From positions 62,001 through 126,000 of IMG/VR virus record IMGVR_UViG_3300003877_000001: 64,000 nt of DNA. The stretch is one strand, 5' to 3'. Shown here in pieces: positions 1 to 64,000 of this stretch; positions within the stretch are counted from its first letter, which is position 1, and every line of letters starts with the position of its first letter. Made by a program: the position numbers and the translations under genes. Below the pieces are notes generated by a model, which worked only from the letters and a program-made list of their open reading frames with translations, searched no databases and was not told where the DNA came from.

Positions 1-1
1 T

Positions 2-1318
2 CCTCTTCAATCTAAAAAAATAAAAGAAAAACAAAGAAATACGATTTATAATAAATACGGAGTAAAAAATCTATCCAATTCAAAAATAATCCAAGAAAAG
101 AAAAAAGAAACTTCATTAAAAAAATATGGTGTTGAACACCCCTTCCAAAATAAAGAAATAAAAGAAAAAATAAGAGAAACAAATTTAAAAAAATATGGTG
201 TTGAATATTATGTTTCTTCAGAAAAAAATAAAATCTATTTAAAAGAAAAATTAGAATTAAATAAAAAATTAATATGGAAAAATAAACTAAACATTAGTGA
301 AAAAGATATAATAACACTAAAAGATAATTCTTTTCAAATTAAAAACAATTGTAATAATCATTTAGATGGATTTGAAATTAATAAATATAATTTATATAAT
401 AGAATAAAATATGGTGTAAAAAATATTTGTACGATCTGTAACCCAATTTCCGAACAATCATCAATTAAAGAAAATGAAATTAAGGATTGGTTGAAAAACG
501 ATTTAAAATTAAATATTATTGAAAATGATAGAGAAATCCTTAATGGTAAAGAATTAGATATTTATCTTCCTGATTTTAACTTAGCAATTGAATTTAATGG
601 TCTTTATTATCATTCAGATAAGTTTTTACCTAATAATTATCATTTAGATAAAACTGAATTATGTGAAGAAAAGGGAATACAGTTACTTCATATCTTCGAA
701 GACGAATGGATATATAAATCTGACATTGTTAAAAGTATAATTAAGGCTAAATTAGGATTAATAGGAAATAAAATATTTGGTAGGAAAACGGAATTAAAAG
801 AAATAACTTCTAAAGAAAGTAGAGAATTTCTTAATAATAATCATATACAAGGTAATGTAAATTCAAGCATTAGAATTGGTTTATTTCATGAAAATGAATT
901 AGTTAGTTTAATGACTTTTGGTAAAAAAAGGGTTATAATGAAATCTAAATCAAAAGAAGGTGAATATGAAATGTATAGATTTTGTAATAAACTAAATACT
1001 TCAGTCATTGGTGGTGCAAGTAAATTATTTAAATATTTTATTAATAATTATAAACCAGAAGAAGTAATATCATATGCAGATAGAAGATATTTTGATGGTA
1101 AAATGTACAAAAAATTGGGTTTTAATTTAGAAACTATTACCAAACCTAATTTTTGGTATGTTAAGGGGTTAAATAGATTTTATAGGTTTAACTTTAGAAA
1201 AGATAAATTAGTTTCAGAGGGCTATAACCCCAATAAAACAGCAGAAGAAATAATGATTCAAAGGAACTATTTTAAAATATATGATTCTGGAAATTTAAAA
1301 TATAGTCTTTATTTTTAA
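2..1318 (+). CDS. Hef/Vsr-like homing endonuclease with KYGV repeats (5' end outside window)
   Basis: Frame is open from base 2 ([21 protein letters not shown]...) into the listed 491 ORF; KYGV repeats, [16 protein letters not shown] motif, C-terminal SYADRR/YDSG domain. Confidence 0.75.
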
Positions 1319-1423
1319 GCTTTATTCATTCCACATGGGTATATGATACAACCAATCATAATATTAATTCTTTTTTATAAATACTCTTTACTTTTATGTT
1401 TTTTTATATTATATTTGTAAAAT

Positions 1424-1753
1424 ATGATAGTACAAACGAAAACACACACAGAAGAAGATGGAACTACGGGATATATAGAATGTATTTTTGATTCATCAAA
1501 TATCCTAATGAGTACATATTTCCCAAAAACAGAAACTCTATATATTTCATTTAATAGAGGTGGTGTCTATTCGTATGGTGGTGTTGATCAAGAAAAATAT
1601 GATCAATTCGAATCATCGGATTCACAAGGTAAATTTTTTGTAAAAGAAATAAAAGGTGGTGATCATCCATTTAGAAAAGAATTTAAACTGTTTGAATCAG
1701 AAATAACAGCAGCGAAAGATATATTAAACGAATGGAAAGAAAACCAGAAGTAG
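1424..1753 (+). CDS. KTSC domain protein
   Basis: SSNI..Y....L.I.F..G..Y.Y..V......F..SDSQGKFF pattern. Confidence 0.8.
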   Translation: MIVQTKTHTEEDGTTGYIECIFDSSNILMSTYFPKTETLYISFNRGGVYSYGGVDQEKYDQFESSDSQGKFFVKEIKGGDHPFRKEFKLFESEITAAKDILNEWKENQK

Positions 1754-2016
1754 AAGATTTATTAAGTCAAATAAAATTATTAGAAATAACATTAGATTTT
1801 TACGGAAATGAAATGAATTATCCAGAAATGGTTAATAAAGACTTGGGAAATCAAGCTAGGTTTGCATTAAAACAAATTAAAAATACAAATAAATATACTG
1901 ATGATTTAATTGTTAATTTTAATAAAGCAATTGAAGGAAGAGATGATATTGACCAAGATCAAATTGATAAGGCAATGGAAATAATTAATAAGATTAAAAT
2001 AGAATTCAATAAATAA
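1732..2016 (+). CDS. hypothetical protein
   Basis: ORF track, coupled to neighbours. Confidence 0.5.
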   Translation: MERKPEVEDLLSQIKLLEITLDFYGNEMNYPEMVNKDLGNQARFALKQIKNTNKYTDDLIVNFNKAIEGRDDIDQDQIDKAMEIINKIKIEFNK

Positions 2017-2570
2017 TGATATCTGCAACAAGAATAGAATTTAAAAAATTACATAAAGATGCTATTGAACCAACAAAAGCACATAAACCAGATGGTGGTT
2101 TTGATTTAACATGTACATCAATAAAATATACAGATAAATATATTCAATATGGTACTGGTATTGCAATGCATATACCTGAAGGTTATGTTGGTCTTATATT
2201 TCCTAGAAGTTCTGTAACAAAAAAAGATTTAATGTTAAAGAATTCTGTTGGAGTAATTGATAGTGGGTATCTAGGGGAAATATCTTTCAGATTTTGGGAA
2301 TTAAATCATGAAGGACAAAGATTTAAAATCGATATTAACACAATACCAGACGATATATCTGTTTCAGATTATATTGATAAATATATGGTGCAGGGTATTA
2401 CAATTAAAAATATTCCTGAAATGAATAGAATATATGAACAATATGAAATAGGTGATAGAATAGGTCAAATAATAATATTTAAATTACCAGATGTTTTATT
2501 TATAGAAACAGATGAATTAGTTGATTCAGATAGAGGAACAGGTGGTTATGGTTCAACAGATAAAAAATAA
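2016..2570 (+). CDS. dut: trimeric dUTPase
   Basis: GFDL, PRSS, GVIDSGYLGE, RIGQ, RGTGGYGST motifs. Confidence 0.95.
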   Translation: MISATRIEFKKLHKDAIEPTKAHKPDGGFDLTCTSIKYTDKYIQYGTGIAMHIPEGYVGLIFPRSSVTKKDLMLKNSVGVIDSGYLGEISFRFWELNHEGQRFKIDINTIPDDISVSDYIDKYMVQGITIKNIPEMNRIYEQYEIGDRIGQIIIFKLPDVLFIETDELVDSDRGTGGYGSTDKK

Positions 2571-2715
2571 AATTATGAATTCAGAAATTGAAAAAGTATA
2601 TAAGATTAACATATTTATAAAAGCGTTTCAAGATATTTGTGAGCATGATAGTCATAAAGATCACTATGAATGTAAAATTTGTACATATAAAGATGCATAC
2701 TAAATAATTAAAATT

Positions 2716-2898
2716 ATGAAAGCAGGAAGACACGAAAGAAGACAAAGTGCACTAACAAGATTAGAAGCACAACTAAAATCAGGTAAAAAACCTGAAAAGG
2801 TAAATAAGAAATCAACAGGTAAAATGGTTGAACTTAATGATAAGGATAAGACTAGAATTTCTGGTGAAATAAATGTTTTAAAAGAAAGAGTAGTATAA
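2716..2898 (+). CDS. small basic hypothetical protein
   Basis: ORF track. Confidence 0.5.
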   Translation: MKAGRHERRQSALTRLEAQLKSGKKPEKVNKKSTGKMVELNDKDKTRISGEINVLKERVV

Positions 2899-3092
2899 TG
2901 GAAGATTTTAAGAAAGAATTAGAAGTTTTAATTAATAAACATTCTATGGAGAATGACTCCAATACACCAGATTACATCCTTGCAGAATATCTTACAGATT
3001 GTTTAATGGTTTTTAATAAAACAACACAAATAAGAAACGATTGGTACGGTAAAGAAGAAAAGAATAATATTTTTTTTAAAGAAGAAATATGA
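2898..3092 (+). CDS. conserved phage hypothetical protein
   Basis: LINKHSMENDSNTPDYILAEYL motif. Confidence 0.6.
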   Translation: MEDFKKELEVLINKHSMENDSNTPDYILAEYLTDCLMVFNKTTQIRNDWYGKEEKNNIFFKEEI

Positions 3093-3272
3093 GTAGACCA
3101 TATCAAGTACAATATTACGAAATAACCAAACGATTAATTGAAAATCCAATGAAAGTTGGTGATAGTAGAATTGGTAAAATCAATTAATAATATTGATGAA
3201 ATTACTGCTGGCGATATTGAAATTATCAATTATAATCCACAAGGATTTATTAAAGCACCATTATTAACATGA
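3089..3272 (+). pseudogene. thyA: thymidylate synthase remnant (N- and C-termini joined out of frame)
   Basis: MSRPYQVQYYEITKRLIENPMKVGDSRIG, then in another frame SINNIDEITAGDIEIINYNPQGFIKAPLLT*. Confidence 0.7.
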
Positions 3273-4453
3273 TAGTAAAAAACCAAGAAATTCCTACAAC
3301 AAAAAGTAGTAAAAAAATATTACAATTTAAATGTGATGATTGTAATCTTCTTTATGAAAGAAGGTGGGATTCTAGAATCAACTCAAATCTAAAACAAGGT
3401 AAAGATTTATGTAGAAGTTGTGCAAATAAAAACAGTTTTAATATAGATATCAATAAAAATTATGATAACATAAAGATTGAAAATTCATATACAATAACAT
3501 GTAAAAAATGTCAGAAAGAATTTAAAGTACCTAAGCACGAAAAGAATAGAATTTTTTGCTCAAAAAAATGTCAAATTAGTGGTATAAAAAGATCAAAAAA
3601 TTTAAACATTACAAATTGTTTGATTTGCAATAAAGAATTTTCACATTATGGTGAAAGGATTGTTTGCTCAAGAGAATGTTTAAGTGAATATATGAGTGAA
3701 AAGAGACTTAATGAAAACAATCCTTCTTGGATTGAAAATAAAGAAACTAATGTTTGCAAAAGATGTAATGAATCTTTTGAATATACAAGAAGAAACCTAC
3801 ATAAAGGACAAAAAAGAGTATTTTGTTCGTTAGCGTGTTCACGAAATAATGGAAACAATAAAGAATTCATTGAAAATAATGATAACAACTATAAATACCC
3901 TAGAGTTTTCAATAATAAATTGAAAAATAGAATTAAAGATAGAGATGGTCATAAATGTCAATTATGTTCATCAGAGAAAAATTTGGAAATACACCATATC
4001 GATTATGATAAAAAAAATTGTGAAGATGATAATTTAATTACATTATGTAAAAAATGCCATAATATAACTAATCACAATAGGGGGTTTTGGTTACAAGTAT
4101 TTATTGGATTACAATCTAACTCAAAAATAGTTAAAAAGGGTTGGGGTTTAGAAATACATATTGTTAATCATAACGAATATTGTTTGAAATATTTAATATT
4201 CTTTAATGGTAAAAAGTTTAGTTGGCATAAACATCTGCTAAAAAAAGAATTATGGGTATGTATGTGGGGTAAATTTGAATGTGTTATAAATACAAATGAA
4301 CATTATGAATATTTAAAATTATCTAAAGGAGATAAAATAGAAATACTACCATCAACAGAACATCAAGTTCAGGCATTGACAAATTCAATACTTATGGAAG
4401 TATCCACAAAAGATTTTCTAGAAGATTCAATAAGAATAGAAAAGGGCGATTAA
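3269..4453 (+). CDS. Zn-ribbon/HNH endonuclease fused to a C-terminal cupin (sugar isomerase-like)
   Basis: CxxC/FCS repeats, RDGHKCQLC..IHHIDYDKKN..NLITLCKKCH, then VKKGWG.E...FSWHKH..KKE...EVST.D..EDSIRIEKGD. Confidence 0.75.
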   Translation: MIVKNQEIPTTKSSKKILQFKCDDCNLLYERRWDSRINSNLKQGKDLCRSCANKNSFNIDINKNYDNIKIENSYTITCKKCQKEFKVPKHEKNRIFCSKKCQISGIKRSKNLNITNCLICNKEFSHYGERIVCSRECLSEYMSEKRLNENNPSWIENKETNVCKRCNESFEYTRRNLHKGQKRVFCSLACSRNNGNNKEFIENNDNNYKYPRVFNNKLKNRIKDRDGHKCQLCSSEKNLEIHHIDYDKKNCEDDNLITLCKKCHNITNHNRGFWLQVFIGLQSNSKIVKKGWGLEIHIVNHNEYCLKYLIFFNGKKFSWHKHLLKKELWVCMWGKFECVINTNEHYEYLKLSKGDKIEILPSTEHQVQALTNSILMEVSTKDFLEDSIRIEKGD

Positions 4454-4468
4454 ATTTATAAAAAAATC

Positions 4469-4891
4469 ATGAAAAAAGTTTGGGTAAACGGTTGTTTTGA
4501 TATTTTACATTCAGGTCATATTGAATTACTTGAATATGCTAAAAGTATGGGTGACCATTTAATAGTTGGGTTAGATACTGACGAAAGAGTAAGAAAATCT
4601 AAAGGTAAATATAGACCAATAATACCTTTAAGTGATAGAAGAGTAATTATCGAAGCATTAGAATGCGTTGACCATGTTGTTTATTTTAATTCAAATGAAG
4701 AATTAAAATTTTTAATTAAACATAATTATATTAATATGATGGTAGTTGGTGAAGAATATAAAGATAAGGAAGTAATTGGTGCTGAACATGTCAATAATAT
4801 AATGTATTTTAATCTTAAAACTGGTAGATCAACAACTGGAATTATTAATAAAATATTAGGAGAACATTGTAAAGAAAAATTTCACAAATGA
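4469..4891 (+). CDS. cytidylyltransferase (TagD/RfaE-II family)
   Basis: GCFDILHSGH (HxGH), KG..RPI, RSTT. Confidence 0.9.
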   Translation: MKKVWVNGCFDILHSGHIELLEYAKSMGDHLIVGLDTDERVRKSKGKYRPIIPLSDRRVIIEALECVDHVVYFNSNEELKFLIKHNYINMMVVGEEYKDKEVIGAEHVNNIMYFNLKTGRSTTGIINKILGEHCKEKFHK

Positions 4892-5244
4892 AAGTAATTA
4901 TTGCAGGTGGAAGAAAATATGATGATTATGACACACTAAAAAAATATTGTGATTATATTCTTCAAAATTCAAATGATATTGAAATCGTTTGTGGAACTGC
5001 ATATGGTGCTGATAAATTAGGTGAACAATATGCTATTGAAAATGAATTTAAAATAAAATATTTTAAACCTGATTGGGGTAAATTTGGAAAATCTGCTGGA
5101 TATATACGTAATGATGAAATGGCTAAATATGGAGATTCTGCTATTGTTTTTTGGGATGGAAAAAGTAAAGGAAGTAAACATATGATTGATTTATCAATAA
5201 AATATAATTTAAAATTAAGAGTTTTCAATTATCAGCACCTTTAG
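4888..5244 (+). CDS. SLOG/YspA-like (DUF2493) protein
   Basis: VIIAGGR, G.A.GAD, AGYIRN..M, FWDGKSKGS.HM. Confidence 0.85.
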   Translation: MKVIIAGGRKYDDYDTLKKYCDYILQNSNDIEIVCGTAYGADKLGEQYAIENEFKIKYFKPDWGKFGKSAGYIRNDEMAKYGDSAIVFWDGKSKGSKHMIDLSIKYNLKLRVFNYQHL

Positions 5245-5447
5245 CACCACTAATAAAAAATAGATTAGGTCAGCCAACATTAAAAATAATATTAAGATTA
5301 GATATTAATGGTAGTGTTATTGATGAATGGAATAAAATTTATGAGTAGAGAATTAAAAGAATATAAATTAAATGATGCTGCTGTTGTAAGAGTTGCAAAA
5401 GGAAAACAAAATTATCACAAAGGATTTAAATTCAAATATAAAAATTA

Positions 5448-5687
5448 ATGAGTATATTTGCATGGATATTAATTATAATTCTTGCTTTAGTTATCTTATT
5501 ATTATCAATAGCATTGGTAATGGTAATAAAAAAAGCAACATATCTTTCTAATAAAGAGAAGGATATGATTAAATTTAGTATCGATATGTATGTTGACTAT
5601 GGTGAAGAAATTGGAATAACTGATGAAAAACAACATCCAATTATAGTAAATGAATTAGAAAAAATTAAAAAGAAAATCAATGTTTAG
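5448..5687 (+). CDS. membrane protein
   Basis: N-terminal hydrophobic helix. Confidence 0.6.
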   Translation: MSIFAWILIIILALVILLLSIALVMVIKKATYLSNKEKDMIKFSIDMYVDYGEEIGITDEKQHPIIVNELEKIKKKINV

Positions 5688-6402
5688 TCAAGTAGAAACA
5701 AAACAAGTTTATAGTAAATATACTGCATCAGATAAGAAAGTGTGGAAATTACTTTTTGAAAAGCAAGTTGCTAATCTAAAAGAAAACGATATGGCTGTTA
5801 TGGAGTTTTGGAATGGACTTGGTAGATTAAAATTAGATAATACAATACCAAATATTGAAGAAATCAACCAACGTTTAAAAGAATTAGATAGTGATTTTCA
5901 GTTAATACCTGTAAATGGTATAGTTCCAGATGATAAATTTTTTGAATATCTTAGACTAAGTAAATTCCCTGTTACTGTTTGGATTAGATCAATTGATTCA
6001 TTGGATTATATTGAAGAACCTGATATGTTTCATGATTTATTTGGTCACGTACCATTTCTTTTAAATAAAAACTACACACATTTTTTGAAAAAAATAGGTG
6101 AAGCATCAAAGAAAATTTTTAGATATAAAAAATATAAACATTTAAGAAACCACATGTCTAGACTATATTGGTATACAATTGAGTTTGGTCTTGTAAAAAT
6201 GAATCATAGATATAAAATTTATGGTGCAGGCATCTTATCATCATATCATGAATCAATTAAAGCATTAAGTAGTTCTTCAGAGAAAATAAGATATAATATA
6301 GGACTATTGAAAGAACAATTTGAAAAAGACGACTACCAAGAATTCTACGCTTATATTGAAAAGAATACAAAATTTTTAATTAAAATAAATGTAAACTTAT
6401 GA
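5680..6402 (+). CDS. phhA: phenylalanine 4-hydroxylase
   Basis: EEPDMFHDLFGHVP, LYWYTIEFGL, YGAGILSS (His-His-Glu iron ligands). Confidence 0.92.
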   Translation: MFSQVETKQVYSKYTASDKKVWKLLFEKQVANLKENDMAVMEFWNGLGRLKLDNTIPNIEEINQRLKELDSDFQLIPVNGIVPDDKFFEYLRLSKFPVTVWIRSIDSLDYIEEPDMFHDLFGHVPFLLNKNYTHFLKKIGEASKKIFRYKKYKHLRNHMSRLYWYTIEFGLVKMNHRYKIYGAGILSSYHESIKALSSSSEKIRYNIGLLKEQFEKDDYQEFYAYIEKNTKFLIKINVNL

Positions 6403-6938
6403 AAAATTTAGAAAAAAGGATGTACTTTTTAGTTCCGTATAATATTTCAGACATACAAAAATCGATCCAAGCAGGACATGCAGCATTAGAATATGCACAT
6501 ATACATGGTAATGATGAAGAATATATAGATTTTATTGAAAACTGGAAAACTTGGATTATATTAAATGGTGGTACAACAAATTCAAATTTAGATTCTGAAG
6601 AAATACCACGTGGCACTCTTGATAGAGATTTTCTTTCAATAATTGAATATAATGAAACAACCAAACATGGTGTTATTTCACCAAAAATTAAATATTCTAG
6701 ATTTAATGAACCAGATTTAAATAATGCATTAACAGCAGTTTGTTTAGTTGTAGACGAAAGAGTCTTCAATAGAGAAGATTATCCTGATTTTAGAGAATGG
6801 ACAAAAAAATGGGAACATGAAGCCGAATATTTTAATTGGAGTGTTGAAAAACAAATCGATGAATATATTAAGGATATTGGTATAGATTATAAAACTTACT
6901 TCCTTAAAGAATTATTAAATACTAAAAAACTAGCATAA
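6399..6938 (+). CDS. peptidyl-tRNA hydrolase II-like protein
   Basis: IQAGHAA and F.EPDLNNALTAVC motifs. Confidence 0.7.
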   Translation: MKNLEKRMYFLVPYNISDIQKSIQAGHAALEYAHIHGNDEEYIDFIENWKTWIILNGGTTNSNLDSEEIPRGTLDRDFLSIIEYNETTKHGVISPKIKYSRFNEPDLNNALTAVCLVVDERVFNREDYPDFREWTKKWEHEAEYFNWSVEKQIDEYIKDIGIDYKTYFLKELLNTKKLA

Positions 6939-7160
6939 TGAATAAAAGAGACATTCTAGCCGATATGGAAGGTGAATGGTTATTTGCAGACGGTTTTGAT
7001 GAAGCAATTATTAGTATATATGATGAAAAGGTGGTATATTCACTTAATGTATTGAAATATTAAATACTGATTTTGGTATGTCTGAAGAAGAAGCAATTGA
7101 ATATTATTATTTCAATGTTGTTGGAGCATATGTGGGTAAGAAAACACCAATATTTGTATA
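6938..7160 (+). pseudogene. frameshifted conserved small phage protein
   Basis: LFADGFDEAII... then in another frame MSEEEAIEYYYFNVVGAYVGKKTPIFV*. Confidence 0.5.
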
Positions 7161-7238
7161 AGACGAATTATTTGTTTAACAAGTAAAGTGTTAAATTTAT
7201 TCCATTTTAAATTTTCACAGTATTTATGTTAAAGAAAT

Positions 7239-8048
7239 ATGAAGAATCTAAAATGTTCTGGAATATATGTTATTGAAAATATTATTAATAATAAAAAATA
7301 TATAGGGTCTTCCAAAAATATTCATAAAAGAATTAAAAAACATTTTGAATTATTAAAAAGAAATAAACATCATTCACTTTATTTACAAAATTCATATAAT
7401 AAACACGGTAAATCTAATTTTAAATATTATCTTTTAGAAGATTGTCTAACTGAAAATTTATTAAAAACCGAACAAAAACATTTAGATAATATTAAAAATT
7501 GGAAAAATTCATTTAATATGTCAAAAATTGCAAAGGGAAATTCTTTTGATTTATCTACACACCCTAATGAAATAGAAATAAGAAAAAAAATTAGTGAAGC
7601 AAGTAAAGGTAGGGGTAGTAAACCATTTATTATTGATAATAATAAATATAAGACACTTAAAGATGCTGCAAACGAATTTAATGTTGATATTAAAACAATT
7701 TCATATAAAATAAAAAATTGGAAATATAAAAATTATTATTATGAAAATAAACCAAAGGAAGGTGAATTTATTAATAATAAATATGGGTGTTATTGGTATA
7801 AACCAAAAATTAATAAAGAGAAGAAAATAAATTATTGTGTTTGTGGGAATAAAATAACATATAAAGCAATTAATTGTCGTAAATGTGCTGGAATTAAATA
7901 TGCACATACTAAAAAAATAATAATTAATGGAATTATTTACGATAGTATATCAATTGCAGCTAAAGATTTAAACATATCAAAACCACTATTGTTTTATAGA
8001 TTAAAATCAAATACAATACAATTTAAAAAATATCAATATGTAAATTAA
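7239..8048 (+). CDS. GIY-YIG homing endonuclease
   Basis: SGIYVIENIINNKKYIGSS; NUMOD-like C-terminal repeats. Confidence 0.9.
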   Translation: MKNLKCSGIYVIENIINNKKYIGSSKNIHKRIKKHFELLKRNKHHSLYLQNSYNKHGKSNFKYYLLEDCLTENLLKTEQKHLDNIKNWKNSFNMSKIAKGNSFDLSTHPNEIEIRKKISEASKGRGSKPFIIDNNKYKTLKDAANEFNVDIKTISYKIKNWKYKNYYYENKPKEGEFINNKYGCYWYKPKINKEKKINYCVCGNKITYKAINCRKCAGIKYAHTKKIIINGIIYDSISIAAKDLNISKPLLFYRLKSNTIQFKKYQYVN

Positions 8049-8051
8049 TCA

Positions 8052-8618
8052 CTATTTTAATGAATCTCCTTGTAAAAATGGAATAGTATCCAATCTCACT
8101 GGAACACCTATGATCTGCTTCCAGTAAGGTTTAAAACCAGCAATTGTTTGTTGTGTAGAGTCAACTACATTTTGAGCAGATTCTACTTCATAATAACGTG
8201 GTTTTTCACCAGATTGATTAAATTCCATAATATCACCACGATCAATATCAAGTTTCTTTCTTTTTAATTCATTAAGATATACACTAACTCTAAGTTCACC
8301 AGTATCATCACGTGATATTCCACCTTCACCACCAGCATAATATTCACCATCCTTTTCAGCAATATTAATCATTACATTAATTTTAACAGGTGGTAAATAT
8401 TTTTTATCTTTAGCTTTAGATTGTCCATAAAGATCATGTGTTTTGGTTTCAATAATATTTATTTTATGAATTAATACAAAATAATTCACATCAACATCCA
8501 AATAATGTTCACCATACATAACATCAAGGTCAAATGATTCATCATCCATAAATAAACCATAACGTTGGTTTTCTAAATCAATATGTTTTTCTTTCTTCTT
8601 AGCCATTTTAACTATCAA
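8052..8618 (-). CDS. putative neck/head-completion protein (gp14-like)
   Basis: DLYGQS motif; lies downstream of gp13-like gene. Confidence 0.55.
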   Translation of the reverse strand: MIVKMAKKKEKHIDLENQRYGLFMDDESFDLDVMYGEHYLDVDVNYFVLIHKINIIETKTHDLYGQSKAKDKKYLPPVKINVMINIAEKDGEYYAGGEGGISRDDTGELRVSVYLNELKRKKLDIDRGDIMEFNQSGEKPRYYEVESAQNVVDSTQQTIAGFKPYWKQIIGVPVRLDTIPFLQGDSLK

Positions 8619-8814
8619 ATACTACAATTTCAATATTCTTAATTTCAAAATTATCCATAGATAACTCACAACCTTCTTGTGATTTTATATATTTTCTAAA
8701 TGCTTCTTCATTCATTGTATCTGGAAATACTTGTGGATGTGATGCTGTTGCAAATTCACCTTTACCTAAATAGTGACCATATTCACCAGTATGTTTATGT
8801 ATAAAAACTTTCAT
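8608..8814 (-). CDS. hypothetical protein
   Basis: ORF track, coupled to neighbours. Confidence 0.5.
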   Translation of the reverse strand: MKVFIHKHTGEYGHYLGKGEFATASHPQVFPDTMNEEAFRKYIKSQEGCELSMDNFEIKNIEIVVFDS

Positions 8815-9929
8815 TAATATGTCATTATTGGAAATTTAGGTGGTTGATAACCTCTTTCTCTATTTATATTTTCAGCGATTGTTGCTCTATCTGTCGTTAA
8901 TTGAACGAGTGATATTTTATTTAATGTTTCAAAAATTTTATCTTTTGTAGCTGTTTTCAATTCTTGACCTTCATCAATTAAATGGCGATAATCCATTGTT
9001 AATTGTTTTTCAGTAGCACCAACTTCACCAGAGAAGAATCCTCTCACACCACCAACATTTATTTTGGTTCTAGAAATTAATAAATCTCTTATTTGCTGAC
9101 GAGCAACAGAATTTACTTCATCGTAACTCAATTCATCAATAGGTGCATCAGAAGGTAACTTAACAACGTCTTTATTATCCTTCAAACACTCTTCTCTATT
9201 TCCTTCAGTATCATAATAGAAATACCAAACTTTACGACCAGCATAATGCTTACCCCATCTATCACGTATTTCTTCTCTACTACCCGGAATTGGATATAGA
9301 TGTAATAATTTTCTACCATCTTCTAAACCAGTAATTCTAAAGGTTAATTCAGATTGCATTATTCTCTCTTTTGTTCTTCTATCTTGTGATGCCATTAATA
9401 ATGAATATGTTGGTTGAACATACATTGCTGGACGACCCATATAAGACCAACCCATACCACCTGCTTGAAAATTACCTAAAGCAAATGGATCAACTAACCC
9501 TTGATTAATTGATGGTGATGTTTCCCATAATACTTCATTAACTTCCCTATTTGCTGGAATAATATAATGTTGTGTATTGGCTGATGTAGTAATAAAATCT
9601 CTTTTTAGTTCCCATTTGTTACCTGTAGGTGCATTAGTACCTAAACCAACTTGTTTAGAATATGCATATGTAAAAGATTGCATAAAGTCATTAGATTTTG
9701 TAGTAAATGCATTAAAAAAATCACCACCATCTATTTCTAATCCCTGTAAACCAACCCATTGTTGTTCAATTAACCACTCATTAACATAAGCGGAATAATC
9801 TTCAATAGCCATTTCAAGATAAGTATCCATCATAGGATCAGTTAATTCAAACTTTCTAAGAGGATATCCTAACTCATGTTTAACTTGTCTTAATAATTTA
9901 TTTCTTGAAACTGTTGATATTGTAGCCAT
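8814..9929 (-). CDS. neck protein (gp13-like)
   Basis: LGYP...ELT....D..LE.A N-terminus typical of T4 gp13. Confidence 0.7.
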   Translation of the reverse strand: MATISTVSRNKLLRQVKHELGYPLRKFELTDPMMDTYLEMAIEDYSAYVNEWLIEQQWVGLQGLEIDGGDFFNAFTTKSNDFMQSFTYAYSKQVGLGTNAPTGNKWELKRDFITTSANTQHYIIPANREVNEVLWETSPSINQGLVDPFALGNFQAGGMGWSYMGRPAMYVQPTYSLLMASQDRRTKERIMQSELTFRITGLEDGRKLLHLYPIPGSREEIRDRWGKHYAGRKVWYFYYDTEGNREECLKDNKDVVKLPSDAPIDELSYDEVNSVARQQIRDLLISRTKINVGGVRGFFSGEVGATEKQLTMDYRHLIDEGQELKTATKDKIFETLNKISLVQLTTDRATIAENINRERGYQPPKFPIMTY

Positions 9930-9980
9930 AATGTAATATATTTGTGAATTATAATTATAAATACTTAAAGAAATTACTTT

Positions 9981-10277
9981 ATGAAGAATTTTGAATATGA
10001 AATTAAATTAAATGATGATGGTAGACCTTATATCCACATAGATGATCCTAAGTTAGAAGTATCACATAGATTTGCATGTTTAGAATTAACTAAATACATG
10101 TTATTTGAGTTAATGAAAAATAAAGAGGAACTTCCTGAAGATTTTTTAAAAGATTTAGCAATAGCAGGTGATATGGTTAGCGGTATTTCAGATAAAATGG
10201 CTGATATATTAAAAGGTCAAATGAATGCTATGAGTGATCTTGATGATATGTTAAATACAGACACAGAAGACAAATAA
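9981..10277 (+). CDS. hypothetical protein
   Basis: ORF track. Confidence 0.5.
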   Translation: MKNFEYEIKLNDDGRPYIHIDDPKLEVSHRFACLELTKYMLFELMKNKEELPEDFLKDLAIAGDMVSGISDKMADILKGQMNAMSDLDDMLNTDTEDK

Positions 10278-12697
10278 TGGGATTTAAACCTACAAAAGAA
10301 CAAGAAAAAATATTTCACTTCATTAAAAACAGAAAAGAAAACCTATTAATTGGTGCTCTTGCAGGTTGTGGTAAAACAACTACTGTTGTTGAAGGGTCTA
10401 AATTATTACCCAAAGATTCTAAAAAAATATATCTTGCATTCAATAAACATATTCAAATGGAATTGAAACAAAGATTACCAGATGATGTATTTTGTTATAC
10501 ATTTCATGGATTGGGTATGCAAGCAATTAAAAATGTATATGGGGATTCTATTAAATTTGATGAATTTAAAGTAGATGATATTGTTAATAAAAAATCAAAA
10601 AAATGGAATCTTAGTAGTGAACTACATAATAAAGAAGATATTGGTATATATTTAGGTAGAATAAAAAAGTTTGTTAATCTATGTAGATTAACAATAACAC
10701 TAGATAAAAAATATTTACCACATCTTTCAACTAAATATGATATAGAATTAGATGAACCTAGAGATCATAAAAGAGTATTTTCTGTTTTAGAAGAAATACT
10801 TAATGATCGTAAAACATTTGATTTTACAGATATGGTATTTTTACCTGCAATTGATAATAAAATTTGGATGTATCAATATGATAATGTAATGGTTGATGAA
10901 ATTCAAGATTTAAATCGTGCACAACAATATATATTAAAGAAAATTTTAAAGAAAGATAGAATATCTAAAAAGACTACTGGTAGATTAATTGCGGTTGGGG
11001 ACGTTAATCAATGTCAACCTAAAGGTAGTAAAATATTGATGCACGATGGTAGTGAAAAAAATATTGAGGACATTAAGAAGGGTGATTTTGTTGTTTCATA
11101 TAATAGAAAAGAAAAGGGTCGGTTTGTTGGAAGATATAAAAACAAAATGAGTGATTGGTTAAAAGAAAGAGCACCAATGGTTGAAGAAGTTTCTAAAAGA
11201 AAAATATATGAAAACTTAATAAAAATTAGTTCAAATAATAAAATTTCATCATATACTGAAAACCATAAAACTATGGTTAGATTTAAAAAAGAATCATTAA
11301 ATAAACATATTTTATATTTAATGAAAAAGGATGATAAGTATAGAATTGGTATTGTTAAACTATGGAACGGAAAAAATGATTTTGGATCATTCAGAGCAAG
11401 ACAAGAATCTGCCGATTCTTTTTGGATATTAAATACATATAATAATAAATTTGAAGCATACAGTGATGAACAATATTATTCATTAAAATATAAAATACCA
11501 CAATTAATTTTTAATTATAGAGATCAAAAGGGTAATATTAATCAAAAATATATTGATAAATTTTATAATAGAATAGACCTAAATGAATTACATAGTAACA
11601 TTTTTTTATTATTAAAAAATTTTAATAAAAGCATTGATTATCCCTTTTGGGAAAAAAATAAACATCAATATTTTAGTAAAAATCATATGTTTGAATTATA
11701 TGCAGTGAATATTCTTCCTAATGATATGGAAATGATCCATTATGATGTAAATAATACAGCAATTAGAACACATGGAAAAGGTTATCCATCTAAAATAGTT
11801 AAACCAACATATAAATCTATTGATTCTTTAGAATATGTACATTACTCTGATTATGTATATTCATTAAAAATAAAAAAATATGAATTATATGTTGCTGATG
11901 GTATTTTAACACATAATAGTATTTACGGATTTTCTGGTGTATCTGATAAATCATATGATTGGTTTCTTAAATTTCCTAATACAAAAATATTACCACTCAC
12001 TACTACATTTAGATGTGCTAAGAATATTGTTATAGAAGCACAAAAGATAGTGCCTACGCTACAAGCGTTACCTAATGCGATAGATGGCATCGTAAGAGAG
12101 GGTAGTGTCTTAGACGAGCCTGAAGATGGTGATTTTGTATTGTGTAGAACTACTACTCCATTAATAAAACTATTTTTTCATTATTTATTAGATGGTAAGA
12201 AAGCTGTTATTAAAGGAAGTGATATGGGAATATCATTAATTGAAATGGTACAAGGTCATAAAACACTATCACAATTAATGGCATTTTATACAAATGAATT
12301 AAAAAAATATGAAGCAGCTTTAAGAAAAAGAGGTATTCTTAATTATAGTGATGATAGTAGATATGTTGCTTTACAAGATAATGTTATGACGTTAGATTTT
12401 ATGGCTAAACTATCTACGGATATTGCAGACTTAAAAGATAAAATTAAAATGATATTTAGTGATGATTTATTTGGTATTGTTTTAAGCACTGTACATAAAT
12501 CAAAAGGATTAGAAGCAAGTCGAGTATTTATAGCAAGACCAGATAAAATGCCTCTACCAACAAAAAAAGCATGGCAATACCAACAAGAAATGAATTTAAA
12601 ATATGTTGCAATAACAAGAGCAAAACACGAACTAGTATTTGATTATGAATGGACTGATGAAGAAGAGGGTGGTAGTTTTGATATAGAAGAAGAATAA
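10277..12697 (+). CDS. UvrD/Rep SF1 helicase, intein-containing
   Basis: ALAGCGKTT, VDEIQD, VGD..Q|SIYGF.G, TVHKSKGLE, YVAITRA. Confidence 0.92.
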   Translation: MGFKPTKEQEKIFHFIKNRKENLLIGALAGCGKTTTVVEGSKLLPKDSKKIYLAFNKHIQMELKQRLPDDVFCYTFHGLGMQAIKNVYGDSIKFDEFKVDDIVNKKSKKWNLSSELHNKEDIGIYLGRIKKFVNLCRLTITLDKKYLPHLSTKYDIELDEPRDHKRVFSVLEEILNDRKTFDFTDMVFLPAIDNKIWMYQYDNVMVDEIQDLNRAQQYILKKILKKDRISKKTTGRLIAVGDVNQCQPKGSKILMHDGSEKNIEDIKKGDFVVSYNRKEKGRFVGRYKNKMSDWLKERAPMVEEVSKRKIYENLIKISSNNKISSYTENHKTMVRFKKESLNKHILYLMKKDDKYRIGIVKLWNGKNDFGSFRARQESADSFWILNTYNNKFEAYSDEQYYSLKYKIPQLIFNYRDQKGNINQKYIDKFYNRIDLNELHSNIFLLLKNFNKSIDYPFWEKNKHQYFSKNHMFELYAVNILPNDMEMIHYDVNNTAIRTHGKGYPSKIVKPTYKSIDSLEYVHYSDYVYSLKIKKYELYVADGILTHNSIYGFSGVSDKSYDWFLKFPNTKILPLTTTFRCAKNIVIEAQKIVPTLQALPNAIDGIVREGSVLDEPEDGDFVLCRTTTPLIKLFFHYLLDGKKAVIKGSDMGISLIEMVQGHKTLSQLMAFYTNELKKYEAALRKRGILNYSDDSRYVALQDNVMTLDFMAKLSTDIADLKDKIKMIFSDDLFGIVLSTVHKSKGLEASRVFIARPDKMPLPTKKAWQYQQEMNLKYVAITRAKHELVFDYEWTDEEEGGSFDIEEE
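11012..11917 (+). mobile_element. intein (302 aa) in helicase motif III
   Basis: Starts CQPKGSKILMHDG, block B TENH, ends YVADGILTHN followed by Ser. Confidence 0.92.
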
Positions 12698-12699
12698 TT

Positions 12700-13008
12700 A
12701 TGAAGAAAAAACTAAGTATACTTGAAAAATTACCTAATGGTGAGGTAGTAGAACCTAATGTAAGATTAATGATTGATATTCATTTGGATAGGTTAACATT
12801 AATAATTCAGAAAAAATTAAAATCTATGGAAATTAGAGAAGAATTTTCTGAAACATTCCAAATTGATGAAAAAACACCAATAGATGATATTATAAATGAT
12901 TTTTATTTAAAATATCTTAAATTAAAAGATATTGAAATATATTGGGACAATACATTAAAAGATACTGAAGTTATTGAATTTGATTTATTGAATGAGGATG
13001 AAGATTAA
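12700..13008 (+). CDS. hypothetical protein
   Basis: ORF track. Confidence 0.5.
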   Translation: MKKKLSILEKLPNGEVVEPNVRLMIDIHLDRLTLIIQKKLKSMEIREEFSETFQIDEKTPIDDIINDFYLKYLKLKDIEIYWDNTLKDTEVIEFDLLNEDED

Positions 13009-13355
13009 TTACTAAAACCACCACCTTCATCGGTTCTGATATTATTTAAATCTCTAAATCTATTGTTAATACCTTCAATATTTCCATTAAGAGTACCAAT
13101 ACCCATATATAATTCTTGAAGATTACTATTCATATCATCTAATCCTGTTGAAATTTTTTCTTCAATTTTAACCATTTTAGTTTCATGATCATACAATTTG
13201 GGTACAATGAATATAGAATAAAACCCATACATAATACTTAATATCCCTAGAAGGAAACTAATTACATGTTTAAATCCTACTTCTATTTTTGTTTGTTCGT
13301 TTAGTTTTTTTGACATTTTAGTTAAATTCTTGGTTCGTAAGCTGAAGATTCCCAT
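13005..13355 (-). CDS. membrane/coiled-coil protein
   Basis: One TM helix then heptads; true start may be a downstream Met. Confidence 0.5.
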   Translation of the reverse strand: MGIFSLRTKNLTKMSKKLNEQTKIEVGFKHVISFLLGILSIMYGFYSIFIVPKLYDHETKMVKIEEKISTGLDDMNSNLQELYMGIGTLNGNIEGINNRFRDLNNIRTDEGGGFSN

Positions 13356-13792
13356 TTTAAATAAAAGACACCAATATTTTCTGCACTAGTATACCAATTA
13401 TAAATGGCTGTTGGTGATGTGTTAACATAAACAGTCACACCATTGGGATATTGATTATATGTTAATTCATTATTATCTAAAAATACTCTAGTATTATATA
13501 GCCATGTTTTAGTTGTTTGTCTATTATGTACGGATTTACTAACAGCAGTTAATACATATTCATATTTAAATTGTTTATATATTCCACTATTATTTTCTCT
13601 TTTCCATATATATGCTTCAACACTAATTAATGAACCATCTGCCATTTGCAAAGCATATGTACCTAATGTTCTATAAACATAACCTTGATTTAATAATTCA
13701 AAATTTAATAATATTTCACTATGTAAATTTTTAGTACTCAAACCAAAAGAAGTAAATATAAAAAGGATAATTATTAATATGAATTTATACAT
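13322..13792 (-). CDS. secreted hypothetical protein
   Basis: Signal-peptide-like N-terminus. Confidence 0.5.
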   Translation of the reverse strand: MYKFILIIILFIFTSFGLSTKNLHSEILLNFELLNQGYVYRTLGTYALQMADGSLISVEAYIWKRENNSGIYKQFKYEYVLTAVSKSVHNRQTTKTWLYNTRVFLDNNELTYNQYPNGVTVYVNTSPTAIYNWYTSAENIGVFYLKWESSAYEPRI

Positions 13793-13825
13793 AATATTTA
13801 TATTCTAACCATAAATACTATCAAT

Positions 13826-15463
13826 TTAAAAATTTAACTCATATTTAAATTTACCACAATCCCAAATTCTATCAAATCCCAATTCTTGCATCATTTCCCA
13901 CTCAGTTTTATTTTCGTTATAGTGACTTGGAAATTTTTTCTTAATACTATTTTTACCAAAACCAAATTTATGAAATCTTTTATCTCTAGAGTATTTAGGG
14001 TTAAAATACCAATAATCTGGTTTTAATGTTTTAGTTAATTCAAACCCTAATTTAGAATATAAATTATTATTTGAATTTGGTGTCCACCTTCTATCTGCAA
14101 ATGATATAATTTTGGTTGGTTCATATGTTTTAATAAAATATGATAATAATCTAGAGGCAATACCTGTTATAACATATTCATTTTTAATTGTAAATCTTGC
14201 TAGTTCATATACTGTGTTATTATGATTATTTGATTTATTCATATATCTTTTATTATCAAATGTCATAATTCCAACAATTTCATCATTATAATGGGCAACT
14301 ATTGAAATTTTTGATTTATCATTACCTTGTATATGATTTTCATTTAAGAATATACTTTTATCATTTTTCGCAATATTTTCAGAAATAATACATTTTCTTG
14401 CATGAATTTTTGTGGATTCATTTAAATTAAGAATATGATTAATTTTATTTATAATTAGGGTTGGGTTATTTAATAATTCATCACTAAAAATATGTATTAA
14501 ATCATAACCCTCTTTTAAAGCCAACTCAGTTTTATTTAAATGATAATTTTTATCTTTACCACCAAATAATTCAGTATGGAAAATATTACCATTAATTTCA
14601 ATACCAATTTTATTTTTTTCATCAATTAAATCAATTTCTTTACCATTTAAAATTTTTCTATTATTCTCAATAAATTTTATATTAACATTTTCTTTTATAA
14701 ATTCTTCTAATTTTGATTTCTTATTTCCAGAGTAAAATTTTAAATATTTATTATATGTTTTAATTAATTTATTTCTTGTTTTTGGTGAAATAAGATAATA
14801 TCCATATCTTAATTTATATTCTTCAGGTGTTATATTGTGTTTTTCTTTTAAATGAGTATTAGTTATTGATTTAAATTCTTCATTACAAATTTTACAAGTA
14901 ATTAAGATATTATAAATTTCTTTTTTAATAAAATCTCGATCTTCAGGATAATTTTTTAAATGTGTTTTAAGATTTATATTGTGAATATTAATTAAATGCT
15001 TTTCATATGCACCAGATTTATTATATATGTCCTTAGTCATCCAATCACAATATGAACATTTTTTTACTTTTTTTATTGGAATATAATTTATTGTAAAATA
15101 ATTATCATACCAAAATTTACCTGTTTTATACTCAATAGATTTTCTTTTATAGTTTGAGTCAATGATAATATTTGGAAATATATTTAGGATATGACTAGTA
15201 ATAACGCCAGATTGATTTTTGTAATCCACAAAAATTTTATTTGTTTTTTTACATTTTAATGTTAATTGATAATTATTTTTTAAAGGATAATTATTTTTTA
15301 TATGTTTTTCAAACTCGAATGAATGAATTTGTTTTTGTATAAATGAATATGAGTATGGAAAATTTTCACTTACTTTTCTAATTGATTTTTTTTTCTTATA
15401 ATATAACTCTTTAATTTTATTTATTTCATATTTAGTTAATTCTTTCTTATTTTTCATATCCAT
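13826..15463 (-). CDS. Hef/Vsr-like homing endonuclease with C2H2 fingers
   Basis: EIDL..IGIEINGNIFH, SFADRRW, RIWDCG; paralog of ORF at 2-1318. Confidence 0.75.
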   Translation of the reverse strand: MDMKNKKELTKYEINKIKELYYKKKKSIRKVSENFPYSYSFIQKQIHSFEFEKHIKNNYPLKNNYQLTLKCKKTNKIFVDYKNQSGVITSHILNIFPNIIIDSNYKRKSIEYKTGKFWYDNYFTINYIPIKKVKKCSYCDWMTKDIYNKSGAYEKHLINIHNINLKTHLKNYPEDRDFIKKEIYNILITCKICNEEFKSITNTHLKEKHNITPEEYKLRYGYYLISPKTRNKLIKTYNKYLKFYSGNKKSKLEEFIKENVNIKFIENNRKILNGKEIDLIDEKNKIGIEINGNIFHTELFGGKDKNYHLNKTELALKEGYDLIHIFSDELLNNPTLIINKINHILNLNESTKIHARKCIISENIAKNDKSIFLNENHIQGNDKSKISIVAHYNDEIVGIMTFDNKRYMNKSNNHNNTVYELARFTIKNEYVITGIASRLLSYFIKTYEPTKIISFADRRWTPNSNNNLYSKLGFELTKTLKPDYWYFNPKYSRDKRFHKFGFGKNSIKKKFPSHYNENKTEWEMMQELGFDRIWDCGKFKYELNF

Positions 15464-15548
15464 TAAATGGTTTACAATAATAAATACGTATAAATAAAAA
15501 AAAGGTTACATAAATGCAACCTTTTTAACTTTATAATTTATTTACGTA

Positions 15549-17201
15549 TTATTGTAAATCACCAATTCCGAATACTTCAAGACCGTCACAGTATACTCTA
15601 CCATAATATCTATTAAGTATCATTTTCTTAGCATAACGTGTCATAATACCTCTAATTGGTTTGAAATCAAAAGGATTATACATAACAGGAGTTAACTGCA
15701 TAGGTATGTATGGAGCATAGATATATCCACTTTCAAGGATTGATGAACCTTTGTGACCTATTAACATAGTGTTAGCAGGAGCATAAGGATCACGATACAC
15801 TTGGTATCTTCCTGAAAGAGTACCTATCTTCTCGATACCCATATTATACTTATCTTGTTCTGGGGCAGCATTAGAAACATGGAAATACTCCAAGTCATCA
15901 AATACAGCAGAAATTTCAGGAGAAACAACTACCCATGATGCACCACCTCTAAGAACAGCTTTATGGATTTGAGCTGAGATTTGATTAATTTTAGTAATCA
16001 AAGTTTGATTCCAATCCTTCTGTGTACCATAATATGTAGAAGTTTGTTTTCTTAAACCGTTGTAATCCCAACGTAAAGTCCAAGCAGCACCTCTTCTTAA
16101 ATCTCTCAAGATTTCTCTATCGATTTCAGCAGCCATTTGCTCTGATAATAAAGCAGTTAATTCTGCTTCGGCATCGATGTTGTGGAATGCACTAACATCT
16201 TGTGCTAATTCAGGAGTCCATTGTGCTCTCATTTTTCTTGTTTCTACTGAAACAGTTACTTCATCAAGACCAAATGTAACTTCTGCCATTTCCGAATCTT
16301 CTTCAAGATCAGAATATACTCTATATGTATAATTAAATACAGGAGTACTTGCAGCACTGAATGGTTGATACCCATCTTGACCAGCATAAGTTAAGTCAAT
16401 TATTAATACTAAATCACCAGCTTCGTTAACGATAGCTTGACCGTATTTTTGTACCTTCACACTATAAGGAACACCATCACCAGCAGTAATAGTTGCATCT
16501 GCAAAAGGTGCAGGTGCAGTTAAATCAACATTAGATGTCATTATTAGTGATGCTAAGAATGATTCAGTGTCCATTGGTACACCAGCAGGTCCTACCAATT
16601 TACCTTGTTCTGTAATTGTAAATCCGTTAACAGTAACAGTAACACTTCTATCACCAGCAATATATGCAGGTGATTGAACACTAGTACCTGTTATGAATTG
16701 GATTCTACCCTTACTTCTGTCAAATAGACCAGTACCTTCTTTATCATACTCTGTTGCGTAGAACGCATCGTATAATGATCTAGATTCGAATGGAGTACCA
16801 CCAGAAGTAGTTGCAGCATTCGAATAAGCACCATCAGGTGATGTATGCTCAGTACCGTTTACTCTTACAGATACTTTAGGGTTAATGTAATATAACTTAC
16901 CTATTGGTAAGTTTAAAGCCTGAACTGAAACTAAGTCGTTTGCTAATAATTTAGCAAATACTCTTCTAATTACAGGGAACGCAACAGTTTCGAATTGACC
17001 ACTTGATGCTGAATCTGTTGATTCATTAATCATGTGAGACAATTGATTTTCGAATAATTGTGCACAGTTCTCTCTAACGTTTCCATCAAGACCTTCTAAA
17101 AGACCGATACTATCCCATTTCTGTGTAGTTATCTCTCTTTGTTCTCTTAATTGTTTAAGACCGATGTTACCTACTTCAGCCGATTCTGTTAAAAAACTCA
17201 T
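15549..17201 (-). CDS. major capsid protein (T4 gp23-like)
   Basis: TRKMRAQWTPELAQD..A.H.IDAEAEL, EIDREI, YAPYIP, GIMTRYA. Confidence 0.97.
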   Translation of the reverse strand: MSFLTESAEVGNIGLKQLREQREITTQKWDSIGLLEGLDGNVRENCAQLFENQLSHMINESTDSASSGQFETVAFPVIRRVFAKLLANDLVSVQALNLPIGKLYYINPKVSVRVNGTEHTSPDGAYSNAATTSGGTPFESRSLYDAFYATEYDKEGTGLFDRSKGRIQFITGTSVQSPAYIAGDRSVTVTVNGFTITEQGKLVGPAGVPMDTESFLASLIMTSNVDLTAPAPFADATITAGDGVPYSVKVQKYGQAIVNEAGDLVLIIDLTYAGQDGYQPFSAASTPVFNYTYRVYSDLEEDSEMAEVTFGLDEVTVSVETRKMRAQWTPELAQDVSAFHNIDAEAELTALLSEQMAAEIDREILRDLRRGAAWTLRWDYNGLRKQTSTYYGTQKDWNQTLITKINQISAQIHKAVLRGGASWVVVSPEISAVFDDLEYFHVSNAAPEQDKYNMGIEKIGTLSGRYQVYRDPYAPANTMLIGHKGSSILESGYIYAPYIPMQLTPVMYNPFDFKPIRGIMTRYAKKMILNRYYGRVYCDGLEVFGIGDLQ

Positions 17202-17239
17202 TTTATTTATTGTTTATTTTCTTTATTATTATTATTAAT

Positions 17240-18763
17240 TTATGATAAGATTTTTTTGTTACCATGATTATCAACATATTCCATCAATTGCTTGATTTTA
17301 TCAACATGTTCATTTTTAAAAGCTGTTTGCTCGATAATTTTCTCACTTTTTACTGAAGAAGTTTCGATACTATCATTCACTTTTTCTTCAACACTTTCTT
17401 CAAGAGGTTTTTTAGTTTGCATTTCTGCAACTACTCTTTTGTAAGTTTCTTCAGATTCAGTAATAGTACTAACATCTTTAAATTGGTTAATTACGTTTTT
17501 CTTATCTTCAGCAGTTAATGCTAAACTTTCGTTTACTAAAATGTTATTCACACTAGCAAGATTAGTATTAAATACTGCCATTTCTTGTAATTGATTACGA
17601 TACTTAACTAAAGCTTCTGAAAGTTTCTTTTGATCATTAGAAAGACTTTCGAATTTCTTAGAATCATCTTTAATTACATTTAATTCTTTAGTTACTTTTT
17701 TATTTTCATTAATCAAACTTGCCATACGTTTTTCCATTATTGCTTTAGATACATTCAATTTTTCTACGCTTTCATTTGACCATTGAGGACGATTTCTACT
17801 ATGACCTTTACGATCTCTATACTCTGCACCATCGTTAGGAAGTGTACCTGCTCTTACCTTACCACTTGAGAATGATTGTCCATGAATTTCATCAACAGTT
17901 TCTTTATCATCAACAGTATCAACTTCATCAAGAACTTTTTCATTTTCTTCAGATTCACCCATTCTATATTGTTCAGGACTTTTATTTGCATTAGCAGCAG
18001 TACCTAATTGTTCTAGAGCAGCAGCAGCTTTAGGGTTTTTTTGTTTTAACCATTGCATTAATGCAGCAGCACCCCCACCAGCAACTAATACACCAACAGC
18101 ACCACCAATTGCACTAAGCATAGTAGGATCAACAGCTTCATCAATCACAACTTCATTGATTCCGTTAGGAGTTGTATTGTGTCCAGTTTCAGCAGGAGCA
18201 GTAGCACCATGTGGTACTTTCTCATGCATTTCATTAGTTTCGATGTGCTGTTCAACACCATTCATTTCATTTACCATTTCTCCAAGCATTTCGTATATTT
18301 TTTTTATTTTTTTATCATAAGGATCAGTTTCACTTTTCCCATTAAGGATAGCTTCAACTTCATTTGTTTGTCCTTCCATTTCACCTAATTCTCTACTAAC
18401 ATCATCGATGTTGATTTGGTCAGTAGAAACTTCAAATTCATCAGAAGTACTTGCATTATTATATGCTTCCTCAATATCATCGATTGACAATTCTCTTAAA
18501 TCAATTTCTTCCATCTCGTTTAGAGATTCTTTAATATTATCAGTATTTTTTTTACCCTCAATTACGGGTTCTTTAACATTATCTTCAATAGACTCTTTTA
18601 CCGATTCTTTATTCTTTAAAATTTCCTCTTTAAGAAGAGATTCAAATTTTTCAGGTAGTTCTTTTGCTATTCTATCTTTAGCAGATTTATCGGCAGCTTC
18701 AATAATTGATTGTAACTCGATTACTGCTTCTTCTAAAATAGACTTCTTTTTTTTATTTTCCAT
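17240..18763 (-). CDS. prohead scaffold/core protein
   Basis: Acidic coiled-coil gene between protease and MCP. Confidence 0.7.
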   Translation of the reverse strand: MENKKKKSILEEAVIELQSIIEAADKSAKDRIAKELPEKFESLLKEEILKNKESVKESIEDNVKEPVIEGKKNTDNIKESLNEMEEIDLRELSIDDIEEAYNNASTSDEFEVSTDQINIDDVSRELGEMEGQTNEVEAILNGKSETDPYDKKIKKIYEMLGEMVNEMNGVEQHIETNEMHEKVPHGATAPAETGHNTTPNGINEVVIDEAVDPTMLSAIGGAVGVLVAGGGAAALMQWLKQKNPKAAAALEQLGTAANANKSPEQYRMGESEENEKVLDEVDTVDDKETVDEIHGQSFSSGKVRAGTLPNDGAEYRDRKGHSRNRPQWSNESVEKLNVSKAIMEKRMASLINENKKVTKELNVIKDDSKKFESLSNDQKKLSEALVKYRNQLQEMAVFNTNLASVNNILVNESLALTAEDKKNVINQFKDVSTITESEETYKRVVAEMQTKKPLEESVEEKVNDSIETSSVKSEKIIEQTAFKNEHVDKIKQLMEYVDNHGNKKILS

Positions 18764-18911
18764 ACCTAATTATTCCATTTTTAAAAACTTAATTTATTAT
18801 AAATACATATCAAAAGATAAAAAGTACAAAATTTTATATTTTTGCTTTAAATTTCTTGATTTTTTGTATTTTTTTCGTTATTTTTACAACTTTTTTCGTT
18901 ATTTTTTATTA

Positions 18912-19619
18912 TTATAATAAAAACTGATCAATTGCATCAAGAACTTTTTTATCATTTTCATTTAAATTCACAATTCCATTTCCAGTTTTTAAGAATTTAT
19001 TCTCACCAACTTGCATTTCATTTCTATCAGGAAATAAATATGCACCCGGTGTACTTGGACTAGCAACCAAATCAAAACATATTAATTCAAAATCTTTTTG
19101 AACAATATTTTTACCGTTTGATTCTTTTAATGACCCAACACCACGTGATGATATACCTAATCTAATACCTCTCTTTAAATACTCAACAATTTTATCTCCA
19201 ACCATAGACACAATTCCTTCACGCATATATGCTGGTGATGTTATAATTTCTAATTGTCCATAAAGTATATTTTCTTTCTCTCCTTCACCCCACCATATTT
19301 TTTTTATTAAATGTGATGTATTAAGTAATGATACTACTGATGAATCAGGATGATCTGCTTCAGATATTGCAGAATTGGTATCAACCAATTTTTGATATTC
19401 TTCAACTTGTGGTATTAATACTTCCTTTGGATATATTCTATTATTCTTATTTTCTACTCCCCATTTTTGAAGAATACAATTAATTAATACTGGTTCATTC
19501 GGTTTTACTACAAAACCTTCAGTTATTAAATGTTGATTTAAATCACTCGAAATATAACCAGCATCCGTTTCTATTAATATACCGAAGCCTGTTTCGCCAC
19601 GTTCTAAAATTTTGCTCAT
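18912..19619 (-). CDS. prohead protease (gp21-like)
   Basis: N.N.RIYP, E.DHP, GISSRGVGS, FDLVASPSTPGA. Confidence 0.95.
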   Translation of the reverse strand: MSKILERGETGFGILIETDAGYISSDLNQHLITEGFVVKPNEPVLINCILQKWGVENKNNRIYPKEVLIPQVEEYQKLVDTNSAISEADHPDSSVVSLLNTSHLIKKIWWGEGEKENILYGQLEIITSPAYMREGIVSMVGDKIVEYLKRGIRLGISSRGVGSLKESNGKNIVQKDFELICFDLVASPSTPGAYLFPDRNEMQVGENKFLKTGNGIVNLNENDKKVLDAIDQFLL

Positions 19620-20053
19620 ACCTTAATTTTTTTATTATAAATAGTTTCTTGTTGTTTTATTATAAAATTCTTAGCAGTTTTCTTTGATATATATATACTT
19701 ATGAGTTCACAATCTTCAAGTGCTTCAATTATATATCTACTGTTTGGGAGTATTAATTGTGTATTTGGTGTTGTAATAATTACATCATCTTTAAATCTGA
19801 TGTATTTTATTTTTATTGATCCTTTAGTACAAACAATTCTATTAAATACATCATTCGTAATAATATTGGACTTCATACCCTTCTTTAATTTAAAAATATT
19901 GGTAGAGGTCGTATCATTTTCTCCATGATATTTTACATCAACAAGATAATCATTACTTTCATTATTTGTTGTAAGACAACTATTATTTGTTATTTCTTTA
20001 ATTCGATGTTGTATAAAATTATTTGTCTTTTTTAATTCACTAATTTTATCCAT
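19616..20053 (-). CDS. hypothetical protein (possible cupin-like fold)
   Basis: ORF track; IEALEDC C-terminal strand. Confidence 0.4.
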   Translation of the reverse strand: MDKISELKKTNNFIQHRIKEITNNSCLTTNNESNDYLVDVKYHGENDTTSTNIFKLKKGMKSNIITNDVFNRIVCTKGSIKIKYIRFKDDVIITTPNTQLILPNSRYIIEALEDCELISIYISKKTAKNFIIKQQETIYNKKIKV

Positions 20054-20450
20054 TTCTTTTTTTGTTTATTTCAATTGTTGTTTTAATAGATGTCTCTAAT
20101 GAATCAATTTTATTAATAATTTTTTCGGTATCATTTTCTTTCATTTTTTCACTCATTTCTAATACACTATTTACACCCTTTAAAACTGTTAATGTTTCCT
20201 TTTCAGATTCTCTCCAATGAAGATTTCTCTCATCTTCCTTCACAATACCATCTTTTCTAATTTCATCAATTTTTTTTAAATATGTTTCTTGTATTTTTCT
20301 AAGTTCATTAAATAAAAAAAGAATAATACCAAACAAGATTAATACTAAAGACACCAAAATCGCAAAAATTGTATTCTGTTCTGCTGCTGCCTCAAATCCC
20401 TCTAAATTAATTTGTCCTAATATTGGTAATATGGATAATATAAAATTCAT
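20046..20450 (-). CDS. membrane protein, possible holin
   Basis: TM helix followed by coiled coil. Confidence 0.4.
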   Translation of the reverse strand: MNFILSILPILGQINLEGFEAAAEQNTIFAILVSLVLILFGIILFLFNELRKIQETYLKKIDEIRKDGIVKEDERNLHWRESEKETLTVLKGVNSVLEMSEKMKENDTEKIINKIDSLETSIKTTIEINKKRNG

Positions 20451-20537
20451 ATTTATTGTTTTATATAAATAGTTTTTAATTCTCTAAACGAATAGGGTTT
20501 TTTTGAAATGACTATTTATATTAAATTATAAAACATA

Positions 20538-23500
20538 ATGGCAAACAGCGTTAAATTAATAGATCCTTTAGATTCGGTAACAAAACTACCTAATGGAACT
20601 CCTGAATATGAAAAAATGTTCATGTTCGCAGAATTATTAGGTGAAAGAAGAGAAAGAAGTATACTTACATTAAATGCTAATCAAGGCGGTGTGTCTCTTA
20701 AAACTGCATTAAGTAATACTAATGTTAATATGATGGGTGTTGATTTTAATGAAAATGTAAAAAATTCATCAAAATTTACAACAAAATGGACTGATAGTAC
20801 AAGTCAAAATGAAAAAATTCTCGATGGTTTTGGTGTATCAAAAATAAATGTTAATATTAATTCATCATTTATACCAACGGTAACTATTGAATTTGTTGAT
20901 ATTCGTGGTATGACGTTTTTTAATTTAGGTGAAAAATCACCATATTCATTAATATATGATTTTCCACCACCAATATTTAAAATGACTTTAAAAGGATATT
21001 ATGGTAGAGCATTAGATTATGATTTACATTTAGTTAAACATAAAACAAGATTTGATTCTAAAACAGGTAATTATTATATTACTGTTGATTTTGTTGCAAG
21101 AACATTTGCACCATTAGCAGATATTCCATTTAAATTTGCTGAAATAGTATCATTAATGTCAACAAACACACATCTAGAACCAGATGAAAAGGTTAATGAA
21201 TCTGCAATGCAAGATAATGTGAATCCAATTAATCCAAATCAATTAAATTCTGATCCTAGAGTAGTACCAAGAAATACATATGAATTAGTTCAAAAATTAA
21301 AAAGATTAATGGATGAATTAAAGAAATTAAAAAATACATCAAGAGAATCGAAAAAATTTGATGATGCTAAATTAGGTCTTCAGAATGGTAAAGATGTTAT
21401 TAATACTATGAATCAGTTTAGTGGAAGGGTAGATAGTATATTTCAAAAAAATGCTCATTTAATACTTAAAAATAATGGTACAATACCTGAAAATCAGACA
21501 TCTGATGATGGTGGTGATTTTAGTATTGTGCAACCTGAAAACGTAAGTGTATATGATAGTATTATAAAAGAAGCTACCGATAGTGGTAATAATAGTAAAA
21601 CAGAAGATACTAGAATGTATATGGGTATTCAATATATACCATCTAGAGATGGTAATATTAATGTTCCATTACCTGATGATGCAGCAACTAAAATGAAAGA
21701 TGCTTTACTTAGTTATAGAACAGCCTTATTAGATGAAGGTAAAATATTTTCAAGAAATAATATTGTTGATACTGATATAGGACAACCTATTTTCATTAAA
21801 GATCAAACACCACCAAACGCAACTACTGAAAATGATTATGATCAATACAATGTAATTGACGTAACTGAATTTTATATTAAATTAAGAAAAATTATTAAAG
21901 AAAAACAAGATATTGTTAAAGAATCACAACAAGAATTAGTTGGTGTTGTTAACAATAAAATCGAAGATATACTTGGTTTTAAACCATCAATATATAATAT
22001 ATTTAAAATACTTTGTGATGATATTGATAATTTCTTCAAGGTTTTGGGTGGTGTTAGTAAAAATGCAGAAACACATCATAATAAATTCTTTAATAATATT
22101 ATTGGTGAAATTCAAGAACAAAAAAGTAAAAATGTTACAAAAAAAATATATCCGTTTCCTTTATATGTTAAAGAAGATATTACTTGTGGTGTTACTAGAA
22201 AAGTTCGTAGAATGCCAGAATTTAAAATAGATGAACAATTTCCTGAAGTAGATTTTATTGAAAAATTTATAGATAAAATTATTGCAATTAAAAAAGAAGA
22301 AACAATTGCAGAAATGAGAACTCAAATAGATTCTAATGGTAATAACGAATGGATACCTATAACACCTGCTGATAGTTCTTTATATAAAGACCTTGGGGAT
22401 ATATATCCATCACCATATTCAAAATTAGAGCAAGTTCAAGGACAACCAGACTCTATAACAGCCTTTTATGATAGACTATTAAATAGATTTTATATAGCAT
22501 CACAATTTACATATGGTGATACATTCTATTCAGATGAAAGAAATGCAGCACTTGGTATTGTAGTACCAGTAGGATTAACCGTACCATCATTTGCATGGTT
22601 TGGTGGTGGTGGATTAAAAAGAGATGATTTAATTAAATATATTGCAAATGCTGAAGCAATAAATGTTGGTAATTCAATTATTAGTGATTCAGTATTAAAT
22701 AGTTTAATTGATAAAGCAAAATATGGTGGATTTAAAGGTGATGCTGATTTATTTTATGATACAATAAAAGATATTACCTCATTTAATTCAGTAAATGGTA
22801 TATTTCAAACATTAACCAACGGTGAAACAAAACTATATAGAAATACTGATGATCCAAATTTTGAAGGAATGTCAATACTTGATAACCCACCTAGTACAAA
22901 TATGAATGAAGATACTAATAATCCAATTGGTGGATTTTTAAATGATACTAAAAATACATTTATTGATTGGATGTATAATAATGATCGTTCAAATATTAAA
23001 CAATTTACAAAAGAAAATATACCATATTTTCCTGATTCAGCAGATGATTTTACTGGTAATCTTAATACAATTTATCAAAATAGAATAGATAATTCAATTA
23101 TCAATGATTATACTGATAGTGAAAATTCATTTTTATCATTTCTAGATACCGTAACATTTACAGATGATCAAGAAAAAAGAAAAGGAAATGGTAATTTTGG
23201 ATTTAATTTAGCAACATCACTTGCAAATTATGGAACAGAAATTAGAGATGTTTTAACGGGTGGTTCTTATAATATTAGAACAAATGCTTTTTTATTGTCA
23301 TCAATGTTTGGAAATTCTAGATCATATTTTAGTAAATTACAAATTGATCTAGACGATGATGCTATTACTGTTAATGATTCTTTTCTAACGCCAGCAGTTG
23401 TTGAAGTACCCAATTTTAGTGTTTTATATATGGGGTCATTAATTGAATATAATAATTCAAGTATTCCAGTAAAAAGTGAAATTAATACTCTTCTAGATCA

Positions 23501-25175
23501 AAATTGGTTTAAAGCACTTAGTTTTAATGGACATTATATTAAAATTGATACAAATACTATTAATCAATTATCAGCTAAAGATAGTGCTTCATTTTTAGAT
23601 TTTTTAGATGATTGGATTACGAGAGGGAATGGTGGATATAATGATTATCTTGACTTAATATTAGATATTATGAGTGCTGTTGATGATGCAACAGATTTAG
23701 ATAAAACCGATAATGGTGAAGTATATGATTTCATTAAGGATTATATGATTAAAAAAAATATTGATAATGAAATCACAGATAATATGTTTTTGACAAGATC
23801 AATACTTAATTTTTCTGAATATACTTTTAAAAATATCGATAGTACGCAACCAAATCCAACTAGAAGTTATCAATCTTTATTAGATTCTAATGGTAATGCA
23901 GAAAGAAAAAAAGCAAACGATACTTTTTTTGAAGCATTTTGGCTTAAATTAAGTGAAGTGTTACCAAAAAGAAAAAAAGAATTAACAGAAATAGATAGTG
24001 GGTTTAGAAGTCAAGTTGAAGACGAGGATATTAAAACACAATTATATTATTCATTTAAAAATATATCAGATAAATGGGTATCTGGTATTGATACTGAAAA
24101 AAGAGGATTCCCATTAAATATTAATGATAAAGATAGTTTAATTAGTAAATTTGCATTTGTTGATAGAGCAATGAATCCTATTGGTGATGATGTTGTAATA
24201 AATGTTGATGCAATTATTGAAATGTCACAAGATTACGATTTAAATATGTTCCAAGTATTTTCAAGAATATTATCTTTAAATGGGTTCGAATTCTTTCCAT
24301 TACAAAATTTTATGGTTTTTGATGGTAATAAAGATGATGATAAAAAAACAGGTAATGGTAATGATAGTTGGGAAAATGCATTTAGTATTTTTGAAACAGT
24401 AGAACAACCTGCAACAGCAGCATTTGTATGTATGTATATTGGTGGTACATCATCTACATTAGATAATGTTAATAGTCAATACGATAATGATGGTATACTT
24501 GATTTGGAGGAAGGTGGTTTACCTGATTTTATAAATGTTGGTGAATGTGATGATTCACTAGAAGTTAAGAATGCAGCAAAAAGACCTACAAATCCTAATG
24601 AACCCAAATTTAATTATTCTGAACCTAAAGCATTTAGAGTAAGATTTGGTGAACAAAATCAATCATTTTTTACGGATATTCAATTAGAGGGTAGAGAATT
24701 TCCAGAAACCGCAGACTCGTTAGCTATTTTATCTCGTATTGCAGGTGATGGTAAAACAACAGCACCAGTACCTAAAGGTCAAAATTTATTTAGTCTTTAT
24801 GAAAATAGGGCATATTCTGTTAAGGTAAGTATGTTGGGTAATGTAATGATACAACCAACGCAATATTTTCAATTAGAAAATATACCAATGTATTCTGGTG
24901 CATATATGATTACTGATGTTAAGCATACGGTAAAAGCAAATCATATGACAACAGAATTTGAAGGTGTTAAAATATTAAAATATCCTAATCCATTTGTAAA
25001 AAGTTTTGCAACCATAGTAGGTATTGAAACAGGTAGTGCTGAAGATTTAAGTAGTAATAATGGGAGTGATGATGTGATACTAATGTCATCATCAACATTA
25101 AAAAATGTTAAAGATGTAAACGGTGAACCAAATTATAATAACTCAATGTTTGGATTATCAATAAGCCCAAATTAA
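20538..25175 (+). CDS. large virion protein, probable baseplate hub-like
   Basis: N-terminal P.V.I.F.D.RG; C-terminal MLGN..IQP...F.L.N.PM..G.Y.I..V.H pattern. Confidence 0.55.
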   Translation: MANSVKLIDPLDSVTKLPNGTPEYEKMFMFAELLGERRERSILTLNANQGGVSLKTALSNTNVNMMGVDFNENVKNSSKFTTKWTDSTSQNEKILDGFGVSKINVNINSSFIPTVTIEFVDIRGMTFFNLGEKSPYSLIYDFPPPIFKMTLKGYYGRALDYDLHLVKHKTRFDSKTGNYYITVDFVARTFAPLADIPFKFAEIVSLMSTNTHLEPDEKVNESAMQDNVNPINPNQLNSDPRVVPRNTYELVQKLKRLMDELKKLKNTSRESKKFDDAKLGLQNGKDVINTMNQFSGRVDSIFQKNAHLILKNNGTIPENQTSDDGGDFSIVQPENVSVYDSIIKEATDSGNNSKTEDTRMYMGIQYIPSRDGNINVPLPDDAATKMKDALLSYRTALLDEGKIFSRNNIVDTDIGQPIFIKDQTPPNATTENDYDQYNVIDVTEFYIKLRKIIKEKQDIVKESQQELVGVVNNKIEDILGFKPSIYNIFKILCDDIDNFFKVLGGVSKNAETHHNKFFNNIIGEIQEQKSKNVTKKIYPFPLYVKEDITCGVTRKVRRMPEFKIDEQFPEVDFIEKFIDKIIAIKKEETIAEMRTQIDSNGNNEWIPITPADSSLYKDLGDIYPSPYSKLEQVQGQPDSITAFYDRLLNRFYIASQFTYGDTFYSDERNAALGIVVPVGLTVPSFAWFGGGGLKRDDLIKYIANAEAINVGNSIISDSVLNSLIDKAKYGGFKGDADLFYDTIKDITSFNSVNGIFQTLTNGETKLYRNTDDPNFEGMSILDNPPSTNMNEDTNNPIGGFLNDTKNTFIDWMYNNDRSNIKQFTKENIPYFPDSADDFTGNLNTIYQNRIDNSIINDYTDSENSFLSFLDTVTFTDDQEKRKGNGNFGFNLATSLANYGTEIRDVLTGGSYNIRTNAFLLSSMFGNSRSYFSKLQIDLDDDAITVNDSFLTPAVVEVPNFSVLYMGSLIEYNNSSIPVKSEINTLLDQNWFKALSFNGHYIKIDTNTINQLSAKDSASFLDFLDDWITRGNGGYNDYLDLILDIMSAVDDATDLDKTDNGEVYDFIKDYMIKKNIDNEITDNMFLTRSILNFSEYTFKNIDSTQPNPTRSYQSLLDSNGNAERKKANDTFFEAFWLKLSEVLPKRKKELTEIDSGFRSQVEDEDIKTQLYYSFKNISDKWVSGIDTEKRGFPLNINDKDSLISKFAFVDRAMNPIGDDVVINVDAIIEMSQDYDLNMFQVFSRILSLNGFEFFPLQNFMVFDGNKDDDKKTGNGNDSWENAFSIFETVEQPATAAFVCMYIGGTSSTLDNVNSQYDNDGILDLEEGGLPDFINVGECDDSLEVKNAAKRPTNPNEPKFNYSEPKAFRVRFGEQNQSFFTDIQLEGREFPETADSLAILSRIAGDGKTTAPVPKGQNLFSLYENRAYSVKVSMLGNVMIQPTQYFQLENIPMYSGAYMITDVKHTVKANHMTTEFEGVKILKYPNPFVKSFATIVGIETGSAEDLSSNNGSDDVILMSSSTLKNVKDVNGEPNYNNSMFGLSISPN

Positions 25176-25185
25176 AAAAATAAAT

Positions 25186-26526
25186 ATGCCATATAAAAAA
25201 TTAACAAATACAGGAATACAGTTTATTAAAACAATATGTAAAGGAACTAGTAATAGTTTACTTGTAGGTAAACAATCATATGGATTACCAAATAGTGGTA
25301 ATCCTTCAAGTACTATTTATACTGCTAATCCTACATTAAATGGAGAACCCATTGTTACTAATTTTCAATTAGGAGAGTCCCTAATACAATGGTTTAATTT
25401 TTATGCAGATTTATATGATTTAGATGCTAATATTATTGCAGCACAAGCATATATTGAAAGTAAATATAATTTATGGGCATACTCAAGTACTGGTGCACAA
25501 GGAATTAGTCAATTTTTAAGTGCAACATTATATGATGTTGCTATTGGTGGTTTTGGTGATGCGAGTCATATTAGTATAGAATTTACTGATGATGAAAAAG
25601 ATAAATTAATATTAAATCTAACAAACGGAAAACAACAAAATTCATACGTATATAAAGATTCAAATCCAGCATTACAAACAGCAAAAAACAATAAAATCCC
25701 ATTTTTTCAAAATATTATGGATAATCCTGATTTAATAATTAAAGCACAATGTAGACTTATGGCTGGTATTGGGTATAAAGCAGCATATAACGCAGCTAGT
25801 AGTTTATATGGTTATAATCAAGGATCAAAATATGTAAGATCAACATTTACAGGAACAGCTAAATTAGCTGAAAATAAAAAGGGGTATGATGAAGGAATTA
25901 ATTATATTAAAAGAATATTTAATGTGTTAGGTAATATTAATAAAACAGATCACAAACCACAAGGTATTTGGTTTGGATATGATATTGATTTCACATTTGA
26001 TACTTTTCAAGCAGATGTTGAAACATCTAATATTGATATAGATAATGTTGACAGAACAAAAATATTATCTAAAGATTATGTTTTAGGTGATTTAATTGTA
26101 ACTAGTACAGGAATATTAAATATTCCAAATAAAGCTGAAATTAATAATTTAGAATCATTAGCTAAAAACGTATTACAAAGAATAACAGATGATATTATTG
26201 GTGGTGAAAAGTTAACGGTGAATAGTTCGTTCAGAAATAAACAATTGAATTCTAAGGTTGGTGGGGTTGTTACCAGCCAACATCAAACAGGGGAAGCTGC
26301 TGATGTGCGTATTAGTGCAACAAATAGTAAAGACTTGTTTAAAGTATTTCAAGAAATTGTTGTATCAACAATACCCTATGATCAAATTATCTATGAAAAA
26401 AAGAGTGAAAATATTACATCGATTTGGATACATATTTCTCATAATGCCGCAGGTGTTAATAAAAAACATGCTAAATTGGCAACACTAGGTACTGACGGTA
26501 GTATGAAATATCAAAAATATGTTTAA
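25186..26526 (+). CDS. peptidoglycan hydrolase: lytic transglycosylase plus peptidase M15
   Basis: AQAYIESKYN...SSTGAQGISQF; S.FR...LN..VGG...SQH..GEAAD...WIHIS. Confidence 0.88.
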   Translation: MPYKKLTNTGIQFIKTICKGTSNSLLVGKQSYGLPNSGNPSSTIYTANPTLNGEPIVTNFQLGESLIQWFNFYADLYDLDANIIAAQAYIESKYNLWAYSSTGAQGISQFLSATLYDVAIGGFGDASHISIEFTDDEKDKLILNLTNGKQQNSYVYKDSNPALQTAKNNKIPFFQNIMDNPDLIIKAQCRLMAGIGYKAAYNAASSLYGYNQGSKYVRSTFTGTAKLAENKKGYDEGINYIKRIFNVLGNINKTDHKPQGIWFGYDIDFTFDTFQADVETSNIDIDNVDRTKILSKDYVLGDLIVTSTGILNIPNKAEINNLESLAKNVLQRITDDIIGGEKLTVNSSFRNKQLNSKVGGVVTSQHQTGEAADVRISATNSKDLFKVFQEIVVSTIPYDQIIYEKKSENITSIWIHISHNAAGVNKKHAKLATLGTDGSMKYQKYV

Positions 26527-27317
26527 ATTAAGTTTTGTTTAAGATTGTATAATAAAATAAGATTTTCATTAACAGTATCAACATTAAAATCCATTTGATT
26601 TAGTTTATCAATACCTTCATTTATTTTATCTTCTACACCGTTTTTTTCACTATGAGTTAAAATGTTTATATTTTCAGTTTTTAAAGATTCAAATAAATCT
26701 TCTTTCTTTTTTGGATCACCATAAATAATATCAATCAACATATTTTTTTCATCTTCATTAAGTGTTTCAAACTTAGTATTAAATTTTTCAATTGCTACTT
26801 CAACAACAGCATCTAAATCAATATTTTCATCAAGTAATTCAAATTTATCTTCAATTTCAGTTCCTTCATTGATGTTTTCTTTTAGATAATTTAATACATT
26901 TGAATATGCATTATGTGATTCATTAATATTATTTGATCCTTTAGCTTTTTCAAAAACCAATGTACTAATTGATTTATATAATAATTTTTTTGATTCAGAT
27001 ATATTAACAGTATCTTCATTAGTAATAAACTCATTTAATTTCTCATGTACATCAATTACTTCTTCTTGAGTAAATGCTTCAAATAATTTTACATTTTCAT
27101 CAATATATTTTGCAGCTAAAACATCATTTTCAATATGTTTATTCTCAATATTTTCTATAATTGAATATTCAAACATTAAAATTGGAGATTCTTTTACTAC
27201 ATTAATAAAATTACTTGCTAATTTTTTTGAGTTGTTAATATTCGATTCATTTAAAAATTCATTACTAACTTTATTCGCTACTATTGTTTTAGCAATACCA
27301 AAATTCTTATCTTCCAT
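26523..27317 (-). CDS. head module protein
   Basis: Downstream of portal; several LNE/INE motifs. Confidence 0.55.
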   Translation of the reverse strand: MEDKNFGIAKTIVANKVSNEFLNESNINNSKKLASNFINVVKESPILMFEYSIIENIENKHIENDVLAAKYIDENVKLFEAFTQEEVIDVHEKLNEFITNEDTVNISESKKLLYKSISTLVFEKAKGSNNINESHNAYSNVLNYLKENINEGTEIEDKFELLDENIDLDAVVEVAIEKFNTKFETLNEDEKNMLIDIIYGDPKKKEDLFESLKTENINILTHSEKNGVEDKINEGIDKLNQMDFNVDTVNENLILLYNLKQNLI

Positions 27318-27387
27318 AATACATAATTTTATATAAATACTCTCTCTATTATAAAAAAGTATTAAAAATCAATTAGTATTTATAGAT

Positions 27388-27759
27388 ATGAAATTCATAA
27401 AATTTTATACACCAAACCATTATAATTGTTTTCTAAAAAAATCAGAACAATTTATTGATGATTTCAATGATATTGATAAGTGGGTAAAAACTAGAAACGA
27501 TTCAACAATTGTTAAATGGGTTCGTCTTATTATATTATTTGAAACAAATAATACTGAATATTATGAAGAAATGTCTATATTATTAACACATATAATTAAA
27601 TTTTTTATAATAGAATTAGATATTGACAATAATCAAATCAAACTAAAAAACAGTGAAATATTAAAGATTTTCAAAAAATTTAAAAACATAATATATTTAG
27701 AATACGCATTTAGAAATGGTATTACTGAAATTAAAACACCAAAATATAGTTTATTATAG
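27388..27759 (+). CDS. hypothetical protein
   Basis: ORF track. Confidence 0.4.
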   Translation: MKFIKFYTPNHYNCFLKKSEQFIDDFNDIDKWVKTRNDSTIVKWVRLIILFETNNTEYYEEMSILLTHIIKFFIIELDIDNNQIKLKNSEILKIFKKFKNIIYLEYAFRNGITEIKTPKYSLL

Positions 27760-27760
27760 A

Positions 27761-29833
27761 TTATTTCTTTTTAATGTTTTCAACATCTTCAATATTTAAA
27801 TTCATAATATCAACACCTTCAGCAATTTTCTTTTTAGAATCTTTAGTTGGTTTATCGATATCATTTCTTTTACTTTCGAAATTTCTTGTAGATACTTCAT
27901 CTTTATTTGTATTAATAGTATCAGAATTTTCTAACAAAGCATCTATTTCACTAGTCATTTGATCAGCTTTTTCGTTAAGTTTTTTATTTTTAGAATCGTT
28001 TTCTCTTATAATTTTCTTTGTTTCAGCTTTCTTTTGGACTTTTTTATTGTCATTATTTACCATTTCTTCAATAAAATTATCGAATTTAGCACCATATTTT
28101 TTATAATTATCTTCTGAAACTATTGATGGTCGTTTACCGTAACCTATTATAGGTCTTTTATCTCCAAATCCTTGACCTTGACCAATTACTACTGGTAAAT
28201 CATTTGGAGATTGTGGTGCATCCATTCCACCACCATCTGCTGGTGGAATATTCATATCACCACCAGCATCACCAAATTCATCATCCATTCCACCAGCAGT
28301 ATCACCACTAATTGGTAATTCACCAGAACCATATTTATTATCAATATCGGTAAATAATCCAGTTTCTCTAATAACCAGAGGTGAATCTTGAAGTTCTTGA
28401 GATACTGCACGTTCCATTCTTTGCATTTTAAGATCATTAATAATCTCTTTTTCTGACATATTTAATACTAGTTTCTTAGCTTCAGTATGTGACATTGCAG
28501 CAATTCCACCTTCACTTCTAGTAAGTTCAGTATAAACTTGTGCCTTAGATTGTAATAATTCAGTTTGTAAAATATCTTGTTGTGTTGAAGGATTAGTTAA
28601 TGAAAGACTAAAATTACTTAAATCTTCTTTACTAAAACCAAGTAAATAAAGATGAATTATAGCCATTTTATTTAATTCCTGTATAACTGCTTGTTGAATA
28701 CGATTAATCTTCTTAGAGAAACGTATATCCATTTGTGCAAGATTTTTACCATCACCTGCTGATTCTTGAAATCCGAGAAATGGTTTCGGAATTCCTAAAC
28801 CTGTAAATAAATTATCTCTTAGATATTCAATATCTTGTATTTGATCTAAGTTAGAAGCACCGGGTAATGTATCTATACCTGTTTGAACATTGGCATTTCT
28901 TACTGGAATAATATAATCTTCATCATTACCTAAAATATTAAAACGGTAATCAATTTGACCTGTATCACCATGTACTTGTTGTTGCTTTTTAAATCTAGCA
29001 GCTATTTTTTGTGTGTATGATTCAATATCATCTTCATCAATATTACCAACATCAATTTTAAATACTCTTTTTTCACCTGCACGTATAATACGATATGTAA
29101 GCATAGCATCTTCAGCCATAATTAATTGACGGAAAACTCTACGTACTTTGTTTAATGTAGATGAACCATATGGTAAATATTTATCATCACCAAGCAATCT
29201 AAAATGTGCAATTTCAAATAAATTAAATTCATCATTAGTTTCTCTTTGTTTAAACTTAACTGATGCCTTACCATTATGAATACGTTCAATACGTTCCATT
29301 TCATAGTTAACCATTTGCTTCATGAAGGTAATACCTCTTTTCTTCTCACCTAACATATAAACAAAATTATCACCATATTTAACTAAATTTCTAGTCCAAA
29401 ACGGTAAGTTTACGTTTACATTTACAATATCATAAAATAATTCTTCAAGATGATTTTTTATTCTTTCTTTATCTGAATAAATTTTCAACATTTGACCATC
29501 AGAACCAATAGTAGTTGCTTCTTCCATCAATAAATCCAATGAAGATGCTATTATTGGGTAATATTCCATACCTTCATAATCTAAATATGCAGGTAAACGA
29601 GCAGCTTCATATTGCATAGCCTTTTGAAAGCCATGATCAATGGTGCTGAACATTTTATTTTTAAGTGCCTCTTGTTGCTGTAGTTCAAGACCTTTTCTTT
29701 TAATTTCGTCAGGTGAATTACCTCTAATTACAACCTTCTTGTTTTGTAAGGGTTCTACTATATCATACCCAGTCCCATCTAAATTCATCATTGAATTTAA
29801 ATTTTGATATACTGTTTTATTTTGTTTTGCCAT
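27761..29833 (-). CDS. portal protein (gp20-like)
   Basis: EDAMLTYRI.RA.EKRVF.IDVGN, IDTLPG..NL..I.DI.Y. Confidence 0.95.
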   Translation of the reverse strand: MAKQNKTVYQNLNSMMNLDGTGYDIVEPLQNKKVVIRGNSPDEIKRKGLELQQQEALKNKMFSTIDHGFQKAMQYEAARLPAYLDYEGMEYYPIIASSLDLLMEEATTIGSDGQMLKIYSDKERIKNHLEELFYDIVNVNVNLPFWTRNLVKYGDNFVYMLGEKKRGITFMKQMVNYEMERIERIHNGKASVKFKQRETNDEFNLFEIAHFRLLGDDKYLPYGSSTLNKVRRVFRQLIMAEDAMLTYRIIRAGEKRVFKIDVGNIDEDDIESYTQKIAARFKKQQQVHGDTGQIDYRFNILGNDEDYIIPVRNANVQTGIDTLPGASNLDQIQDIEYLRDNLFTGLGIPKPFLGFQESAGDGKNLAQMDIRFSKKINRIQQAVIQELNKMAIIHLYLLGFSKEDLSNFSLSLTNPSTQQDILQTELLQSKAQVYTELTRSEGGIAAMSHTEAKKLVLNMSEKEIINDLKMQRMERAVSQELQDSPLVIRETGLFTDIDNKYGSGELPISGDTAGGMDDEFGDAGGDMNIPPADGGGMDAPQSPNDLPVVIGQGQGFGDKRPIIGYGKRPSIVSEDNYKKYGAKFDNFIEEMVNNDNKKVQKKAETKKIIRENDSKNKKLNEKADQMTSEIDALLENSDTINTNKDEVSTRNFESKRNDIDKPTKDSKKKIAEGVDIMNLNIEDVENIKKK

Positions 29834-29909
29834 TATTATAAAAATTTATAATTTATTATAAATACTAATTTTTCATGAAAAATCTCAATTATAAATACAT
29901 TTATAATTC

Positions 29910-31976
29910 TTAATTTTTTAATCCATCAAATAACCAAGAATTTGCACCATTTGGGTTTGTTCTAGTAACCCTATAATCGGGTGTTCTAGTAAGAACATTA
30001 TGTTTATCTTTTTCTTTTTTTACATCTTCAACTATAACATCACTACCTAAAACTATTATTGCATCAAGCATTTTTTTTATTCTTTCTTTGCTTTCTACCA
30101 TTTTAAATAGTTCATGGAACAAAGAATATAATGCCATAGCAGTTCCCATAATAGAATCATCGTGAAACGATCTTTTATGGTCAGCAACTCGATTACCTGC
30201 AACAGTCACGAAAGTCTTTAATTCATCAAGTAAACGTACTGAGCGTATAGTTACATCACCCATGTTGATACTTCTTTGTAGTTCAATTAAAACTGAACCT
30301 CTATTACTCCCAATAAAGAAACCCGGAATTAAATCTATTTTACTTATTTTACCATCGGGCATTGTTTTTTGAGATACTTTAATATATCCATTTAATCTAT
30401 CTCTAGTTGGTTTATGAGTTATTTCACCATAATGGATATGTTCATAACCTAATTCGAATAATTTTTCTAATGTTTGTGCACCATAACCACCAGTAACATC
30501 AACAATAGTATATGCATTATTATATCTAACACCATACTCATATCCAATTTCACCTAATACACTAGGAAGGACTTTATTATAATATTCTGCAACTTGAACT
30601 GCTTTATGTCTTCTAACTTTCTTTTCTTTAGTTTTACCATTTTTGGTAAGTTTTTTAATTTCAATAGTTTCTTCTATTCTAAATATATTAACTGTTGAAT
30701 AATCTAAACCATGACCAGAAGAAACATCAATAGATTGAATGTATGTCTCATCTGGTTCAGGGTCTTCCCAAATATACATTTCATTATCTAAATATTCTTG
30801 ACGAAGAGGTGTTTGAATTTGATTATCTTCAATATATTTAATATATTCTTCAGCAATAAAGTTGTCACCAGAACCTAAGAATGAACAAAGTAACTCTTGT
30901 GCAAGTTTCTTATTATCACCATTATATTCCATAATTTGATCATCCATCCATGAAGAAACTGCTAACCAACCATCATTATGCATTTGAATTCTTTTTTCTT
31001 TAGACCAACCTTCGTCTTCTAATACAATTTCATCTTGATGTCCTCTATTTTTAACCCATTTTAAATCAAGTTCACGTGTTTCTTCATGAACAATATATCT
31101 TGGATCATTAAACCACCAAAGTTCAACAGCATTAAATTTACTTTTACCCTTTCTAGCAGCATCAAATGTTTTATAAAAAATTGGGTCAAGACCATTAGGT
31201 GTTGATACAAAAATTGCTCTACCACCAGTATTCATTACAGCAGGTCTAGTTGCAGTCCAGAACTTCTCACTATTATCTGCCCAAGCAGTTTCATCCCAAA
31301 AAAGTAATGTTGGAGTATAACCTCGAAGACCTGAAGTTGCAAATGCTTTTATTTGAGAACCATTAGAATAAATCTTATGTTTTTCATTATCTTTTTCAGT
31401 TGGTTGAGGGACTAACCAATCAGGACATGCTTCAAGAAAATCAACAACATCCTTCATCATCTCATTCATTGCAGTTTCTTGCTTATCGGCAACTATTGCA
31501 ACGTTTCTTGCAATAGTAGTAAATGCCATATACCAAGCAATATATGCGGATGTTGATGTTGAAATACCTGCCTGACGATATTTATTTGCAATATTTAACC
31601 TATTTTTTTGATAATCATGAATAAGGTCTTTTTGGAAATCAAACAATTTAAATGGTACAATACTACCATCTTCACCTTGTGTTTTATCAGTCTGATCAAA
31701 AATTGTAAAATATGTTTCAATAAAATAAATAGCATTAACAGCACATTTAGCAATTTCAATTTCTCTTTCAACTAAATCCAGTTGACTAGCTAGTTTAGGA
31801 GTTCCATCAGCAGTAACAATAACAGCTTCAAGATTTCCAGTATCTTCTCTTAATTTTTTAGCTAAAATTCTTGCTTTCTTTTTCTTCTCTTCCAACTCAA
31901 TATTCATTGGAATAACCGAAACATGCTCTACACCACTATCTTTTACTGATTCAATTTTTTTGATTTTTTTAACCAT
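29910..31976 (-). CDS. terminase large subunit (gp17-like)
   Basis: KYRQAGIST, WDETA, STPNG, DVSSG.G.DYS, HDD. Confidence 0.95.
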   Translation of the reverse strand: MVKKIKKIESVKDSGVEHVSVIPMNIELEEKKKKARILAKKLREDTGNLEAVIVTADGTPKLASQLDLVEREIEIAKCAVNAIYFIETYFTIFDQTDKTQGEDGSIVPFKLFDFQKDLIHDYQKNRLNIANKYRQAGISTSTSAYIAWYMAFTTIARNVAIVADKQETAMNEMMKDVVDFLEACPDWLVPQPTEKDNEKHKIYSNGSQIKAFATSGLRGYTPTLLFWDETAWADNSEKFWTATRPAVMNTGGRAIFVSTPNGLDPIFYKTFDAARKGKSKFNAVELWWFNDPRYIVHEETRELDLKWVKNRGHQDEIVLEDEGWSKEKRIQMHNDGWLAVSSWMDDQIMEYNGDNKKLAQELLCSFLGSGDNFIAEEYIKYIEDNQIQTPLRQEYLDNEMYIWEDPEPDETYIQSIDVSSGHGLDYSTVNIFRIEETIEIKKLTKNGKTKEKKVRRHKAVQVAEYYNKVLPSVLGEIGYEYGVRYNNAYTIVDVTGGYGAQTLEKLFELGYEHIHYGEITHKPTRDRLNGYIKVSQKTMPDGKISKIDLIPGFFIGSNRGSVLIELQRSINMGDVTIRSVRLLDELKTFVTVAGNRVADHKRSFHDDSIMGTAMALYSLFHELFKMVESKERIKKMLDAIIVLGSDVIVEDVKKEKDKHNVLTRTPDYRVTRTNPNGANSWLFDGLKN

Positions 31977-32027
31977 TTATAAATTTATATGTTTATAAAT
32001 ACTTAATTTGTGAGTTTTAGGTGTATT

Positions 32028-32525
32028 CTATTTTGTGAGTGCACTTGTGTTAATAAATTTTTCTCCTTTTAAGATAATATTTCTTTCATATAATTTATTT
32101 TCAACATCTTTTAATGTATTTCCATAATGAAAAACTAATAAAGGTAAATCATCATTATTTTCAAACATTTCATCATAATCTTTAAATTCACTTTCATATT
32201 CGGGAGAATCAATATCTTCATCTTCATATGCTAAAGCATGTATCAAATGATAACCATGAATATAGGGTCTATCAACAGCATCATGTAGACAAAACAACGT
32301 AAAATCACTTGTAGTTAATGAAAATACTTTAGAAATATATTCAGAGTCTGGGACACTATATTCTTTATGTTCTATCGCTGGTGATCTATCCCAATTCCAC
32401 ATTTCCCATATATCAGCATTAATACTATCAGGATTATCTGAAAAAATAAACTCATAGACACCCTCATTTTTGGAATTCTTACCAACTTTGAGAATATATA
32501 TGAGTTTTAGTTTATCTGTACTCAT
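32028..32525 (-). CDS. hypothetical protein
   Basis: ORF track. Confidence 0.55.
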   Translation of the reverse strand: MSTDKLKLIYILKVGKNSKNEGVYEFIFSDNPDSINADIWEMWNWDRSPAIEHKEYSVPDSEYISKVFSLTTSDFTLFCLHDAVDRPYIHGYHLIHALAYEDEDIDSPEYESEFKDYDEMFENNDDLPLLVFHYGNTLKDVENKLYERNIILKGEKFINTSALTK

Positions 32526-32535
32526 ATTAATTTAT

Positions 32536-35532
32536 TTATACACATTTTTTAACACTTTCACCAAGCATCTTCCATTGTTGTTCAATAAGTTTATCTAATT
32601 TTTTTAAATTATCTGATTTCTTACTTTCATTGATATTCATTTTCTTCTTACCTGCAAGTTCTTCTAATTTTTCTTTAACATATTTTCTAACCTTATTTTC
32701 ACCTTCGGTAACTTCAAGTTTAACAGTTCCAGCATTAACATCAACTTCAACAGATTTTGTTTTAGGAGCAAGTCCATTATCTGGTCTTGGCATTCCAGCA
32801 CCCATAACTTCAGTATCTGTTGCAAATCCCATTGCAGGTGCAACATCTACTGGTTCATCGGCAGGTTCACCTATTGAAACCGCACCAGCTTTTTCACCAC
32901 CATCTATTTCTGCATGTTCAATACCATCAACATCTTCAATTTCATCTGCAATTCCTTCTTCTTCCATTTCAATTGCAGGTAATGTTGGTTCTGTCATACC
33001 AAAACTCATTCCTTCACCTTCCATAAATGGTTTTACTTTATTAGCAAATTCACCATGACCGTATTCAATAAGTTCAGTTGCAACATTATCGTTCATATAT
33101 TTACCAATTTCTTGGTAATCAGATTCTCCTAAACCTTCACCATTTTCAGTAGCATAACCACTCATAATGCTTCCCATTTCAGAATCTGAACATTCTTCAA
33201 GATTATCTTTAGAATATCCTCTTGATTCCATATATGTTTCAAAAGTACTTCCAGCACCTTCACCATCAGGAATAGCATCATCTAATTTAGGTTCACCATT
33301 AATTTCAATAGGTGCATCTTCTTCCATTTGTGGTTCTTCAGCAGTATCCATAGCTGGTTCACCACTCATTTCTGGTGCAACTTCTTCTTCACCACTCATT
33401 TCTGGTGCAACTTCTTCTTCACCACCCATTTCTGGTGCAACATTCCCATCAGTATGACCACCCATTTGATCTGGATTTTTTATGTCTTTAGCCACTTCTT
33501 CTCTAGCATCTAAATCAATTTCAGGTAACTTATCTTTAAACGATGTGACTACTGATTTCAAGAAACCTTCAGCAGTTTCTGGTTCTAAATTAGTTGTTCT
33601 AATTTTTTCAGTAACCTTACCTACTAATTTTTCAATTTCTTGAACTGCAAGGTTTTCTGCATTTCCTTCTTCACTTTCTTCATCAGGTATTTCATCACCC
33701 ATTTCACCACCTAATTCAGCACCCATTTCAGTATCAACAGGTTCTTCACTAGTACTCATTTCTGGTGCAGTTTCTTCTGCATCGGTAGCAATATCTAAAT
33801 CATCAAGAGCACTTGCAGCAGCATCAATTTCTTCACCAGCTTCTTCTGCTTCAGCAATTGCATTATCATTCATATGAAGTGATGTTCCTTGTACTAGTTT
33901 TCCAACATTATAATCAATATCACCACCCTTATCTTGATTAGCAATAGAATCTGCAGGTTTAATATGTGAATCTTTAGTAATTAATGATTCTCCTTCTGAC
34001 ATGTCTGCTTTAGCAGCAGCTTGTGCATCACCAGCAGCAGCTTCTATATTAGCTAATTCAGCAGCATCTGCATCATCATCATCATCAATACCTTCTGCAA
34101 TTGCATCAGGTAAATTTGTTGTTGTTTTATTTGCTAATGTTTCTTTTGGATTCATATCTGAATCTGCAACAATCTCTGATTTACTTGTTTTTTTTGGTAA
34201 ATTAGTTTTTGTCATATCAGCAAGAGCATCGGCAGCTTTAATTTCAGAATCTTTAACAATTAAAGATTCACCTTCTCCAATTACTTTTTCCTTAGCAGTA
34301 TCTTTCAATGGTTCACCCTTTTCTTCTTTTTGACCTTTTTCAGGTTGATTATAATTATTATAATCAGCATCAGGGTTTTCATGTTTTGTTTCATCATCAA
34401 CTCTATCAACATCCTTTTCATCTGAATCAGCAGCTACAATATCACCACTAGTATTAAGTTTAGCTTTATCATCAAAAGGTTCACTATCTTTATGTTCATG
34501 ACCTTCAGTTACAATATCACCTTTTCCATCACCAACATTTTCTTTATCATCAAATGGATCACTTTCAGGTTGTTCTTCTACATTATTTTGAATTGCTGAA
34601 CTTGTACTTCTACTACCTGTTGCTTTATCAGCTTCTGCTTTTGCGTTAGTATCGTTGATAGGTGCTTGTGAGGGTTCATGTTTTTGATTTACTTTATCAG
34701 CAACATTATCAGCATCATTAATTTCAGAATCATCAGTCACTAAAGGACTAGCTTCTTCTTTTAATACTTTATCAGCTTGATTAACAGCTATTGAATCACC
34801 AGCAGCAGGTTTCTTATTGGCATCTTTTTTACTTGTACCTGTTGCTTTTTCAGCTTTAGCTTTAGCATTTTTATCATTGATAGGTGCTTGAGGTGCTTCT
34901 TTACCTTTTTTATCAGACATGATATCACCATCTTTAATTTCAGAATCAGCAGTAACCACTGCTTCTTCACTTACAATACCCAATGCATTCTTAACTGCTA
35001 AATCAGCAGCTTCTGGCATTAAACCTTTTGTTTTACTATTTTCTGTTTGATTTTCTGGAAGAGTAGCTTTAAATTTTTTTTCTCTACTCTGAACTATGTT
35101 TTTTTTTCCTTCTGATATGGTTCTCTTTACTAAAGTAGAAAAATTTTCTTCAGTATCTAATGAAGGTGTTTTGGATTCTTTAGTTTCGTTTACAAAATAA
35201 ACACCACCTTGATCCCATGCTTCATTAATACCATTAAGATAGAAATTTCTTTGTTTTTCTGCTTCAGCAATACTTCCGTATTGATATTTACCTTTGTTTT
35301 CTACCCCATCAATATATGTAAAATCTGTTACTTTTACGTCACCTTCTTTTACTAATGCTTTCTTTATGAAATAATTATGATTTTCTTTTACAATACCATA
35401 AGCAGTCCCATTGTCTGCTCTTTCAAATCCAATAAGAGTTTTGGTATTAGTTTCATTCTTTGACTCGGCTATTGGTGTAATACCAGATAATGTTTTAAGT
35501 CTTTTATAAAATTGTTCGTTGTTAGATGCCAT
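32536..35532 (-). CDS. large acidic low-complexity head-associated protein
   Basis: RLKTLSGI N-terminus, D/E-rich internal repeats, in head operon. Confidence 0.6.
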   Translation of the reverse strand: MASNNEQFYKRLKTLSGITPIAESKNETNTKTLIGFERADNGTAYGIVKENHNYFIKKALVKEGDVKVTDFTYIDGVENKGKYQYGSIAEAEKQRNFYLNGINEAWDQGGVYFVNETKESKTPSLDTEENFSTLVKRTISEGKKNIVQSREKKFKATLPENQTENSKTKGLMPEAADLAVKNALGIVSEEAVVTADSEIKDGDIMSDKKGKEAPQAPINDKNAKAKAEKATGTSKKDANKKPAAGDSIAVNQADKVLKEEASPLVTDDSEINDADNVADKVNQKHEPSQAPINDTNAKAEADKATGSRSTSSAIQNNVEEQPESDPFDDKENVGDGKGDIVTEGHEHKDSEPFDDKAKLNTSGDIVAADSDEKDVDRVDDETKHENPDADYNNYNQPEKGQKEEKGEPLKDTAKEKVIGEGESLIVKDSEIKAADALADMTKTNLPKKTSKSEIVADSDMNPKETLANKTTTNLPDAIAEGIDDDDDADAAELANIEAAAGDAQAAAKADMSEGESLITKDSHIKPADSIANQDKGGDIDYNVGKLVQGTSLHMNDNAIAEAEEAGEEIDAAASALDDLDIATDAEETAPEMSTSEEPVDTEMGAELGGEMGDEIPDEESEEGNAENLAVQEIEKLVGKVTEKIRTTNLEPETAEGFLKSVVTSFKDKLPEIDLDAREEVAKDIKNPDQMGGHTDGNVAPEMGGEEEVAPEMSGEEEVAPEMSGEPAMDTAEEPQMEEDAPIEINGEPKLDDAIPDGEGAGSTFETYMESRGYSKDNLEECSDSEMGSIMSGYATENGEGLGESDYQEIGKYMNDNVATELIEYGHGEFANKVKPFMEGEGMSFGMTEPTLPAIEMEEEGIADEIEDVDGIEHAEIDGGEKAGAVSIGEPADEPVDVAPAMGFATDTEVMGAGMPRPDNGLAPKTKSVEVDVNAGTVKLEVTEGENKVRKYVKEKLEELAGKKKMNINESKKSDNLKKLDKLIEQQWKMLGESVKKCV
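33358..33442 (-). repeat. 30-nt tandem repeat, about 3 copies (VAPEM[S/G]GEEE)
   Basis: TTCACCACTCATTTCTGGTGCAACTTCTTC repeated on + strand. Confidence 0.9.
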
Positions 35533-35620
35533 ATCTATATTTTTTTACTATTAATTATTAATGTTAATTTATCGTTACATTTTTTTATAAATACTATTTT
35601 TAAAGGAAAAAAACATTTTA

Positions 35621-35875
35621 TTATAATTTTATGTTTTTTAATTGTGATTCTGTTACTTTTCCTGAATTTATTAGTTGATCTTTAATGTAATTATTTATTA
35701 ATCCCTTTTTATTATAAATTTTTAATATATCACTTACAGCTTCATTTATAATAATACTTTCATTTAAATTTTTATTCACTTTATCAATTTTAGCAATAAT
35801 TTTACTTACTATTTTCTTATCTTGTTTTCTTTGGATAAGTTCATTAATTTGACTTTCTTTAATAATATATTTCAT
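35621..35875 (-). CDS. small internal head protein candidate
   Basis: IIKESQINE and LNES motifs. Confidence 0.5.
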   Translation of the reverse strand: MKYIIKESQINELIQRKQDKKIVSKIIAKIDKVNKNLNESIIINEAVSDILKIYNKKGLINNYIKDQLINSGKVTESQLKNIKL

Positions 35876-35886
35876 ATACTTTATTT

Positions 35887-36873
35887 TTAATTAAAAAAAT
35901 CACCCTCTAAAGTTAATTCTTTTGTTAAATAATCTTTCTTAATATCTACAAGGTCTTTTAAATAACCATTGTTTCTTAATACTTTAAATACTATATTTTC
36001 AGTTGAAAATTCACCCTCTTTAGATAAACCATCCTCTCTCATTAGTTTAATTTTTTCCATAAGACTATCAACTTTACCAACAACATCAACATTATTATGT
36101 GTTTCTTTAAGATCATCAATAGCATTCATAATATGTGCAGCTTTTAATTGCACATTTACAGTATCAATTGCAATCATTTTTTTTATTGGTTTAGTTAACC
36201 ATTCATTATTCATTAATGAATATACACCTGTTGATGTATGTGGTTCAGAAATATCTTGTATATAAAGTTCAACATCATGACCTTTTATTTTAGCTGGATA
36301 TGTTTCATTCCATAGATTTTTTTTATTTCTAAAATACTCACCAACAAATTCTTTATCTTCAGAAATTTGATCAAAATTCATTAATATGTGAACATCAATA
36401 TCGGAATTTTTACCATAATTATAATTTGCCATACTACCAGTAACAGTAATATCTTTAAATTTTTGATTATCAATTTTTGAATATTTAATAAATTCTAATG
36501 CATTTTTTAATAGAACTTTTCTAACTTCATCATCCATACTATCATCACACCAAATTTTAGGTGATAGTTCATCTTTTAAATGTAAATCTTTGACATCAAC
36601 AGAATCTGGTTCAATAATTTCATTTAATATATCTGTTACTGGATTTTTATCCCAATAAGGTGCTGACCAATATCTAGGATTTTTTTTGTCTTTTTTATTC
36701 TCATTACGAGATTTAAATGATTTATTTTTTTTCATAGACATTTGTGAATCTACTACATCTAATAATGCTGGTGGTAAATCCACCTCGTTAATTTGATTTG
36801 TTATTATATTTTTAGTAAAAACTTTCTTCATATTATTATAAATACTAATATATTGAATCTTTATATGATTCAA
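35887..36873 (-). CDS. pol-beta family nucleotidyltransferase
   Basis: TGSMANYNY...SDIDVH and VELY.QD; true start may be MKKVF at 36831. Confidence 0.85.
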   Translation of the reverse strand: MNHIKIQYISIYNNMKKVFTKNIITNQINEVDLPPALLDVVDSQMSMKKNKSFKSRNENKKDKKNPRYWSAPYWDKNPVTDILNEIIEPDSVDVKDLHLKDELSPKIWCDDSMDDEVRKVLLKNALEFIKYSKIDNQKFKDITVTGSMANYNYGKNSDIDVHILMNFDQISEDKEFVGEYFRNKKNLWNETYPAKIKGHDVELYIQDISEPHTSTGVYSLMNNEWLTKPIKKMIAIDTVNVQLKAAHIMNAIDDLKETHNNVDVVGKVDSLMEKIKLMREDGLSKEGEFSTENIVFKVLRNNGYLKDLVDIKKDYLTKELTLEGDFFN

Positions 36874-36943
36874 ATTTGTTTAATAGGAAAATAATATATA
36901 TATATTGATAATTTTTCCATAAAATTTTGTTTTCTATAAATAC

Positions 36944-39076
36944 TTGTTTATATTAAGAAGTATTTATAGAAAACAAAATACCAAAATGAATCTAGAATGT
37001 TATAATAATATAATTAGCGATAGACTCGCAATACACATAGATGTTAGTGATATAAATTCATGGAATTTAAACACAGCATATACATCTATTAGTTTAAATA
37101 CATGGTCTGGTGCTGTATCAGATAATATATATTTATATGATTTTGGATTAATGGGTTACGATAATGGAAGAGTTAATGATATGAAAGCCGATCTAACATT
37201 AATACCTGACGATGTGAAATTAAATTTATATAGAGTAGGGTATAATAATGCTACTGGTGGTACTTTCTATGACCTCTATTCAATGAGTGGTGTAACAACA
37301 GGTACAACAGTAGGAAACTACTTTGAATTGAATGGTGGTTATTTAAACGGATTTTTTAAATTACAAGATGAAAATTATGAAATACTTCCACCTAGATATG
37401 GTGAAGGTATTACAATTGAAAATATTATAAGAATTGATGTAAATTCTTCAGGTATCTTTTATTTAATGGGTGCAAGAGCAGAAGATAAATATAATTCATT
37501 CTTTTCTGGTGAAACAAAATTAATTACCGAAACAACCGTAGAAAAGGTAAAAACAGGTATTGTTGGAAAATATAATCAAATTTTAAATTCTACAACAGGA
37601 TTTAGTGGTGTAACCACAAGTAAAATACATTATCTAAATGCATTTTTAGAGGAAGAAGTTAGAAAAGAAGCATTCGCTGACTTTCAAGATGCATTTGAAA
37701 CTAAAGAAATAGAACAACCTAAAGATGCAACATTTGAAAATATAATTGCATTTGAAATAACAACAGATAAAAGACTTCGAATAAAAAGAATTAATGATGA
37801 AGGTGTTTTAGTAATAAAAACATCACCACAAATAATTCCAACAACTGGTTGGACAATTATAACACATGTATTTACACCAGATGATATAATTCTTGATCCT
37901 GAAGAATTAAAATGTGCAGAAAGAAGATTAGGAACATTAAAATTTTATGTTAATGGTAGATTATTCTGGACACTAAACGATTATTCTGAATATTATTTTG
38001 TAGATATTAAAAATCATGGTGAAAAAGTTATCGGTCTTCCATATAATATAAGTTGGGGTGGTGGTTCTTTTGGATTAAAACATTCATGGCATTATGATTT
38101 AGAAACATATGAATTATATACAGGGCAAACACGACAATATATTGATAACTATTTTATTGTAACAGATAATCCATTAGTTGATGATACATGTAATATAATA
38201 CCACCAATAACAACAGGAGCAACAGGTAATTCTCTTATCCTATTAGAAAATAATAATACTTTCATGATTGAAGATGATTGTGATCCAACAACTGGTACTA
38301 CAATTACAGTAATGGAAACAGCATATAGCGGTGCAACTGGAAATACTTTAAATGAATATTTTATTGAATTTTCAGAACCAATAGAATTAATAAGTAATAG
38401 GGATTACGATTTTAGTGTTGATATATATAATAATGGAATATTTCAATCAAATTTTGATAATGAAACTGTTGTAAGTTCGATTAGTTTGGTTGTGTATGGA
38501 ACTGAAGATGTATCAATTATTAGTGATGTAGTATATAAACAACCTATAACAGAAGAAGATTTGAATATTGATGCACCATTTCCTATTCATAAATCAGTAT
38601 TTGAATATGAAGATGAAGCAACAGGTTTATTAATTGACGGTACAACTGGTTATCCTATTATTAATAGTGCTAATCTAGCTATTCTTCAACAAGATTTGGA
38701 AAATTCAATTGTTACTGGTGAAGATGAATGGCATAGATTAAAAGCCAAGATAGAAACTAAAAAGAATACGAGTAATCAAATTTTTCGTGTTGGAATATTA
38801 ATTGAATCAACAGTACCAATCACTGAAGATGGTAAATTATATATCAATAATTTTAAATATATTGGTTCTGATATTCTAAATCAAGATTCAACAAAAGATA
38901 ATTTATTGGTTCAACAAAATTTTGATTCATCATATATTGGTGGTATTCAAAAATTAAGAATTTATGATATTGCATTTAATTCACAAGAAGTTTTACATAA
39001 TGCAAAATATGAATCAATTAATAATCCAGAATATGGACTCATCATTAGAGGTGGTGGTAGAATTATTTATAGTTGA
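36944..39076 (+). CDS. probable virion structural protein
   Basis: G/T-rich SG.T repeats, FYVNGRL, YIGGIQKLRIY (LamG-like); start likely MNLEC. Confidence 0.5.
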   Translation: MFILRSIYRKQNTKMNLECYNNIISDRLAIHIDVSDINSWNLNTAYTSISLNTWSGAVSDNIYLYDFGLMGYDNGRVNDMKADLTLIPDDVKLNLYRVGYNNATGGTFYDLYSMSGVTTGTTVGNYFELNGGYLNGFFKLQDENYEILPPRYGEGITIENIIRIDVNSSGIFYLMGARAEDKYNSFFSGETKLITETTVEKVKTGIVGKYNQILNSTTGFSGVTTSKIHYLNAFLEEEVRKEAFADFQDAFETKEIEQPKDATFENIIAFEITTDKRLRIKRINDEGVLVIKTSPQIIPTTGWTIITHVFTPDDIILDPEELKCAERRLGTLKFYVNGRLFWTLNDYSEYYFVDIKNHGEKVIGLPYNISWGGGSFGLKHSWHYDLETYELYTGQTRQYIDNYFIVTDNPLVDDTCNIIPPITTGATGNSLILLENNNTFMIEDDCDPTTGTTITVMETAYSGATGNTLNEYFIEFSEPIELISNRDYDFSVDIYNNGIFQSNFDNETVVSSISLVVYGTEDVSIISDVVYKQPITEEDLNIDAPFPIHKSVFEYEDEATGLLIDGTTGYPIINSANLAILQQDLENSIVTGEDEWHRLKAKIETKKNTSNQIFRVGILIESTVPITEDGKLYINNFKYIGSDILNQDSTKDNLLVQQNFDSSYIGGIQKLRIYDIAFNSQEVLHNAKYESINNPEYGLIIRGGGRIIYS

Positions 39077-39283
39077 TTATATGAAAAATTTTAATTAATT
39101 TTACAATTATGAAAAATAAAAAAATCGAAGAAAATCATCGTATTATATCTCCAAATTTATTATTAACAGATAATAAAAAAGATATTGAAATGCTTTTAAA
39201 TATAATAGCAAAAAAGTATAAAATTACAATTGATGATGCTGCTGTTGCATTATCTAAAACACTAGAAAATATATCACAATAAT

Positions 39284-39487
39284 ATGTCACAATTAAATGA
39301 AATTATTATGGGTTGGAAGAATTATATTTTTCTGAATGAAAAAGCAGAAAAATTAGCAACTAAACGTATGAAAATTTGTTTAGAATGTCCTAAATTAAAA
39401 GATAATAAAAGATGTGGTATGTGTGGTTGTTTTATGCCAGCTAAAGTTAGGTGTGAGAATGCAACTTGCCCTTTAAAAGAGTGGTGA
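39284..39487 (+). CDS. small Cys-rich Zn-binding protein
   Basis: R..IC..CP.....RC..CGCF..AK......CP...W. Confidence 0.7.
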   Translation: MSQLNEIIMGWKNYIFLNEKAEKLATKRMKICLECPKLKDNKRCGMCGCFMPAKVRCENATCPLKEW

Positions 39488-39925
39488 TTTGAACTTAATA
39501 CTAATAAGATAATTAACATCATCAAAATTTTGAATTTCTAATTTTGTTCCTTTCATAAAACTTACAACAGAAAATGGTTTCATATGTATAATCTCACCAT
39601 CAACAATAAAGTCGAAAGACCCATCAAGATTAATATAAAGAACATCATACTCTAATTCAAAACTTTTAACCTCAAAATCATTAGCAAAATACATAATAAC
39701 ATCCTCAATATTCTCTTTATTTAAAACATCAAAAACTCTTCTTTTAATACCGATTTTAGTACCATTATATACCTTAACAATATCTTCCCAATTTTCAAAA
39801 AATTGTAAAAAAATTCCAGAATCAAGATTTTGAATATCAGGTTTAATATGTGAACCAATATCATCTATTCTTAACTTAATTAGATTTTTCGCTTTTTTAA
39901 ATTCTTCTTTACAAACTGGGTTCAT
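39473..39925 (-). CDS. hypothetical protein
   Basis: ORF track. Confidence 0.45.
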   Translation of the reverse strand: MNPVCKEEFKKAKNLIKLRIDDIGSHIKPDIQNLDSGIFLQFFENWEDIVKVYNGTKIGIKRRVFDVLNKENIEDVIMYFANDFEVKSFELEYDVLYINLDGSFDFIVDGEIIHMKPFSVVSFMKGTKLEIQNFDDVNYLISIKFKSPLF

Positions 39926-40520
39926 TTCAATTATAATTTAGTGTTATATATTGCTATTATTTAAGAAATTTGATTTTATGAAAATCATGTGATTTAACAT
40001 AAATAAATATTTTTCTTGTATTTTAGATATCTTTTTATTAACTTCGCCAATAATTACCTTTTGACATTAATCAGAATAAAAATAATTACTTTATTTATAA
40101 TAAATAGTTTTTTTCTGTAAAGAAATTTAAAAAGTTATATTATTTATTTTATGAGAAAAAAAATATATAGTGGTAGAAAGTTTAAATTTGTACAAATATG
40201 TGATAGTAGGCAATGTAGAAAAGAATTTAATGGTGATATTATTAAAAACTTTTCAGAAGGAATAACAACCCCACACGAGTATGATGGTAGTAATAAAACA
40301 ATTACATGTTTATATTGTTGGAAAATATCAAAATTAAAATAATATATATATATTTGTGATTATAAGATAAAAAAACTTTTTTCATTCTAGACAAAAGTGT
40401 GATATTATTCAAATATATTTTGTAGATATAAATGATTACCCATTAAGTATTAGAATAATATAAATATTATTATGATATCGAATTTAAAGAAAAAAATAAA
40501 TATAGTAATAAAAAACAAAT

Positions 40521-42617
40521 ATGAAAATATTAAAAGAGAAAAAAAGAGAAATTCTTGAAAAAAAAGAAATTCTAAATAATGCTAAAATAAATTTAAAAAA
40601 AGAATTTGTTGGTATTGATGATGTAATAGATGAACTATTAGATGATATTCAATCTTGGTATCTATTTCCAGAAGGTCAAATAAGACCAACTATTATTAAT
40701 TTATGGGGTTTAACTGGTGTTGGTAAAACATCACTAGTTCAAGCTATGTTTAAACATATTAATTTAGACGACATTATATATAAATTTAATGTTGGTGATT
40801 ATGCTGGTCAGGGTGATGGTTCATTATCACATGTTTTCAGTAGAGATTTAAAAGATAAAGAAAATAAACCTGTTGCTGTAATGTTTGATGAATTCCAATT
40901 AGGTAGAACTATCGATGAAAATGGTGCTGAAGTTCAAAAATCAGGATTAAGGGTTATATGGGATTTACTTGATTCTGGTAAATTGGAACACATTGATTAT
41001 AGTTGGTCTGGTGGTGAAATAATGAGATTTGTTTATAAATTAGAAAAATGTGTTAATGAAGGTGTTGAAGTTGAAAATGGTATTATTACAAAAGGATTAA
41101 ATAAATTTAAAGATATTTTTGATCTTGATGATGAAGTTGAAGAAGAAGAAATAGCCGAACCTCAAACAACAGGTAGTGGTTCTAATAAAAAAATGGTAAA
41201 AAGAAGTAGCATACCTGAAAACTTCGTTATACCATCATCATATATTTATTCAATGAAGAATTGTTTTAATGATGAATATTATTCTGAAAATTTAATATAT
41301 GAAGCATTTAAAAATTTAAATGCAAAACAAACTATCGATTTATTAGAGTTAAAATTAAAAGTAGTCTTTAAACCTAGATTATATGATTATACTAAATCTT
41401 GTATATTCATTATAGGTAATTTAGATGAAGCATATCAAATGACATCACAAGTTTCACCAGATAATAATGCAGATGATTTCCATAAACATTCATTATCAAT
41501 CGGTTTAAGTGAAATTAAAGCATCATTAAAAACCAGATTTAGAGTTGAACAAATAGGTAGATTGGGAAATAATCATATTATTTACAAAGCATTTAGTTCT
41601 CAAACATATAGAGATTTAATTAATCTAGAATTAAATAGAGTAAAAAATGATATAATGGAAAGATTTGAAATTGATGTTAATTTCGATGATTCTATTAATG
41701 ACATCCTATATAAAGAAGGTGTATTTCCAACATTAGGAACAAGACCAGTATTTACAACAATCAATTCAATGATTGAATCAACAATGAGTAAAATTACATT
41801 GGATATTGCTATTTCTAGTAAAGATGTGGATCAAATAAATTGGTCTTTTGAATATGATGAAGATGCTTATCATATTATTGATTTTGTTCATAAAAATAAA
41901 ACCATATTAAATAAAAAATATGATGTTAAACTAAAATTAGAAAATAGAAGAAAATCTGATGGTAGTGAGATTCAATTATTAAATGCTGTACATGAAAGTG
42001 GACATGCAGTAACGTGTATGTTAATAATGGGTATCATTCCACAAGTTATTGTAAGTAAAACAAGTGAAAGTGATAATGCATTTACTAATTCAAAACAACC
42101 TAGTATGCATTTAAAAACTTGGTATGAAAATGATATTATTGTATCATTAAGTGGGATGATTGCTGAAAAAATGATTTTTGGTGAAGATTTCCAATCTAGT
42201 GGTTCTGAAAGTGATTTAGTAAGAGCAACTAATAATGCATTAATTGCAGCACAAAGATATGGTATGTTATCTGAAAATAGTGCATTTGGTATTCCTAATG
42301 CACCAACACAATATAATGAATTTAAAGATACTCAAGCAACAGATATTGAGGCAAAAACTTGGGTTAATGAATGTTATAAAGAAGCCGAAAAGTGTTTAAA
42401 TGAAAATAAAATATTATTAATAGAATTATCAAAATATCTATCCCAAAATTCTCAAATGAAAAAGGAACAAATAATTGAAGTTTTAGATAGATTAAATTAT
42501 AATGTTGATAATAAAGACTTAGAAAAATATTATAATTTACACGATAAATTTAATCATTTTGAAACTAAATATGAACTTGTAAGACCAAAAAGTCCTGCTC
42601 CAAGCATAATGGAATGA
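40521..42617 (+). CDS. AAA+ ATPase fused to M41 (FtsH-like) Zn peptidase
   Basis: GLTGVGKT, FDEFQ, AVHESGHA, L.G..AE...FG....G...DL..A. Confidence 0.85.
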   Translation: MKILKEKKREILEKKEILNNAKINLKKEFVGIDDVIDELLDDIQSWYLFPEGQIRPTIINLWGLTGVGKTSLVQAMFKHINLDDIIYKFNVGDYAGQGDGSLSHVFSRDLKDKENKPVAVMFDEFQLGRTIDENGAEVQKSGLRVIWDLLDSGKLEHIDYSWSGGEIMRFVYKLEKCVNEGVEVENGIITKGLNKFKDIFDLDDEVEEEEIAEPQTTGSGSNKKMVKRSSIPENFVIPSSYIYSMKNCFNDEYYSENLIYEAFKNLNAKQTIDLLELKLKVVFKPRLYDYTKSCIFIIGNLDEAYQMTSQVSPDNNADDFHKHSLSIGLSEIKASLKTRFRVEQIGRLGNNHIIYKAFSSQTYRDLINLELNRVKNDIMERFEIDVNFDDSINDILYKEGVFPTLGTRPVFTTINSMIESTMSKITLDIAISSKDVDQINWSFEYDEDAYHIIDFVHKNKTILNKKYDVKLKLENRRKSDGSEIQLLNAVHESGHAVTCMLIMGIIPQVIVSKTSESDNAFTNSKQPSMHLKTWYENDIIVSLSGMIAEKMIFGEDFQSSGSESDLVRATNNALIAAQRYGMLSENSAFGIPNAPTQYNEFKDTQATDIEAKTWVNECYKEAEKCLNENKILLIELSKYLSQNSQMKKEQIIEVLDRLNYNVDNKDLEKYYNLHDKFNHFETKYELVRPKSPAPSIME

Positions 42618-42804
42618 AAGCAATAAAAAATCCTAAGAGAATTCCTAGAAAACTAAAAAGGAAATCAAGAAAGTCTTTTTTTCAAAAGACTTCAAAAAAC
42701 ATAATGCATATCAAGAAATAATGAAAGGTAGAATGTTTATAGCACCTAAGTTAGTCAATCGTATGACTGATTTAGGATGGGTTACTGAAGATCATGGAAT
42801 GTGT

Positions 42805-43083
42805 TTATTTTTTGTTATTGATGATTCTTTTAGTACCTCTTGAATTTTTATTTTTTCCACAATGTGTATCTAATGTTGCATTACAATTTGGACATGCAAT
42901 TCTTAGGTTTTTAATCCTATTATCATTATTCGTTCCATTAATATGATCAAGAATTAGACTCATTTTTTTTCCTCTCCATTCTTCACCTTGTCCACATAAT
43001 TCACATTCACGTTTTTTTAAACCTTCTTTATATAATCTTTCTTTTAAATTGGAAGTGTGTCTATATTCTGAATTTTCAATCAA
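42805..43083 (-). CDS. HNH endonuclease, probably 5'-truncated
   Basis: CELCG, LDHING..NDNR..NLR..CPNC. Confidence 0.75.
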   Translation of the reverse strand: MIENSEYRHTSNLKERLYKEGLKKRECELCGQGEEWRGKKMSLILDHINGTNNDNRIKNLRIACPNCNATLDTHCGKNKNSRGTKRIINNKK

Positions 43084-43093
43084 TATTTATTTG

Positions 43094-43164
43094 CACCCAT
43101 AATAGGTTACGCTCCTATGGCTCAACATTCAAAGTGTTGCGAGTTACTATTACCCCATATGGGA
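43094..43164 (-). tRNA. tRNA-Gln(UUG), atypical T loop
   Basis: CAACA-CTTTGAA-TGTTG anticodon arm; T arm ATAGG-AGCGTAA-CCTAT. Confidence 0.75.
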
Positions 43165-43172
43165 ATATTTTG

Positions 43173-43245
43173 GGTGTTCGACCAGAATCGAACAGGCATT
43201 ACTTGAATCACAATCAAGCGTGTTTACCGTTATACTACGAACACC
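43173..43245 (-). tRNA. tRNA-His(GUG)
   Basis: CTTGA-TTGTGAT-TCAAG; G-1:C73 pair. Confidence 0.9.
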
Positions 43246-43250
43246 ATTTG

Positions 43251-43323
43251 CTGACCTATCTGGAATCGAACCAGAATCTCCAAATTCAAAATTTGGCGTA
43301 ATAAACCGTTATACAATAAGTCA
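43251..43323 (-). tRNA. tRNA-Gln(UUG)
   Basis: CCAAA-TTTTGAA-TTTGG; GGTTCGATTCC. Confidence 0.92.
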
Positions 43324-43328
43324 ATATG

Positions 43329-43401
43329 GGTGTTTAATGGAAATCGAATCCATACCTTCGGGGTCACGACCCGACAATGCTACCGTTACAACATAAACAC
43401 C
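43329..43401 (-). tRNA. tRNA-His(GUG), C33 variant
   Basis: TCGGG-TCGTGAC-CCCGA; G-1:C73 pair. Confidence 0.85.
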
Positions 43402-43406
43402 ATGTG

Positions 43407-43463
43407 ATAACTTTTCATATATGAAACAAAAACAATCAATATGTTTCATATATGAAAAGTTAT
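43407..43463. repeat. perfect 22-bp inverted repeat between tRNAs
   Basis: ATAACTTTTCATATATGAAACA ... TGTTTCATATATGAAAAGTTAT. Confidence 0.9.
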
Positions 43464-43466
43464 AAG

Positions 43467-43542
43467 TCGGGTAAGAGGGAATCGAACCCCCATGATGTCT
43501 TCGTCCCAAACGAAGCGACTTACCTGATTAGTCCATTACCCG
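43467..43542 (-). tRNA. tRNA-Pro(UGG)
   Basis: CTTCG-TTTGGGA-CGAAG; C1-G72, A73. Confidence 0.92.
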
Positions 43543-43568
43543 ATATTAATAAATCAAAGAACAATAAG

Positions 43569-43644
43569 TCTAAGTGACAGGAGTTGAACCTGTAAATAAT
43601 CTCGATTCCAAGTCGAGCAACCACACCTCATGGATCGCACCTAG
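43569..43644 (-). tRNA. tRNA-Pro(UGG)
   Basis: CTCGA-CTTGGAA-TCGAG; C1-G72, A73. Confidence 0.85.
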
Positions 43645-43689
43645 ATATTTAATATTAAAATTTGTAACGTTTTACAAAAGTATGAACAT

Positions 43690-43724
43690 AAAAAAACCCT
43701 GTTCATTTTGATGTGAACAGGGTT
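43690..43724 (-). terminator. intrinsic terminator of attenuator 1
   Basis: AACCCTGTTCA-CATCAAAA-TGAACAGGGTT-TTTTT on minus strand. Confidence 0.9.
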
Positions 43725-43749
43725 CTATTAATTATTATAATTACAATAG

Positions 43750-43833
43750 TTAACTAGACATATTCTCCCCGTTCAACATCTGATGTTGATGCTGCGGTTG
43801 GGGTTGACCTACTATGTTAACTAATCTTTTCAT
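43750..43833 (-). CDS. leader peptide MKRLVNIVGQPQPQHQHQMLNGENMSS
   Basis: 27 codons with CAA CCC CAA CCG CAG CAT CAA CAT CAG run, upstream of terminator and Pro/His/Gln tRNAs. Confidence 0.88.
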   Translation of the reverse strand: MKRLVNIVGQPQPQHQHQMLNGENMSS

Positions 43834-44088
43834 TGTTCTATTTTTTAATTCAACGCAATTATAATACATATAATTTAAATAAACAAGTCATTTTGCAAAA
43901 AACTTTTACCTACCCTCAGTTATTACACTAGGGAGAAGCTATTTTCTTTTCTTTTTTAAAGACTTAACTTAAACGTTTAAGCGATAACTTCGCTTTCTTG
44001 CTAATAAATACGTAGTACTTTAGGTTTTGGTTACAAAAATTTAAAATTTATTTTTATTAAACTATAATGTATTTATAATAAAGATTTT

Positions 44089-44544
44089 ATGAAAAGAAAA
44101 GAACTATATAGAGTAATCAATGAAGAACTGTCTGAATTTGATTTTTTAGGTATGACAGGTGTTAAAGACGAATTCGAACATAATAATCTTCTTAACTCAA
44201 AAGAATTCCAAACAAATTTAATTAAAGATATTATCACAAGCCTAAGTGATAAAAATAAATTCAAGAAATTTTCATCAACATTTGTAAATAAAGAAACTAA
44301 TGTTAATAATGATACTGAAAATATTGAATTAGAAATTGAATTAACATATACGTTTGATGAAAAAGATTATGATTTAATTTTATTTATTGATGGTGATCAA
44401 GAAAACGATAAAATAAATTTTGAAAATTTTGACATTAAATTATTTTCTAAAGCTGGTGATCAAATCAAAATGGGGTGGGTAGAAAAAAATAATGAGTTAT
44501 ATAAAAGACTAATTGAAAGTTTAATTCAACCATTTTTAGGATAA
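44089..44544 (+). CDS. hypothetical protein
   Basis: ORF track; L...INEEL N-terminus; TATTTATA upstream. Confidence 0.55.
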   Translation: MKRKELYRVINEELSEFDFLGMTGVKDEFEHNNLLNSKEFQTNLIKDIITSLSDKNKFKKFSSTFVNKETNVNNDTENIELEIELTYTFDEKDYDLILFIDGDQENDKINFENFDIKLFSKAGDQIKMGWVEKNNELYKRLIESLIQPFLG

Positions 44545-44582
44545 TCCTTGATATTATTAATATTATTTAATATATTTGCCGT

Positions 44583-44906
44583 ATGATATTAAATAGACTG
44601 AAGAAAGGTGATTCGACTCTTTGTACATATACTAAATGTGGTAATGAAATTAAAGAAGGTGATATTCTAGGATATGGTGATAACTATCCTTGTGTAATAC
44701 TTTACAATAAATTTGAAGCTAAATTTGATGCTATCGAATTTGGATATATGACTGATGAAAATTATGAGTATAGAGCACATGATATGTTATGTTCTACTGT
44801 TGAATGGGAAATTTTAGGTAATATTGATAACGAATTTTATCATAAACTATTAAAAGAAGTACCTAAAAATTTTGATTATATGAAAGATTTAGAAGAGTAT
44901 TATTAG
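44583..44906 (+). CDS. YopX-like protein
   Basis: G.EI.EGDIL ... EILGNI. Confidence 0.7.
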   Translation: MILNRLKKGDSTLCTYTKCGNEIKEGDILGYGDNYPCVILYNKFEAKFDAIEFGYMTDENYEYRAHDMLCSTVEWEILGNIDNEFYHKLLKEVPKNFDYMKDLEEYY

Positions 44907-45481
44907 TGGGAGTAAAGAGTAGAATTAAACGTAGTTATAAAAAAAGGAAGAAAAAAGTTCTTAAAAAGAAAGGAAAGGGTTTATCACATCAAGATGTTGT
45001 AGATTATAGTGCAAAAGTATTAAATAGATCAGGTTATAATTGGAAATGTGGTGTAATATTTAAAGAAATTTCTAGTGCTTCTGCTGAAAGACCAGATGTT
45101 ATAGGATTTGGTAGTGGAATATCATCACTTATTGAAGCAAAAGTAAGTAGAACTGATTTCTTAAAAGATAAGAAGAAACACTTTAGAAAACATCCTGAAC
45201 TAGGAATGGGTAAGTATAGATTTTATGCTTGTCCAACTAATTTAATTAAAGAAGAAGAATTACCCAAGAATTGGGGATTGATATATGTAAGTGAAAAGGG
45301 TAGATGTATAATTAAAGTTCAACCTAAAGCACAAAAAATATCGATAGAAAGCGAACATTTGTTTATGTATTCCGTATTAAGAAGAACATTAGTTTATATG
45401 GACAATGATGAATTGGACAAATTTGCTAAAAAAAGTATGGATACTACACAAAGAAATTATTATTTAAACTCAAATAGATGA
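44906..45481 (+). CDS. PD-(D/E)xK nuclease-like protein
   Basis: ERPDVIGF...LIEAKVSRTDF..DKKK, ELP.NWGL. Confidence 0.7.
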   Translation: MGVKSRIKRSYKKRKKKVLKKKGKGLSHQDVVDYSAKVLNRSGYNWKCGVIFKEISSASAERPDVIGFGSGISSLIEAKVSRTDFLKDKKKHFRKHPELGMGKYRFYACPTNLIKEEELPKNWGLIYVSEKGRCIIKVQPKAQKISIESEHLFMYSVLRRTLVYMDNDELDKFAKKSMDTTQRNYYLNSNR

Positions 45482-45903
45482 AAGGATATAGGTTATTTTT
45501 AGACGACATACGCAATCCAATTGATGCGTATGAATATACTAGTTTTACATCATATAGAGATGATCATTGGAAAATTGTACGTGATTATAATCAATTCGTA
45601 GATTATATTACACGTAATTATGAAAAACATGATGTAATGCCAACTATAATTGGTTTTGATCACGACCTTGCCGATGAACATTATGCACCAAAAGAACATT
45701 GGGATGATAAATATGATTCATGGGCAGAAAATCAAGGATTTAAAGAAAAAACAGGTATGGATTGTGCTAAGTGGTTAGTAGAATTCTGTATGGATAATAA
45801 TTTAAAATTACCTGATTGGTTTGGACATTCAATGAATCCAGCAGGTAGAGAAAATATTGATAATTATTTATTAAATTATAGAAAACATGAAGAAAACAAT
45901 TAA
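45478..45903 (+). CDS. cyclic-phosphate-processing receiver-like protein
   Basis: LFLDDIRNP, FDHDL, TG.DCAKWL, HSMNPAG. Confidence 0.8.
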   Translation: MKGYRLFLDDIRNPIDAYEYTSFTSYRDDHWKIVRDYNQFVDYITRNYEKHDVMPTIIGFDHDLADEHYAPKEHWDDKYDSWAENQGFKEKTGMDCAKWLVEFCMDNNLKLPDWFGHSMNPAGRENIDNYLLNYRKHEENN

Positions 45904-46177
45904 ATATCTAAGTAATAAATTATATTTTACATATGATTTAACTCAAGAACATCTTGAAACATTATTTTTAATTAATGCAAATGATGGGTGTGCTGAATTT
46001 GAAAATCGTGATCCTAATCACGATGAAGATATTGATGGTAATTTACTTTCATGGAAAGTTTGTGATGAATTAGTTGAACTTGATCTATTAGAGGAAGATG
46101 AAGAAGCATTTAGTATATTCTATGAACTAACGGGTGATGGTAAAGAAGTTATACGACAAATAGCGTTAGAACACTAA
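45887..46177 (+). CDS. hypothetical protein (possible wHTH)
   Basis: L.E..L.....YELT..G. Confidence 0.45.
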   Translation: MKKTIKYLSNKLYFTYDLTQEHLETLFLINANDGCAEFENRDPNHDEDIDGNLLSWKVCDELVELDLLEEDEEAFSIFYELTGDGKEVIRQIALEH

Positions 46178-46232
46178 TTTTATTCTTGAGTATTTAATTT
46201 TAGAATCATTTTATTTTTAAAATTAATACTGA

Positions 46233-46496
46233 ATGAAGAAATACTGGTTTTATGGTATTATGCCAAGAGATTCCATCGAAGAAACGGAACTAACAACAAT
46301 ACAAAAGCAAATTATAGAAGAAGAAAATAATAAGTTAACTAAAGAAAATCTTGAATTTGGTTGGCTTGGTTATTTTAGAGGTGATAAATGGGAATTTATG
46401 AGACATGGTATCGAATCTATTTTTATTAATGATACTAGGGGTAATGTTGCAAGAAAAAAATTTATTGAAATTCTAAAAGAAAAATATATAATATGA
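46233..46496 (+). CDS. hypothetical protein
   Basis: ORF track. Confidence 0.45.
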   Translation: MKKYWFYGIMPRDSIEETELTTIQKQIIEEENNKLTKENLEFGWLGYFRGDKWEFMRHGIESIFINDTRGNVARKKFIEILKEKYII

Positions 46497-46612
46497 CAAT
46501 ATTTGGCTATATGGCACTTATTTTAATAATTGCCGTTTTCTATCTTAAATTAAGAAAATGGTTATTTAAAGATTAATGTAACCTTTCATATTATTGTTGC
46601 GTATAATGTTTT

Positions 46613-47002
46613 ATGGAAGTTAGAGAAAAAATTATATTCGATTATACAAATGCAAAAGAAAATAATCATAGATTATTAAGATTTGCGTTAGAGGATTTAA
46701 TATCATTAACAAAAACTAAATTAAATCAAAGTGAACTTTTAGATGCTATTGAAACTTTAATAGATAAAAAGGGTAAAAAAATTATTAATAAAGCAAAAAA
46801 AAGAAAAAATATTGAATCTGATGTTTTTCAAATGATTATATTTAATAGCTATATTTGTAATTTTAGATTTGATGGGAAACATAGACCAATCTTATTAGAA
46901 TATATTAAAGGGCAAGATTTTGGTCATGATTGGGATAGAAAATTACAAGCACCACCAAAGACTATTTTATCTAAAAGGGGGTTTTTTAAAAATATTTTTT
47001 AA
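46613..47002 (+). CDS. hypothetical protein
   Basis: ORF track; promoter motif upstream. Confidence 0.5.
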   Translation: MEVREKIIFDYTNAKENNHRLLRFALEDLISLTKTKLNQSELLDAIETLIDKKGKKIINKAKKRKNIESDVFQMIIFNSYICNFRFDGKHRPILLEYIKGQDFGHDWDRKLQAPPKTILSKRGFFKNIF

Positions 47003-47018
47003 AAAACTTGCATCTTAA

Positions 47019-47045
47019 CTAAACCTTTTTTATATTTGCAACGTA
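47019..47045 (+). promoter_or_regulatory. overlapping Bacteroidota -7 box (TATATTTG) and ECF-like AACC-N16-CGTA promoter
   Basis: CTAAACCTTTTTTATATTTGCAACGTA upstream of leader 2. Confidence 0.6.
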
Positions 47046-47089
47046 TTTAATATAGAACAAAGTATAATAACTTTAAAATAATTAAAAAG

Positions 47090-47209
47090 ATGAAGAATTC
47101 AAGAACAATTTTAAACACCAATATGGAAGCCATGTTATGGTCAGTTGCGGAAGCAGTTGAGGTGGACGATTTGTGTCTAGGGTCTTCAGGAGAAGGTGAA
47201 TTAGTTTAA
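47090..47209 (+). CDS. leader peptide MKNSRTILNTNMEAMLWSVAEAVEVDDLCLGSSGEGELV
   Basis: 39 codons; M/E/A/L/W/S/V/D control segment; terminator follows. Confidence 0.82.
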   Translation: MKNSRTILNTNMEAMLWSVAEAVEVDDLCLGSSGEGELV

Positions 47210-47234
47210 CTACTAAAACATCCAAACGAAATTG

Positions 47235-47264
47235 AAGACCCAATCCTAACAGATTGGGTTTTTT
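47235..47264 (+). terminator. intrinsic terminator of attenuator 2
   Basis: AAGACCCAATC-CTAACA-GATTGGGTTTT-TT. Confidence 0.9.
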
Positions 47265-47286
47265 GTTTTATAAGGGTTTAGAAATT

Positions 47287-47430
47287 ATGATAAGAGTTTA
47301 TATTGAAGATAAAGAAAAGGGTGTAGTATTTGCGTACATAAAAGATGTACCAGCAATTTGCAGCCAAGGTAAAACAAAAGAAGAAGTCGATAAAAAGATT
47401 GATAAGTATTTTGAAGTGATTAAAAAGTAA
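47287..47430 (+). CDS. orphan HicB-family antitoxin-like protein (47 aa)
   Basis: MIRVYIEDKEKGVVFAYIKDVPAICSQGKTKEEVDKKIDKYFEVIKK matches the HicB N-terminal pattern (P...SQG.T.EE). Confidence 0.7.
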   Translation: MIRVYIEDKEKGVVFAYIKDVPAICSQGKTKEEVDKKIDKYFEVIKK

Positions 47431-47432
47431 AT

Positions 47433-47502
47433 GGGTCTGATGCTAAAGGCAGGTCGTTGGTTTTGCATACCAAACGTTTCGGTTCGATTCCGACAGTATC
47501 CA
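47433..47502 (+). tRNA. tRNA-Ala(UGC), irregular acceptor stem
   Basis: TTGGT-TTTGCAT-ACCAA; G3.U70. Confidence 0.7.
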
Positions 47503-47637
47503 CAATAAAGTTATTTGACGTATTGTTTATTAAAAAATTATTTGTGAAGAGAGAGCAGAGACTCTTGACGGCAGCACTATAATGGTGGCTTCGAACAAAT
47601 ACATGTCGTGTGTATTGTCCGTGATAAGCAAATATAT

Positions 47638-47709
47638 GGGGAGTTAGTATAATGGCTATTATTATTGACTTGCACTCAATGGATAAGGGTTCGACTCCCT
47701 TACTCTCCA
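47638..47709 (+). tRNA. tRNA-Ala(UGC)
   Basis: ATTGA-CTTGCAC-TCAAT; G3.U70, A73. Confidence 0.93.
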
Positions 47710-47711
47710 CT

Positions 47712-47883
47712 AATGTTGAAAGGAAGCGGTTGTTTATAGACTATCGACAGCATAAGATTAGTATCGGCTTTATGTGTAATATGACGACTCTAACATGGTC
47801 TGGCTTTTCCAACATCATATATTGAAACCGTACTCGTACTGTTAGATTACACCAATATGTGAAAGAACTATAAACTCAACATT
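47712..47883 (+). ncRNA. rod-like structured RNA candidate
   Basis: Nested pairings AATGTTGA/TCAACATT, GTTTATAG/CTATAAAC, GTGTAAT/ATTACAC, TCTAACA/TGTTAGA. Confidence 0.6.
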
Positions 47884-47888
47884 TATTT

Positions 47889-47960
47889 GCTCGGTTCGTC
47901 TAACGGTTAGGACGGGTGGTTTTCAGCCATCAGATAGGGGTTCGATTCCCCTACCGAGTA
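47889..47960 (+). tRNA. tRNA-Glu(UUC)
   Basis: GGTGG-TTTTCAG-CCATC. Confidence 0.92.
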
Positions 47961-48011
47961 CTTTTGGTCGTTTTTGTACCTTTGTAATATTTATAATTAA
48001 ACATTGTAAAT

Positions 48012-48656
48012 ATGGCAAGAAAACAAAAGAAATATCATTATTTGTATAAGACAACAAATAATTTAAACGGTAAATACTATTATGGTATGCATAGTACTGA
48101 TGATTTAAATGATGGTTATTATGGTTCAGGTAAAAGATTAAGATATTCGATTAATAAATATGGTAAAGAAAATCATAGTGTTGAAGTATTAGAGTTCTTT
48201 GAAAATAGAATTGATTTAAAAAATAAAGAAAAGGAGATTATTAATTTAAATGAAATTGCCAAAAAAGATTGTATGAATTTAGTTGTTGGTGGTGGTGGTG
48301 GATTAATAGGATTATCTGAAGACAAAAGAGAAAATATTCGTAATGGTGCATCTAAATTTTTAAAAGAAAAATGGAAAGACCCTTCATATAGAAAAATGCA
48401 AATAAAACTTTCTTCGGAAAGAATAAAAAAAACACATAAAGAAGGAAAACTTAAATATAATAATTTTAAAAATAAATATCATAATGAAGAAAGTAAAAGA
48501 AAAATGAGTGAATCTAGCAAGGGAATGGGAAAAGGGAAAAGTAACTCCCAATATGGAACATGTTGGATAACAAAAAATGATGTTAATAAAAAAATTAAAT
48601 TATTTGATTTAAATGACTATATAAAAAACGATTGGATTAAAGGTCGTATAATATAA
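48012..48656 (+). CDS. GIY-YIG (Seg-like) homing endonuclease with NUMOD3
   Basis: YLYKTTN..NGKYYYGMH..DGYYGSG; HNEESKRKMSES. Confidence 0.9.
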   Translation: MARKQKKYHYLYKTTNNLNGKYYYGMHSTDDLNDGYYGSGKRLRYSINKYGKENHSVEVLEFFENRIDLKNKEKEIINLNEIAKKDCMNLVVGGGGGLIGLSEDKRENIRNGASKFLKEKWKDPSYRKMQIKLSSERIKKTHKEGKLKYNNFKNKYHNEESKRKMSESSKGMGKGKSNSQYGTCWITKNDVNKKIKLFDLNDYIKNDWIKGRII

Positions 48657-48663
48657 ATTTTGA

Positions 48664-48727
48664 TCCTTACCTTTGGTTTGGATTCTACAAAGGTTTTCAA
48701 CGTTGAACCCGTTAATCAACGTTGTTT
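48664..48727 (+). repeat. double-hairpin spacer element, copy 1
   Basis: TACCTT..GGT.TGGATT...AAAGGTTTTCAACGTTGAACC...TCAACGTTGTTT. Confidence 0.85.
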
Positions 48728-48729
48728 AT

Positions 48730-48805
48730 GATCGGTTCGTCTAATGGAACTAGGATAGGTGGGGTCAAAAGCCACCAGATAGAGGTTTAAATCCTTTACC
48801 GATTA
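48730..48805 (+). tRNA. tRNA-Glu-like paralog with aberrant 9-nt anticodon loop
   Basis: Body similar to tRNA at 47889; GGTGG-GGTCAAAAG-CCACC; T loop TTTAAAT. Confidence 0.6.
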
Positions 48806-48806
48806 C

Positions 48807-48940
48807 TATGAATTGTTAGTGGTGGAACAGGTATACACTATCACCGTTGAAGGTGGTTTGTAGGGGTTATAGAAAACCCCTGCTGCATGGTAACATGTGG
48901 GACATCCCTTGTAGGTTCGAGTCCTACCTAGTGGTTCATA
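48807..48940 (+). ncRNA. enlarged tRNA-like RNA (Ser/Leu-type D arm, two extra hairpins)
   Basis: 13-bp terminal stem, GTGGAACAGGTATACAC, GTAGG-TTCGAGT-CCTAC. Confidence 0.75.
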
Positions 48941-48946
48941 ATTTAT

Positions 48947-49019
48947 TGGGTGTTCGTCTAGTGGCAAAGGCATCTGTTTTACATGCAGAATATCGTGGGT
49001 TCGAGTCCCACACACCCAA
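48947..49019 (+). tRNA. tRNA-Val(UAC)
   Basis: TCTGT-TTTACAT-GCAGA. Confidence 0.92.
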
Positions 49020-49023
49020 CTGG

Positions 49024-49088
49024 TCTTTACCTTATGGTCTGGATTTAAAAAAGGTTTTCAACGTTGAACCAGATATCAACGTTGTTTT
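49024..49088 (+). repeat. double-hairpin spacer element, copy 2
   Basis: Near-identical to 48664-48727. Confidence 0.85.
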
Positions 49089-49092
49089 ATAT

Positions 49093-49165
49093 TCGCTCTT
49101 GGTGATCAACGGTAACATAGCAGTCTCCAAAACTGAAGATGAAAGTTCAAATCTTTCAGGGCGAG
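49093..49165 (+). tRNA. tRNA-Trp(CCA)
   Basis: GCAGT-CTCCAAA-ACTGA; G73. Confidence 0.88.
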
Positions 49166-49199
49166 CAAAGTAGTTGAAAATCAACTAGTTATAACATAA

Positions 49200-49270
49200 C
49201 GTCCATTGGTGTAATGATAACATGATCGGTTGTCTCCCGATTGCCGAGGGTTTGATTCCCTCATGGACGG
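49200..49270 (+). tRNA. tRNA-Asp(GUC)
   Basis: ATCGG-TTGTCTC-CCGAT; G73; pyrimidine at position 37. Confidence 0.8.
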
Positions 49271-49272
49271 CA

Positions 49273-49671
49273 AAATTTTGTAGTCGTTCTTGTGTTGGTA
49301 AATATAGAGCAAATAAAGTAAAAAAATCAAATAAAGTTAGACGAAGTAAAAATGAAATCTATTTTGCGGATTTATGTATAGAATATTTTAAAAATGTTGA
49401 AACTAATGAAAAAATTTTTAATGGATGGGATGCTGATGTTATTATTCACGATATTAAAATAGCAATTTTATGGAATGGTAAATGGCATTATGAAAAAATA
49501 ATCAAAAATCATTCAGTAAAACAAGTACAAAATAGGGATAGATTGAAATTAATTGAAATTAAAAATTATGGATATGAACCGTACATAATAAAAGATATGG
49601 GTTCATATAATAAAAAGTTTGTTGAAGAACAATTCAAAGAATTTATAAATGCCGATGTCGCCAAGTGGTAA
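49273..49671 (+). pseudogene. Vsr-like endonuclease, 5' end missing
   Basis: FCSRSC, SKNEI.F, WDADVII...AILWNG.WHY, RD..K; the listed start lies inside tRNA-Asp. Confidence 0.6.
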
Positions 49672-49722
49672 GGCACATTTCTCATAAGAATGTATACGAG
49701 TGTTCGATTCACTCCATCGGTA
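49651..49722 (+). tRNA. tRNA-Met(CAU) (elongator, or Ile2)
   Basis: CATTT-CTCATAA-GAATG. Confidence 0.88.
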
Positions 49723-49740
49723 CAAAATTTTTAAATAAAT

Positions 49741-49766
49741 TGTAACCTTTTAAAAAAGTTTACGTA
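49741..49766 (+). promoter_or_regulatory. ECF-sigma-like promoter TGTAACC-N15-CGTA
   Basis: Identical copy at 50223; variants at 46577, 54617, 63075 (+) and 15510, 44035 (-). Confidence 0.65.
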
Positions 49767-49776
49767 TTATAAATAT

Positions 49777-50220
49777 ATGGTTGATAAAGAAATATGTAGA
49801 TTTAAATATGAAGATATTGAATATCAAATAAGCCATTTAATATTTCAATATGGTAATATTAAAATTTCAATGCCTAGTATATTAATTACAACCAAATCTT
49901 CTAATAGTAAAAGAAGTACATATGTAAGTAAAACTGATGGACATTATAACTTAGTTGGATTGAATAACCCAATTAAATTAATTAGAAAAATTAGTAATAT
50001 TTACAATGATGAACTTAAATCTTTTGATTATGTTTGTTTTAGTGCACATACAGATGCAACAGATAAATGTACTGAAGTATATGGTGGCATTCTTAATAAA
50101 ATGGGATTTGTTAAATTATTAAATAATAAATATTATCATTTTTATAGTAGAAAAGATAAAAAACTAAAACGTAAAGAAGTTGTTAAAATTTTTAAAGATT
50201 TTGAAATTTATTTACATTAA
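49777..50220 (+). CDS. hypothetical protein
   Basis: ORF flanked by direct repeats of the promoter motif. Confidence 0.55.
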   Translation: MVDKEICRFKYEDIEYQISHLIFQYGNIKISMPSILITTKSSNSKRSTYVSKTDGHYNLVGLNNPIKLIRKISNIYNDELKSFDYVCFSAHTDATDKCTEVYGGILNKMGFVKLLNNKYYHFYSRKDKKLKRKEVVKIFKDFEIYLH

Positions 50221-50264
50221 TATGTAACCTTTTAAAAAAGTTTACGTATATTTGAAATATAAAC

Positions 50265-50336
50265 GGAGCATTGGTCTAACGGCTAGGATATATGACTATC
50301 ACTCATAGGGTAGGGGTTCGATTCCCCTATGTTCCG
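50265..50336 (+). tRNA. tRNA-Asp(AUC)
   Basis: TATGA-CTATCAC-TCATA; GGAGCAT/ATGTTCC stem, G73. Confidence 0.88.
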
Positions 50337-50346
50337 CACTGGTCAT

Positions 50347-50465
50347 TAAAGTATGGTGTAATGTGCACGATACTTCCATGTACCGACCAACGATAGCCTA
50401 TTAGTATGGTGACAATAGGTTGGCAACAGAAGTAAAGGATTAAGGTTAAATTCCTTATTACTTGA
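50347..50465 (+). ncRNA. tRNA-like RNA with extended anticodon arm
   Basis: D arm TGGTGTAATGTGCAC, TACTTC/GAAGTA enclosing about 50 nt, T arm TAAGG-TTAAATT-CCTTA. Confidence 0.55.
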
Positions 50466-50481
50466 AGACCTAAAAAAATAT

Positions 50482-50621
50482 GCTGTAATGGAATGAAGTG
50501 AAAACGATAAAGTATAATGCATTGAAATATCGTGGAAACTATTAGTCACTAGCGATAATTGGCATTAATCATTTAACATAGGGGTAATTTCCTATTATGG
50601 GTTCGAGTCCCCAATATGGCA
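50482..50621 (+). ncRNA. enlarged tRNA-like RNA
   Basis: GCTGTA/TATGGC ends; GGG-TTCGAGT-CCC T arm. Confidence 0.55.
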
Positions 50622-50706
50622 CAAAATTATGGTATGATGGAATTGGTATACATGTGGGTGTGACCTTCGAAAGAATAGGTGCAGATCAAACGGATATGTT
50701 AACAAA

Positions 50707-50808
50707 TGAAGTAAAAGGGTTAAATGATGATTTAAATGTCTTGGCTTAAAATAGTTTCAATATTTAAATATGTAGTTTATCGTTAAGGTTCAATTCCTTA
50801 TACTTCAC
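50707..50808 (+). ncRNA. enlarged tRNA-like RNA
   Basis: TGAAGTA/TACTTCA ends; TAAGG-TTCAATT-CCTTA; ATTTAAAT long arm. Confidence 0.6.
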
Positions 50809-50909
50809 AAAAGTCTGGCAGAAGTATGCGATAGGTACGACAATACCGATAGCAGAAAATGAAGGACACATTGAACTCGAAGCATTGTCGTGTGGAGATA
50901 GTAAATGTT

Positions 50910-50981
50910 TAACTAGTGGACAAGTGGTAAAGTCGCCCCTTTTAAATGGGGAGAACGTGGGTTCGAATCCTACCTAGTTAA
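50910..50981 (+). tRNA. tRNA with UAA-containing loop, short variable region (identity uncertain)
   Basis: TAACTAG/CTAGTTA; CCCC-TTTTAAAT-GGGG; GTGGG-TTCGAAT-CCTAC. Confidence 0.7.
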
Positions 50982-51209
50982 CTAAACTTCTGTGATGTGG
51001 AAGAATTGAAGTTCATGTTTGTTTAATATTTGGGTCGCTCCTGAATACTGACAATAAAGAATAGTTTATATTTGAGGTGAGTACGTATTAACCGATATAT
51101 GAAGTTACTATTTTGAATGAACGCACTTCGCACTCGTCAAAGGGAGAGAAAGCAGGTTCGATACCTGTCTACGCTACAAATATTATATCAAACGGATATA
51201 ATTTAAAAT

Positions 51210-51364
51210 TAACTAATGGCAGAGTGGCTTAATGCGGATGTCTAGTTCTATATGATTGATAGAGGGTGAACTTCTTTATCTTTTGCTCATGAACGGAAAC
51301 AATTACCCTGATTACGAGAAGCAAATATCGAAAGGGGTCATAGGTTCGAATCCTATTTAGTTAG
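51210..51364 (+). ncRNA. enlarged tRNA-like RNA with insertion in the anticodon loop
   Basis: TAACTAA/TTAGTTA; TGGCAGAGTGGCTTAATGC; GATGT/ATATC; ATAGG-TTCGAAT-CCTAT. Confidence 0.78.
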
Positions 51365-51397
51365 CAATATTATATCAAACGGATATAATGAAAATAT

Positions 51398-51616
51398 GAG
51401 GATGTGGTGGAAAGGTAAACACGCTTGTTTTAGAATAAGTACAAAGTTCATTTGGGAATAAATAATACTGATGAAGAGATGAATACCATAATGCTTACTG
51501 CTTAGTTGAACCAAGTTACCCTTCGGGATATGTCGGTAAAATAGAAATCGAAATCTAAATGATAGTAGAGGTAAGAGAGAAAGTCTGGTTTGAGGGTTCG
51601 AGTCCTTCCATCTTCA
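51398..51616 (+). ncRNA. 219-nt tRNA-Leu(UAG)-like RNA with giant variable region
   Basis: GAGGATG/CATCTTC+A; TGGTGGAAAGGTAAACAC; CTTG-TTTTAGAA-TAAG; GAGGG-TTCGAGT-CCTTC. Confidence 0.78.
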
Positions 51617-51655
51617 CTAAATTATATCAAACGGATATAATAAAAATTGAAATAT

Positions 51656-52009
51656 GGGGGTAACAGGAATTGACAGGATACGATAGGTAGACGGTGCAAG
51701 TATGAGGAAATTGCTCTACTCATTAAAAATAGGTAATGAACGTTTAAGTGGCGAAGCACTTGCAATGGCAGCATAACCGAAAGGTTTTTGTACCATTCGA
51801 GATACCACCAACTAGGTAGGTGTTCTCATAGATACTGATCACGTAAAGAGATCAAAAAATGTTGTGGAACATAAAACCAAAAAGTCTAATGTAATAAAGT
51901 GTTTGTAAATAAAAAACATAATGACTTAAAAATAATAAACAAACTAAACTTGTGAATGACTTTTTATTTGTAATATAACTGGACAGGAGTTCAAGTCTCC
52001 TTACTTCCA
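51656..52009 (+). ncRNA. ssrA: tmRNA, tag (A)GEALAMAA
   Basis: GGGGGTA..GGAATTGAC 5' end; tag ORF 51750-51776; TAAACTTGTGAA; GGAC-AGGAG-TTCAAGT-CTCCT-TACTTCC-A with G3.U70. Confidence 0.95.
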
Positions 52010-52015
52010 CAATAT

Positions 52016-52112
52016 GGTGATCTATTGGTATCTACACGCCTTTCATCGGGAAGTAGAAGGATAACTTTAATGATGAATATGAGTTATATTGGTTCGAATC
52101 CCCTGATCGCCA
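52016..52112 (+). ncRNA. non-canonical tRNA-like RNA
   Basis: GGTGATC/GATCGCC+A; GG-TTCGAAT-CC; two internal hairpins. Confidence 0.55.
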
Positions 52113-52130
52113 CTTAAATAAAAAACTAAT

Positions 52131-52544
52131 ATGGATATTGAAAAGTTTAAAAGGGATATGAAAGAAGATATGGAAAATCCTGATGGTTTCTTTGCTAGAT
52201 TGGCAAAAAAAAATGCTAATCTTGAGAAAAGATATAATAAATTTGAAAAATGGTTAGAAACAAACGAGTTTGAACCTATTTTCCAAAAATTGCTAGAAAA
52301 AAATGGTGATGAAAGAAGTACATATTGTTTTAATAAAGGACATGAAAAAAATGGTACACCTTTAATGGAATTTCTTTGTGGCTATATAACTACTAGAATT
52401 GAAACTGTTGAAAATGAAAAATTTAGTGGTGATTTTAGTTCTGGTATTTGGTTTTTTAAAGATTATTGGTTTCAATTAATTTGTGGTCAAGGATGTTTTT
52501 GGAAAATATATAATAAAGATTTTGAATGTATTGAACACGTATAG
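52131..52544 (+). CDS. hypothetical protein
   Basis: ORF track; ..GQG.F.. motif. Confidence 0.6.
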   Translation: MDIEKFKRDMKEDMENPDGFFARLAKKNANLEKRYNKFEKWLETNEFEPIFQKLLEKNGDERSTYCFNKGHEKNGTPLMEFLCGYITTRIETVENEKFSGDFSSGIWFFKDYWFQLICGQGCFWKIYNKDFECIEHV

Positions 52545-52613
52545 TGGAGCAATACTTGAAATGGTTAGAAGCCTTAAATGAAAATAGAGAATTAAGAATA
52601 AGATTAAATAAAG

Positions 52614-52811
52614 ATGTTTAATATAGGTTTTTTAATTGATAGATATTGGTGGGATATTAAACATAATAAACCACATAATTCTTTAATTGAAGGAGATACC
52701 TCTACAACAACTAACTTAGGATATTTTAAATTAGTAGATGATGAATATAAATTAACAGAGGAAGGTATTAAAAGTTATAAAAAAATGAGAAGAAATAATG
52801 AGAAAGAATAA
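52614..52811 (+). CDS. hypothetical protein
   Basis: ORF track. Confidence 0.4.
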   Translation: MFNIGFLIDRYWWDIKHNKPHNSLIEGDTSTTTNLGYFKLVDDEYKLTEEGIKSYKKMRRNNEKE

Positions 52812-52855
52812 AATACATAGTGAACGATTATCCACCACTGAAGCAGATTTAAGAT

Positions 52856-52930
52856 GCCAGCGTGGTGGACGTGGGAATACACGACATTTTTAAGCGATGT
52901 TTTTCGAGGGTTCGAGTCCCTCCGTTGGTA
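52856..52930 (+). tRNA. tRNA-Leu(UAA) with short variable loop
   Basis: GCCAGCG/CGTTGGT+A; ACATT-TTTAAGC-GATGT; variable loop TTTTC. Confidence 0.82.
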
Positions 52931-52981
52931 CTAATTTATTTTCGAATAGGCACACATAAAAAAATAAATCTAAAAAAGAAA

Positions 52982-53239
52982 ATGAGTGCAATAAACAACA
53001 GGGAGTATCCTAAATGTATATTTTGTGGAAAATTTTGCTTTAAACATAAAAGAAAATATTGTTCAAGAGATTGTTATAATAAAGACATGGAATTAAATAT
53101 TCCTAAAGTACCTGAATTATTAAAAATGTTTAAAAAATATAAAACATTTGTTAGGGTTGGGAAAGAATTTAATGTAAGTGATAATGCTGTTAGAAAATGG
53201 TGTATTAAATATGGTATATTAGAAATGATTAATAAATAA
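52982..53239 (+). CDS. Zn-finger/HTH protein (homing endonuclease remnant)
   Basis: CIFCG..YCSRDC; VGKEFNVSDNAVRKW; start re-called to MSAIN because the listed start lies in a tRNA. Confidence 0.55.
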   Translation: MSAINNREYPKCIFCGKFCFKHKRKYCSRDCYNKDMELNIPKVPELLKMFKKYKTFVRVGKEFNVSDNAVRKWCIKYGILEMINK

Positions 53240-53245
53240 TATAAA

Positions 53246-53509
53246 ATGAATAAAACAGAAATAAAGAAAGCATTATATAAGCAAAAGCCAAAGGCTGAAT
53301 TTACACATATTAGAAGAGGTATTGCTTATTATAATACAATATTAAGAATAGAAGAAGAACCATATAGTCATTCAGTATTTTTTGAAATACCTGTTGATGA
53401 TATGGGTGATGCAGACTTTGATAAGCAAATGGATGCAAAATTACTTAATCGTTGGATTGTTGATATACTCATTTTAACAAAAAAAGAAGGTGATTTAAAA
53501 ATGCCCTAA
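53246..53509 (+). CDS. conserved phage hypothetical protein
   Basis: EIKKALYKQKPKA...F.IP..DMGDA.F...M.AKLL.RW. Confidence 0.65.
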   Translation: MNKTEIKKALYKQKPKAEFTHIRRGIAYYNTILRIEEEPYSHSVFFEIPVDDMGDADFDKQMDAKLLNRWIVDILILTKKEGDLKMP

Positions 53510-53587
53510 TGGTGAAAAGGTAGACACGGCAGGTTCAAACCCTGTTGCTAATAAACTGGCGTGTAGGTTCGAATCCTACTTAGGGTA
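53503..53587 (+). tRNA. tRNA-Leu(CAA)
   Basis: GCAGG-TTCAAAC-CCTGT; long variable arm; A73. Confidence 0.93.
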
Positions 53588-53588
53588 C

Positions 53589-53906
53589 ATGAATGGAAAA
53601 GATGATATTGTTGGTGCAAAATTTGCTTTAGTTAAAGAAGGTGATTTAGTTGTTCATATGAGTAGGGAATCTTATGATGATTTAATGCATGAAGTTATTG
53701 AAGAGTTAAGAAAACAAATTATGATTAAAGTAAAAGAAGTTACAAAGTATATGGATGGTGGAACAACTAAATATATTGATGAAAAAGGTAATGAATATTT
53801 TAAAGACAATAGATTAGGTACAAAAACTAAAGGTAAAATTTTTGATAAATATCCTAAAGAAGAAGATGCTAAAATATTAGATGTTGAACTTGAAATATTA
53901 TTGTGA
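53589..53906 (+). CDS. hypothetical protein
   Basis: ORF track; DGGT motif. Confidence 0.5.
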   Translation: MNGKDDIVGAKFALVKEGDLVVHMSRESYDDLMHEVIEELRKQIMIKVKEVTKYMDGGTTKYIDEKGNEYFKDNRLGTKTKGKIFDKYPKEEDAKILDVELEILL

Positions 53907-54096
53907 TGAACAAAGACATTTAGTGTGTGTTCCTTATTCAAAAGAGAACCTACATTTGATGGCTGATGATTTAAACATCAAAAGATGTTGGTTTCATAAA
54001 GATCATTATGATATACCTAAAAGAAGAATAAAAGAAATAAGTGCAAAGTGCACAATAATTAATAGTAAAGAAATAGTTAAAATAATAAGAAAATGA
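53881..54096 (+). CDS. DUF4031-like protein
   Basis: HL....LH.MA..L.IKR.WF...HYDI. Confidence 0.65.
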   Translation: MLNLKYYCDEQRHLVCVPYSKENLHLMADDLNIKRCWFHKDHYDIPKRRIKEISAKCTIINSKEIVKIIRK

Positions 54097-54186
54097 ACAG
54101 AATTAACAACATATTTGAAAGTGAACAAGAGATTAATTCTGCTCTAGTGATATAGTATAACGGTCACCGAGCAGACGTAAAACTAT

Positions 54187-54261
54187 GCTCGGTTGGACAA
54201 CGGTAGGTTAAGTCACCACCCTTTCAAGGTGGTATAACGGGTTCGACCCCCGTACCGAGTA
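54187..54261 (+). tRNA. tRNA-Glu(UUC)
   Basis: CCACC-CTTTCAA-GGTGG. Confidence 0.93.
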
Positions 54262-54500
54262 CAAAAATAATAAATTTAAAGAGTCATATTGATTAGTGGG
54301 TTGGGTTTGATTTCGACTGTTACTCTGATCAGGGGTGTTATTAGCGGTTTAAAACGTGAACACATTTGTAAGTATTTGGTAGGTAAGTTCGACTCTTGCT
54401 ACTTATTAACAACACTAATTAATTTAACTTTTAAAATATGATTAGTTATCATATAAAAATATACTTAACTATTAACATATTGGTAGTTATAATGAAATAT

Positions 54501-54586
54501 TGTGAGTTGGAGAAGTTGGTATCTCGCTGGTTTCATAAGCCAGAGTCCCTACGGGGTTTACGGGGGTTCGAATCCCTCACTCGCTA
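54501..54586 (+). tRNA. initiator-like tRNA(CAU) with extra variable hairpin
   Basis: 1:72 mismatch; CTGGT-TTCATAA-GCCAG; variable CCC-TACG-GGG. Confidence 0.85.
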
Positions 54587-54817
54587 CTAAAAAGAATTAA
54601 AAATAAATAAGAAAATTGTAACATATTAAAAATATTTACGTATATTTGTAATATAACAGACAACAAAAGTTCCTATAATTTATATTTGGATAAAAAATAC
54701 TTTTCGTCTGTTTTTTTATAAATTAAAACATAAAGGTAAATGATGTTCCTATAAAACTCAATAGGGGAAACCCTATTTTTACTGTAAATACATCTCACCT
54801 TTTTAAAAAATTAAATT

Positions 54818-56572
54818 ATGAAAACTTTAGAACTATTTAATGCGGTTGTAAAAAAAGATACAAAAGATAATGTTTTTGTATCAGAAGATGGATATATTAT
54901 CGAATCTGGTGCTTTATGGGCAAAAGATAGAATTGTAACCTATTATAATAGTCGTAGATTAAATGGTAATGATTTAAATAAAACATTTCATAAATCATGG
55001 TTAAAAATAAAAAATAGTTCAAGATATGAACTATTGGTTGATCAAATAAAACATTATATATCTACATATGGTAGTGGATTTAAAGATGATGTTTATATCC
55101 CTGATGAAGTATTAGATATTTCAGGATTAAAAATATCATTTAAAGTTGTTAAAGCATATACTAAAGATGAATTAATTGATAAATCATTATCATTACTTCA
55201 ATCTGGTATTGCTTTGAAAGAAGAAACAATAAATGATTTATTATCAATTCTTGTAGATGAACTTGATTATGAATTTACTGGTAAAGAAAATATTCGTAAC
55301 AAAGAAGCAATAATTAAAATTGCAGATATATATGGGGTATTACCAATAGATACTATGGAGTTTTTTAGATATATTATCTATCGTACAACAGGACAATCAT
55401 TATTAATTAAAAATTATAAAATGATTGAATTGATAAAAGATAGTAATTATAATCCATCTGCACAATTTAAGAAATTTGGATTAGAAAAACTTTCTGAAAT
55501 ATTTAATAGATTTAAGCCGTTATTTTTAGCTTTTAAACCTAAATGTAGTGGTACTATTAATAGAATTTCAAAGTTATCTAAAAAATATCATAAGCCACTT
55601 CTTAGTAATCCATTAAATGAAGTAACTTCGGTTACATTTAATGAAGGTGATGATCACTGGTTAGATAATGCAACACCATTTGCTTTATTTAAAGCATTGT
55701 CTGCTTGTTGGACAAGAATGAATGGACAAGATGCTTTTGTATATAGAATTAGAAATGGTAAATCATTTGCTAAGATGAATTCTACTGATGCAGGTATTGC
55801 AGGATATAATTATGGACATATTCTTAATTATATTAAAAATAGATTTGATCTTTCAGGTAAGAAAATATTTCTTCCAGAAGATGTAGAATATGCTTTACCA
55901 ACATCTGAAAAGATGTACGTAGGTAATGTTCCAACAGGAACAAGATTCTATGGTAATGCTCTTGCTGTTGGTATTTATTGGAAAAACTCTTGGGGTGCAA
56001 CTGACCTTGATTTATCTGGTTTGAATATCGGTGGAAAAGTCGGTTGGAATTCAGATTATAAACAAGGTGGATCATTGTATTTCTCTGGTGATATTACCAA
56101 CGCACCTAATGGTGCTGTTGAGTATCTTTATGCAAATAGAGGACTTAGTGAACCAACTTTGGTAATGAATAATGTATTTAGTGGAAACCCTGATTCAGAA
56201 TTCAAGATCATCGTAGGTAAAGGTGATAATATCAATAAGAATTATATGATGAACCCTGAAAAGTTGTTCGTGGATATTAAGACACAATCAGTTCAAACTC
56301 AAAGTGTGTTAGGTATATTTCTTCCAGTTGGTAACGAGAGACAATCTTTTGTTATTTTGAACTTCGGTTCTGGTAGAGAACATATTTCTAGTTATGGTGA
56401 AGTTGCAAATATAACAACAAAGGCACTTTATCAACAATGGAACAATGCACTTACTTTGAGAGAAGTAATTGGAAAATTAGGTGTTGAATTTGTTACTGAT
56501 CCTGAAAAGGCAGATAATGATTTAAGTTTAAATACAATTGAAAAAGATTCTATAATGAATCTTTTTATATAA
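54818..56572 (+). CDS. stress-related protein with C-terminal TerD-like motifs
   Basis: GIYW....DLDLS...GWN....FSGDITNAP.GA.EY. Confidence 0.6.
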   Translation: MKTLELFNAVVKKDTKDNVFVSEDGYIIESGALWAKDRIVTYYNSRRLNGNDLNKTFHKSWLKIKNSSRYELLVDQIKHYISTYGSGFKDDVYIPDEVLDISGLKISFKVVKAYTKDELIDKSLSLLQSGIALKEETINDLLSILVDELDYEFTGKENIRNKEAIIKIADIYGVLPIDTMEFFRYIIYRTTGQSLLIKNYKMIELIKDSNYNPSAQFKKFGLEKLSEIFNRFKPLFLAFKPKCSGTINRISKLSKKYHKPLLSNPLNEVTSVTFNEGDDHWLDNATPFALFKALSACWTRMNGQDAFVYRIRNGKSFAKMNSTDAGIAGYNYGHILNYIKNRFDLSGKKIFLPEDVEYALPTSEKMYVGNVPTGTRFYGNALAVGIYWKNSWGATDLDLSGLNIGGKVGWNSDYKQGGSLYFSGDITNAPNGAVEYLYANRGLSEPTLVMNNVFSGNPDSEFKIIVGKGDNINKNYMMNPEKLFVDIKTQSVQTQSVLGIFLPVGNERQSFVILNFGSGREHISSYGEVANITTKALYQQWNNALTLREVIGKLGVEFVTDPEKADNDLSLNTIEKDSIMNLFI

Positions 56573-56719
56573 ATATTAAAGACGATTAGTAACACGTTGG
56601 CTTCGTGTTGAAATTGTGGGATAACGTGCCTGATAGCTGAAAAGCAAAAAGAACCACCCACTGAAAGGAAAGTTCGCAACTAAACCTGCTTTTCTAGTTT
56701 GAAACGTAAACTAGTATAT

Positions 56720-56803
56720 CGTGAGTTGGAGAAGTGGCATCTCGCTGTCCTCATAAGGTAGAGTCCCTACGGGTTTACGAAGGTTCGAGTCCTTCACTCG
56801 CTA
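56720..56803 (+). tRNA. initiator-like tRNA(CAU) with extra variable hairpin, copy 2
   Basis: C1:U72; CTGTC-CTCATAA-GGTAG; variable CCC-TACG-GG. Confidence 0.85.
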
Positions 56804-57460
56804 CTAAACTATAAGAATATGAAAAATAACATACCGCTTGGAAGCGGAATACATGTTAAATACTGTTACAGGTTCGTTGAGAACTTCACGTTTTTCTATC
56901 TCGTTAATCGAACAAGGTTAATCACCTTTTGCGGATCACGAATAGAATTTATCGGTGATTCCTCTCCCCCTTTATAGTCAAGATACTAATTATACTTGTG
57001 GATGTGCATGTATTAGAATGATATTAAATCATTTTTATGCACGATCCATTTAGAGGTGCTAAATCAAATTTCCAAATAAAGAAGTTTCTTAGAAATAATT
57101 GGAACATTAATCATAAAAAATATAATGTATCAGATAGTTATTATTCCGATTTAGTATTTGATCCAAAGATGGATAGAAAACGTTATTGGTTAGCATATAA
57201 GAAGGGGGATTAATTCTTCTTTCTTTTTAAAAATTTTTAAACTATATTTGTATTATGAGAAGTTTTGATTAAAGCAAAAAAATAATGGATAATACAATTG
57301 GAATATTTTTAATAACAAAGTTGTGAAAGTATGGTTGAAATTGATGGTTAAAAACCATTTCCAGAAGTAGATAAATTTAAATGGGTTGATTTTGATGATG
57401 CATTAGAATTAATTCATGATACACAAGTAATAGCATTAAATGAATATATAAGAAAATAAA

Positions 57461-58108
57461 ATGAAAATATTATTAATTAGTGATAGTCATGGACTACACA
57501 AAGCATGGGAAAAAATCTTCCCCCTCCCTAAAGTTGATATGATAATTCATGCAGGTGATCTAACTAATGTAGGTGCAATTCATGAAATGAATGAATTTAT
57601 GTTTTGGTTTAAGAATCTTGATATTGAATATAAAATAATGATTGCAGGAAATCACGATAAAGGTCTTGATAATTTTAACAGATATACTATGCTTGATATG
57701 ATTCAAGATAGTGAAATCCATTATCTTGAAGATTCTGGAGTAGAGATTGAAGGAATTAAGTTTTGGGGTTCACCTATGACACCACCATTTTTCAATTGGG
57801 CATTTATGCGTGACGAAGAACAAATCAAAAAGCATTGGGATGCAATTCCTGATGATACTGATTTTCTAATCACTCACGGTCCTGCCAATGGTATTTTGGA
57901 TTGGGTTGATTATAAAAATGGTGGAAGTGTAGGGTGTCCTTATCTTCTTGAAACAATTCAAGAAAGAGTGAAGCCTAAATATCATGTATTTGGTCATATA
58001 CATGAGATGTATGGGACTAGAGTAGTTGGTGAGACTACACATATATGTGCATCTGTTTTAGATGGTAGATATCATCCTGTTAGATCAGGCATTATAATTA
58101 ATTTCTGA
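57461..58108 (+). CDS. calcineurin-like metallophosphoesterase
   Basis: SDSH, HAGD, AGNHD, THGP, FGHIHE. Confidence 0.93.
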   Translation: MKILLISDSHGLHKAWEKIFPLPKVDMIIHAGDLTNVGAIHEMNEFMFWFKNLDIEYKIMIAGNHDKGLDNFNRYTMLDMIQDSEIHYLEDSGVEIEGIKFWGSPMTPPFFNWAFMRDEEQIKKHWDAIPDDTDFLITHGPANGILDWVDYKNGGSVGCPYLLETIQERVKPKYHVFGHIHEMYGTRVVGETTHICASVLDGRYHPVRSGIIINF

Positions 58109-58148
58109 ATCTCTTGCAATTGTCAGGAGATTTATGTATTTTTGAATT

Positions 58149-58418
58149 ATGGTAATAGAAAATAACAAAAAAGAAATAAAATTTTTAAAATCACTAGGTT
58201 TTAAAAAAGATGGTTTTGATGATAATTTAGGGGTTTGGTATACAAAAAAAATTAAACATTTCGTTCTAGGTAAATGCCTAATAGATGTCCAAGATTTTCA
58301 AAATAAAGCAATGATTAATATTGATACTATGGACGATAATCAAAATTATGTTACTATAACAGAAAACATACCATATAATAGAGAAAATCTTTTAATGGTA
58401 ATTGGGTTTTTAACATGA
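58149..58418 (+). CDS. hypothetical protein
   Basis: ORF track. Confidence 0.5.
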   Translation: MVIENNKKEIKFLKSLGFKKDGFDDNLGVWYTKKIKHFVLGKCLIDVQDFQNKAMINIDTMDDNQNYVTITENIPYNRENLLMVIGFLT

Positions 58419-58447
58419 GTAAATTTTTAAAAGATAAAGGATGATAT

Positions 58448-58948
58448 ATGTCATTATTATTAAGACATAAACCAGAGAAAGAAGATTTAAATCTTGATTC
58501 TCAAGGTTATGTCTTAGTTGATGAATTAATAAATAAACTTGAAATCACAATTACTGATCTCAAGTGGATTATCGATAATAATGATAAAAAAAGATTTAGT
58601 TTTAATGCTGATGAAACAATGATACGTGCAGCACAAGGACATTCTATTGATGTTGATCTTAAAATGAAAAGAATATTACCACCAGATTTATTATATCATG
58701 GTACTACAATAGCTAATGCTGAAAAAATACATAAGAGTGGTTTAAATAAAATGAATAGAAATCATGTTCATTTAACAGATAATAGAGAAACTGCATATTC
58801 GGTAGGAATGAGATATGCCAAATATCAAAATAAAATTTGGATGATTACTATTGATGCAAAACAATTGAATAAAGATGGTTATGAATTTTATAAATCTGAA
58901 AATGGAATATATTTAACAGAAGAAGTACCTTCAAAATATTTTATTTAA
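58448..58948 (+). CDS. kptA: RNA 2'-phosphotransferase (Tpt1/KptA)
   Basis: LLRH.P, DKKRF, IRAAQGHS, LYHGT, RNHVHL. Confidence 0.93.
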   Translation: MSLLLRHKPEKEDLNLDSQGYVLVDELINKLEITITDLKWIIDNNDKKRFSFNADETMIRAAQGHSIDVDLKMKRILPPDLLYHGTTIANAEKIHKSGLNKMNRNHVHLTDNRETAYSVGMRYAKYQNKIWMITIDAKQLNKDGYEFYKSENGIYLTEEVPSKYFI

Positions 58949-59202
58949 TCTACAATGACAATAGGATATAAATACTTTCTATTAACTCGACCAAAGACCA
59001 TACTATCATTTCTAACTTTAGTATCCCTAATTAATATACCTTCGATAATTGAAATACGATCAATATAAACAATAATACGATGATCACCATCATCATAATA
59101 CCATGCAGAATTAATTGGATATTTATTTGTTTTCTTTAATGTAACACATGAATATGGTAATAATAATAATAATAAAAATAATATGTATTTTTTTAGTTTC
59201 AT
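58945..59202 (-). CDS. putative lipoprotein
   Basis: Signal peptide with lipobox-like YSC. Confidence 0.55.
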   Translation of the reverse strand: MKLKKYILFLLLLLLPYSCVTLKKTNKYPINSAWYYDDGDHRIIVYIDRISIIEGILIRDTKVRNDSMVFGRVNRKYLYPIVIVD

Positions 59203-59292
59203 AAGTTTAGATTATATAAAAATAAATACTTATTTTTCTTATGTAAAATTTTATAAAATGATAAAAAAATATATAATAAAATATAGAATAAA

Positions 59293-60327
59293 ATGATTAA
59301 TAAATCAGAAATCTTTAAAAACAAATCACATTGGGTGAATATGACAGAAATTGAATTATTATCATATCAAACAAAAATTTTTAAATACTATTGTGAGAAT
59401 GGATTTCCATATTATCCAACGGATGATGAATATCGTAAAAGGGAATTTAATAAACTTCAAAAATATAATTATTCTGAATTAATTGAAAATGGAATTGTTA
59501 AACAAACAATGCATGGTCTTGGTCTTGCATGGTCATACTTTCCACACTCATTTGATGTTAAATGTAATAATAAAAAAACACCCATAGAAGTATTTAATAA
59601 TGATGATTTTTTTATGGAAGTGATTAGTAAACGATTACAAATAGGAACATTTATTTCAGATGCTGGAATTCGAAAAATGTTAAAAATGTTTACCAATACA
59701 CAAGGTGTTTCTAATTTTAGACCAACAGCAGCAGCAGCAATATATGATAAATATGCAGCTAATGGTGTTGTATGGGATATGTCTGGTGGTTGGGGAGGTA
59801 GAATGCTTGGTGCTGCGATAAGTAGCGTTAAGAAATATATTACAACTGAACCATCAATAAAAACATTTCTTGGATTGGTTGATTTATCTAAATTAATATC
59901 AAAAGTTGGTGTTAATATGGAATTTGTTTTATCAGCACAAGGTAGTGAAATATTTATACCTGAAAAAAATTCATTAAATTTATGTTTTACATCTCCACCA
60001 TATTTTGATTTAGAAAAATATTCGGATGAAGATAGTCAAAGCTATATTAAATATAGTAATAAACAAGATTGGGTTAGTGGTTTTTTAAAAAACACTTTTA
60101 ATAATTGTTATTACGGTTTAAAAAATAATGGACACATGTTAATTAATATTGCTGACTCAAAGAAAAATAACAATATTTCACTAGAACAAGCAACTATCGA
60201 TACAGCAATTAGTTGTGGATTTAAACATGTTGACACATTAAAATTGGCATTATCAAATCCAAACATGAAAAATAGAACATCAGCATTTAAATATGAACCA
60301 ATATTTGTTTTTAAGAAATATGAGTAA
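59293..60327 (+). CDS. DNA methyltransferase (N4-C/N6-A type)
   Basis: D.SGGWGGR, FTSPPYFDLE.Y. Confidence 0.85.
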   Translation: MINKSEIFKNKSHWVNMTEIELLSYQTKIFKYYCENGFPYYPTDDEYRKREFNKLQKYNYSELIENGIVKQTMHGLGLAWSYFPHSFDVKCNNKKTPIEVFNNDDFFMEVISKRLQIGTFISDAGIRKMLKMFTNTQGVSNFRPTAAAAIYDKYAANGVVWDMSGGWGGRMLGAAISSVKKYITTEPSIKTFLGLVDLSKLISKVGVNMEFVLSAQGSEIFIPEKNSLNLCFTSPPYFDLEKYSDEDSQSYIKYSNKQDWVSGFLKNTFNNCYYGLKNNGHMLINIADSKKNNNISLEQATIDTAISCGFKHVDTLKLALSNPNMKNRTSAFKYEPIFVFKKYE

Positions 60328-60406
60328 ACACAATATTGGTACTGCGCATCAACATTATAGAGGAATTGAAAACAAATAACCTAACTATTTAAAGTAAATA
60401 AAATAA

Positions 60407-60901
60407 ATGAAAAAACATATTCTTAATGAAAGAATAAGAGGCTCTGAAATTAGATTAGTAGGACATCAAATTTATGAAAATAATATTATACCAACTGCCG
60501 AAGCATTAAATTTAGCAAATACAGAAGGGTTAGACTTGGTATTAATAAATCCAAACGAGTCACCTGCTATTTGTAAGATTATGGATTATAATAAATTCAC
60601 ATATAATCAAAAAAAGAATGAAAAGAAAAGTAGTTCTCCAAAACTAAAAGAAATAAAATTTACTCCAAATATTACTGACAATGATTTGAATGTAAAAGTA
60701 AAACAAGCTAGAAAATTTCTTGAAAAGGGAAGTGTAATTAACATACATGTATTCTTTAAAGGAAGAGAAATTGCACATAAAGATAGAGGTAAGGAAGTAT
60801 TATTTAAATTCTTAAACGAACTTATAGATATTGGTATATTTAATTTGGATATAGTCTTTAAAGGAAAAAGAATTATCCACCAAATAAGACCTAAAAGATA
60901 G
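60407..60901 (+). CDS. infC: translation initiation factor IF-3
   Basis: NE.IR..EIRLV, GLDLV.I.P...P..CKIMDY.KF, KEIKF.P.I...D, F.GRE. Confidence 0.95.
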   Translation: MKKHILNERIRGSEIRLVGHQIYENNIIPTAEALNLANTEGLDLVLINPNESPAICKIMDYNKFTYNQKKNEKKSSSPKLKEIKFTPNITDNDLNVKVKQARKFLEKGSVINIHVFFKGREIAHKDRGKEVLFKFLNELIDIGIFNLDIVFKGKRIIHQIRPKR

Positions 60902-60954
60902 TAACCATTTTATAATATTTTTAATTTGAAAGAGTATTTATAGGTGATAATGAT

Positions 60955-61590
60955 TTGAAATTAATTGAAATGGTTCAAAAATGGTTGGAATATGATGGTA
61001 AAATATATCACAAAAAAACAACACATGAATTAGCACATTCAATCACTATTACATCAAAAAATATGGTTACAAAATTAAATGAACATAATGTAACCCCAAA
61101 CAAAAGTTTTACGTATAAATATAATAACATTGCATTGTTTAATGAATTTTTACAGGGTTATGTTGAGGGTGATGGTTGTGTTGGAATATATAATAGTTCA
61201 ACAACTGACTATTATTATATTAGTTTTTTTGGTAATGAAGATTTTAAAGATAGTATTATAAATTTATTACCTACAAAACCTAAACTAAGAAAAGTTAATA
61301 ATAAATTTTATGAAATTAAATTTTTGGGTAAAATAGGAATTGAATTTAGTGATTGGTTATAGAATGACCCAATATATATTGATAGTCCTAAATATAAAAA
61401 ATATATTGACTTTAAAAAAAATTATTTAACTAAGACAAAATATTATAAATATGGTTTATTAAATAGAAAAATAGATAATTTATTAAATGAAAATGTAGAA
61501 CCAAAAATTATAGCAGAAAAACTTAATATTAATAAAAGGACTGTATATAATTATAAATATAATAAGAAAAATGGAAAAAATACTTACTAA
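60955..61590 (+). pseudogene. degenerate LAGLIDADG endonuclease
   Basis: FLQGYVEGDG; the frame continues past TAG at 61360 into an HTH-like tail. Confidence 0.6.
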
Positions 61591-62668
61591 AATAGAATGG
61601 AGTGTTATTAATGAATATATTGAAAAGGGTTTATTAATTACTAATAAACACCCAACTAAAGATATATGGGTTCTAAATTATTCTAAAACATGTGCATTTG
61701 AAAAGGAATGGGATTTAATTACATTATCTTGTCGTGGACTTTTTGTTGACATCGATGGTAATATTGTTGGTCGAAGCATGAAAAAATTCTTCAATTTAGA
61801 AGAACACGATCCTTCTGATATTCCAACTGATTTATCATTTGAAGCATTTGAAAAAATGGATGGTTCATTGGGTATTTTATTTAATTATGAAGGTGATTGG
61901 ATATTTGCTTCAAGAGGTTCATTTGAATCAGAACAAGCCATTAAAGGTGGTGAAATCATGCTTAATATTGAAAATTCTTATAGATTTTTAAATGGTGATA
62001 ATACATATGTATTTGAAATTATATATCCTGAAAATCGTATTGTTATTGATTATGGTAAGACTGAAGATTTGGTTCTTTTAGGTGTTATCAATACTGATGG
62101 TGGTGATGAAATGTCATATGATGATATGGTGTATAATCACTCTGATGAATTTACTATTGTTGAAAAGTATGATGTAACATCTGATATTTCTAAATTAAAG
62201 GAATTAGAAGAAGATAACAAAGAAGGATTTGTTGTACGTTATTCTAATGGCTTCCGTGTAAAAGTAAAATTCGATGAATATTGCAGATTACATAGAATCG
62301 TTACTAACGTATCTAATAAGACAATTTGGGAATCATTGAAAAATGGTGAAGGATTGGATGAAGTTATTGATAGAGTTCCTGATGAATTCTACAATTGGGT
62401 TAGACGTACTGAAAAGGGTTTAAATGATATGTATATTGAAATTGAAGTTGAAACATTACGTGAATTCGTTAGGGTAACTAATTTAGTTAGTTTGAAAAAT
62501 GGATTTGATCCTTTTGAAAGAAAGAAAGAATTTGCTTTAATAGCAAAAGAATTTAAACATTCTGGATTATTATTTTCTATGTATAATAATAAAAATTATT
62601 CTGAAGCAATTTGGAAAATGATTAAACCAGACTGGTCAACACCATTTAGAGATGGGTATGAAAATTAG
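61571..62668 (+). CDS. RNA ligase (T4 Rnl1-like)
   Basis: CRG, KFFN, EKMDGS, FE, EGFVV, RVKVK..Y..LH. Confidence 0.92.
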   Translation: MEKILTKIEWSVINEYIEKGLLITNKHPTKDIWVLNYSKTCAFEKEWDLITLSCRGLFVDIDGNIVGRSMKKFFNLEEHDPSDIPTDLSFEAFEKMDGSLGILFNYEGDWIFASRGSFESEQAIKGGEIMLNIENSYRFLNGDNTYVFEIIYPENRIVIDYGKTEDLVLLGVINTDGGDEMSYDDMVYNHSDEFTIVEKYDVTSDISKLKELEEDNKEGFVVRYSNGFRVKVKFDEYCRLHRIVTNVSNKTIWESLKNGEGLDEVIDRVPDEFYNWVRRTEKGLNDMYIEIEVETLREFVRVTNLVSLKNGFDPFERKKEFALIAKEFKHSGLLFSMYNNKNYSEAIWKMIKPDWSTPFRDGYEN

Positions 62669-62760
62669 TAAAAATAAAGGGGCGATAATTCGCTCCTTTT
62701 TCATTTTATAGTATTTTACATTAGATATAAAAGTATTTATATTTGTAGATAAATAAAAAA

Positions 62761-63069
62761 ATGGAACTAACAGAATACACTATATATAAACATAATAATA
62801 AAGCATATTTGAGATTTGAAAGTACTGAAAGATTTTTATGGTTCTTCAAAAAACAAGTATATAGATTTATACCAAGAAAGCATCTCTACAATAGTAAGGG
62901 AAAGAAAATCCGTAAGTGGACGATACATATGTTCCCAACTGAAATGAGTACATATTATGAGCATTTATTAGTGTGTGGGAATAAAAATGAAAGAGAAAAA
63001 TTTATTGAAAAATACCCACATATTCAACTATATTTAAACGAATTAAACACTTTTATTAAATTTTATTAA
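62761..63069 (+). CDS. hypothetical protein
   Basis: ORF track. Confidence 0.45.
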   Translation: MELTEYTIYKHNNKAYLRFESTERFLWFFKKQVYRFIPRKHLYNSKGKKIRKWTIHMFPTEMSTYYEHLLVCGNKNEREKFIEKYPHIQLYLNELNTFIKFY

Positions 63070-63204
63070 AAATTTGTAACCTTTTTCTTGCATGTTACGT
63101 ATTTATAAACGATTTTTGTAAACAATTAATGAAAAAAGATATTATAATAAGTAAAAAAGACATAACTGGTGGTAGTGTAATACCACCAAAATAAATTAGA
63201 AATC

Positions 63205-63288
63205 ATGACAAAAGTTAATACATATAAGAAATATAAAAACTATCCAGATACTGGATCAGGTATTCTATGTACTAACTTTGGTGGCTAA
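63205..63288 (+). CDS. leader peptide MTKVNTYKKYKNYPDTGSGILCTNFGG
   Basis: 27 codons; AAT ACA TAT AAG AAA TAT AAA AAC TAT run; terminator then tRNA-Tyr. Confidence 0.82.
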   Translation: MTKVNTYKKYKNYPDTGSGILCTNFGG

Positions 63289-63310
63289 AGCCATAAAGTT
63301 TAAAATATAG

Positions 63311-63344
63311 AAACCCTGATTCAGAAATGAGTCAGGGTTTTTTT
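63311..63344 (+). terminator. intrinsic terminator of attenuator 3
   Basis: AAACCCTGATTCA-GAAA-TGAGTCAGGGTTT-TTTT. Confidence 0.92.
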
Positions 63345-63353
63345 ATGCCATAT

Positions 63354-63434
63354 TGTACGGTTGAACAGGTGGTGAGTTCCGCACACTGTAAATGTGCTGC
63401 TTCGGCTATGGGGGTTCGATTCCCTTCCGTACAA
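63354..63434 (+). tRNA. tRNA-Tyr(GUA)
   Basis: GCACA-CTGTAAA-TGTGC; variable hairpin GC-TTCG-GC; A73. Confidence 0.93.
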
Positions 63435-63618
63435 CAATTAACATTGTTAATTGAATTAGACTATATTAAAAAGTAATATAGTTCAAAAAACAATATTAAA
63501 ATTGTCATAGAATGGTACATGAAGGACTTATTGATAAAAATAATATAATTCCATTATCAGAATATTTACCTGATAATTGGAAAATTTATTATTATGGATA
63601 ATTTAAAATGATAAAATA

Positions 63619-63966
63619 ATGGTAAGGTTAAGTGAAATATTGCATGGAAGTGGTGTCTTTTCAAAAGACTTCAAAACTAGGATTGCCCAAAAGCAAATCA
63701 GAGTTAATGGAGAAACTATTGAAGGTGACATAGAGATTGACATAGATTTCATTCATAAGGATTTCTTTATGGATATTGGAGATTTAATGTTTAGCTTAAT
63801 GGATAGAGATATTTGGCAATTGCAGTTACAGATTTTCGGTATAGAAAATTTAGCAACATCAAATATTACCAATAGTTTAACTGAAGAATTAAGGAAGTTT
63901 CTAATGGTGAGAACTTCAAAGAAAAATGTTTTTGTAATTAAATTAAATGAAAAGCTGCTGAATTAG
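63619..63966 (+). CDS. hypothetical protein, possible S4-like RNA-binding N-terminus
   Basis: RLSEIL...G..S......I....IRVNG. Confidence 0.45.
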   Translation: MVRLSEILHGSGVFSKDFKTRIAQKQIRVNGETIEGDIEIDIDFIHKDFFMDIGDLMFSLMDRDIWQLQLQIFGIENLATSNITNSLTEELRKFLMVRTSKKNVFVIKLNEKLLN

Positions 63967-64000
63967 TTTGGATGTCCAAAGTAAAAACAAATGAATGGAT

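Follow-up and report, generated by a model that had tools for sequence, protein, structure and literature searches.

Each tRNA gene cluster of this giant marine phage, and of many related phages, including two cultured Cellulophaga phages, follows a tiny gene whose codons spell the amino acids of the tRNAs behind it and a switchable stop signal, which suggests that the phage makes tRNAs only when ribosomes run short of them. The window analyzed here is a 64,000-nucleotide stretch of IMG/VR virus record IMGVR_UViG_3300003877_000001 (positions 62,001 to 126,000), and positions below are those of the window. The sequence-only reading, which proposed that three tRNA transcription units are controlled by codon-matched leader-peptide attenuators, was confirmed as an observation and supported as an interpretation, although the functional steps are inferred from sequence alone. 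ARAGORN and Rfam found 20-23 tRNA genes at 43094-63435, and the three short open reading frames (ORFs) are where that reading placed them. The three units, named L1, L2, and L3 after their leaders, contain the following features.

44005..44013 (-), ACGTATTTA motif upstream of L1
43854..43887 (-), inferred promoter-like TTG..17 nt..TATAAT just upstream of the L1 leader
43750..43833 (-), L1 leader ORF, 27 codons plus stop
43780..43806 (-), L1 control run, codons 10-18, Q P Q P Q H Q H Q
43767..43777 (-), L1 antiterminator segment, pairing with the terminator 5' arm
43690..43726 (-), L1 intrinsic terminator, 13 bp stem, 8 nt loop, T7
43661..43680 (-), invariant 20-nt inverted repeat between the L1 terminator and the first tRNA, which could be an operator, a processing site, or a second promoter
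43094..43644 (-), L1 tRNA array, Pro, Pro, His, Gln, His, Gln
47031..47049 (+), L2 promoter-like TAtaTTTG (the Bacteroidota -7 box TAnnTTTG) followed by CAACGTATTTA
47090..47209 (+), L2 leader ORF, 39 codons plus stop
47123..47173 (+), L2 control run, codons 12-28, M E A M L W S V A E A V E V D D L
47180..47189 (+), L2 antiterminator segment GGGTCTTCAG, pairing with the terminator 5' arm
47234..47269 (+), L2 intrinsic terminator, 12 bp stem, 6 nt loop, T-tract
47287..47430 (+), 47-codon ORF between the L2 terminator and the first tRNA, with no Pfam match
47433..56804 (+), L2 tRNA block, 14-16 tRNAs with anticodons for Ala, Glu, Leu, Val, Trp, Asp, and Met only, interspersed with ORFs
63097..63105 (+), ACGTATTTA motif upstream of L3
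63205..63288 (+), L3 leader ORF, 27 codons plus stop
63223..63243 (+), L3 control run, codons 7-13, Y K K Y K N Y (TAT, AAG, AAA codons)
63250..63260 (+), L3 antiterminator segment ACTGGATCAGG
63309..63344 (+), L3 intrinsic terminator, 12-13 bp stem, 4 nt loop, T7, ending about 10 nt before tRNA-Tyr
63354..63435 (+), tRNA-Tyr(GUA), the first gene of the L3 unit

All three leader ORFs start with ATG, and each is followed 20-24 nt later by a G+C-rich hairpin of 12-13 bp plus a T-tract. In a scan of the window, hairpins of 12 or more pairs with a T-tract occurred on the transcribed strand at only four places, these three and one at 18010. Within each ORF, the segment complementary to the terminator 5' arm lies just 3' of the codon run. 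Several points of the sequence-only reading were corrected. The L3 unit is not Tyr only but Tyr plus Lys, since it continues past the window end with tRNA-Lys(CUU), Lys(UUU), and Lys(UUU) at about window-equivalent 64164-64606 (locus L269), and these genes were found because the Lys codons of the L3 leader prompted a search beyond the window. The L1 array has a sixth tRNA, Gln at 43094-43164, which was found by Rfam only. Although the three leaders had been described as sharing no obvious sequence, they do share the upstream 9-mer ACGTATTTA, which has 4 copies in the window where 0.8 are expected, 3 of them upstream of the leaders, and which in L2 directly follows a TAnnTTTG box. In addition, the tRNAs at 52856-56804 have no leader of their own, no other leader or terminator lies upstream of the inner tRNAs, and these genes are either part of the L2 unit or separately transcribed.

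The match between control runs and tRNAs was evaluated against random peptides drawn at the composition of this phage. The observed scores of L1 (scan statistic 10.1) and L2 (6.1) were reached by 0 of 20000 random peptides each, and of 318 real short ORFs in the window, only the leader itself reached the L1 score, and likewise for L2. In the L2 run, 16 of 17 residues fall in the set of the downstream tRNAs, and all 7 amino acids of that set are present. For L3, the match was weak when only Tyr was considered (504 of 20000), whereas with the set of Tyr and Lys the scan statistic was 4.3 and was reached by 2 of 5000 random peptides. Among related loci, the observed score was reached by 14 of 20000 random peptides for Cellulophaga phage phi19:1, by 2 of 20000 for locus L011, and by 0 of 2000-5000 for loci L016, L202, and L237. 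The match extends to the codon level. All 9 codons of the L1 run can be read by the array's anticodons UGG, GUG, and UUG, and for six-codon amino acids the run uses the box that the array's anticodon reads, with CGA matching ACG and CTT matching UAG in phi19:1, TTA/TTG matching UAA/CAA in L2, and TCC, AGT, and TCG spread over GGA, GCU, and UGA in L011. However, some residues in the runs have no tRNA in the visible array, namely, Ser in L2 and phi10:1, AGA in locus L013, and Arg in L237.

The same design was found in about 20 further loci. Scanning IMG/VR with the same 15-mer as at the L2 promoter-like element recovered 10 further leader-tRNA units, and leaders homologous to L2 are present in loci L185, L202, L230, L231, and L271. 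The sequence-only reading had proposed testing whether leader codons covary with tRNA content in related phages, and this test was positive. In a 7x7 table of nonhomologous leader types against tRNA sets, the true pairing was the single best of 5040 permutations, and every row peaked on its own set. Cellulophaga phages phi19:1 (H.QRLPQP.R, followed by Pro, Gln, His, Leu, and Arg tRNAs) and phi10:1 (WSYSCFSYSF, followed by Tyr, a Trp-like tRNA, Phe, and Cys) share one upstream region but have swapped both leader and tRNA set. In contrast, a T4-like Serratia phage array, a 636-kb uncultured phage, and locus L029, examined as negative controls, lack the architecture.

The leaders are conserved as reading frames. 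The L1 frame is conserved in loci L005, L006, L036, and L070, with synonymous changes and in-frame indels. The four substitutions read inside the L1-family run in the alignment are all synonymous, and indels are 3 nt. The ACGTATTTA motif is conserved in L005, L006, and L036, the promoter-like element of L1 forms an invariant block in a four-sequence alignment, and an exact-match scan with the 20-nt inverted repeat recovered family member L036. Of 18 related leaders, 17 start with ATG, and most begin with Met-Lys, but L185 has no canonical start codon. Moreover, the near-identical sister contig (L001) lacks 32 nt of the L2 leader, which frameshifts it to a 12-codon ORF, so the L2 ORF is not maintained in every genome; in our model this variant would read through constitutively.

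The predicted alternative structures are consistent with attenuation. The terminator 5' arm paired with upstream RNA more than in shuffles in all 7 leaders tested (fraction reaching the observed value, 0.000-0.11), including L1, for which 0 of 200 shuffles reached the observed pairing, and a T-A to C-G change in the L005 terminator stays compatible with this pairing. Each terminator arm pairs best with its own leader, with the own-leader duplex averaging -12.9 kcal/mol against -8.6 for other leaders (0 of 20000 permutations), and the own-leader duplexes of L2 and L3 were each the best of 18. Hairpins with T-tracts are present in all 18 related units (stems of 6 or more pairs by the search criterion). 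In 18 leaders, the modeled antiterminator probability stays at 0.6-0.9 while the A site is anywhere up to the end of the run and then collapses within 1-3 codons, although the folding model is an equilibrium one with an assumed footprint (A site -15 to +12). The sequence-level predictions of the attenuation reading held, but a clear anti-antiterminator (1:2) pairing, in which the GGGG of the antiterminator segment can alternatively pair with the CCCC of the control codons, was seen only in L1 (window L1 and L006; antiterminator probability without a ribosome, 0.05-0.3). L2 and L3, like most relatives, lack a clear pairing of this kind (0.5-0.86), and L2 and L3 are predicted to read through if untranslated.

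These elements are best explained, with good though not complete confidence, as ribosome-mediated (leader-peptide) transcription attenuators that control tRNA operons. In the proposed sequence of events, transcription starts upstream of the short ORF, which would be translated as it is made. If charged tRNA for any codon of the run is scarce, the ribosome would stall inside the run, leaving the segment just 3' of it free to pair with the terminator's 5' arm as that arm emerges, so that the terminator cannot form and RNA polymerase reads into the tRNA genes. If decoding is fast, the ribosome would run onto or past that segment, which in many relatives is the last codons plus the stop, and the terminator hairpin would form and stop transcription before the tRNAs. 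Because the product is the very molecule being sensed, this would be direct negative feedback on decoding capacity, and leaders naming several amino acids would act as OR gates for a whole array.

An alternative, which is unlikely, is that the leader, terminator, and antiterminator are real but the tRNAs are made mainly from their own promoters downstream of the terminator, with the short ORF and terminator being a separate small transcription unit or only a minor modulator. The L1 family has an invariant 48-nt spacer with a TTTG-containing inverted repeat, and many relatives have a conserved TTGACA-containing motif, GTTCTTTGACATGTTGG, between the T-tract and the first tRNA, either of which could belong to an independent promoter or a processing signal, and the inner tRNAs of the 9-kb L2 block are far from the leader. 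However, only 5-14 nt separate the T-tract from the tRNA 5' end in L3, phi19:1, phi10:1, L237, and locus L174, which leaves no room for a promoter in between, and the TTGACA-like motif lies about 21 nt from the tRNA start and, as read by eye, has no -10 element at 17 nt. This alternative also does not explain why leader codons track tRNA identity. It is more doubtful that the leaders sense decoding but act through Rho-dependent termination, transcript cleavage or stability, or a protein or tRNA binding the leader RNA in the manner of a T-box. The Bacteroidota hosts, indicated by TAnnTTTG boxes and the Cellulophaga phages, are poorly studied for attenuation, and L2 and L3 lack a clear 1:2 pairing, but canonical hairpin plus T-tract terminators are present in every unit, each leader carries a segment matched to its own terminator arm, and there is no T-box or other Rfam match, even at relaxed thresholds. 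That the short ORFs encode functional small peptides resembling the neighboring tRNAs by chance or local composition bias is very unlikely, because although L2-family peptides are hydrophobic and helix-like and L3 with Tyr alone was not significant, seven unrelated peptide types with very different chemistry (Gln/Pro/His, Ser/Arg/Trp, Tyr/Lys, aromatic/Cys, Thr/Ser/Ile/Phe, and others) each match their own array, and the codon-box matching also argues against chance.

The closest known systems are the amino-acid biosynthesis leader-peptide attenuators of enterobacteria (trpL, hisL, leuL, thrL, ilvL, and pheL), with which these elements share a short leader ORF, a run of regulatory codons, an antiterminator overlapping the terminator's 5' arm, and an intrinsic terminator, and in L1 even the 1:2 pairing. 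Leaders naming several amino acids may have a precedent in thrL (Thr, Ile) and ilvL (Leu, Val, Ile). In contrast to these systems, the regulated genes here are tRNA genes, with a few small ORFs, rather than biosynthetic enzymes, up to 7-8 amino acids are named in one leader, the elements are in phage genomes of Bacteroidota hosts, and there is no sequence or Rfam similarity. Transport and synthetase genes, the other targets of the described attenuators known to us, are not the regulated genes either. The pheM leader of the pheST (phenylalanyl-tRNA synthetase) operon probably also controls a component of the translation apparatus that supplies charged tRNA, but it controls a synthetase and names one amino acid. 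The Escherichia coli tRNA-Phe genes pheU and pheV have only a promoter directly upstream and no leader ORF or terminator. T-box riboswitches likewise couple codon-specific sensing of tRNA status to a terminator/antiterminator choice upstream of translation-related genes, but a T-box binds uncharged tRNA directly through a specifier codon and a conserved T-box sequence, without translation, and no T-box hit was found here at the Rfam gathering threshold or at E<=1. Published work known to us on phage tRNA arrays, as compensation for codon usage or as replacements for host tRNAs cleaved by defense nucleases (PrrC, PARIS, retron- or VapC-type), concerns what the tRNAs do and not demand-dependent control of their transcription, and our full-text literature searches found no paper describing a leader-peptide attenuator upstream of phage or cellular tRNA genes.

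It is possible, though only tentatively proposed, that these phages divide their tRNA genes into a few operons, each gated by a multi-amino-acid leader, with examples across different phages being Pro/His/Gln, Ala/Glu/Leu/Val/Trp/Asp/Met, Tyr/Lys, Thr/Ser/Cys/Ile/Phe/Gly/Asn, and Ser/Arg/Trp/Cys, and that the leaders together form a codon-resolved sensor of the infected cell's decoding capacity. The main selective purpose may then be counter-defense, in which removal of particular tRNAs by a host anticodon nuclease or tRNA-depleting system would stall the matching leader and switch on replacement tRNAs. Compared with plain demand or starvation, such a trigger has only circumstantial support, which comes from an RNA-repair gene set beside the arrays in the window, with a T4 RnlA-family ligase, Tpt1/KptA, a phosphoesterase, and a cyclic-phosphate-processing domain.

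The window is part of a 325,854-bp IMG/VR contig, IMGVR_UViG_3300003877_000001, and its G+C content is 23-33%. Its few DNA matches to cultured phages are to phages of marine Flavobacteriia, namely, Tenacibaculum phage PTm1 and Cellulophaga phage phi19:1. PTm1 was the best DNA hit but has no tRNAs in the matched 40 kb. A total of 20 tRNA genes between 43172 and 63435 were identified with ARAGORN, Rfam added a tRNA with a Gln anticodon at 43094-43164, and a relaxed ARAGORN run added weak Ala-like and Glu-like copies. The three tRNA units were confirmed to be as the sequence-only reading had described them, each with a short open reading frame (ORF), an intrinsic terminator, and tRNA genes:

L1, minus strand: leader ORF at 43833-43750 (27 codons); control run at codons 10-18, Q P Q P Q H Q H Q; terminator, a 13-bp hairpin plus T7 at 43726-43690; followed by tRNAs for Pro, Pro, His, Gln, His, and Gln.
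L2, plus strand: leader ORF at 47090-47209 (39 codons); control run at codons 12-28, M E A M L W S V A E A V E V D D L; terminator at 47234-47269; followed by a 47-codon ORF and then 14-16 tRNAs up to 56804.
L3, plus strand: leader ORF at 63205-63288 (27 codons); control run at codons 7-13, Y K K Y K N Y; terminator at 63309-63344; followed by tRNA-Tyr about 10 nt downstream.

In a terminator scan, hairpins of 12 or more pairs with a T-tract occur on the transcribed strand at these three sites and at only one other place in the 64 kb, at 18010. The anticodons in the L2 block stand for Ala, Glu, Leu, Val, Trp, Asp, and Met, and for nothing else, although the charging identity of several unusual tRNAs is uncertain. 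Two tRNAs (54501-54587 and 56720-56804) have a long variable arm (class II) but the anticodon CAU, one tRNA-Asp (50265-50337) has the anticodon AUC, two (50910-50982 and 52856-52931) have the short class I shape with the Leu anticodon UAA, and one (48730-48806) is a Glu-like paralogue with an enlarged anticodon loop that reads as Leu(CAA).

Each leader was scored with a scan statistic, the best binomial window for residues belonging to the downstream tRNA set, and compared with random peptides drawn from the amino acid frequencies of this phage. The L1 score of 10.1 was reached by 0 of 20000 random peptides and, of 318 real short ORFs in the window, only by the leader itself. The L2 score of 6.1 was likewise reached by 0 of 20000 random peptides and by 1 of 318 real short ORFs. 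However, L3 scored against Tyr alone gave only a weak match, with the score being reached by 504 of 20000 random peptides and 32 of 318 real short ORFs. Since the L3 run is as rich in Lys as in Tyr, the contig was examined past the window end, and tRNA-Lys(CUU), tRNA-Lys(UUU), and tRNA-Lys(UUU) were found after one ORF, whereas tRNAs for Asn and Thr, which had also been anticipated, were not found. With the set {Tyr, Lys}, L3 scores 4.3, which was reached by 2 of 5000 random peptides, and its run uses both AAG and AAA.

The FtsH-like gene next to L1 led to two homologous loci, L005 and L006, and exact-match scans found two more, L036 and L070. A scan with the exact 20-mer from the L1 spacer returned L036 together with 4 unrelated metagenome hits, and of 119 loci retrieved from IMG/VR with a back-translated QPQPQHQ pattern, all were chance or protein-coding matches except L070. 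All four loci keep a leader of the form MK..(V/I)NI..QPQPQHQ.., followed by a terminator and by Pro and Gln tRNAs, with His tRNAs following as well except in L070. The four substitutions read inside the run in the alignment are all synonymous (CAA/CAG and CCC/CCT), and the length differences are multiples of 3 nt. Where the L005 terminator has a T-A pair changed to C-G, the leader segment opposite it carries a G and can pair with either version. In contrast, a search for diverged L3 homologues through the RNA ligase yielded only contigs without tRNAs (L037-L039), the 129-amino-acid ORF upstream of L2 has no homologues, and the small protein next to the Ser array recovered no additional contigs.

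Independent leader types were found in other phages. Distant jumbo-phage relatives, with 38-42% identity in the FtsH-like protein, carry a different array near that gene, consisting of Ser, Cys, Arg, and Trp, behind a different leader. Of these loci, L011 has ..RWSRWSSSSNR.., L013 has ..WSSRWSRS.., and the G+C-rich L016 has ..SSRSSSWSWSRS.. with a scan score of 11.6. The cultured 57-kb Cellulophaga phage phi19:1 has H I Q R L P Q P K R, followed by tRNA-Pro and then Gln, His, Leu(UAG), and Arg(ACG). Cellulophaga phage phi10:1 shares the region upstream of the start codon with phi19:1, but its leader reads W S Y S C F S Y S F, and the tRNAs behind it are Tyr, a subthreshold tRNA-like sequence with anticodon CCA (Trp, 25 bits), Phe, and tRNA-Cys. 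This comparison is the cleanest form of the covariation test, with the same site but a different leader and different tRNAs. Some of these tRNAs are missing from the GenBank records, namely, tRNA-Pro(UGG) in phi19:1 (KC821607; locus L004, 3001-3075) and tRNA-Cys(GCA) plus the weak Trp-like tRNA in phi10:1 (KC821618; locus L040, 2042-2112 and 1798-1868).

In addition, IMG/VR was scanned with the 15-mer TTTGCAACGTATTTA, taken from just upstream of L2. Of the 11 loci with same-strand tRNAs within 2.5 kb downstream, 10 have a leader, a terminator, and an array. Some are L2 homologues, including L202, in which 22 of 30 leader residues lie in {Asp, Glu, Val, Leu, Ala, Trp}, which is exactly its 14-tRNA array, as well as L185, which has no canonical start codon, L230, and L231. 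Others are a new type, including L237, in which 34 of 42 residues lie in {Thr, Cys, Ile, Ser, Phe, Gly, Met, Asn}, its 10-tRNA array, as well as L174, L236, and L259. As negative controls, a T4-like Serratia phage array, a 636-kb uncultured phage, and locus L029 show nothing comparable. One strict scan of bacterial genomes for the L2-family pattern found a single hit (L271; JBAZIW010000001.1), a 362,763-bp scaffold labelled as a Candidatus Paceibacterota metagenome bin, with 34% G+C in the 8 kb examined. It carries an L2-type leader followed by a 16-tRNA array and is probably a jumbo phage genome binned as a bacterium.

One representative of each of seven nonhomologous leader types was scored against every tRNA set. 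Each leader peaks on its own set, and the true pairing is the single best of all 5040 permutations. At the codon level, the runs use the codon box that the array can read. In phi19:1, CGA goes with anticodon ACG and CTT with UAG, rather than the AGA and TTA that would presumably predominate in AT-rich genomes. In L2, TTA and TTG go with UAA and CAA, and in L011, TCC, AGT, and TCG go with GGA, GCU, and UGA, and AGA with UCU. There are a few exceptions, namely, AGA in L013 and AGT/AGC in L016, and some residues in the runs (Ser in L2 and phi10:1 and Arg in L237) have no tRNA in the visible array.

The full-length leader RNAs fold with the terminator in the minimum-energy structure. When the transcript is cut before the 3' arm of the terminator, the 5' arm pairs with a segment inside the ORF, just 3' of the run. 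This pairing exceeds shuffled controls in all seven leaders tested, with the fraction of shuffles reaching the observed value being 0.000-0.11. A ribosome was modelled as covering A site -15 to +12, and only the RNA 3' of it was allowed to fold. In 18 leaders, the modelled probability of the antiterminator stays at 0.6-0.9 while the A site is anywhere up to the end of the control run and collapses within 1-3 codons after that. Each terminator 5' arm was also compared for duplex stability with its own leader and with the other 17, giving a mean of -12.9 against -8.6 kcal/mol (0 of 20000 permutations), and the own leader ranks first for 9 of the 18 terminators and in the top three for 14. In the L2-type and Thr/Ser-type relatives, the antiterminator is literally the last codons plus the stop codon (..GTCGGGTAA), which repeat the 3' arm of the terminator, so a ribosome that reaches the stop must cover it. 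Window L1 also has the classical 1:2 pairing, in which the CCCC of the control codons pairs with the GGGG of the antiterminator, and the model predicts termination when the leader is untranslated. L2 and L3 lack this pairing and are predicted to read through if untranslated.

The comparative and structural evidence at many independent loci supports classical ribosome-mediated attenuation with a new target as the best reading, although each functional step is inferred from sequence rather than demonstrated experimentally. In this reading, a ribosome stalled in the run leaves the antiterminator free, and RNA polymerase continues into the tRNA genes, whereas a ribosome that decodes the run quickly covers the antiterminator, and the terminator forms. 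The genes controlled encode the molecules whose shortage causes the stall, so this is direct negative feedback, and leaders naming several amino acids act as OR gates. The L2 leader ORF is not always kept, since the near-identical sister contig L001 (IMGVR_UViG_3300003876_000001) has a 32-nt deletion in the L2 leader (L001 16510-16550, equivalent to window 47110-47141) that frameshifts it to a 12-codon ORF and removes or de-frames the run. The same contig also lacks one tRNA-His of the L1 array, and the deletion may be a derepressed natural variant. tRNA genes are usually described as being controlled at the promoter, by growth rate and the stringent response. A codon-specific, translation-coupled feedback on tRNA transcription would be a new regulatory logic and would explain how phages with dozens of tRNAs avoid making them when they are not needed. 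The leaders are also a readable record of which codons a phage considers limiting in its host, which bears on whether phages carry tRNAs for codon usage compensation or to replace tRNAs destroyed by defense systems. More speculatively, the simple three-segment form (run, last codons plus stop acting as the antiterminator, and terminator) might serve as a compact, programmable sensor of codon-specific translation stress.

The device would work like the trp, his, leu, thr, ilv, and phe attenuators and like the pheM leader of pheST, and it fulfils their structural criteria, apart from the 1:2 pairing that L2, L3, and most relatives lack. It differs from them in the class of gene controlled, in the number of amino acids named, and in being phage-borne. 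It is not a T-box, and it matches no Rfam family at the gathering threshold. At E<=1, there is nothing in the L1-L2 stretch and only weak subthreshold hits over L3. The pheU and pheV tRNA-Phe loci of Escherichia coli MG1655 have only a promoter, with no leader ORF and no terminator. No description of a leader-peptide attenuator upstream of tRNA genes in phages or in cells was found by full-text literature searches, although most subscription journals were outside their reach and an older description cannot be fully excluded.

Additional promoters or processing signals between the terminators and the tRNAs cannot be excluded. In the L1 family, an invariant spacer contains a 20-nt inverted repeat, CTTTTGTAAAACGTTACAAA (window 43661-43680, minus strand), between the terminator and the first tRNA-Pro, which is invariant in all five L1-family sequences aligned or inspected. 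Many related units, including L202, L231, L240, L259, L236, and L271, have a conserved motif, GTTCTTTGACATGTTGG, located 15-30 nt upstream of the first tRNA, which contains TTGACA but has no -10 element at the right spacing. However, in L3, phi19:1, phi10:1, L237, and L174, the T-tract ends 5-14 nt before the first tRNA, and readthrough is therefore the only obvious way to transcribe those tRNAs. A sigma-70 promoter scan was uninformative in this AT-rich DNA, with 150 sites found against 141 expected. The motif ACGTATTTA occurs 4 times in the window where 0.8 are expected (44005-44013, 47041-47049, 63097-63105, and 15481-15489 [minus strand]), with three copies upstream of the tRNA leaders and one before an ordinary gene. 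In L2 and in many IMG/VR loci, it directly follows a Bacteroidota-type TAnnTTTG box, so it probably marks a transcription start region. A stretch of about 130 nt between this motif and the L1 promoter-like element (window 43880-44013, minus strand) has two hairpins and a T-run, is conserved in L005, L006, and L036, and could be a small RNA or a long 5' leader.

The arrays lie in a translation and RNA repair neighborhood, which contains the following genes in window coordinates:

40521-42614: FtsH-like AAA+/M41 protease.
45478-45900: cyclic-phosphate-processing receiver domain.
57461-58105: calcineurin-like phosphoesterase.
58448-58945: Tpt1/KptA RNA 2'-phosphotransferase.
60407-60898: phage IF3 homologue.
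61571-62665: T4 RnlA-family RNA ligase.

This neighborhood fits a phage that faces tRNA damage, but it is only circumstantial support for the proposal of the sequence-only reading that host anticodon nucleases may be the trigger. In distantly related phage contigs, suppressor-type tRNAs with amber or ochre anticodons occur, with anticodon CTA in L009-L012, L016, and L026-L028 and anticodon TTA in L214 and L230, which hints at stop codon reassignment in those phages.

Follow-up and report, generated by a model that had tools for sequence, protein, structure and literature searches.

The locus lies on the minus strand of a 64,000-nt stretch of DNA (hereafter the window), which is identical to part of a 326-kb IMG/VR viral contig (IMGVR_UViG_3300003877_000001, positions 62,001 to 126,000) and comes from a huge phage. 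The window has about 26% GC and carries more than 20 tRNA genes and a tmRNA-like gene. Within it, a short open reading frame encoding the peptide MKRLVNIVGQPQPQHQHQMLNGENMSS is followed by a strong intrinsic terminator, a conserved 22-nt box, and an array of six tRNA genes for Pro, His, and Gln (Table 1). The ORF contains nine consecutive codons, CAA CCC CAA CCG CAG CAT CAA CAT CAG, for the same three amino acids. The original prediction, which described a leader peptide before these tRNAs together with three alternative RNA pairings, placed the elements correctly.

Table 1. Features of the Pro/His/Gln tRNA locus and of the second leader, in window coordinates (minus-strand features are given in the direction of transcription).
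Feature	Position	Strand	Remarks
Promoter-like motif TGTAACC-N17-GTATTTA	44035-44005	-	Likely transcript start, inferred
Weak sigma-70-like pair TTGTTT-17-TATAAT	43886-43858	-	Alternative, nearer promoter
Leader ORF	43833-43750	-	27 codons plus TAA; ATG 43833-43831, TAA 43752-43750
Run of nine Gln/Pro/His codons	43806-43780	-
Region 1 (CCCC...CAGCATC)	43803-43788	-	Pairs with region 2
Region 2 (GATGTTGAACGGGG)	43780-43767	-	Pairs with region 1 or region 3
Intrinsic terminator (3:4)	43726-43690	-	13-pair stem to 43693, 8-nt loop, T7 tract
Region 3	43724-43710	-	5' arm of the terminator plus first loop bases
Conserved box TACTTTTGTAAAACGTTACAAA	43682-43661	-	Role unknown
Part of the box, TACTTTTG	43682-43675	-	Contains TAnnTTTG
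tRNA-Pro(UGG)	43644-43568	-	ARAGORN
tRNA-Pro(UGG)	43542-43466	-	ARAGORN
tRNA-His(GUG)	43400-43328	-	ARAGORN
tRNA-Gln(UUG)	43323-43250	-	ARAGORN
tRNA-His(GUG)	43244-43172	-	ARAGORN
tRNA-Gln(UUG)	43164-43093	-	Rfam, 44.5 bits; ARAGORN at a lower threshold
Second leader	47090-47209	+
Terminator of the second leader	47234-47263
tRNA-Ser(UGA)	48812-48937		Found when long insertions were allowed

Codon content of the leader

Pro, His, and Gln together make up 7.4% of the codons of this phage, and nine in a row has a probability of about 7e-11 per position, or about 9e-6 over all six frames of the window. The run is the longest of its kind in any frame of the window, and it lies about 135 nt upstream of the only Pro/His/Gln tRNA array. 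All 9 amino acids and 8 of 9 codons under strict wobble (all but CCC) can be decoded by the downstream tRNAs, but 0 of 9 by the other arrays. The run also includes rare codons. CCC and CCG occur at 1.3 and 0.7 per 1000 codons compared to 15.4 for CCA and 11.5 for CCT, and CAG at 1.6 compared to 25.5 for CAA. Both Pro codons of the run belong to the 7% rarest Pro codons, and two of the five Gln codons are CAG, which makes up 6% of Gln codons. The original prediction noted this rarity correctly, but its suggestion that several host isoacceptors are sampled remains conjecture, as these C/G-rich codons also build the 1:2 helix and no host is known.

Alternative RNA structures

The terminator lies 25 nt after the stop codon and 45 nt before the first tRNA gene, and was the top hit of a terminator scan that found 13 sites compared to 4.8 expected in the region. 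Folding with RNAfold recovered the 1:2, 2:3, and 3:4 pairings of the original prediction. The full leader folds into 1:2 plus 3:4 at -46.5 kcal/mol (z = -6.7), with energies of -13.9 kcal/mol for the 1:2 duplex and -17.6 kcal/mol for the terminator hairpin. When the 3' arm of the terminator is left off, region 2 pairs with region 3 instead. The 2:3 duplex has an energy of -18.1 to -18.9 kcal/mol, compared to -8.7 +/- 2.1 in 1000 dinucleotide shuffles of the upstream leader, none of which was as good.

We next masked a 30-nt ribosome footprint (assumed to span -15 to +14) on the transcript as it exists before region 4 is made. The antiterminator 2:3 was the minimum free energy structure for A-site codons 7-16 and was strongest at codons 10-15, where region 3 was about 90% sequestered. 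Sequestration was 0.83-0.86 at codons 7-9 and 0.70 at codon 16, and from codon 17 to the stop it was about 50%, the level without a ribosome; region 2 is then covered or re-pairs with region 1. Stalls on the last two codons of the run (17-18) would mask region 2 and favour termination. Without a ribosome, 1:2 forms. At equilibrium on the full transcript the terminator wins for every ribosome position, so the switch must be kinetic, as in known attenuators. The 110-nt conserved stretch upstream of the leader is not significantly structured (z = -1.4).

Conservation in related phages

The neighbouring FtsH-like peptidase gene led to two close relatives, L003 (neighbouring gene 88% identical) and L004 (65%), and a degenerate codon scan of IMG/VR gave a more distant genome, L205, a separate 58-kb contig. 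All three carry leaders with QPQPQHQP (MKTLVNIVRQPQPQHQPMLNG... in L003, MKKIVNIVRQPQPQHQPMLNG... in L004, and MKRIINIQPQPQHQPIFG in L205) and a terminator between the leader and the tRNAs, and the ATG, frame, and stop are conserved in the four genomes. The downstream arrays are built on the same three identities. Pro, His, Gln, and His tRNAs plus two unidentified tRNA-like stretches were detected in L003, Pro, Pro, Gln, His, Gln, and Gln in L004, and Pro, Pro, a His(GUG)-like gene recognised only by eye, and Gln in L205. A further relative, L091, also has an array of Pro, His, and Gln tRNAs throughout, while the contigs of P0005 and P0007 end before the leader.

Within the run, 5 of 6 substitutions are synonymous third-position changes and the sixth is Gln to Pro, while 7 of 8 substitutions outside the run change the amino acid (Fisher p = 0.026). 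Selection therefore acts on the identity of the codons in this frame, not on the peptide. The region 2 core TGAA(C/T)GGG is kept in all four homologues, and 2:3 complementarity also beats all of 1000 shuffles in L004. The 1:2 pairing is kept as CAACAT(C)/(G)ATGTTG in L003 and L004, but takes a different form in L205. MAFFT placed the L205 terminator arm out of register, and pair changes were read directly from the sequences. The terminator stem shows one compensatory change, a T-A pair in the window and L003 being replaced by C-G in L004 and L205, and the region 2 partner of that position is G, which pairs with either base. The three closest genomes are too similar (85% mean column identity across the aligned region) for strong covariation, and no double compensatory change was seen in the 2:3 helix itself.

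Exact and degenerate DNA patterns from the box and the leader N-termini re-found only known contigs in IMG/VR, tblastn of the leader peptides against GenBank phages found nothing, and a metagenome scan with an alignment of close relatives returned only distant relatives.

Additional leader families

Two further leader families in the same phage group show the same correspondence between codons and tRNAs, and in a cross-comparison each leader matches its own array and not the others. The second leader of the window, with Met, Glu, Ala, Leu, Trp, Ser, Val, Asp, and Gly codons, has its own terminator and antiterminator (10 of 1000 shuffles as good). From Met12 to Val39, 27 of its 28 codons match the downstream array Ala, Glu, Leu, Ser, Val, Trp, Asp, Met, Asp, Leu, Gly (P about 3e-8). 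Its TCA codon implied a tRNA-Ser(UGA) that had been missed by the first tRNA scan, and this gene was found afterwards. L205 has a homologous leader before Asp, Val, Glu, Leu, Ala, and Trp tRNAs.

A third family, with runs such as RWSSRWSSR, precedes Ser(UGA), Ser(GCU), Ser(GGA), Arg(UCU), Arg(CCU), and Trp tRNAs in L007, L009, L092, and L096. These are again the longest such runs in the loci tested, L007 and L009, although the antiterminators of this family are only marginally better than shuffles (p 0.03-0.2). The first tRNA-like gene begins about 10-20 nt after the T tract, which leaves no room for a separate promoter.

Not every tRNA array in these phages has a leader. The array Ile / tRNA(CUA) / Lys in L007 and L092 has none. 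Small ORFs of the MMPIRFF type before arrays in L015, L033, and L052 are an out-of-frame reading of the end of what reads as a dihydrofolate-reductase-like gene, and those arrays have canonical Bacteroidota promoters. In L192, a leader-like ORF with a terminator matches its array only suggestively, the antiterminator is weak, and canonical promoters follow the terminator; this case was not counted.

Host and transcription signals

The host phylum is probably Bacteroidota. Only 1 of 44 long ORFs has a Shine-Dalgarno core, the cellular homologues of the neighbouring gene are nearly all on contigs assigned to Bacteroidota, and the more distant relatives L015, L033, L052, and L192 use canonical TTTG-N19/20-TATCTTTG promoters. 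The leader ORF likewise has no Shine-Dalgarno sequence and an A-rich upstream region like the other genes of the phage. In the window a different motif, TGTAACC-N16/17-GTATTTAT, precedes many genes. GTATTTA(T) lies 20-45 nt before many ORFs, several times with TGTAACC 16-17 nt upstream, and the motif is found before the Pro/His/Gln leader, where it is conserved in L003 and L004, at 47043 before the second leader, and directly before the homologous leaders in L205. The nearer sigma-70-like pair is kept with 17-nt spacing in L003 and L004, but by the criteria of a promoter scan its -35 hexamer matches at only 3 of 6 positions, and its relevance is doubtful in a probable Bacteroidota host.

The box after the terminator is unique in the window and identical in L003 and L004. 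It may be a promoter, an operator (it is palindromic), or a processing site.

A predicted ribosome-mediated attenuator

The best explanation, which we consider probable although all evidence is computational, is a ribosome-mediated transcription attenuator that controls read-through into the phage's own tRNA array. The promoter, translation of the ORF, coupling of transcription and translation in the unknown host, and the response to tRNA supply are inferred. In this model, a ribosome translates the leader close behind the polymerase. If charged tRNAs for the Gln, Pro, and His codons are plentiful, it runs through the run and covers region 2, or lets region 1 re-pair with it once it has passed, so that region 3 pairs with region 4 and transcription stops at the T tract. 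If one of these tRNAs is scarce, the ribosome stalls on codons 10-15, region 1 is covered, and region 2 pairs with region 3 as soon as the latter emerges. The terminator cannot form, the polymerase continues into the six tRNA genes, and the new tRNAs relieve the stall, closing a negative feedback loop. With no translation at all, 1:2 and 3:4 form and transcription terminates.

Alternatively, the leader and terminator could be a real translation-dependent switch that reads something other than the supply of these tRNAs, such as general translational activity or the stage of infection, or that acts through Rho, RNA processing, or transcript stability. Since the structure defaults to termination without a ribosome, any loss of translation also shuts the array off, C/G-rich codons are needed to build helices in a 26% GC genome and could bias codon choice, and the 2:3 helices of the sister families are weak. 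However, the other two frames of the same bases do not give Gln, Pro, and His, substitutions fall on third positions and stay within the set, and codon identity tracks tRNA identity in three unrelated leader families, which a general sensor would not need. We regard this alternative as unlikely.

It is about as unlikely that the ORF and its terminator are a separate gene or an insulator, with the array transcribed constitutively from a promoter in the TACTTTTG box, a promoter already considered in the original prediction. The box matches the Bacteroidota -7 consensus TAnnTTTG and lies about 30 nt before the first tRNA, a normal distance. A promoter here cannot be excluded from sequence, and a basal promoter could coexist with the attenuator. 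However, no -33 TTTG lies 18-21 nt upstream, TAnnTTTG is not enriched in the window (99 found, 125 expected), and neither are full Bacteroidota promoters (5 found, 4.4 expected). The box is absent from the homologous attenuator in L205, where a small ORF lies between the terminator and the tRNAs, and in the Ser/Arg/Trp family there is no space for a promoter. Nor does this alternative explain why the ORF is made of exactly the codons that the array decodes, or why two other leader families obey the same rule.

An untranslated, T-box-like element that binds tRNA directly is very unlikely: although the run could in principle present several specifier triplets to anticodons, there is no T-box sequence, an Rfam scan of 40000-64000 at E up to 1 gave tRNA and tmRNA matches and only weak chance hits to other families (best E = 0.024), the ATG, frame, and stop are conserved, and the region upstream of the ATG looks like that of the phage's other genes.

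A broader reading, which we hold to be only slightly more likely than not, is that a clade of huge Bacteroidota-type phages runs a set of codon-resolved tRNA regulators, each array being preceded by a leader peptide written in the codons that it decodes. The phage would thereby measure decoding capacity codon by codon, and transcribe a given group of tRNA genes only when those codons become slow. This would be the first attenuator class whose output is the tRNA that resolves the stall, and it could be a response to decay of host tRNA or to tRNA-cleaving defences. Why phages carry tRNA genes is a long-standing question, with codon-usage compensation, replacement of a decaying host tRNA pool, and escape from tRNA-targeting defences as proposals. 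If the attenuators work as predicted, the phage itself reports the condition under which its tRNAs are needed. They would also extend leader-peptide attenuation to tRNA genes, giving the shortest possible feedback loop, to phages, and to hosts that do not use Shine-Dalgarno sequences, and the modular design could serve as a natural template for codon-specific sensors of translational capacity.

Comparison with known systems

The tRNA clusters of large phages (T4, T5, vibriophage KVP40, huge phages) are likewise polycistronic arrays interspersed with homing endonuclease genes, but we know of no described cluster preceded by a codon-matched leader peptide and attenuator, and full-text searches that did not cover subscription journals found none. 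The leader-peptide attenuators of the enterobacterial his and trp operons (one amino acid) and thr and ilvGMEDA operons (several amino acids) share with the predicted element a short ORF with a run of regulatory codons, mutually exclusive 1:2, 2:3, and 3:4 helices, an intrinsic terminator, and a fold decided by the position of the ribosome. Sensing of several amino acids is as in thr and ilv, and the use of rare codons as in the leu leader. Here, however, the regulated genes would be tRNA genes rather than biosynthetic enzymes, so the product would act directly on the stalled ribosome instead of through amino-acid synthesis and charging, and the element belongs to a phage, has no Shine-Dalgarno sequence, and probably works in a Bacteroidota host.

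The closest functional relatives are the pheST attenuator and T-boxes, which raise the supply of a sensed aminoacyl-tRNA. In the pheST attenuator (pheM leader peptide) and other attenuators before aminoacyl-tRNA synthetase genes (comparative survey cited as reference 7 in PMC4833913), the target is the charging enzyme for one amino acid, while here it would be a set of tRNA genes for three amino acids, with the leader's codons mirroring the array. T-box riboswitches follow the logic proposed here, in that a shortage of a specific charged tRNA induces read-through of a terminator before a gene of tRNA metabolism, but they bind uncharged tRNA directly, use a single specifier codon, and need no translation. 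Finally, polycysteine short ORFs acting as cysteine-responsive attenuators in mycobacteria (bioRxiv 10.1101/834739) tune expression of downstream genes through ribosome speed on consecutive codons for one amino acid, but those are leaderless ORFs before protein-coding operons, with no tRNA genes and no matched multi-amino-acid design.

Additional leader units associated with tRNA arrays

A second attenuator-like unit is present in the window, with the leader MKNSRTILNTNMEAMLWSVAEAVEVDDLCLGSSGEGELV, a terminator, and an antiterminator in which GGGTCTTCA pairs with TGAAGACCC. It precedes the array Ala, Glu, Leu, Ser, Val, Trp, Asp, Met, Asp, Leu, Gly, and 27 of the last 28 codons of the leader match that array. 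The homologous leader in L205, a separate contig from a more distant relative, has an in-frame TAG where the window has ATG, and the frame continues as LNGNVMC beyond it. The relatives L005-L008 and L092 carry tRNA(CUA), and TAG may therefore be read through in some of these phages. A third leader family, rich in Ser, Arg and Trp codons and with a terminator, was found before Ser/Arg/Trp tRNA arrays in four relatives (L007, L009, L092, and L096), where a divergent tRNA-Ser(UGA)-like gene not recognised by Rfam starts about 10-20 nt after the terminator. In another phage, L192, a small ORF, MQTLNILLTIAGTEGRDTTWKQMV, plus a terminator precedes a Glu, Asp, Arg, Met, Gly, Leu, Thr, Gln array, but canonical Bacteroidota promoters follow the terminator, so this case is doubtful.

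Positions of additional features in the window and in related contigs
Sequence	Position (strand)	Feature
Window	47090-47268 (+)	Second attenuator-like unit
L007	14119-14270	Ser/Arg/Trp leader family
L009	13191-13337	Ser/Arg/Trp leader family
L092	13232-13375	Ser/Arg/Trp leader family
L096	13266-13410	Ser/Arg/Trp leader family
L205	3780-3782	In-frame TAG in homologous leader
L192	849-980 (+)	Small ORF plus terminator (doubtful case)
Window	43405-43470 (-)	Inverted repeat between second tRNA-Pro and first tRNA-His
Window	42805-43083 (-)	HNH endonuclease gene
Window	48684-48726 and 49050-49090 (+)	Repeated hairpin box
Window	50265-50337 (+)	tRNA-Asp with anticodon ATC
Window	51210-51365, 51398-51617, 50340-50900 (+)	tRNA-like genes with long insertions and unclassified tRNA-like stretches
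Window	51656-52012 (+)	tmRNA-like gene
L205	12660-13028	tmRNA
Window	44035-44005 (-), 47043, 49735, 50226, 63099 (+), 15487 (-) and others	Recurrent promoter-like motif
Window	43890-44000 (-)	Conserved stretch between promoter-like motif and leader
Window	40521-42617 (+)	FtsH-like M41 peptidase gene

Features of the tRNA arrays

The inverted repeat in the first array has arms of about 21 bp, as read from the sequence. The sister contig (L001/L081) has a deletion here that removes the 5' part of the first tRNA-His, and in the close relative L003 a homing-endonuclease-like ORF sits at this position. The HNH endonuclease gene lies directly after the tRNA array, and endonuclease-like ORFs also interrupt the arrays in L003, in the relatives L004 and L091, and in L205.

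In the second array, the repeated hairpin box (AAAGGTTTTCAACGTTGAACC ... ATCAACGTTGTTT) is located directly before tRNA-Leu(CAA) and tRNA-Trp. The second copy scores as terminator-like, and these boxes may be internal terminators or processing sites. The tRNA-Asp with the unusual anticodon ATC is next to a normal tRNA-Asp(GTC), and the second leader contains both GAC and GAT. This array also contains tRNA-like genes with insertions of 76 and 135 nt, together with further unclassified tRNA-like stretches. The tmRNA-like gene in the window scores 43 bits, just under the Rfam gathering score of 47, and in L205 a tmRNA with a tag peptide was identified by ARAGORN.

Promoter-like sequences and host affiliation

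A recurrent promoter-like motif, TGTAACC-N16/17-(AC)GTATTTAT, precedes genes, leaders and one tRNA. GTATTTAT is shared with L205 and L192, and TGTAACC with L205, and the motif may represent the phage's own promoter class. The stretch of about 110 nt between this motif and the first leader is highly conserved in L003 and L004, contains a small hairpin (AAGCGA/TCGCTT), and ends in a T run. It is not significantly structured, and could be a long 5' UTR or a small RNA. The cellular homologues of the FtsH-like M41 peptidase (34-38% identity) lie almost all on contigs assigned to Bacteroidota, which hints at the host phylum.

Follow-up and report, generated by a model that had tools for sequence, protein, structure and literature searches.

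The 64,000-nucleotide stretch of DNA analysed here (the window) is part of a 325,854-bp IMG/VR contig of an uncultured phage, and it carries two divergent tRNA arrays that flank a block of small genes. The contig has 27% G+C and encodes a major head protein, a portal and a large terminase. The capsid is distantly T4-like, and its nearest relatives are a Microcystis phage, uncultured huge phages and a Flavobacterium phage. Thirty-three of 35 genes lack a Shine-Dalgarno motif and have A/T-rich start contexts, which, together with TAnnTTTG-like -10 boxes, hints at a Bacteroidota host, although this is an inference only. Directly upstream of each array lies a compact unit made of a promoter (read from the sequence), a short ORF and an intrinsic terminator. 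We call the minus-strand unit (43886-43690) unit 1 and the plus-strand unit (47008-47265) unit 2. Their features are as follows.

47008..47036 (+): promoter of unit 2, with TTGCAT (47008-13), a 17-nt spacer and TATATT (47031-36); with the next two bases it also fits the Bacteroidota-type TAnnTTTG box (47031-38).
47090..47209 (+): leader ORF of 39 codons, with an A-rich, Shine-Dalgarno-less start context.
47091..47096 (+): segment 1 (UGAAGA), overlapping the start codon; it pairs with segment 2 in untranslated RNA.
47123..47173 (+): regulatory codons 12-28 (MEAMLWSVAEAVEVDDL).
47180..47189 (+): segment 2 (GGGUCUUCAG), codons 31-34; it can pair with segment 1 or with segment 3.
47195..47222 (+): hairpin around the stop codon.
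47232..47241 (+): segment 3 (UUGAAGACCC); it forms the antiterminator with segment 2 and overlaps the 5' arm of the terminator by ACCC.
47238..47265 (+): intrinsic terminator, with stem 47238-45 / 47252-59, loop 47246-51, then a T-run.
47287..47430 (+): 47-codon ORF of unknown function, starting 22 nt after the T-run.
47431..56804 (+): tRNA array, in the order Ala-like, Ala, Glu, Leu, Val, Trp, Asp, Met, Asp, Leu, an intron-bearing Leu-like tRNA, a tmRNA-like gene, Leu, Leu, Glu, Met, Met, with inserted ORFs between some of them.
43858..43886 (-): promoter of unit 1, with TTGTTT (43886-81), a 17-nt spacer and TATAAT (43863-58).
43750..43833 (-): leader ORF of unit 1, 27 codons; codons 10-18 (43806-43780) are nine consecutive Gln/Pro/His codons.
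43767..43775 (-): segment 2 of unit 1 (UGAACGGGG); it mimics the 3' arm of the terminator and pairs with 43722-43714.
43690..43726 (-): intrinsic terminator of unit 1, with 5' arm CCCUGUUCA at 43722-14 and 3' arm at 43705-43697, then T7.
43094..43644 (-): tRNA array downstream of unit 1, Pro, Pro, His, Gln, His, Gln.

The first-pass annotation had proposed that the ORF at 47090 is a multivalent attenuator leader for the main tRNA array, and its description of the sequence is confirmed. The 17-codon control segment uses only M, E, A, L, W, S, V and D, with varied synonymous codons, and GGGTCTTCAG at 47180-47189 forms nine Watson-Crick pairs plus one G-U with TTGAAGACCC at 47232-47241. Among the tRNAs, we confirmed Ala, Glu x2, Val, Trp, Asp(GTC), Asp(ATC), CAT x3, Leu(TAA) x2 and Leu(CAA) x2. 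The second 'Ala' (47439-47501) is sub-threshold in the window at 24 bits but is a good tRNA-Ala in relatives, and the 'UAG-like Leu' is probably the type II tRNA at 51398-51616, which has a 137-nt insert in its anticodon loop. In contrast, two side claims are not supported. No Ser(UGA)-like tRNA was found by ARAGORN or Rfam, and the internal promoter motifs, which would let distal tRNAs escape control, cannot be told from chance, as 104 promoter-like sites were found against 93 +/- 7.5 expected. Nevertheless, a conserved motif after the first Ala-like tRNA (around 47512-47527) resembles the -10 and start region of the unit itself and could drive the distal tRNAs independently.

The G+C content of the unit 2 region is 0.40-0.44, like that of the tRNA genes, against about 0.25 for coding DNA, and its RNA folds better than all 200 shuffles (z = -4.0). 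The codon usage of the ORF falls in the lowest 0.7% of gene windows, with a GC3 of 0.36 against 0.12 for genes. Taken alone, these features would fit a small structured RNA as well as a leader. We asked whether the codon content is more than chance by translating the whole window in six frames, which gave 127,900 windows. Only two places reach 14 of 17 residues in {A,E,V,W,M,D}, namely this segment and an acidic low-complexity stretch inside a large protein, and only two places reach 16 of 17 when Leu is added. As for unit 1, its run of nine Gln/Pro/His codons occurs once in the six-frame translation. It precedes a strong terminator and tRNAs Pro, Pro, His, Gln and His, followed by a sixth tRNA seen only by Rfam, which carries a UUG (Gln) anticodon. 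Thus, one genome holds two unrelated leaders, each of which scores at the top of 128 kb of translated sequence for the amino-acid set of the array directly downstream on its strand. This is the strongest single argument that the match is functional.

A phmmer search of the 39-residue ORF against 1.84 billion representative proteins found one true relative at 82% identity. The two other hits are repeats in HYR-domain surface proteins, which we treat as chance. Homologues of the 47-codon ORF and of the 151-aa ORF at 44089 led to further contigs, giving in all seven distinct lineages of unit 2 in three clades and four lineages of unit 1 (L followed by a number designates the contigs of relatives below); the flanking protein is 53-85% identical across them. 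In one further contig, L014, unrelated GC-rich sequence is joined at segment 3; we treated it as chimeric or recombinant and left it out. A sister contig carries a 32-nt deletion that breaks the leader, which may be a real variant or an assembly error. Other searches gave nothing more. Gathering and permissive searches of Rfam 15 found no family, T-box and other riboswitches included, with only terminator-driven noise at E > 1. A blastn search against the INPHARED phages, a tblastn search with the neighbouring 151-aa protein and scans of GTDB genomes found nothing, and scans of IMG/VR with the peptide alignment and with clade-general DNA patterns returned only the source contigs. No other copy of the element exists in the window. 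The tRNA region of Flavobacterium phage immuto has four scattered tRNAs and no comparable leader.

In unit 2, the -35 hexamer, the 17-nt spacing, a TAnnnT-like -10 and the TGCAACG that follows it are conserved in all relatives. The ORF keeps its ATG, its frame and its stop position in seven lineages, with a length of 38-39 codons, whereas its N-terminal third and its tail change freely. There are four unrelated tails and one in-frame 3-nt indel, and we estimate roughly a 0.04 chance that the frame would survive without selection. The core reads MEAMLWSVAEAVEVDDL in the clade of the window, AMLWLDAAEAVEVDDL in L017 and DLAMLWLEAAEAVDMDEV in L022. Its sequence drifts (S->L, V->D/E, E<->D, V->M, L->V), with non-conservative changes among these replacements, yet 16/17, 16/16 and 18/18 residues, respectively, remain in {A,D,E,L,M,V,W}. 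This is not the behaviour of an ORF conserved as a protein regardless of tRNA content. Within the clade of the window, however, the core is nearly invariant at the nucleotide level, which also fits a structured RNA. The arrays downstream are Ala, Glu, Val, Trp, Met, Asp, with Leu in the window and L017. In detail, they read Ala, (Ala), Glu, Val, Trp, (Trp), Val, Met, Asp, (Asp) in the clade of the window and Leu, Leu, Glu, Ala, Glu, Val, Val, Met, Trp, Asp, Met in L017. Leu tRNAs were not seen in the short contigs of the nearest relatives. The single off-set codon of the window, Ser TCA, has no matching tRNA; it is Leu TTA/TTG in the other clades. The 47-codon ORF is present only in the clade of the window, where it is under purifying selection (8 synonymous against 3 replacement changes versus L007), and it has no Pfam or PHROG family. 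It is absent from L017 and L022, where the tRNAs follow the terminator directly, and the conserved target is therefore the array. Whether the 47-codon ORF or the first tRNA comes next, there is no room for a promoter after the terminator.

The promoter layout of unit 1 is conserved in L020 and L022. The leaders of unit 1 stay Gln/Pro/His with mostly third-position changes: within the run, variable sites at codon positions 1/2/3 number 1/1/5 and four codon columns vary only synonymously, which is a coding signature. Their arrays stay Pro/His/Gln. We had expected the L017 leader to lack His codons, as ARAGORN saw no His tRNA there, but the leader does have them, and Rfam plus inspection then revealed a His(GTG) tRNA that ARAGORN had missed, so that the match holds.

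The helices of unit 2 were examined in an alignment of eight sequences. The antiterminator, segment 2 with segment 3, is paired in 97.5% of cells with two compensatory pairs, whereas partners slid by 1-3 columns pair in 20-59% of cells and show none. The terminator is paired in 93.8% of cells with three compensatory pairs. Segment 1 pairs with 47183-88 of segment 2 in 100% of cells, with one compensatory pair (G-C to A-U), and this short helix of 6 bp is present in the MFE state of the free RNA. The sequence of the hairpin around the stop codon varies between lineages but a hairpin is kept, RNAalifold reporting four pairs with changes on both sides. In L007, C47241->U is matched by G47256->A in the terminator and by G47180->A in segment 2. 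In L017, the segment 2 C->U change is matched by G->A in segment 1, a synonymous AAG->AAA change, and by G->A in segment 3. Bases that covary with two different partners are what mutually exclusive helices predict, although, with only three deep clades found, each compensatory change is a single event. Duplex energies are -10 to -15 kcal/mol for 2:3, -6 to -9 for 1:2 and -10 to -15 for the terminator. In unit 1, segment 2 pairs with the 5' arm of the terminator in 97% of cells. In three of four lineages this pairing is better than the terminator helix itself, which has U-U mismatches there but two compensatory pairs elsewhere. The Gln/Pro/His codons lie in segment 1 of that unit, which pairs with segment 2 in the free RNA.

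We also folded the RNAs with a ribosome footprint masked (A site -15 to +11). For unit 2 of the window, the terminator probability is 0.88 in free RNA, at most 0.21 with the A site at codons 1-15 and 21-27, and 0.94-0.97 from codon 28 onward. The high values at codons 16-20 come from segment 1 re-pairing around the ribosome, which is sterically implausible. L010 and L011 behave similarly, but L016 shows weak contrast, and free L007 RNA favours the antiterminator, with almost no terminator. Full-length unit 1 always gives the terminator at equilibrium. When it is truncated before the 3' arm, a stall at codons 2-16 raises upstream pairing of the 5' arm of the terminator from 0.52 to 0.66-0.91, and to 0.88-0.91 on the Gln/Pro/His codons 10-16. 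These are equilibrium calculations that ignore sterics, and they are indicative only.

The best-supported reading, and in our view a likely one, is that of the first-pass annotation: unit 2 is probably a ribosome-mediated, leader-peptide transcription attenuator that gates the phage tRNA array, although, without transcript, ribosome or termination data, it is inferred that stalling changes termination, as are the sign of the response and the reach of the read-through transcript. In this model, transcription starts about 45 nt upstream of the ORF. Ribosomes that read codons 12-28 quickly would reach codons 28-39 while the polymerase is making the terminator, and would cover, or sit just beyond, segment 2, so that the terminator forms and transcription stops. 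If any of the codons for Met, Glu, Ala, Leu, Trp, Val or Asp is decoded slowly, because the matching tRNA is scarce or uncharged, the ribosome would stall upstream, leaving segment 2 free to pair with segment 3. The 5' arm of the terminator would then be taken and the polymerase would read through into the tRNA genes. In untranslated RNA, segment 2 would be held by segment 1 and the terminator would form. The result would be demand-driven, self-limiting expression of the phage tRNAs, with unit 1 doing the same for the Pro/His/Gln array.

Alternatively, the leader might sense decoding speed while its output is not intrinsic-terminator read-through as modelled, acting instead through Rho-dependent polarity, through processing or stability of the tRNA precursor, or with the opposite sign, where stalling lowers array expression. 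This remains possible, if unlikely. The codon match and the conservation of the ORF fit any translation-coupled mechanism, equilibrium folding is ambiguous for some lineages, and the last one or two regulatory codons lie close enough to segment 2 that a stall there would favour termination. However, the terminator and the overlapping antiterminator are both under selection, with covariation to alternative partners, which is specific to a terminator/antiterminator switch, and the modelled geometry would give read-through for stalls at 15 of the 17 regulatory codons.

A stand-alone small RNA gene, acting in trans or binding a protein, with the ORF and its codon content as by-products of a G-rich structured sequence, appears very unlikely. 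The G+C content, the fold z-score and the atypical codon usage would suit it, gene callers skipped the ORF in several relatives, and attenuator RNAs are known to moonlight as sRNAs. Nevertheless, no Rfam family matches, and this reading does not explain why replacements in the core stay within the tRNA set, why the frame and stop survive four unrelated tails, or why an unrelated second unit shows the same codon-to-array match with third-position variation. Least likely of all is a functional acidic micro-protein with a conserved helix (AMLW..AEAVEVDDL) whose gene the terminator merely ends: the core is conserved at the amino-acid level with partly conservative substitutions (E/D, V/M/L) and the 82%-identical 39-residue protein is on record, but V->D/E and S->L are not conservative, the N- and C-terminal thirds are unconstrained, the 22-nt gap to the next gene or tRNA leaves no promoter, so that the terminator must be read through, no Pfam, PHROG or other family was found, and neither unit 1 nor the alternative helices are explained.

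Phage tRNA genes are common, and the debate on why phages carry them covers codon bias, host tRNA turnover and escape from tRNA-targeting defences, but it has lacked any sign that phages monitor tRNA supply. A leader peptide whose codons mirror the array behind it would be direct evidence that the phage reads the decoding capacity of the cell and responds with matched tRNAs. The two units, with different codon sets and different arrays, serve as a natural control for each other. It is tempting to speculate, and we consider it somewhat more likely than not, that this phage lineage measures, codon by codon, how well the infected cell can decode the codons served by each of its tRNA arrays and switches on each array only when decoding falters. 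Such a viral tRNA-homeostasis circuit could also serve as a built-in alarm against tRNA loss, for example from host shut-off or from tRNA-cleaving defence systems. If the design recurs in other tRNA-rich phages, it would explain how viral tRNA arrays are regulated and would offer natural multi-tRNA sensors.

Full-text literature searches found no description of leader-peptide control of tRNA genes. In unit 2, tRNA genes lie downstream, with one optional 47-codon ORF, rather than the amino-acid biosynthesis, transport or aminoacyl-tRNA synthetase genes that seem to follow the leader-peptide attenuators described so far. The closest systems are probably the multivalent leaders of enterobacterial amino-acid operons, ilvL of ilvGMEDA (Ile, Leu, Val), thrL (Thr, Ile) and ivbL of ilvBN (Val, Leu). 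They appear to share with unit 2 a promoter-proximal short ORF rich in several kinds of regulatory codons, an intrinsic terminator with an overlapping antiterminator, a 5' segment that holds the antiterminator strand in untranslated RNA, and, in the proposed model, an outcome decided by ribosome position. In unit 2, however, the regulated genes would be tRNA genes and not biosynthetic enzymes, seven amino acids are represented rather than two or three, the codons are interleaved rather than in runs, and the element is in a virus whose host is probably not a proteobacterium. Unit 1 has the classical layout of the single-amino-acid leaders trpL, hisL, leuL and pheL, with its run of regulatory codons inside segment 1 and a segment 2 that mimics the 3' arm of the terminator. 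The helix energies given above for unit 2 seem to be of the same order as those of the trp attenuator. Unit 1 differs in that Gln, Pro and His would be sensed together and that the output would be a tRNA array. The pheST leader (pheM) and T-box riboswitches likewise tie expression of a component of the decoding machinery to the supply of the matching charged tRNA, but pheM controls a synthetase and T-boxes bind uncharged tRNA directly without a ribosome. Finally, in mgtP, the leader ORF of mgtCBR in Salmonella (PMC3641672), Pro codons couple decoding speed to the formation of alternative stem-loops, in this case to control a virulence and Mg2+ transport operon with no relation to tRNA genes.

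A second attenuator-like unit was found on the opposite strand, ahead of the Pro, Pro, His, Gln, His, Gln array. It comprises a promoter, a leader of 27 codons with nine consecutive Gln/Pro/His codons, an antiterminator and a terminator, and it is conserved in L017, L020 and L022, three contigs of related phages. Between its terminator and the first tRNA-Pro gene lies a palindrome, TTTGTAAAACGTTACAAA, which is conserved in L020 and might represent an operator or a processing hairpin. Also of note, a gene for a protein with a cREC_REC domain (PF20274, cyclic-phosphate processing receiver, E = 5e-18) is syntenic in all relatives between the two tRNA arrays, which hints at an RNA-repair or tRNA-damage theme. 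The positions of these features are as follows.

43690-43886, minus strand: second attenuator-like unit
43661-43678, minus strand: palindrome TTTGTAAAACGTTACAAA
45478-45903, plus strand: protein with a cREC_REC domain

The plus-strand tRNA array harbours additional features.

47431-47505, plus strand: Ala(TGC)-like tRNA
47512-47527, plus strand: motif GTTATTTGACGTATTG
48012-48656, 49222-49671 and 49777-50220, plus strand: ORFs located between tRNA genes
51398-51616, plus strand: type II tRNA with an insertion in its anticodon loop
51656-52012, plus strand: tmRNA-like gene

The Ala(TGC)-like tRNA abuts the stop codon of the 47-codon ORF. It is below threshold in this genome (24 bits) but is called as tRNA-Ala in several relatives, which suggests decay in the former. 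It is followed by the motif GTTATTTGACGTATTG, which is conserved in L022 and in L007, another related contig, and resembles the -10 and start region of the promoter of unit 2, the plus-strand attenuator-like unit. It is possible that this motif is an internal promoter, which would let distal tRNAs escape the attenuator. Further along, the three ORFs sit between tRNA genes where relatives have contiguous tRNAs. The first of them looks GIY-YIG-like by eye but has no Pfam hit. They are probably mobile insertions that break up the array.

The type II tRNA has a long variable arm, an insertion of 137 nt in its anticodon loop and a UAG-like (Leu) anticodon context, and it is probably an intron-bearing tRNA. 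As for the tmRNA-like gene, it lies inside the array and obtained 43 bits with Rfam, slightly under the gathering score of 47, at an E-value of about 1e-15. In the relative L017, ARAGORN calls a tmRNA with a tag peptide at 12974-13333. A putative phage-encoded ribosome-rescue RNA is located next to the predicted stall-sensing leaders.

The sister contig L002 (IMGVR_UViG_3300003876_000001), which is otherwise identical, has a 32-nt deletion inside the leader ORF of unit 2, at the equivalent of about 47111-47142, that removes codons 8-18 and shifts the frame. It may be a natural regulatory mutant or, alternatively, an assembly error. In contig L014 (positions 1-130), unrelated GC-rich sequence is joined to the element exactly at segment 3, the 3' strand of the predicted antiterminator, and the terminator, indicating either a chimeric assembly or a recombination breakpoint. 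Finally, further along the array of the relative L017, at 12521-12769, ARAGORN calls a tRNA with a UUA anticodon (a stop-codon reader) and a tRNA-Tyr with anticodon AUA, the first of which may be a suppressor tRNA.

What the first reader, a model, noticed from the sequence alone, without database searches (positions are those of the whole stretch)
47287..47430. Orphan HicB-like antitoxin is the first gene released by attenuator 2
This unlisted 47-aa ORF matches the HicB toxin-binding domain pattern, with no DNA-binding tail and no hicA nearby. Its position directly after the terminator means it would be made when translation stalls. It may neutralise a host HicA RNase, acting as stall-triggered anti-defence.
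Basis: partly seen in the sequence, partly recalled or inferred. Interest (0 to 1): 0.7.

Follow-up and report, generated by a model that had tools for sequence, protein, structure and literature searches.

The report
Orphan mini-HicB heading phage tRNA operon
A 47-residue gene in a 326-kb phage is a real, conserved, stripped-down copy of the HicB antitoxin with no toxin partner, and it is the first gene after a ribosome-stall-sensing switch that guards a block of phage tRNA genes, so it is probably a counter-defence protein made when host translation falters.

Summary
ORF 47287-47430 (47 aa) is a real gene: relatives show dN/dS of 0.02-0.19, and a profile search finds 51 family members. It folds with high confidence as beta-beta-beta-alpha. 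Its best structural matches are HicB N-terminal domains, although its Pfam scores are below threshold. It has no DNA-binding tail, and no HicA was found in the 325,854-bp phage genome.

The family has two size classes. In all four 64-66-aa members whose context I examined, a HicA-fold partner follows. One of these lies on a Bacteroidetes chromosome. The 42-52-aa members are orphans that mostly sit in phage tRNA arrays.

A complex prediction of the phage protein with one such HicA-fold partner passed (0.65; best control 0.00).

The upstream "attenuator 2" also looks real. It has a leader ORF, a terminator, and a leader segment complementary to the terminator's 5' arm. This pairing is maintained with different sequences in other lineages.

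All four attenuators in this genome have leader peptides rich in the amino acids whose tRNAs lie downstream. Examples are QPQPQHQHQ before Pro/His/Gln tRNAs and EAMLWSVAEAVEVDDL before Ala/Glu/Leu/Val/Trp/Asp/Met tRNAs.

Neutralisation of a host HicA remains an inference. The host, the target and stall-dependent read-through are all untested.

The parts
47008..47049 (+). Promoter-like element (TTGCAT ... AACC-T-run ... TATATTTG CA ACGTATTTA) ahead of the leader
   Evidence: Seen directly in the sequence. The same element stands before the attenuator at genome 144,274 and in L002, L008, L012, L013 and L021. Its function as a promoter is inferred.
47090..47209 (+). Leader ORF of attenuator 2, 39 aa: MKNSRTILNTNMEAMLWSVAEAVEVDDLCLGSSGEGELV
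   Evidence: Its core is 16/17 residues from {A,E,V,W,M,D,L}, the amino acids of the tRNAs downstream. Only 3 places in the genome reach this, out of 108,643 windows. The leader is almost frozen at nucleotide level: 1-5 differences in 99 nt, while the neighbouring ORF has dS 0.35-0.88.
47179..47190 (+). Antiterminator strand inside the leader ORF (AGGGTCTTCAGG), complementary to 47231-47242
   Evidence: Duplex energy is -16.8 kcal/mol. It was reached by 1/1000 and 1/2000 shuffled leaders. In the close group 93% of cells are paired, and L004 carries a double change that shares a column with a terminator pair.
47234..47270 (+). Intrinsic terminator hairpin (12 bp, loop 6) followed by a T-tract
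   Evidence: In the close group 96% of cells are paired, with two pairs changed on both sides.
47287..47430 (+). Orphan mini-HicB gene, 47 aa (the finding)
47439..47501 (+). Decayed tRNA-Ala(UGC)-like element directly after the ORF
   Evidence: Rfam tRNA scores 24.2 bits, below the 29-bit threshold, and the D-arm is shortened. In L002, L003 and L012 an intact tRNA-Ala sits here and contains the ORF's stop codon.
47508..47524 (+). Conserved motif GTTATTTGACGTATTG after the first tRNA or tRNA-like element
   Evidence: It is conserved in the window, L002-L004, L006, L008 and at genome 144,692. Its role is unknown. It could be an internal promoter, a processing site or a binding site.
47638..56804 (+). 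tRNA array downstream: Ala, Glu, Leu, Val, Trp, Asp, Met, Asp, Leu, Leu, Leu, Glu, Met, Met, interspersed with small ORFs and a SegB-like homing endonuclease

Best explanation
ORF 47287-47430 encodes a 47-residue, single-domain relative of the HicB antitoxin. It keeps only the toxin-binding beta-beta-beta-alpha core, has no DNA-binding part, and has no partner toxin in the phage. It derives from a family whose 64-66-aa members are encoded immediately upstream of a HicA-fold toxin, in phages and in at least one Bacteroidetes chromosome. In a clade of jumbo phages with about 27% GC, the shortened orphan has become the first cistron of a tRNA operon. That operon starts with a promoter-like element, a 39-codon leader ORF and an intrinsic terminator. 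A segment near the end of the leader can pair with the 5' arm of the terminator. Inferred step: when ribosomes stall on the leader's Ala/Glu/Val/Trp/Met/Asp/Leu codons, this pairing forms, RNA polymerase reads through, and the mini-HicB is made together with the tRNAs for those same amino acids. Inferred step: the protein most likely binds and blocks a HicA-fold RNase toxin of the host, probably a member of Bacteroidota, as an orphan-antitoxin counter-defence.
For: Real gene: homologues exist and dN/dS is 0.02-0.19.

Fold: pLDDT is 93.7. HicB N-domains and UPF0150 proteins top the PDB and AFDB searches. NCBI and JGI name family members as HicB.

Origin in a toxin-antitoxin pair: the 66-aa relatives in L010, L016, L020 and L023 are each followed by a conserved 87-103-aa gene. 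That gene folds alpha-beta-beta-beta-alpha, and its best matches are HicA toxins (1whz, 6hpb_A, 4p78_C, 6g26_E, 5yrz_B).

Binding: complex prediction of ORF47 with the L016 HicA-fold protein scored 0.65 against a best control of 0.00. The three runs agree in at least 93% of contacts, and the partner's pLDDT is at least 84. In calibration this mark was reached by 51 of 78 solved complexes and 2 of 108 mismatched pairs. Seven of the ten (near-)invariant family positions lie in the predicted interface (p about 0.01).

Orphan status: no HicA was found in the genome.

Attenuator: a terminator is present. The antiterminator complementarity is reached by only 16, 1, 0 and 1 of 2000 shuffles in the four attenuators of this genome. 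It is kept with different sequences in L013, L006, L021 and L015. L004 shows a three-way compensatory change.

Leader-array match: QPQPQHQHQ precedes Pro, Pro, His, Gln, His, Gln tRNAs. The A/E/V/W/M/D/L core precedes array 2. NNNTYISRISNLLTSS...GNGTFNGRR precedes Thr/Gly/Leu/Ile/Asn/Phe/Ser/Arg tRNAs. YKKYKNY precedes Tyr and three Lys tRNAs. The true leader-array pairing scores best of 24 permutations.

Conserved module: leader, terminator, mini-HicB and tRNAs occur together in five lineages that share only 54-64% protein identity.
Against: Sequence profiles stay below Pfam's thresholds. A profile search of PDB sequences found nothing.

The mini form lacks the roughly 20 C-terminal residues that all paired relatives have.

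The complex pass may reflect the model's memory of solved HicAB complexes. It also used a toxin from another element, not one from the unknown host.

Host assignment rests only on a 70%-identical 225-bp match to Tenacibaculum phages, the promoter style, and the Bacteroidetes cassette.

Minimum-free-energy folding always keeps the terminator and does not by itself show a switch.

The conserved motif at 47508-47524 could be an internal promoter. That would limit the attenuator's reach to the ORF and the first tRNA.

The leader senses codon-specific stalling, which classical mRNA-cleaving HicA would not cause.

No transcript data could be found.
Confidence: 0.55

Rival explanations
1. The mini-HicB is not an anti-toxin device. 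It is an RNA-binding accessory protein of the tRNA operon, for example binding tRNA precursors or shielding tRNAs, using the RNase H-like/dsRBD-like surface of the fold.
For: Orphan members sit in or at tRNA arrays in at least seven independent contexts: the window group, L006, L008, L013, L021, L014 and L018/L019. In L014 and L018 the gene lies inside an array with no leader. In L002, L003 and L012 the ORF's stop codon lies inside the first tRNA. One structural neighbour, 3kwr, is labelled a putative RNA-binding protein.
Against: The conserved residues coincide with the predicted toxin-binding surface. The net charge is only about +2. The 66-aa relatives examined are paired with HicA-fold genes. 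tRNA regions of large phages are general dumping grounds for small accessory genes. Two orphans, L007 and L017, have no tRNA on their short contigs.
Confidence: 0.2
2. The gene is a true antitoxin for a toxin encoded elsewhere in the same phage. That toxin would be either a HicA too divergent to recognise or an unrelated one, so the gene is not an orphan acting on the host.
For: The family's own HicA-fold partner is invisible to Pfam, so divergent toxins can be missed. The phage has hundreds of unannotated small ORFs.
Against: Pfam HicA and the partner profile both find nothing in 326 kb. In all paired relatives the toxin gene is directly adjacent, whereas here tRNAs follow. Module synteny without a toxin is conserved across five lineages.
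Confidence: 0.08
3. The hairpin is an ordinary terminator of a small upstream gene or sRNA. ORF47 is made by constitutive leak-through or by a phage polymerase that ignores it, so expression is not stall-controlled.
For: Thermodynamic folding always favours the terminator. No expression data exist. The leader peptide is conserved at amino-acid level across lineages (AMLW...C), which could mean the peptide itself has a function.
Against: Four of four attenuators have a significant antiterminator complement at the same relative place. Their leaders are enriched in exactly the amino acids of their own arrays. There is a three-way compensatory change. Synonymous sites of the leader are frozen. There is no room for a promoter between the T-tract and the ATG, which are 17 nt apart.
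Confidence: 0.12
4. The ORF is a decaying remnant of a toxin-antitoxin cassette with no present function.
For: It is shorter than its paired relatives. A doubtful 25-aa look-alike follows the third attenuator.
Against: There is strong purifying selection. The intact ORF is conserved over lineages with 54-64% identity.
Confidence: 0.03

Closest known systems
HicB antitoxin N-terminal domain of HicAB type II toxin-antitoxin systems (E. coli 6hpb, Burkholderia pseudomallei 6g1c/6g1n/6g26, Yersinia pestis HicB3 4p78)
   Same: It shares the three-stranded sheet plus helix core. It is predicted to bind a HicA-fold protein through the sheet and helix face. Longer family members are encoded next to a HicA-fold gene.
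   Different: It has only 47 aa. It lacks the final strand and the ribbon-helix-helix or HTH DNA-binding domain. It has no adjacent toxin. It scores below Pfam thresholds. It sits in a phage tRNA operon.
Stand-alone UPF0150 proteins (Thermus thermophilus TTHA1013 1wv8, TTHA0281 2dsy, 2yzt)
   Same: They are small single-domain proteins of the same fold. PF21748 is the top Pfam hit for most family members.
   Different: Those are cellular, 67-80 aa and of unknown function. This protein is shorter and phage-borne.
Phage orphan antitoxins used as counter-defence: T4 Dmd against RnlA/LsoA (from my own knowledge) and the DarG-like AdfA of T4-like phages against DarTG1 (PMC11825919)
   Same: A phage carries an antitoxin-like gene without its toxin. 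The presumed use is to disarm a host toxin-antitoxin defence.
   Different: The antitoxin family differs, and no experiment has been done here. In addition, expression here appears to be tied to a translation-sensing switch.
Leader-peptide transcription attenuators of amino-acid operons (trp, his, leu, thr, ilvGMEDA, pheA; established knowledge)
   Same: Both have a short leader ORF rich in codons related to the operon's product, an intrinsic terminator, and a mutually exclusive antiterminator pairing.
   Different: The regulated genes are tRNA genes plus a small protein gene, in a phage. The leaders combine up to seven or eight amino-acid types to match multi-tRNA arrays. Two literature searches found no report of such attenuators before tRNA arrays.
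Phage tRNA genes as counter-defence against tRNA-cleaving immunity (PMC10264068, PMC11555353, PMC12409363)
   Same: Phage tRNA arrays are proposed to replace host tRNAs lost to defence nucleases. An antitoxin-like gene beside them fits a counter-defence island.
   Different: Those studies describe no stall-sensing control and no HicB-like partner.

Membership tests
HicB antitoxin / UPF0150 superfamily | N-terminal partial RNase H-like fold (beta-beta-beta-alpha, usually followed by a fourth strand) | tested here: met
   The AF2 model has pLDDT 93.7, with strands at 3-8, 13-18 and 21-28 and a helix at 31-46. HicB and UPF0150 structures top the PDB, AFDB and BFVD searches. The fourth strand is absent. 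Foldseek E-values are weak (0.003-1) because the domain is small.
HicB antitoxin / UPF0150 superfamily | Profile match above the curated cut-off (PF15919 HicB_lk_antitox, PF21748 UPF0150, PF05534) | tested here: not met
   ORF47 scores 12.5 bits against a cut-off of 27.3. Relatives score 12.6-22.1 bits. NCBIfam gives nothing. Scans of the genome with PF15919 and PF21748 give nothing. However, PF21748 is the consistent top hit, and NCBI and JGI name family members HicB.
HicB antitoxin / UPF0150 superfamily | Adjacent hicA toxin gene | tested here: not met
   None lies next to ORF47 or anywhere in the 326-kb genome. The feature is met for the 66-aa relatives L010, L016, L020 and L023, whose neighbour has a HicA fold.
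HicB antitoxin / UPF0150 superfamily | C-terminal DNA-binding domain for autoregulation (RHH or HTH; not universal) | tested here: not met
   The protein ends at residue 47, with the helix.
HicB antitoxin / UPF0150 superfamily | Binds and neutralises a HicA toxin | tested here: inconclusive
   Complex prediction with the L016 HicA-fold protein scored 0.65 against a best control of 0.00. In calibration 51/78 solved and 2/108 mismatched pairs reach the mark. The runs agree in at least 93% of contacts, and the partner's pLDDT is at least 84. The model supports binding but does not show it. Neutralisation is not testable here.
Leader-peptide transcription attenuator | Short translated leader with codons tied to the operon's product | tested here: met
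   The leader is 39 codons, and its core is 16/17 from the array's amino-acid set. The same rule holds at the three other attenuators of the genome and in L013 and L021. Translation itself is not shown.
Leader-peptide transcription attenuator | Intrinsic terminator between the leader and the first regulated gene | tested here: met
   A 12-bp hairpin plus T-tract lies at 47234-47270. In the close group 96% of cells are paired, with compensatory changes.
Leader-peptide transcription attenuator | Alternative antiterminator pairing that overlaps the terminator's 5' arm | tested here: met
   47179-47190 pairs with 47231-47242 at -16.8 kcal/mol, reached by 1/2000 shuffles. The pairing is kept with other sequences in L013, L015 and L021. 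Covariation within the close group alone is modest: 93 of 500 shuffles reach it.
Leader-peptide transcription attenuator | Pairing that sequesters the antiterminator strand when the leader is not being translated or is fully translated | tested here: inconclusive
   The MFE fold pairs 47181-47190 with the first bases of the leader ORF. However, constrained folds do not produce a clear switch.
Leader-peptide transcription attenuator | Read-through that depends on ribosome stalling | not testable with these tools
   No RNA data exist for this phage. One RNA-labelled run holds only fragments of relatives.

The most novel reading that the evidence does not exclude
The mini-HicB and the tRNA array are two arms of one inducible counter-defence operon. 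In this reading, a HicA-fold toxin of the Bacteroidota host damages the translation apparatus, perhaps the tRNAs themselves. The phage leader detects the resulting codon-specific stalling. Read-through then delivers both replacement tRNAs and a toxin blocker. This would be the first translation-sensing attenuator found to control tRNA genes and an anti-defence protein, and it would imply a tRNA-directed activity for some HicA-fold toxins.
Probability: 0.12. Interest if true: 0.92.

Novelty: new variant of a known kind. Interest (0 to 1): 0.8.

Why it matters
Orphan antitoxins are an emerging class of phage counter-defence, but no HicB-type example has been characterised. This family offers a clean natural experiment. 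Its long forms are paired with a HicA-fold toxin, and its short forms are orphaned in phage tRNA operons.

The context matters more than the gene. The gene sits behind one of four leader-peptide attenuators whose leaders match the amino acids of the tRNA genes they precede. If read-through responds to stalling, phages regulate their tRNA supply by measuring decoding capacity. My literature searches found no description of such control for tRNA genes. That would make the 50-year-old question of what phage tRNAs are for directly testable, because one could identify which stress opens the switch. It would also define what is co-induced with the tRNAs.

Tried and rejected
- A profile search of PDB sequences with the family alignment gave only chance hits.
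- NCBIfam gave nothing.
- PHROGs gave only phrog_6476, of unknown function, at E 0.026.
- tblastn against 50,697 GenBank phage records found no match.
- The IMG/VR scan found only an identical copy, L005.
- A scan of 185,579 species genomes with the mini-HicB pattern found nothing. The Bacteroidetes cassette was found only through the toxin partner.
- The alternative TTG start at 47254 (58 aa) was rejected. It lies inside the terminator stem, and all homologues start at the ATG.
- P0013 and P0014 from the exhaustive search are repetitive, unrelated proteins and were discarded.
- I considered whether the upstream 47090-47270 region is an sRNA gene rather than a leader. Rfam gives only chance-level hits. 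The peptide is conserved across lineages whose DNA differs, so a translated leader is preferred.
- Searches of RNA runs gave no usable transcript evidence. One RNA-labelled run, probably DNA, held only fragments from relatives.
- MFE and constrained folding gave no clear thermodynamic switch, because the terminator always wins. The case for the switch therefore rests on comparative evidence.
- The 25-aa ORF after the third attenuator resembles the N-terminus of the family (KRVYLKFD), but the family profile does not detect it. I treat it as doubtful.

Full report
**Setting.** The window is bases 62,001-126,000 of a 325,854-bp viral contig that IMG/VR's CheckV estimate rates as complete. The contig has 27.5% GC and carries 46 tRNA genes by ARAGORN. 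The best DNA holder is a hydrothermal-vent metagenome. Neighbouring ORFs hit phage families, including a SegB-like homing endonuclease lying between tRNAs. The only nucleotide similarity to isolated phages is short. One such match is a 225-bp stretch, 70% identical, to the Tenacibaculum jumbo phages PTm1 and PTm5.

**The ORF is real.** ATG 47287 to TAA 47430 gives a 47-aa product, MIRVYIEDKEKGVVFAYIKDVPAICSQGKTKEEVDKKIDKYFEVIKK.
- Five metagenomic proteins are 85-91% identical.
- An exhaustive HMMER search adds seven relatives at 49-61% identity.
- A profile search finds 51 members.
- Against five close homologues, differences concentrate at third codon positions (for example 11 of 13). dN/dS is 0.02-0.19, with dS of 0.35-0.88.
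- The gene is single-copy in the genome.

**It has the HicB fold.** Sequence profiles are sub-threshold.
- PF21748 UPF0150-like scores E 0.15 for ORF47.
- The same family is the top hit for six of seven relatives, with E from 1.4e-4 to 0.14. PF15919 HicB_lk_antitox hits one relative at E 0.0026.
- PDB sequences and NCBIfam give nothing.

The AlphaFold2 model, built on a 13-sequence alignment, is confident: pLDDT 93.7, with three strands and one helix.
- Foldseek puts HicB N-terminal domains and UPF0150 proteins at the top of the PDB list: 6g1c, 6g1n, 1wv8, 2dsy, 2yzt, 6u0i, 6hpb_B and 4p78_A.
- HicB-like clusters top the AlphaFold DB list, with TM by query up to 0.83.
- Many small phage proteins of this fold exist in BFVD. 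Most are unnamed and a few are labelled HicB.
- Foldseek E-values are weak because the domain is only 47 residues. The fold assignment therefore rests on the consistency of the hits.
- The protein ends with the helix. It has no fourth strand and no DNA-binding domain.

**It comes from a toxin-antitoxin pair but is an orphan here.** The family has two size classes.
- All four 64-66-aa members whose context I read are followed at once by a conserved 87-103-aa gene. They are L010, L016, L020 and L023.
- That partner is invisible to Pfam. It folds alpha-beta-beta-beta-alpha. Its best structural matches are HicA toxins: 1whz, 6hpb_A, 4p78_C, 6g26_E and 5yrz_B, plus many AFDB clusters named HicA.
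- L020 is a 532-kb contig of a Bacteroidetes MAG, and NCBI names its protein a HicB-family antitoxin. L016 and L023 are phage or prophage contexts, with tape-measure and terminase genes nearby.
- The 42-52-aa members have no such neighbour.
- In the phage genome, Pfam HicA_toxin and a profile of the partner both find nothing.

**Predicted binding.** ORF47 folded together with residues 1-80 of the L016 HicA-fold protein reached the tool's mark.
- The score was 0.65 in all three runs, against a best control of 0.00.
- The runs agree in at least 93% of their contacts, and the partner's pLDDT is at least 84.
- In calibration, 51 of 78 solved complexes and 2 of 108 mismatched pairs reached the mark.
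- Solved HicAB complexes exist, so the pass may be partly memory. It shows likeness to a HicA-binder, not binding in a cell.
- The interface residues of ORF47 are 6, 8, 11, 13, 15, 17, 22-28, 37, 41 and 44. They include 7 of the 10 invariant or nearly invariant family positions (p about 0.01).

**The upstream element behaves like an attenuator.** Between a promoter-like element (47008-47049) and the ORF lie a 39-codon ORF (47090-47209) and a 12-bp hairpin with T-tract (47234-47270).
- The ATG of ORF47 follows the T-tract by 17 nt. Transcription of the ORF must therefore pass the hairpin.
- Bases 47179-47190, inside the leader ORF, are complementary to 47231-47242, which cover the 5' arm of the hairpin. 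The duplex energy is -16.8 kcal/mol, reached by 1 of 2000 shuffled leaders.
- In L004 a C-to-T change in the arm is matched by G-to-A changes in both of its alternative partners.
- In more distant lineages (L013, L006, L021) the terminator has a different sequence, and the leader carries the matching complement (GTCGGG against CCCGAC) at the same relative position.
- The leader is almost invariant at nucleotide level among close relatives, with 1-5 differences in 99 nt. The adjacent ORF47 has accumulated many silent changes. This is expected if codon identity and RNA pairing both matter.
- Simple minimum-energy folding always keeps the terminator, so it neither proves nor disproves a switch.

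**Leaders match the tRNAs they precede.** The genome holds four such units, named here by their sensor amino acids.
Its leader MKRLVNIVGQPQPQHQHQMLNGENMSS precedes tRNAs Pro, Pro, His, Gln, His, Gln.
Its leader core EAMLWSVAEAVEVDDL precedes Ala, Glu, Leu, Val, Trp, Asp, Met and further tRNAs. A 16-of-17 match to that amino-acid set occurs at only three places among 108,643 windows of the genome's ORFs.
- Tyr/Lys unit, window 63205-63344. Its leader MTKVNTYKKYKNYPDTGSGILCTNFGG precedes tRNA-Tyr and three tRNA-Lys.
- Thr/Gly/Leu unit, outside the window at genome 144,330-144,512. Its leader MKNNNTYISRISNLLTSSICGNGTFNGRRAKIGSNVDIVIS precedes Thr, Gly, Leu, Ile, Asn, Phe, Ser and Arg tRNAs.
- The antiterminator complement is significant in all four: 16, 1, 0 and 1 of 2000 shuffles reach it.
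- The true pairing of leaders with arrays scores best of the 24 possible pairings.
- In L013 the leader core ELVVAEAAALLWAVDDMDVEW is 21 of 21 from the array set. In L021 the core is 18 of 19.
- Two literature searches found no description of leader-peptide attenuation of tRNA genes.

**How the ORF relates to the switch.**
- The module of leader, terminator, mini-HicB and Ala/Glu/Val... tRNAs recurs in the window group and in L006, L008, L013 and L021.
- Other orphans lie inside tRNA arrays without a leader (L014, L018/L019).
- Two of the other three attenuators of this genome have no such ORF. The third is followed only by a doubtful 25-aa look-alike.
- The ORF is therefore cargo of this operon, not a component of the switch.
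- A conserved motif (47508-47524) follows the first tRNA or tRNA-like element in several lineages. If it is an internal promoter, the attenuator would govern mainly ORF47 and the first tRNA.

**Interpretation.**
- Shown: a real gene, a HicB-type fold, orphan status, descent from hicB-hicA-like pairs, and a position directly behind a hairpin that has a conserved alternative pairing and a leader matched to the array.
- Inferred: stall-dependent read-through, a Bacteroidota host, and binding to a host HicA-fold toxin.

It also fits the view of phage tRNAs as counter-defence (PMC10264068, PMC11555353). One caution applies: the leader senses a shortage of particular decoding capacities, which is not what a general mRNA-cleaving HicA would cause. 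The main rival is an RNA- or tRNA-related role, suggested by the tight association of the orphans with tRNA arrays.

Noticed in passing
window 43833-43690 (minus strand), with tRNAs at 43644-43094: A second leader-peptide attenuator. Its leader MKRLVNIVGQPQPQHQHQMLNGENMSS is followed by a hairpin with T-tract at 43724-43690. Leader segment 43776-43766 is complementary to the hairpin's 5' arm. The tRNAs Pro, Pro, His, Gln, His, Gln follow directly, with no ORF in between.
   Followed up: partly
window 63205-63344, tRNA-Tyr at 63354: Another attenuator. Its leader MTKVNTYKKYKNYPDTGSGILCTNFGG is followed by the hairpin AGAAACCCTGATTCA...TGAGTCAGGGTTTTTTT. The antiterminator complement was reached by 0/2000 shuffles. 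Downstream lie tRNA-Tyr and, just past the window end, three tRNA-Lys.
   Followed up: partly
L015 (genome 144,200-145,000; outside the window): Another attenuator with the same promoter-like element. Its leader is rich in N, T, I, S, R, L, G and F and precedes an array of Thr, Gly, Leu, Ile, Asn, Phe, Ser and Arg tRNAs. After its terminator comes a 25-aa ORF, MNKRVYLKFDVLNSVGTDVSGKCPH. Its start resembles the mini-HicB family, but the family profile does not detect it.
   Followed up: partly
window 47439-47501: A decayed tRNA-Ala(UGC)-like element begins 8 nt after the ORF's stop codon. It scores 24.2 bits, below the Rfam threshold, and is conserved in L004 and L011. In L002, L003 and L012 an intact tRNA-Ala stands there and the ORF's stop codon lies inside it. 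RNase P processing would then leave the ORF's mRNA without a stop codon.
   Followed up: partly
window 47508-47524; also genome 144,692; L002-L004, L006, L008: A conserved motif, GTTATTTGACGTATTG, directly follows the first tRNA or tRNA-like element of the array. It is related to the ACGTATTTA core of the promoter-like elements before the four leaders. It could be an internal promoter, a processing signal or a protein-binding site.
   Followed up: no
window 48012-48656: A GIY-YIG SegB-like homing endonuclease gene (phrog_314, E 3e-34) lies between tRNA-Glu and tRNA-Leu, as in the T4 tRNA region.
   Followed up: no
window 50265-50337; genome 157,717-157,787 (outside the window); L021 10577-10646: ARAGORN calls a tRNA-Asp with the unusual anticodon ATC. 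It also calls a CTA-anticodon (amber-reading) tRNA in this genome and in relative L021. I looked for no evidence of stop-codon recoding, and no alternative genetic code was used.
   Followed up: no
L008 1690-2202: A TnpB/Cas12f-like gene fragment (PF07282) lies at the end of the tRNA array of a related phage contig.
   Followed up: no
L020 2329-2949 (Bacteroidetes MAG): The chromosomal hicB-like/hicA-like pair lies next to a gene for a NYN-domain protein, a predicted RNase. This hints at a small RNA-targeting defence cluster.
   Followed up: no
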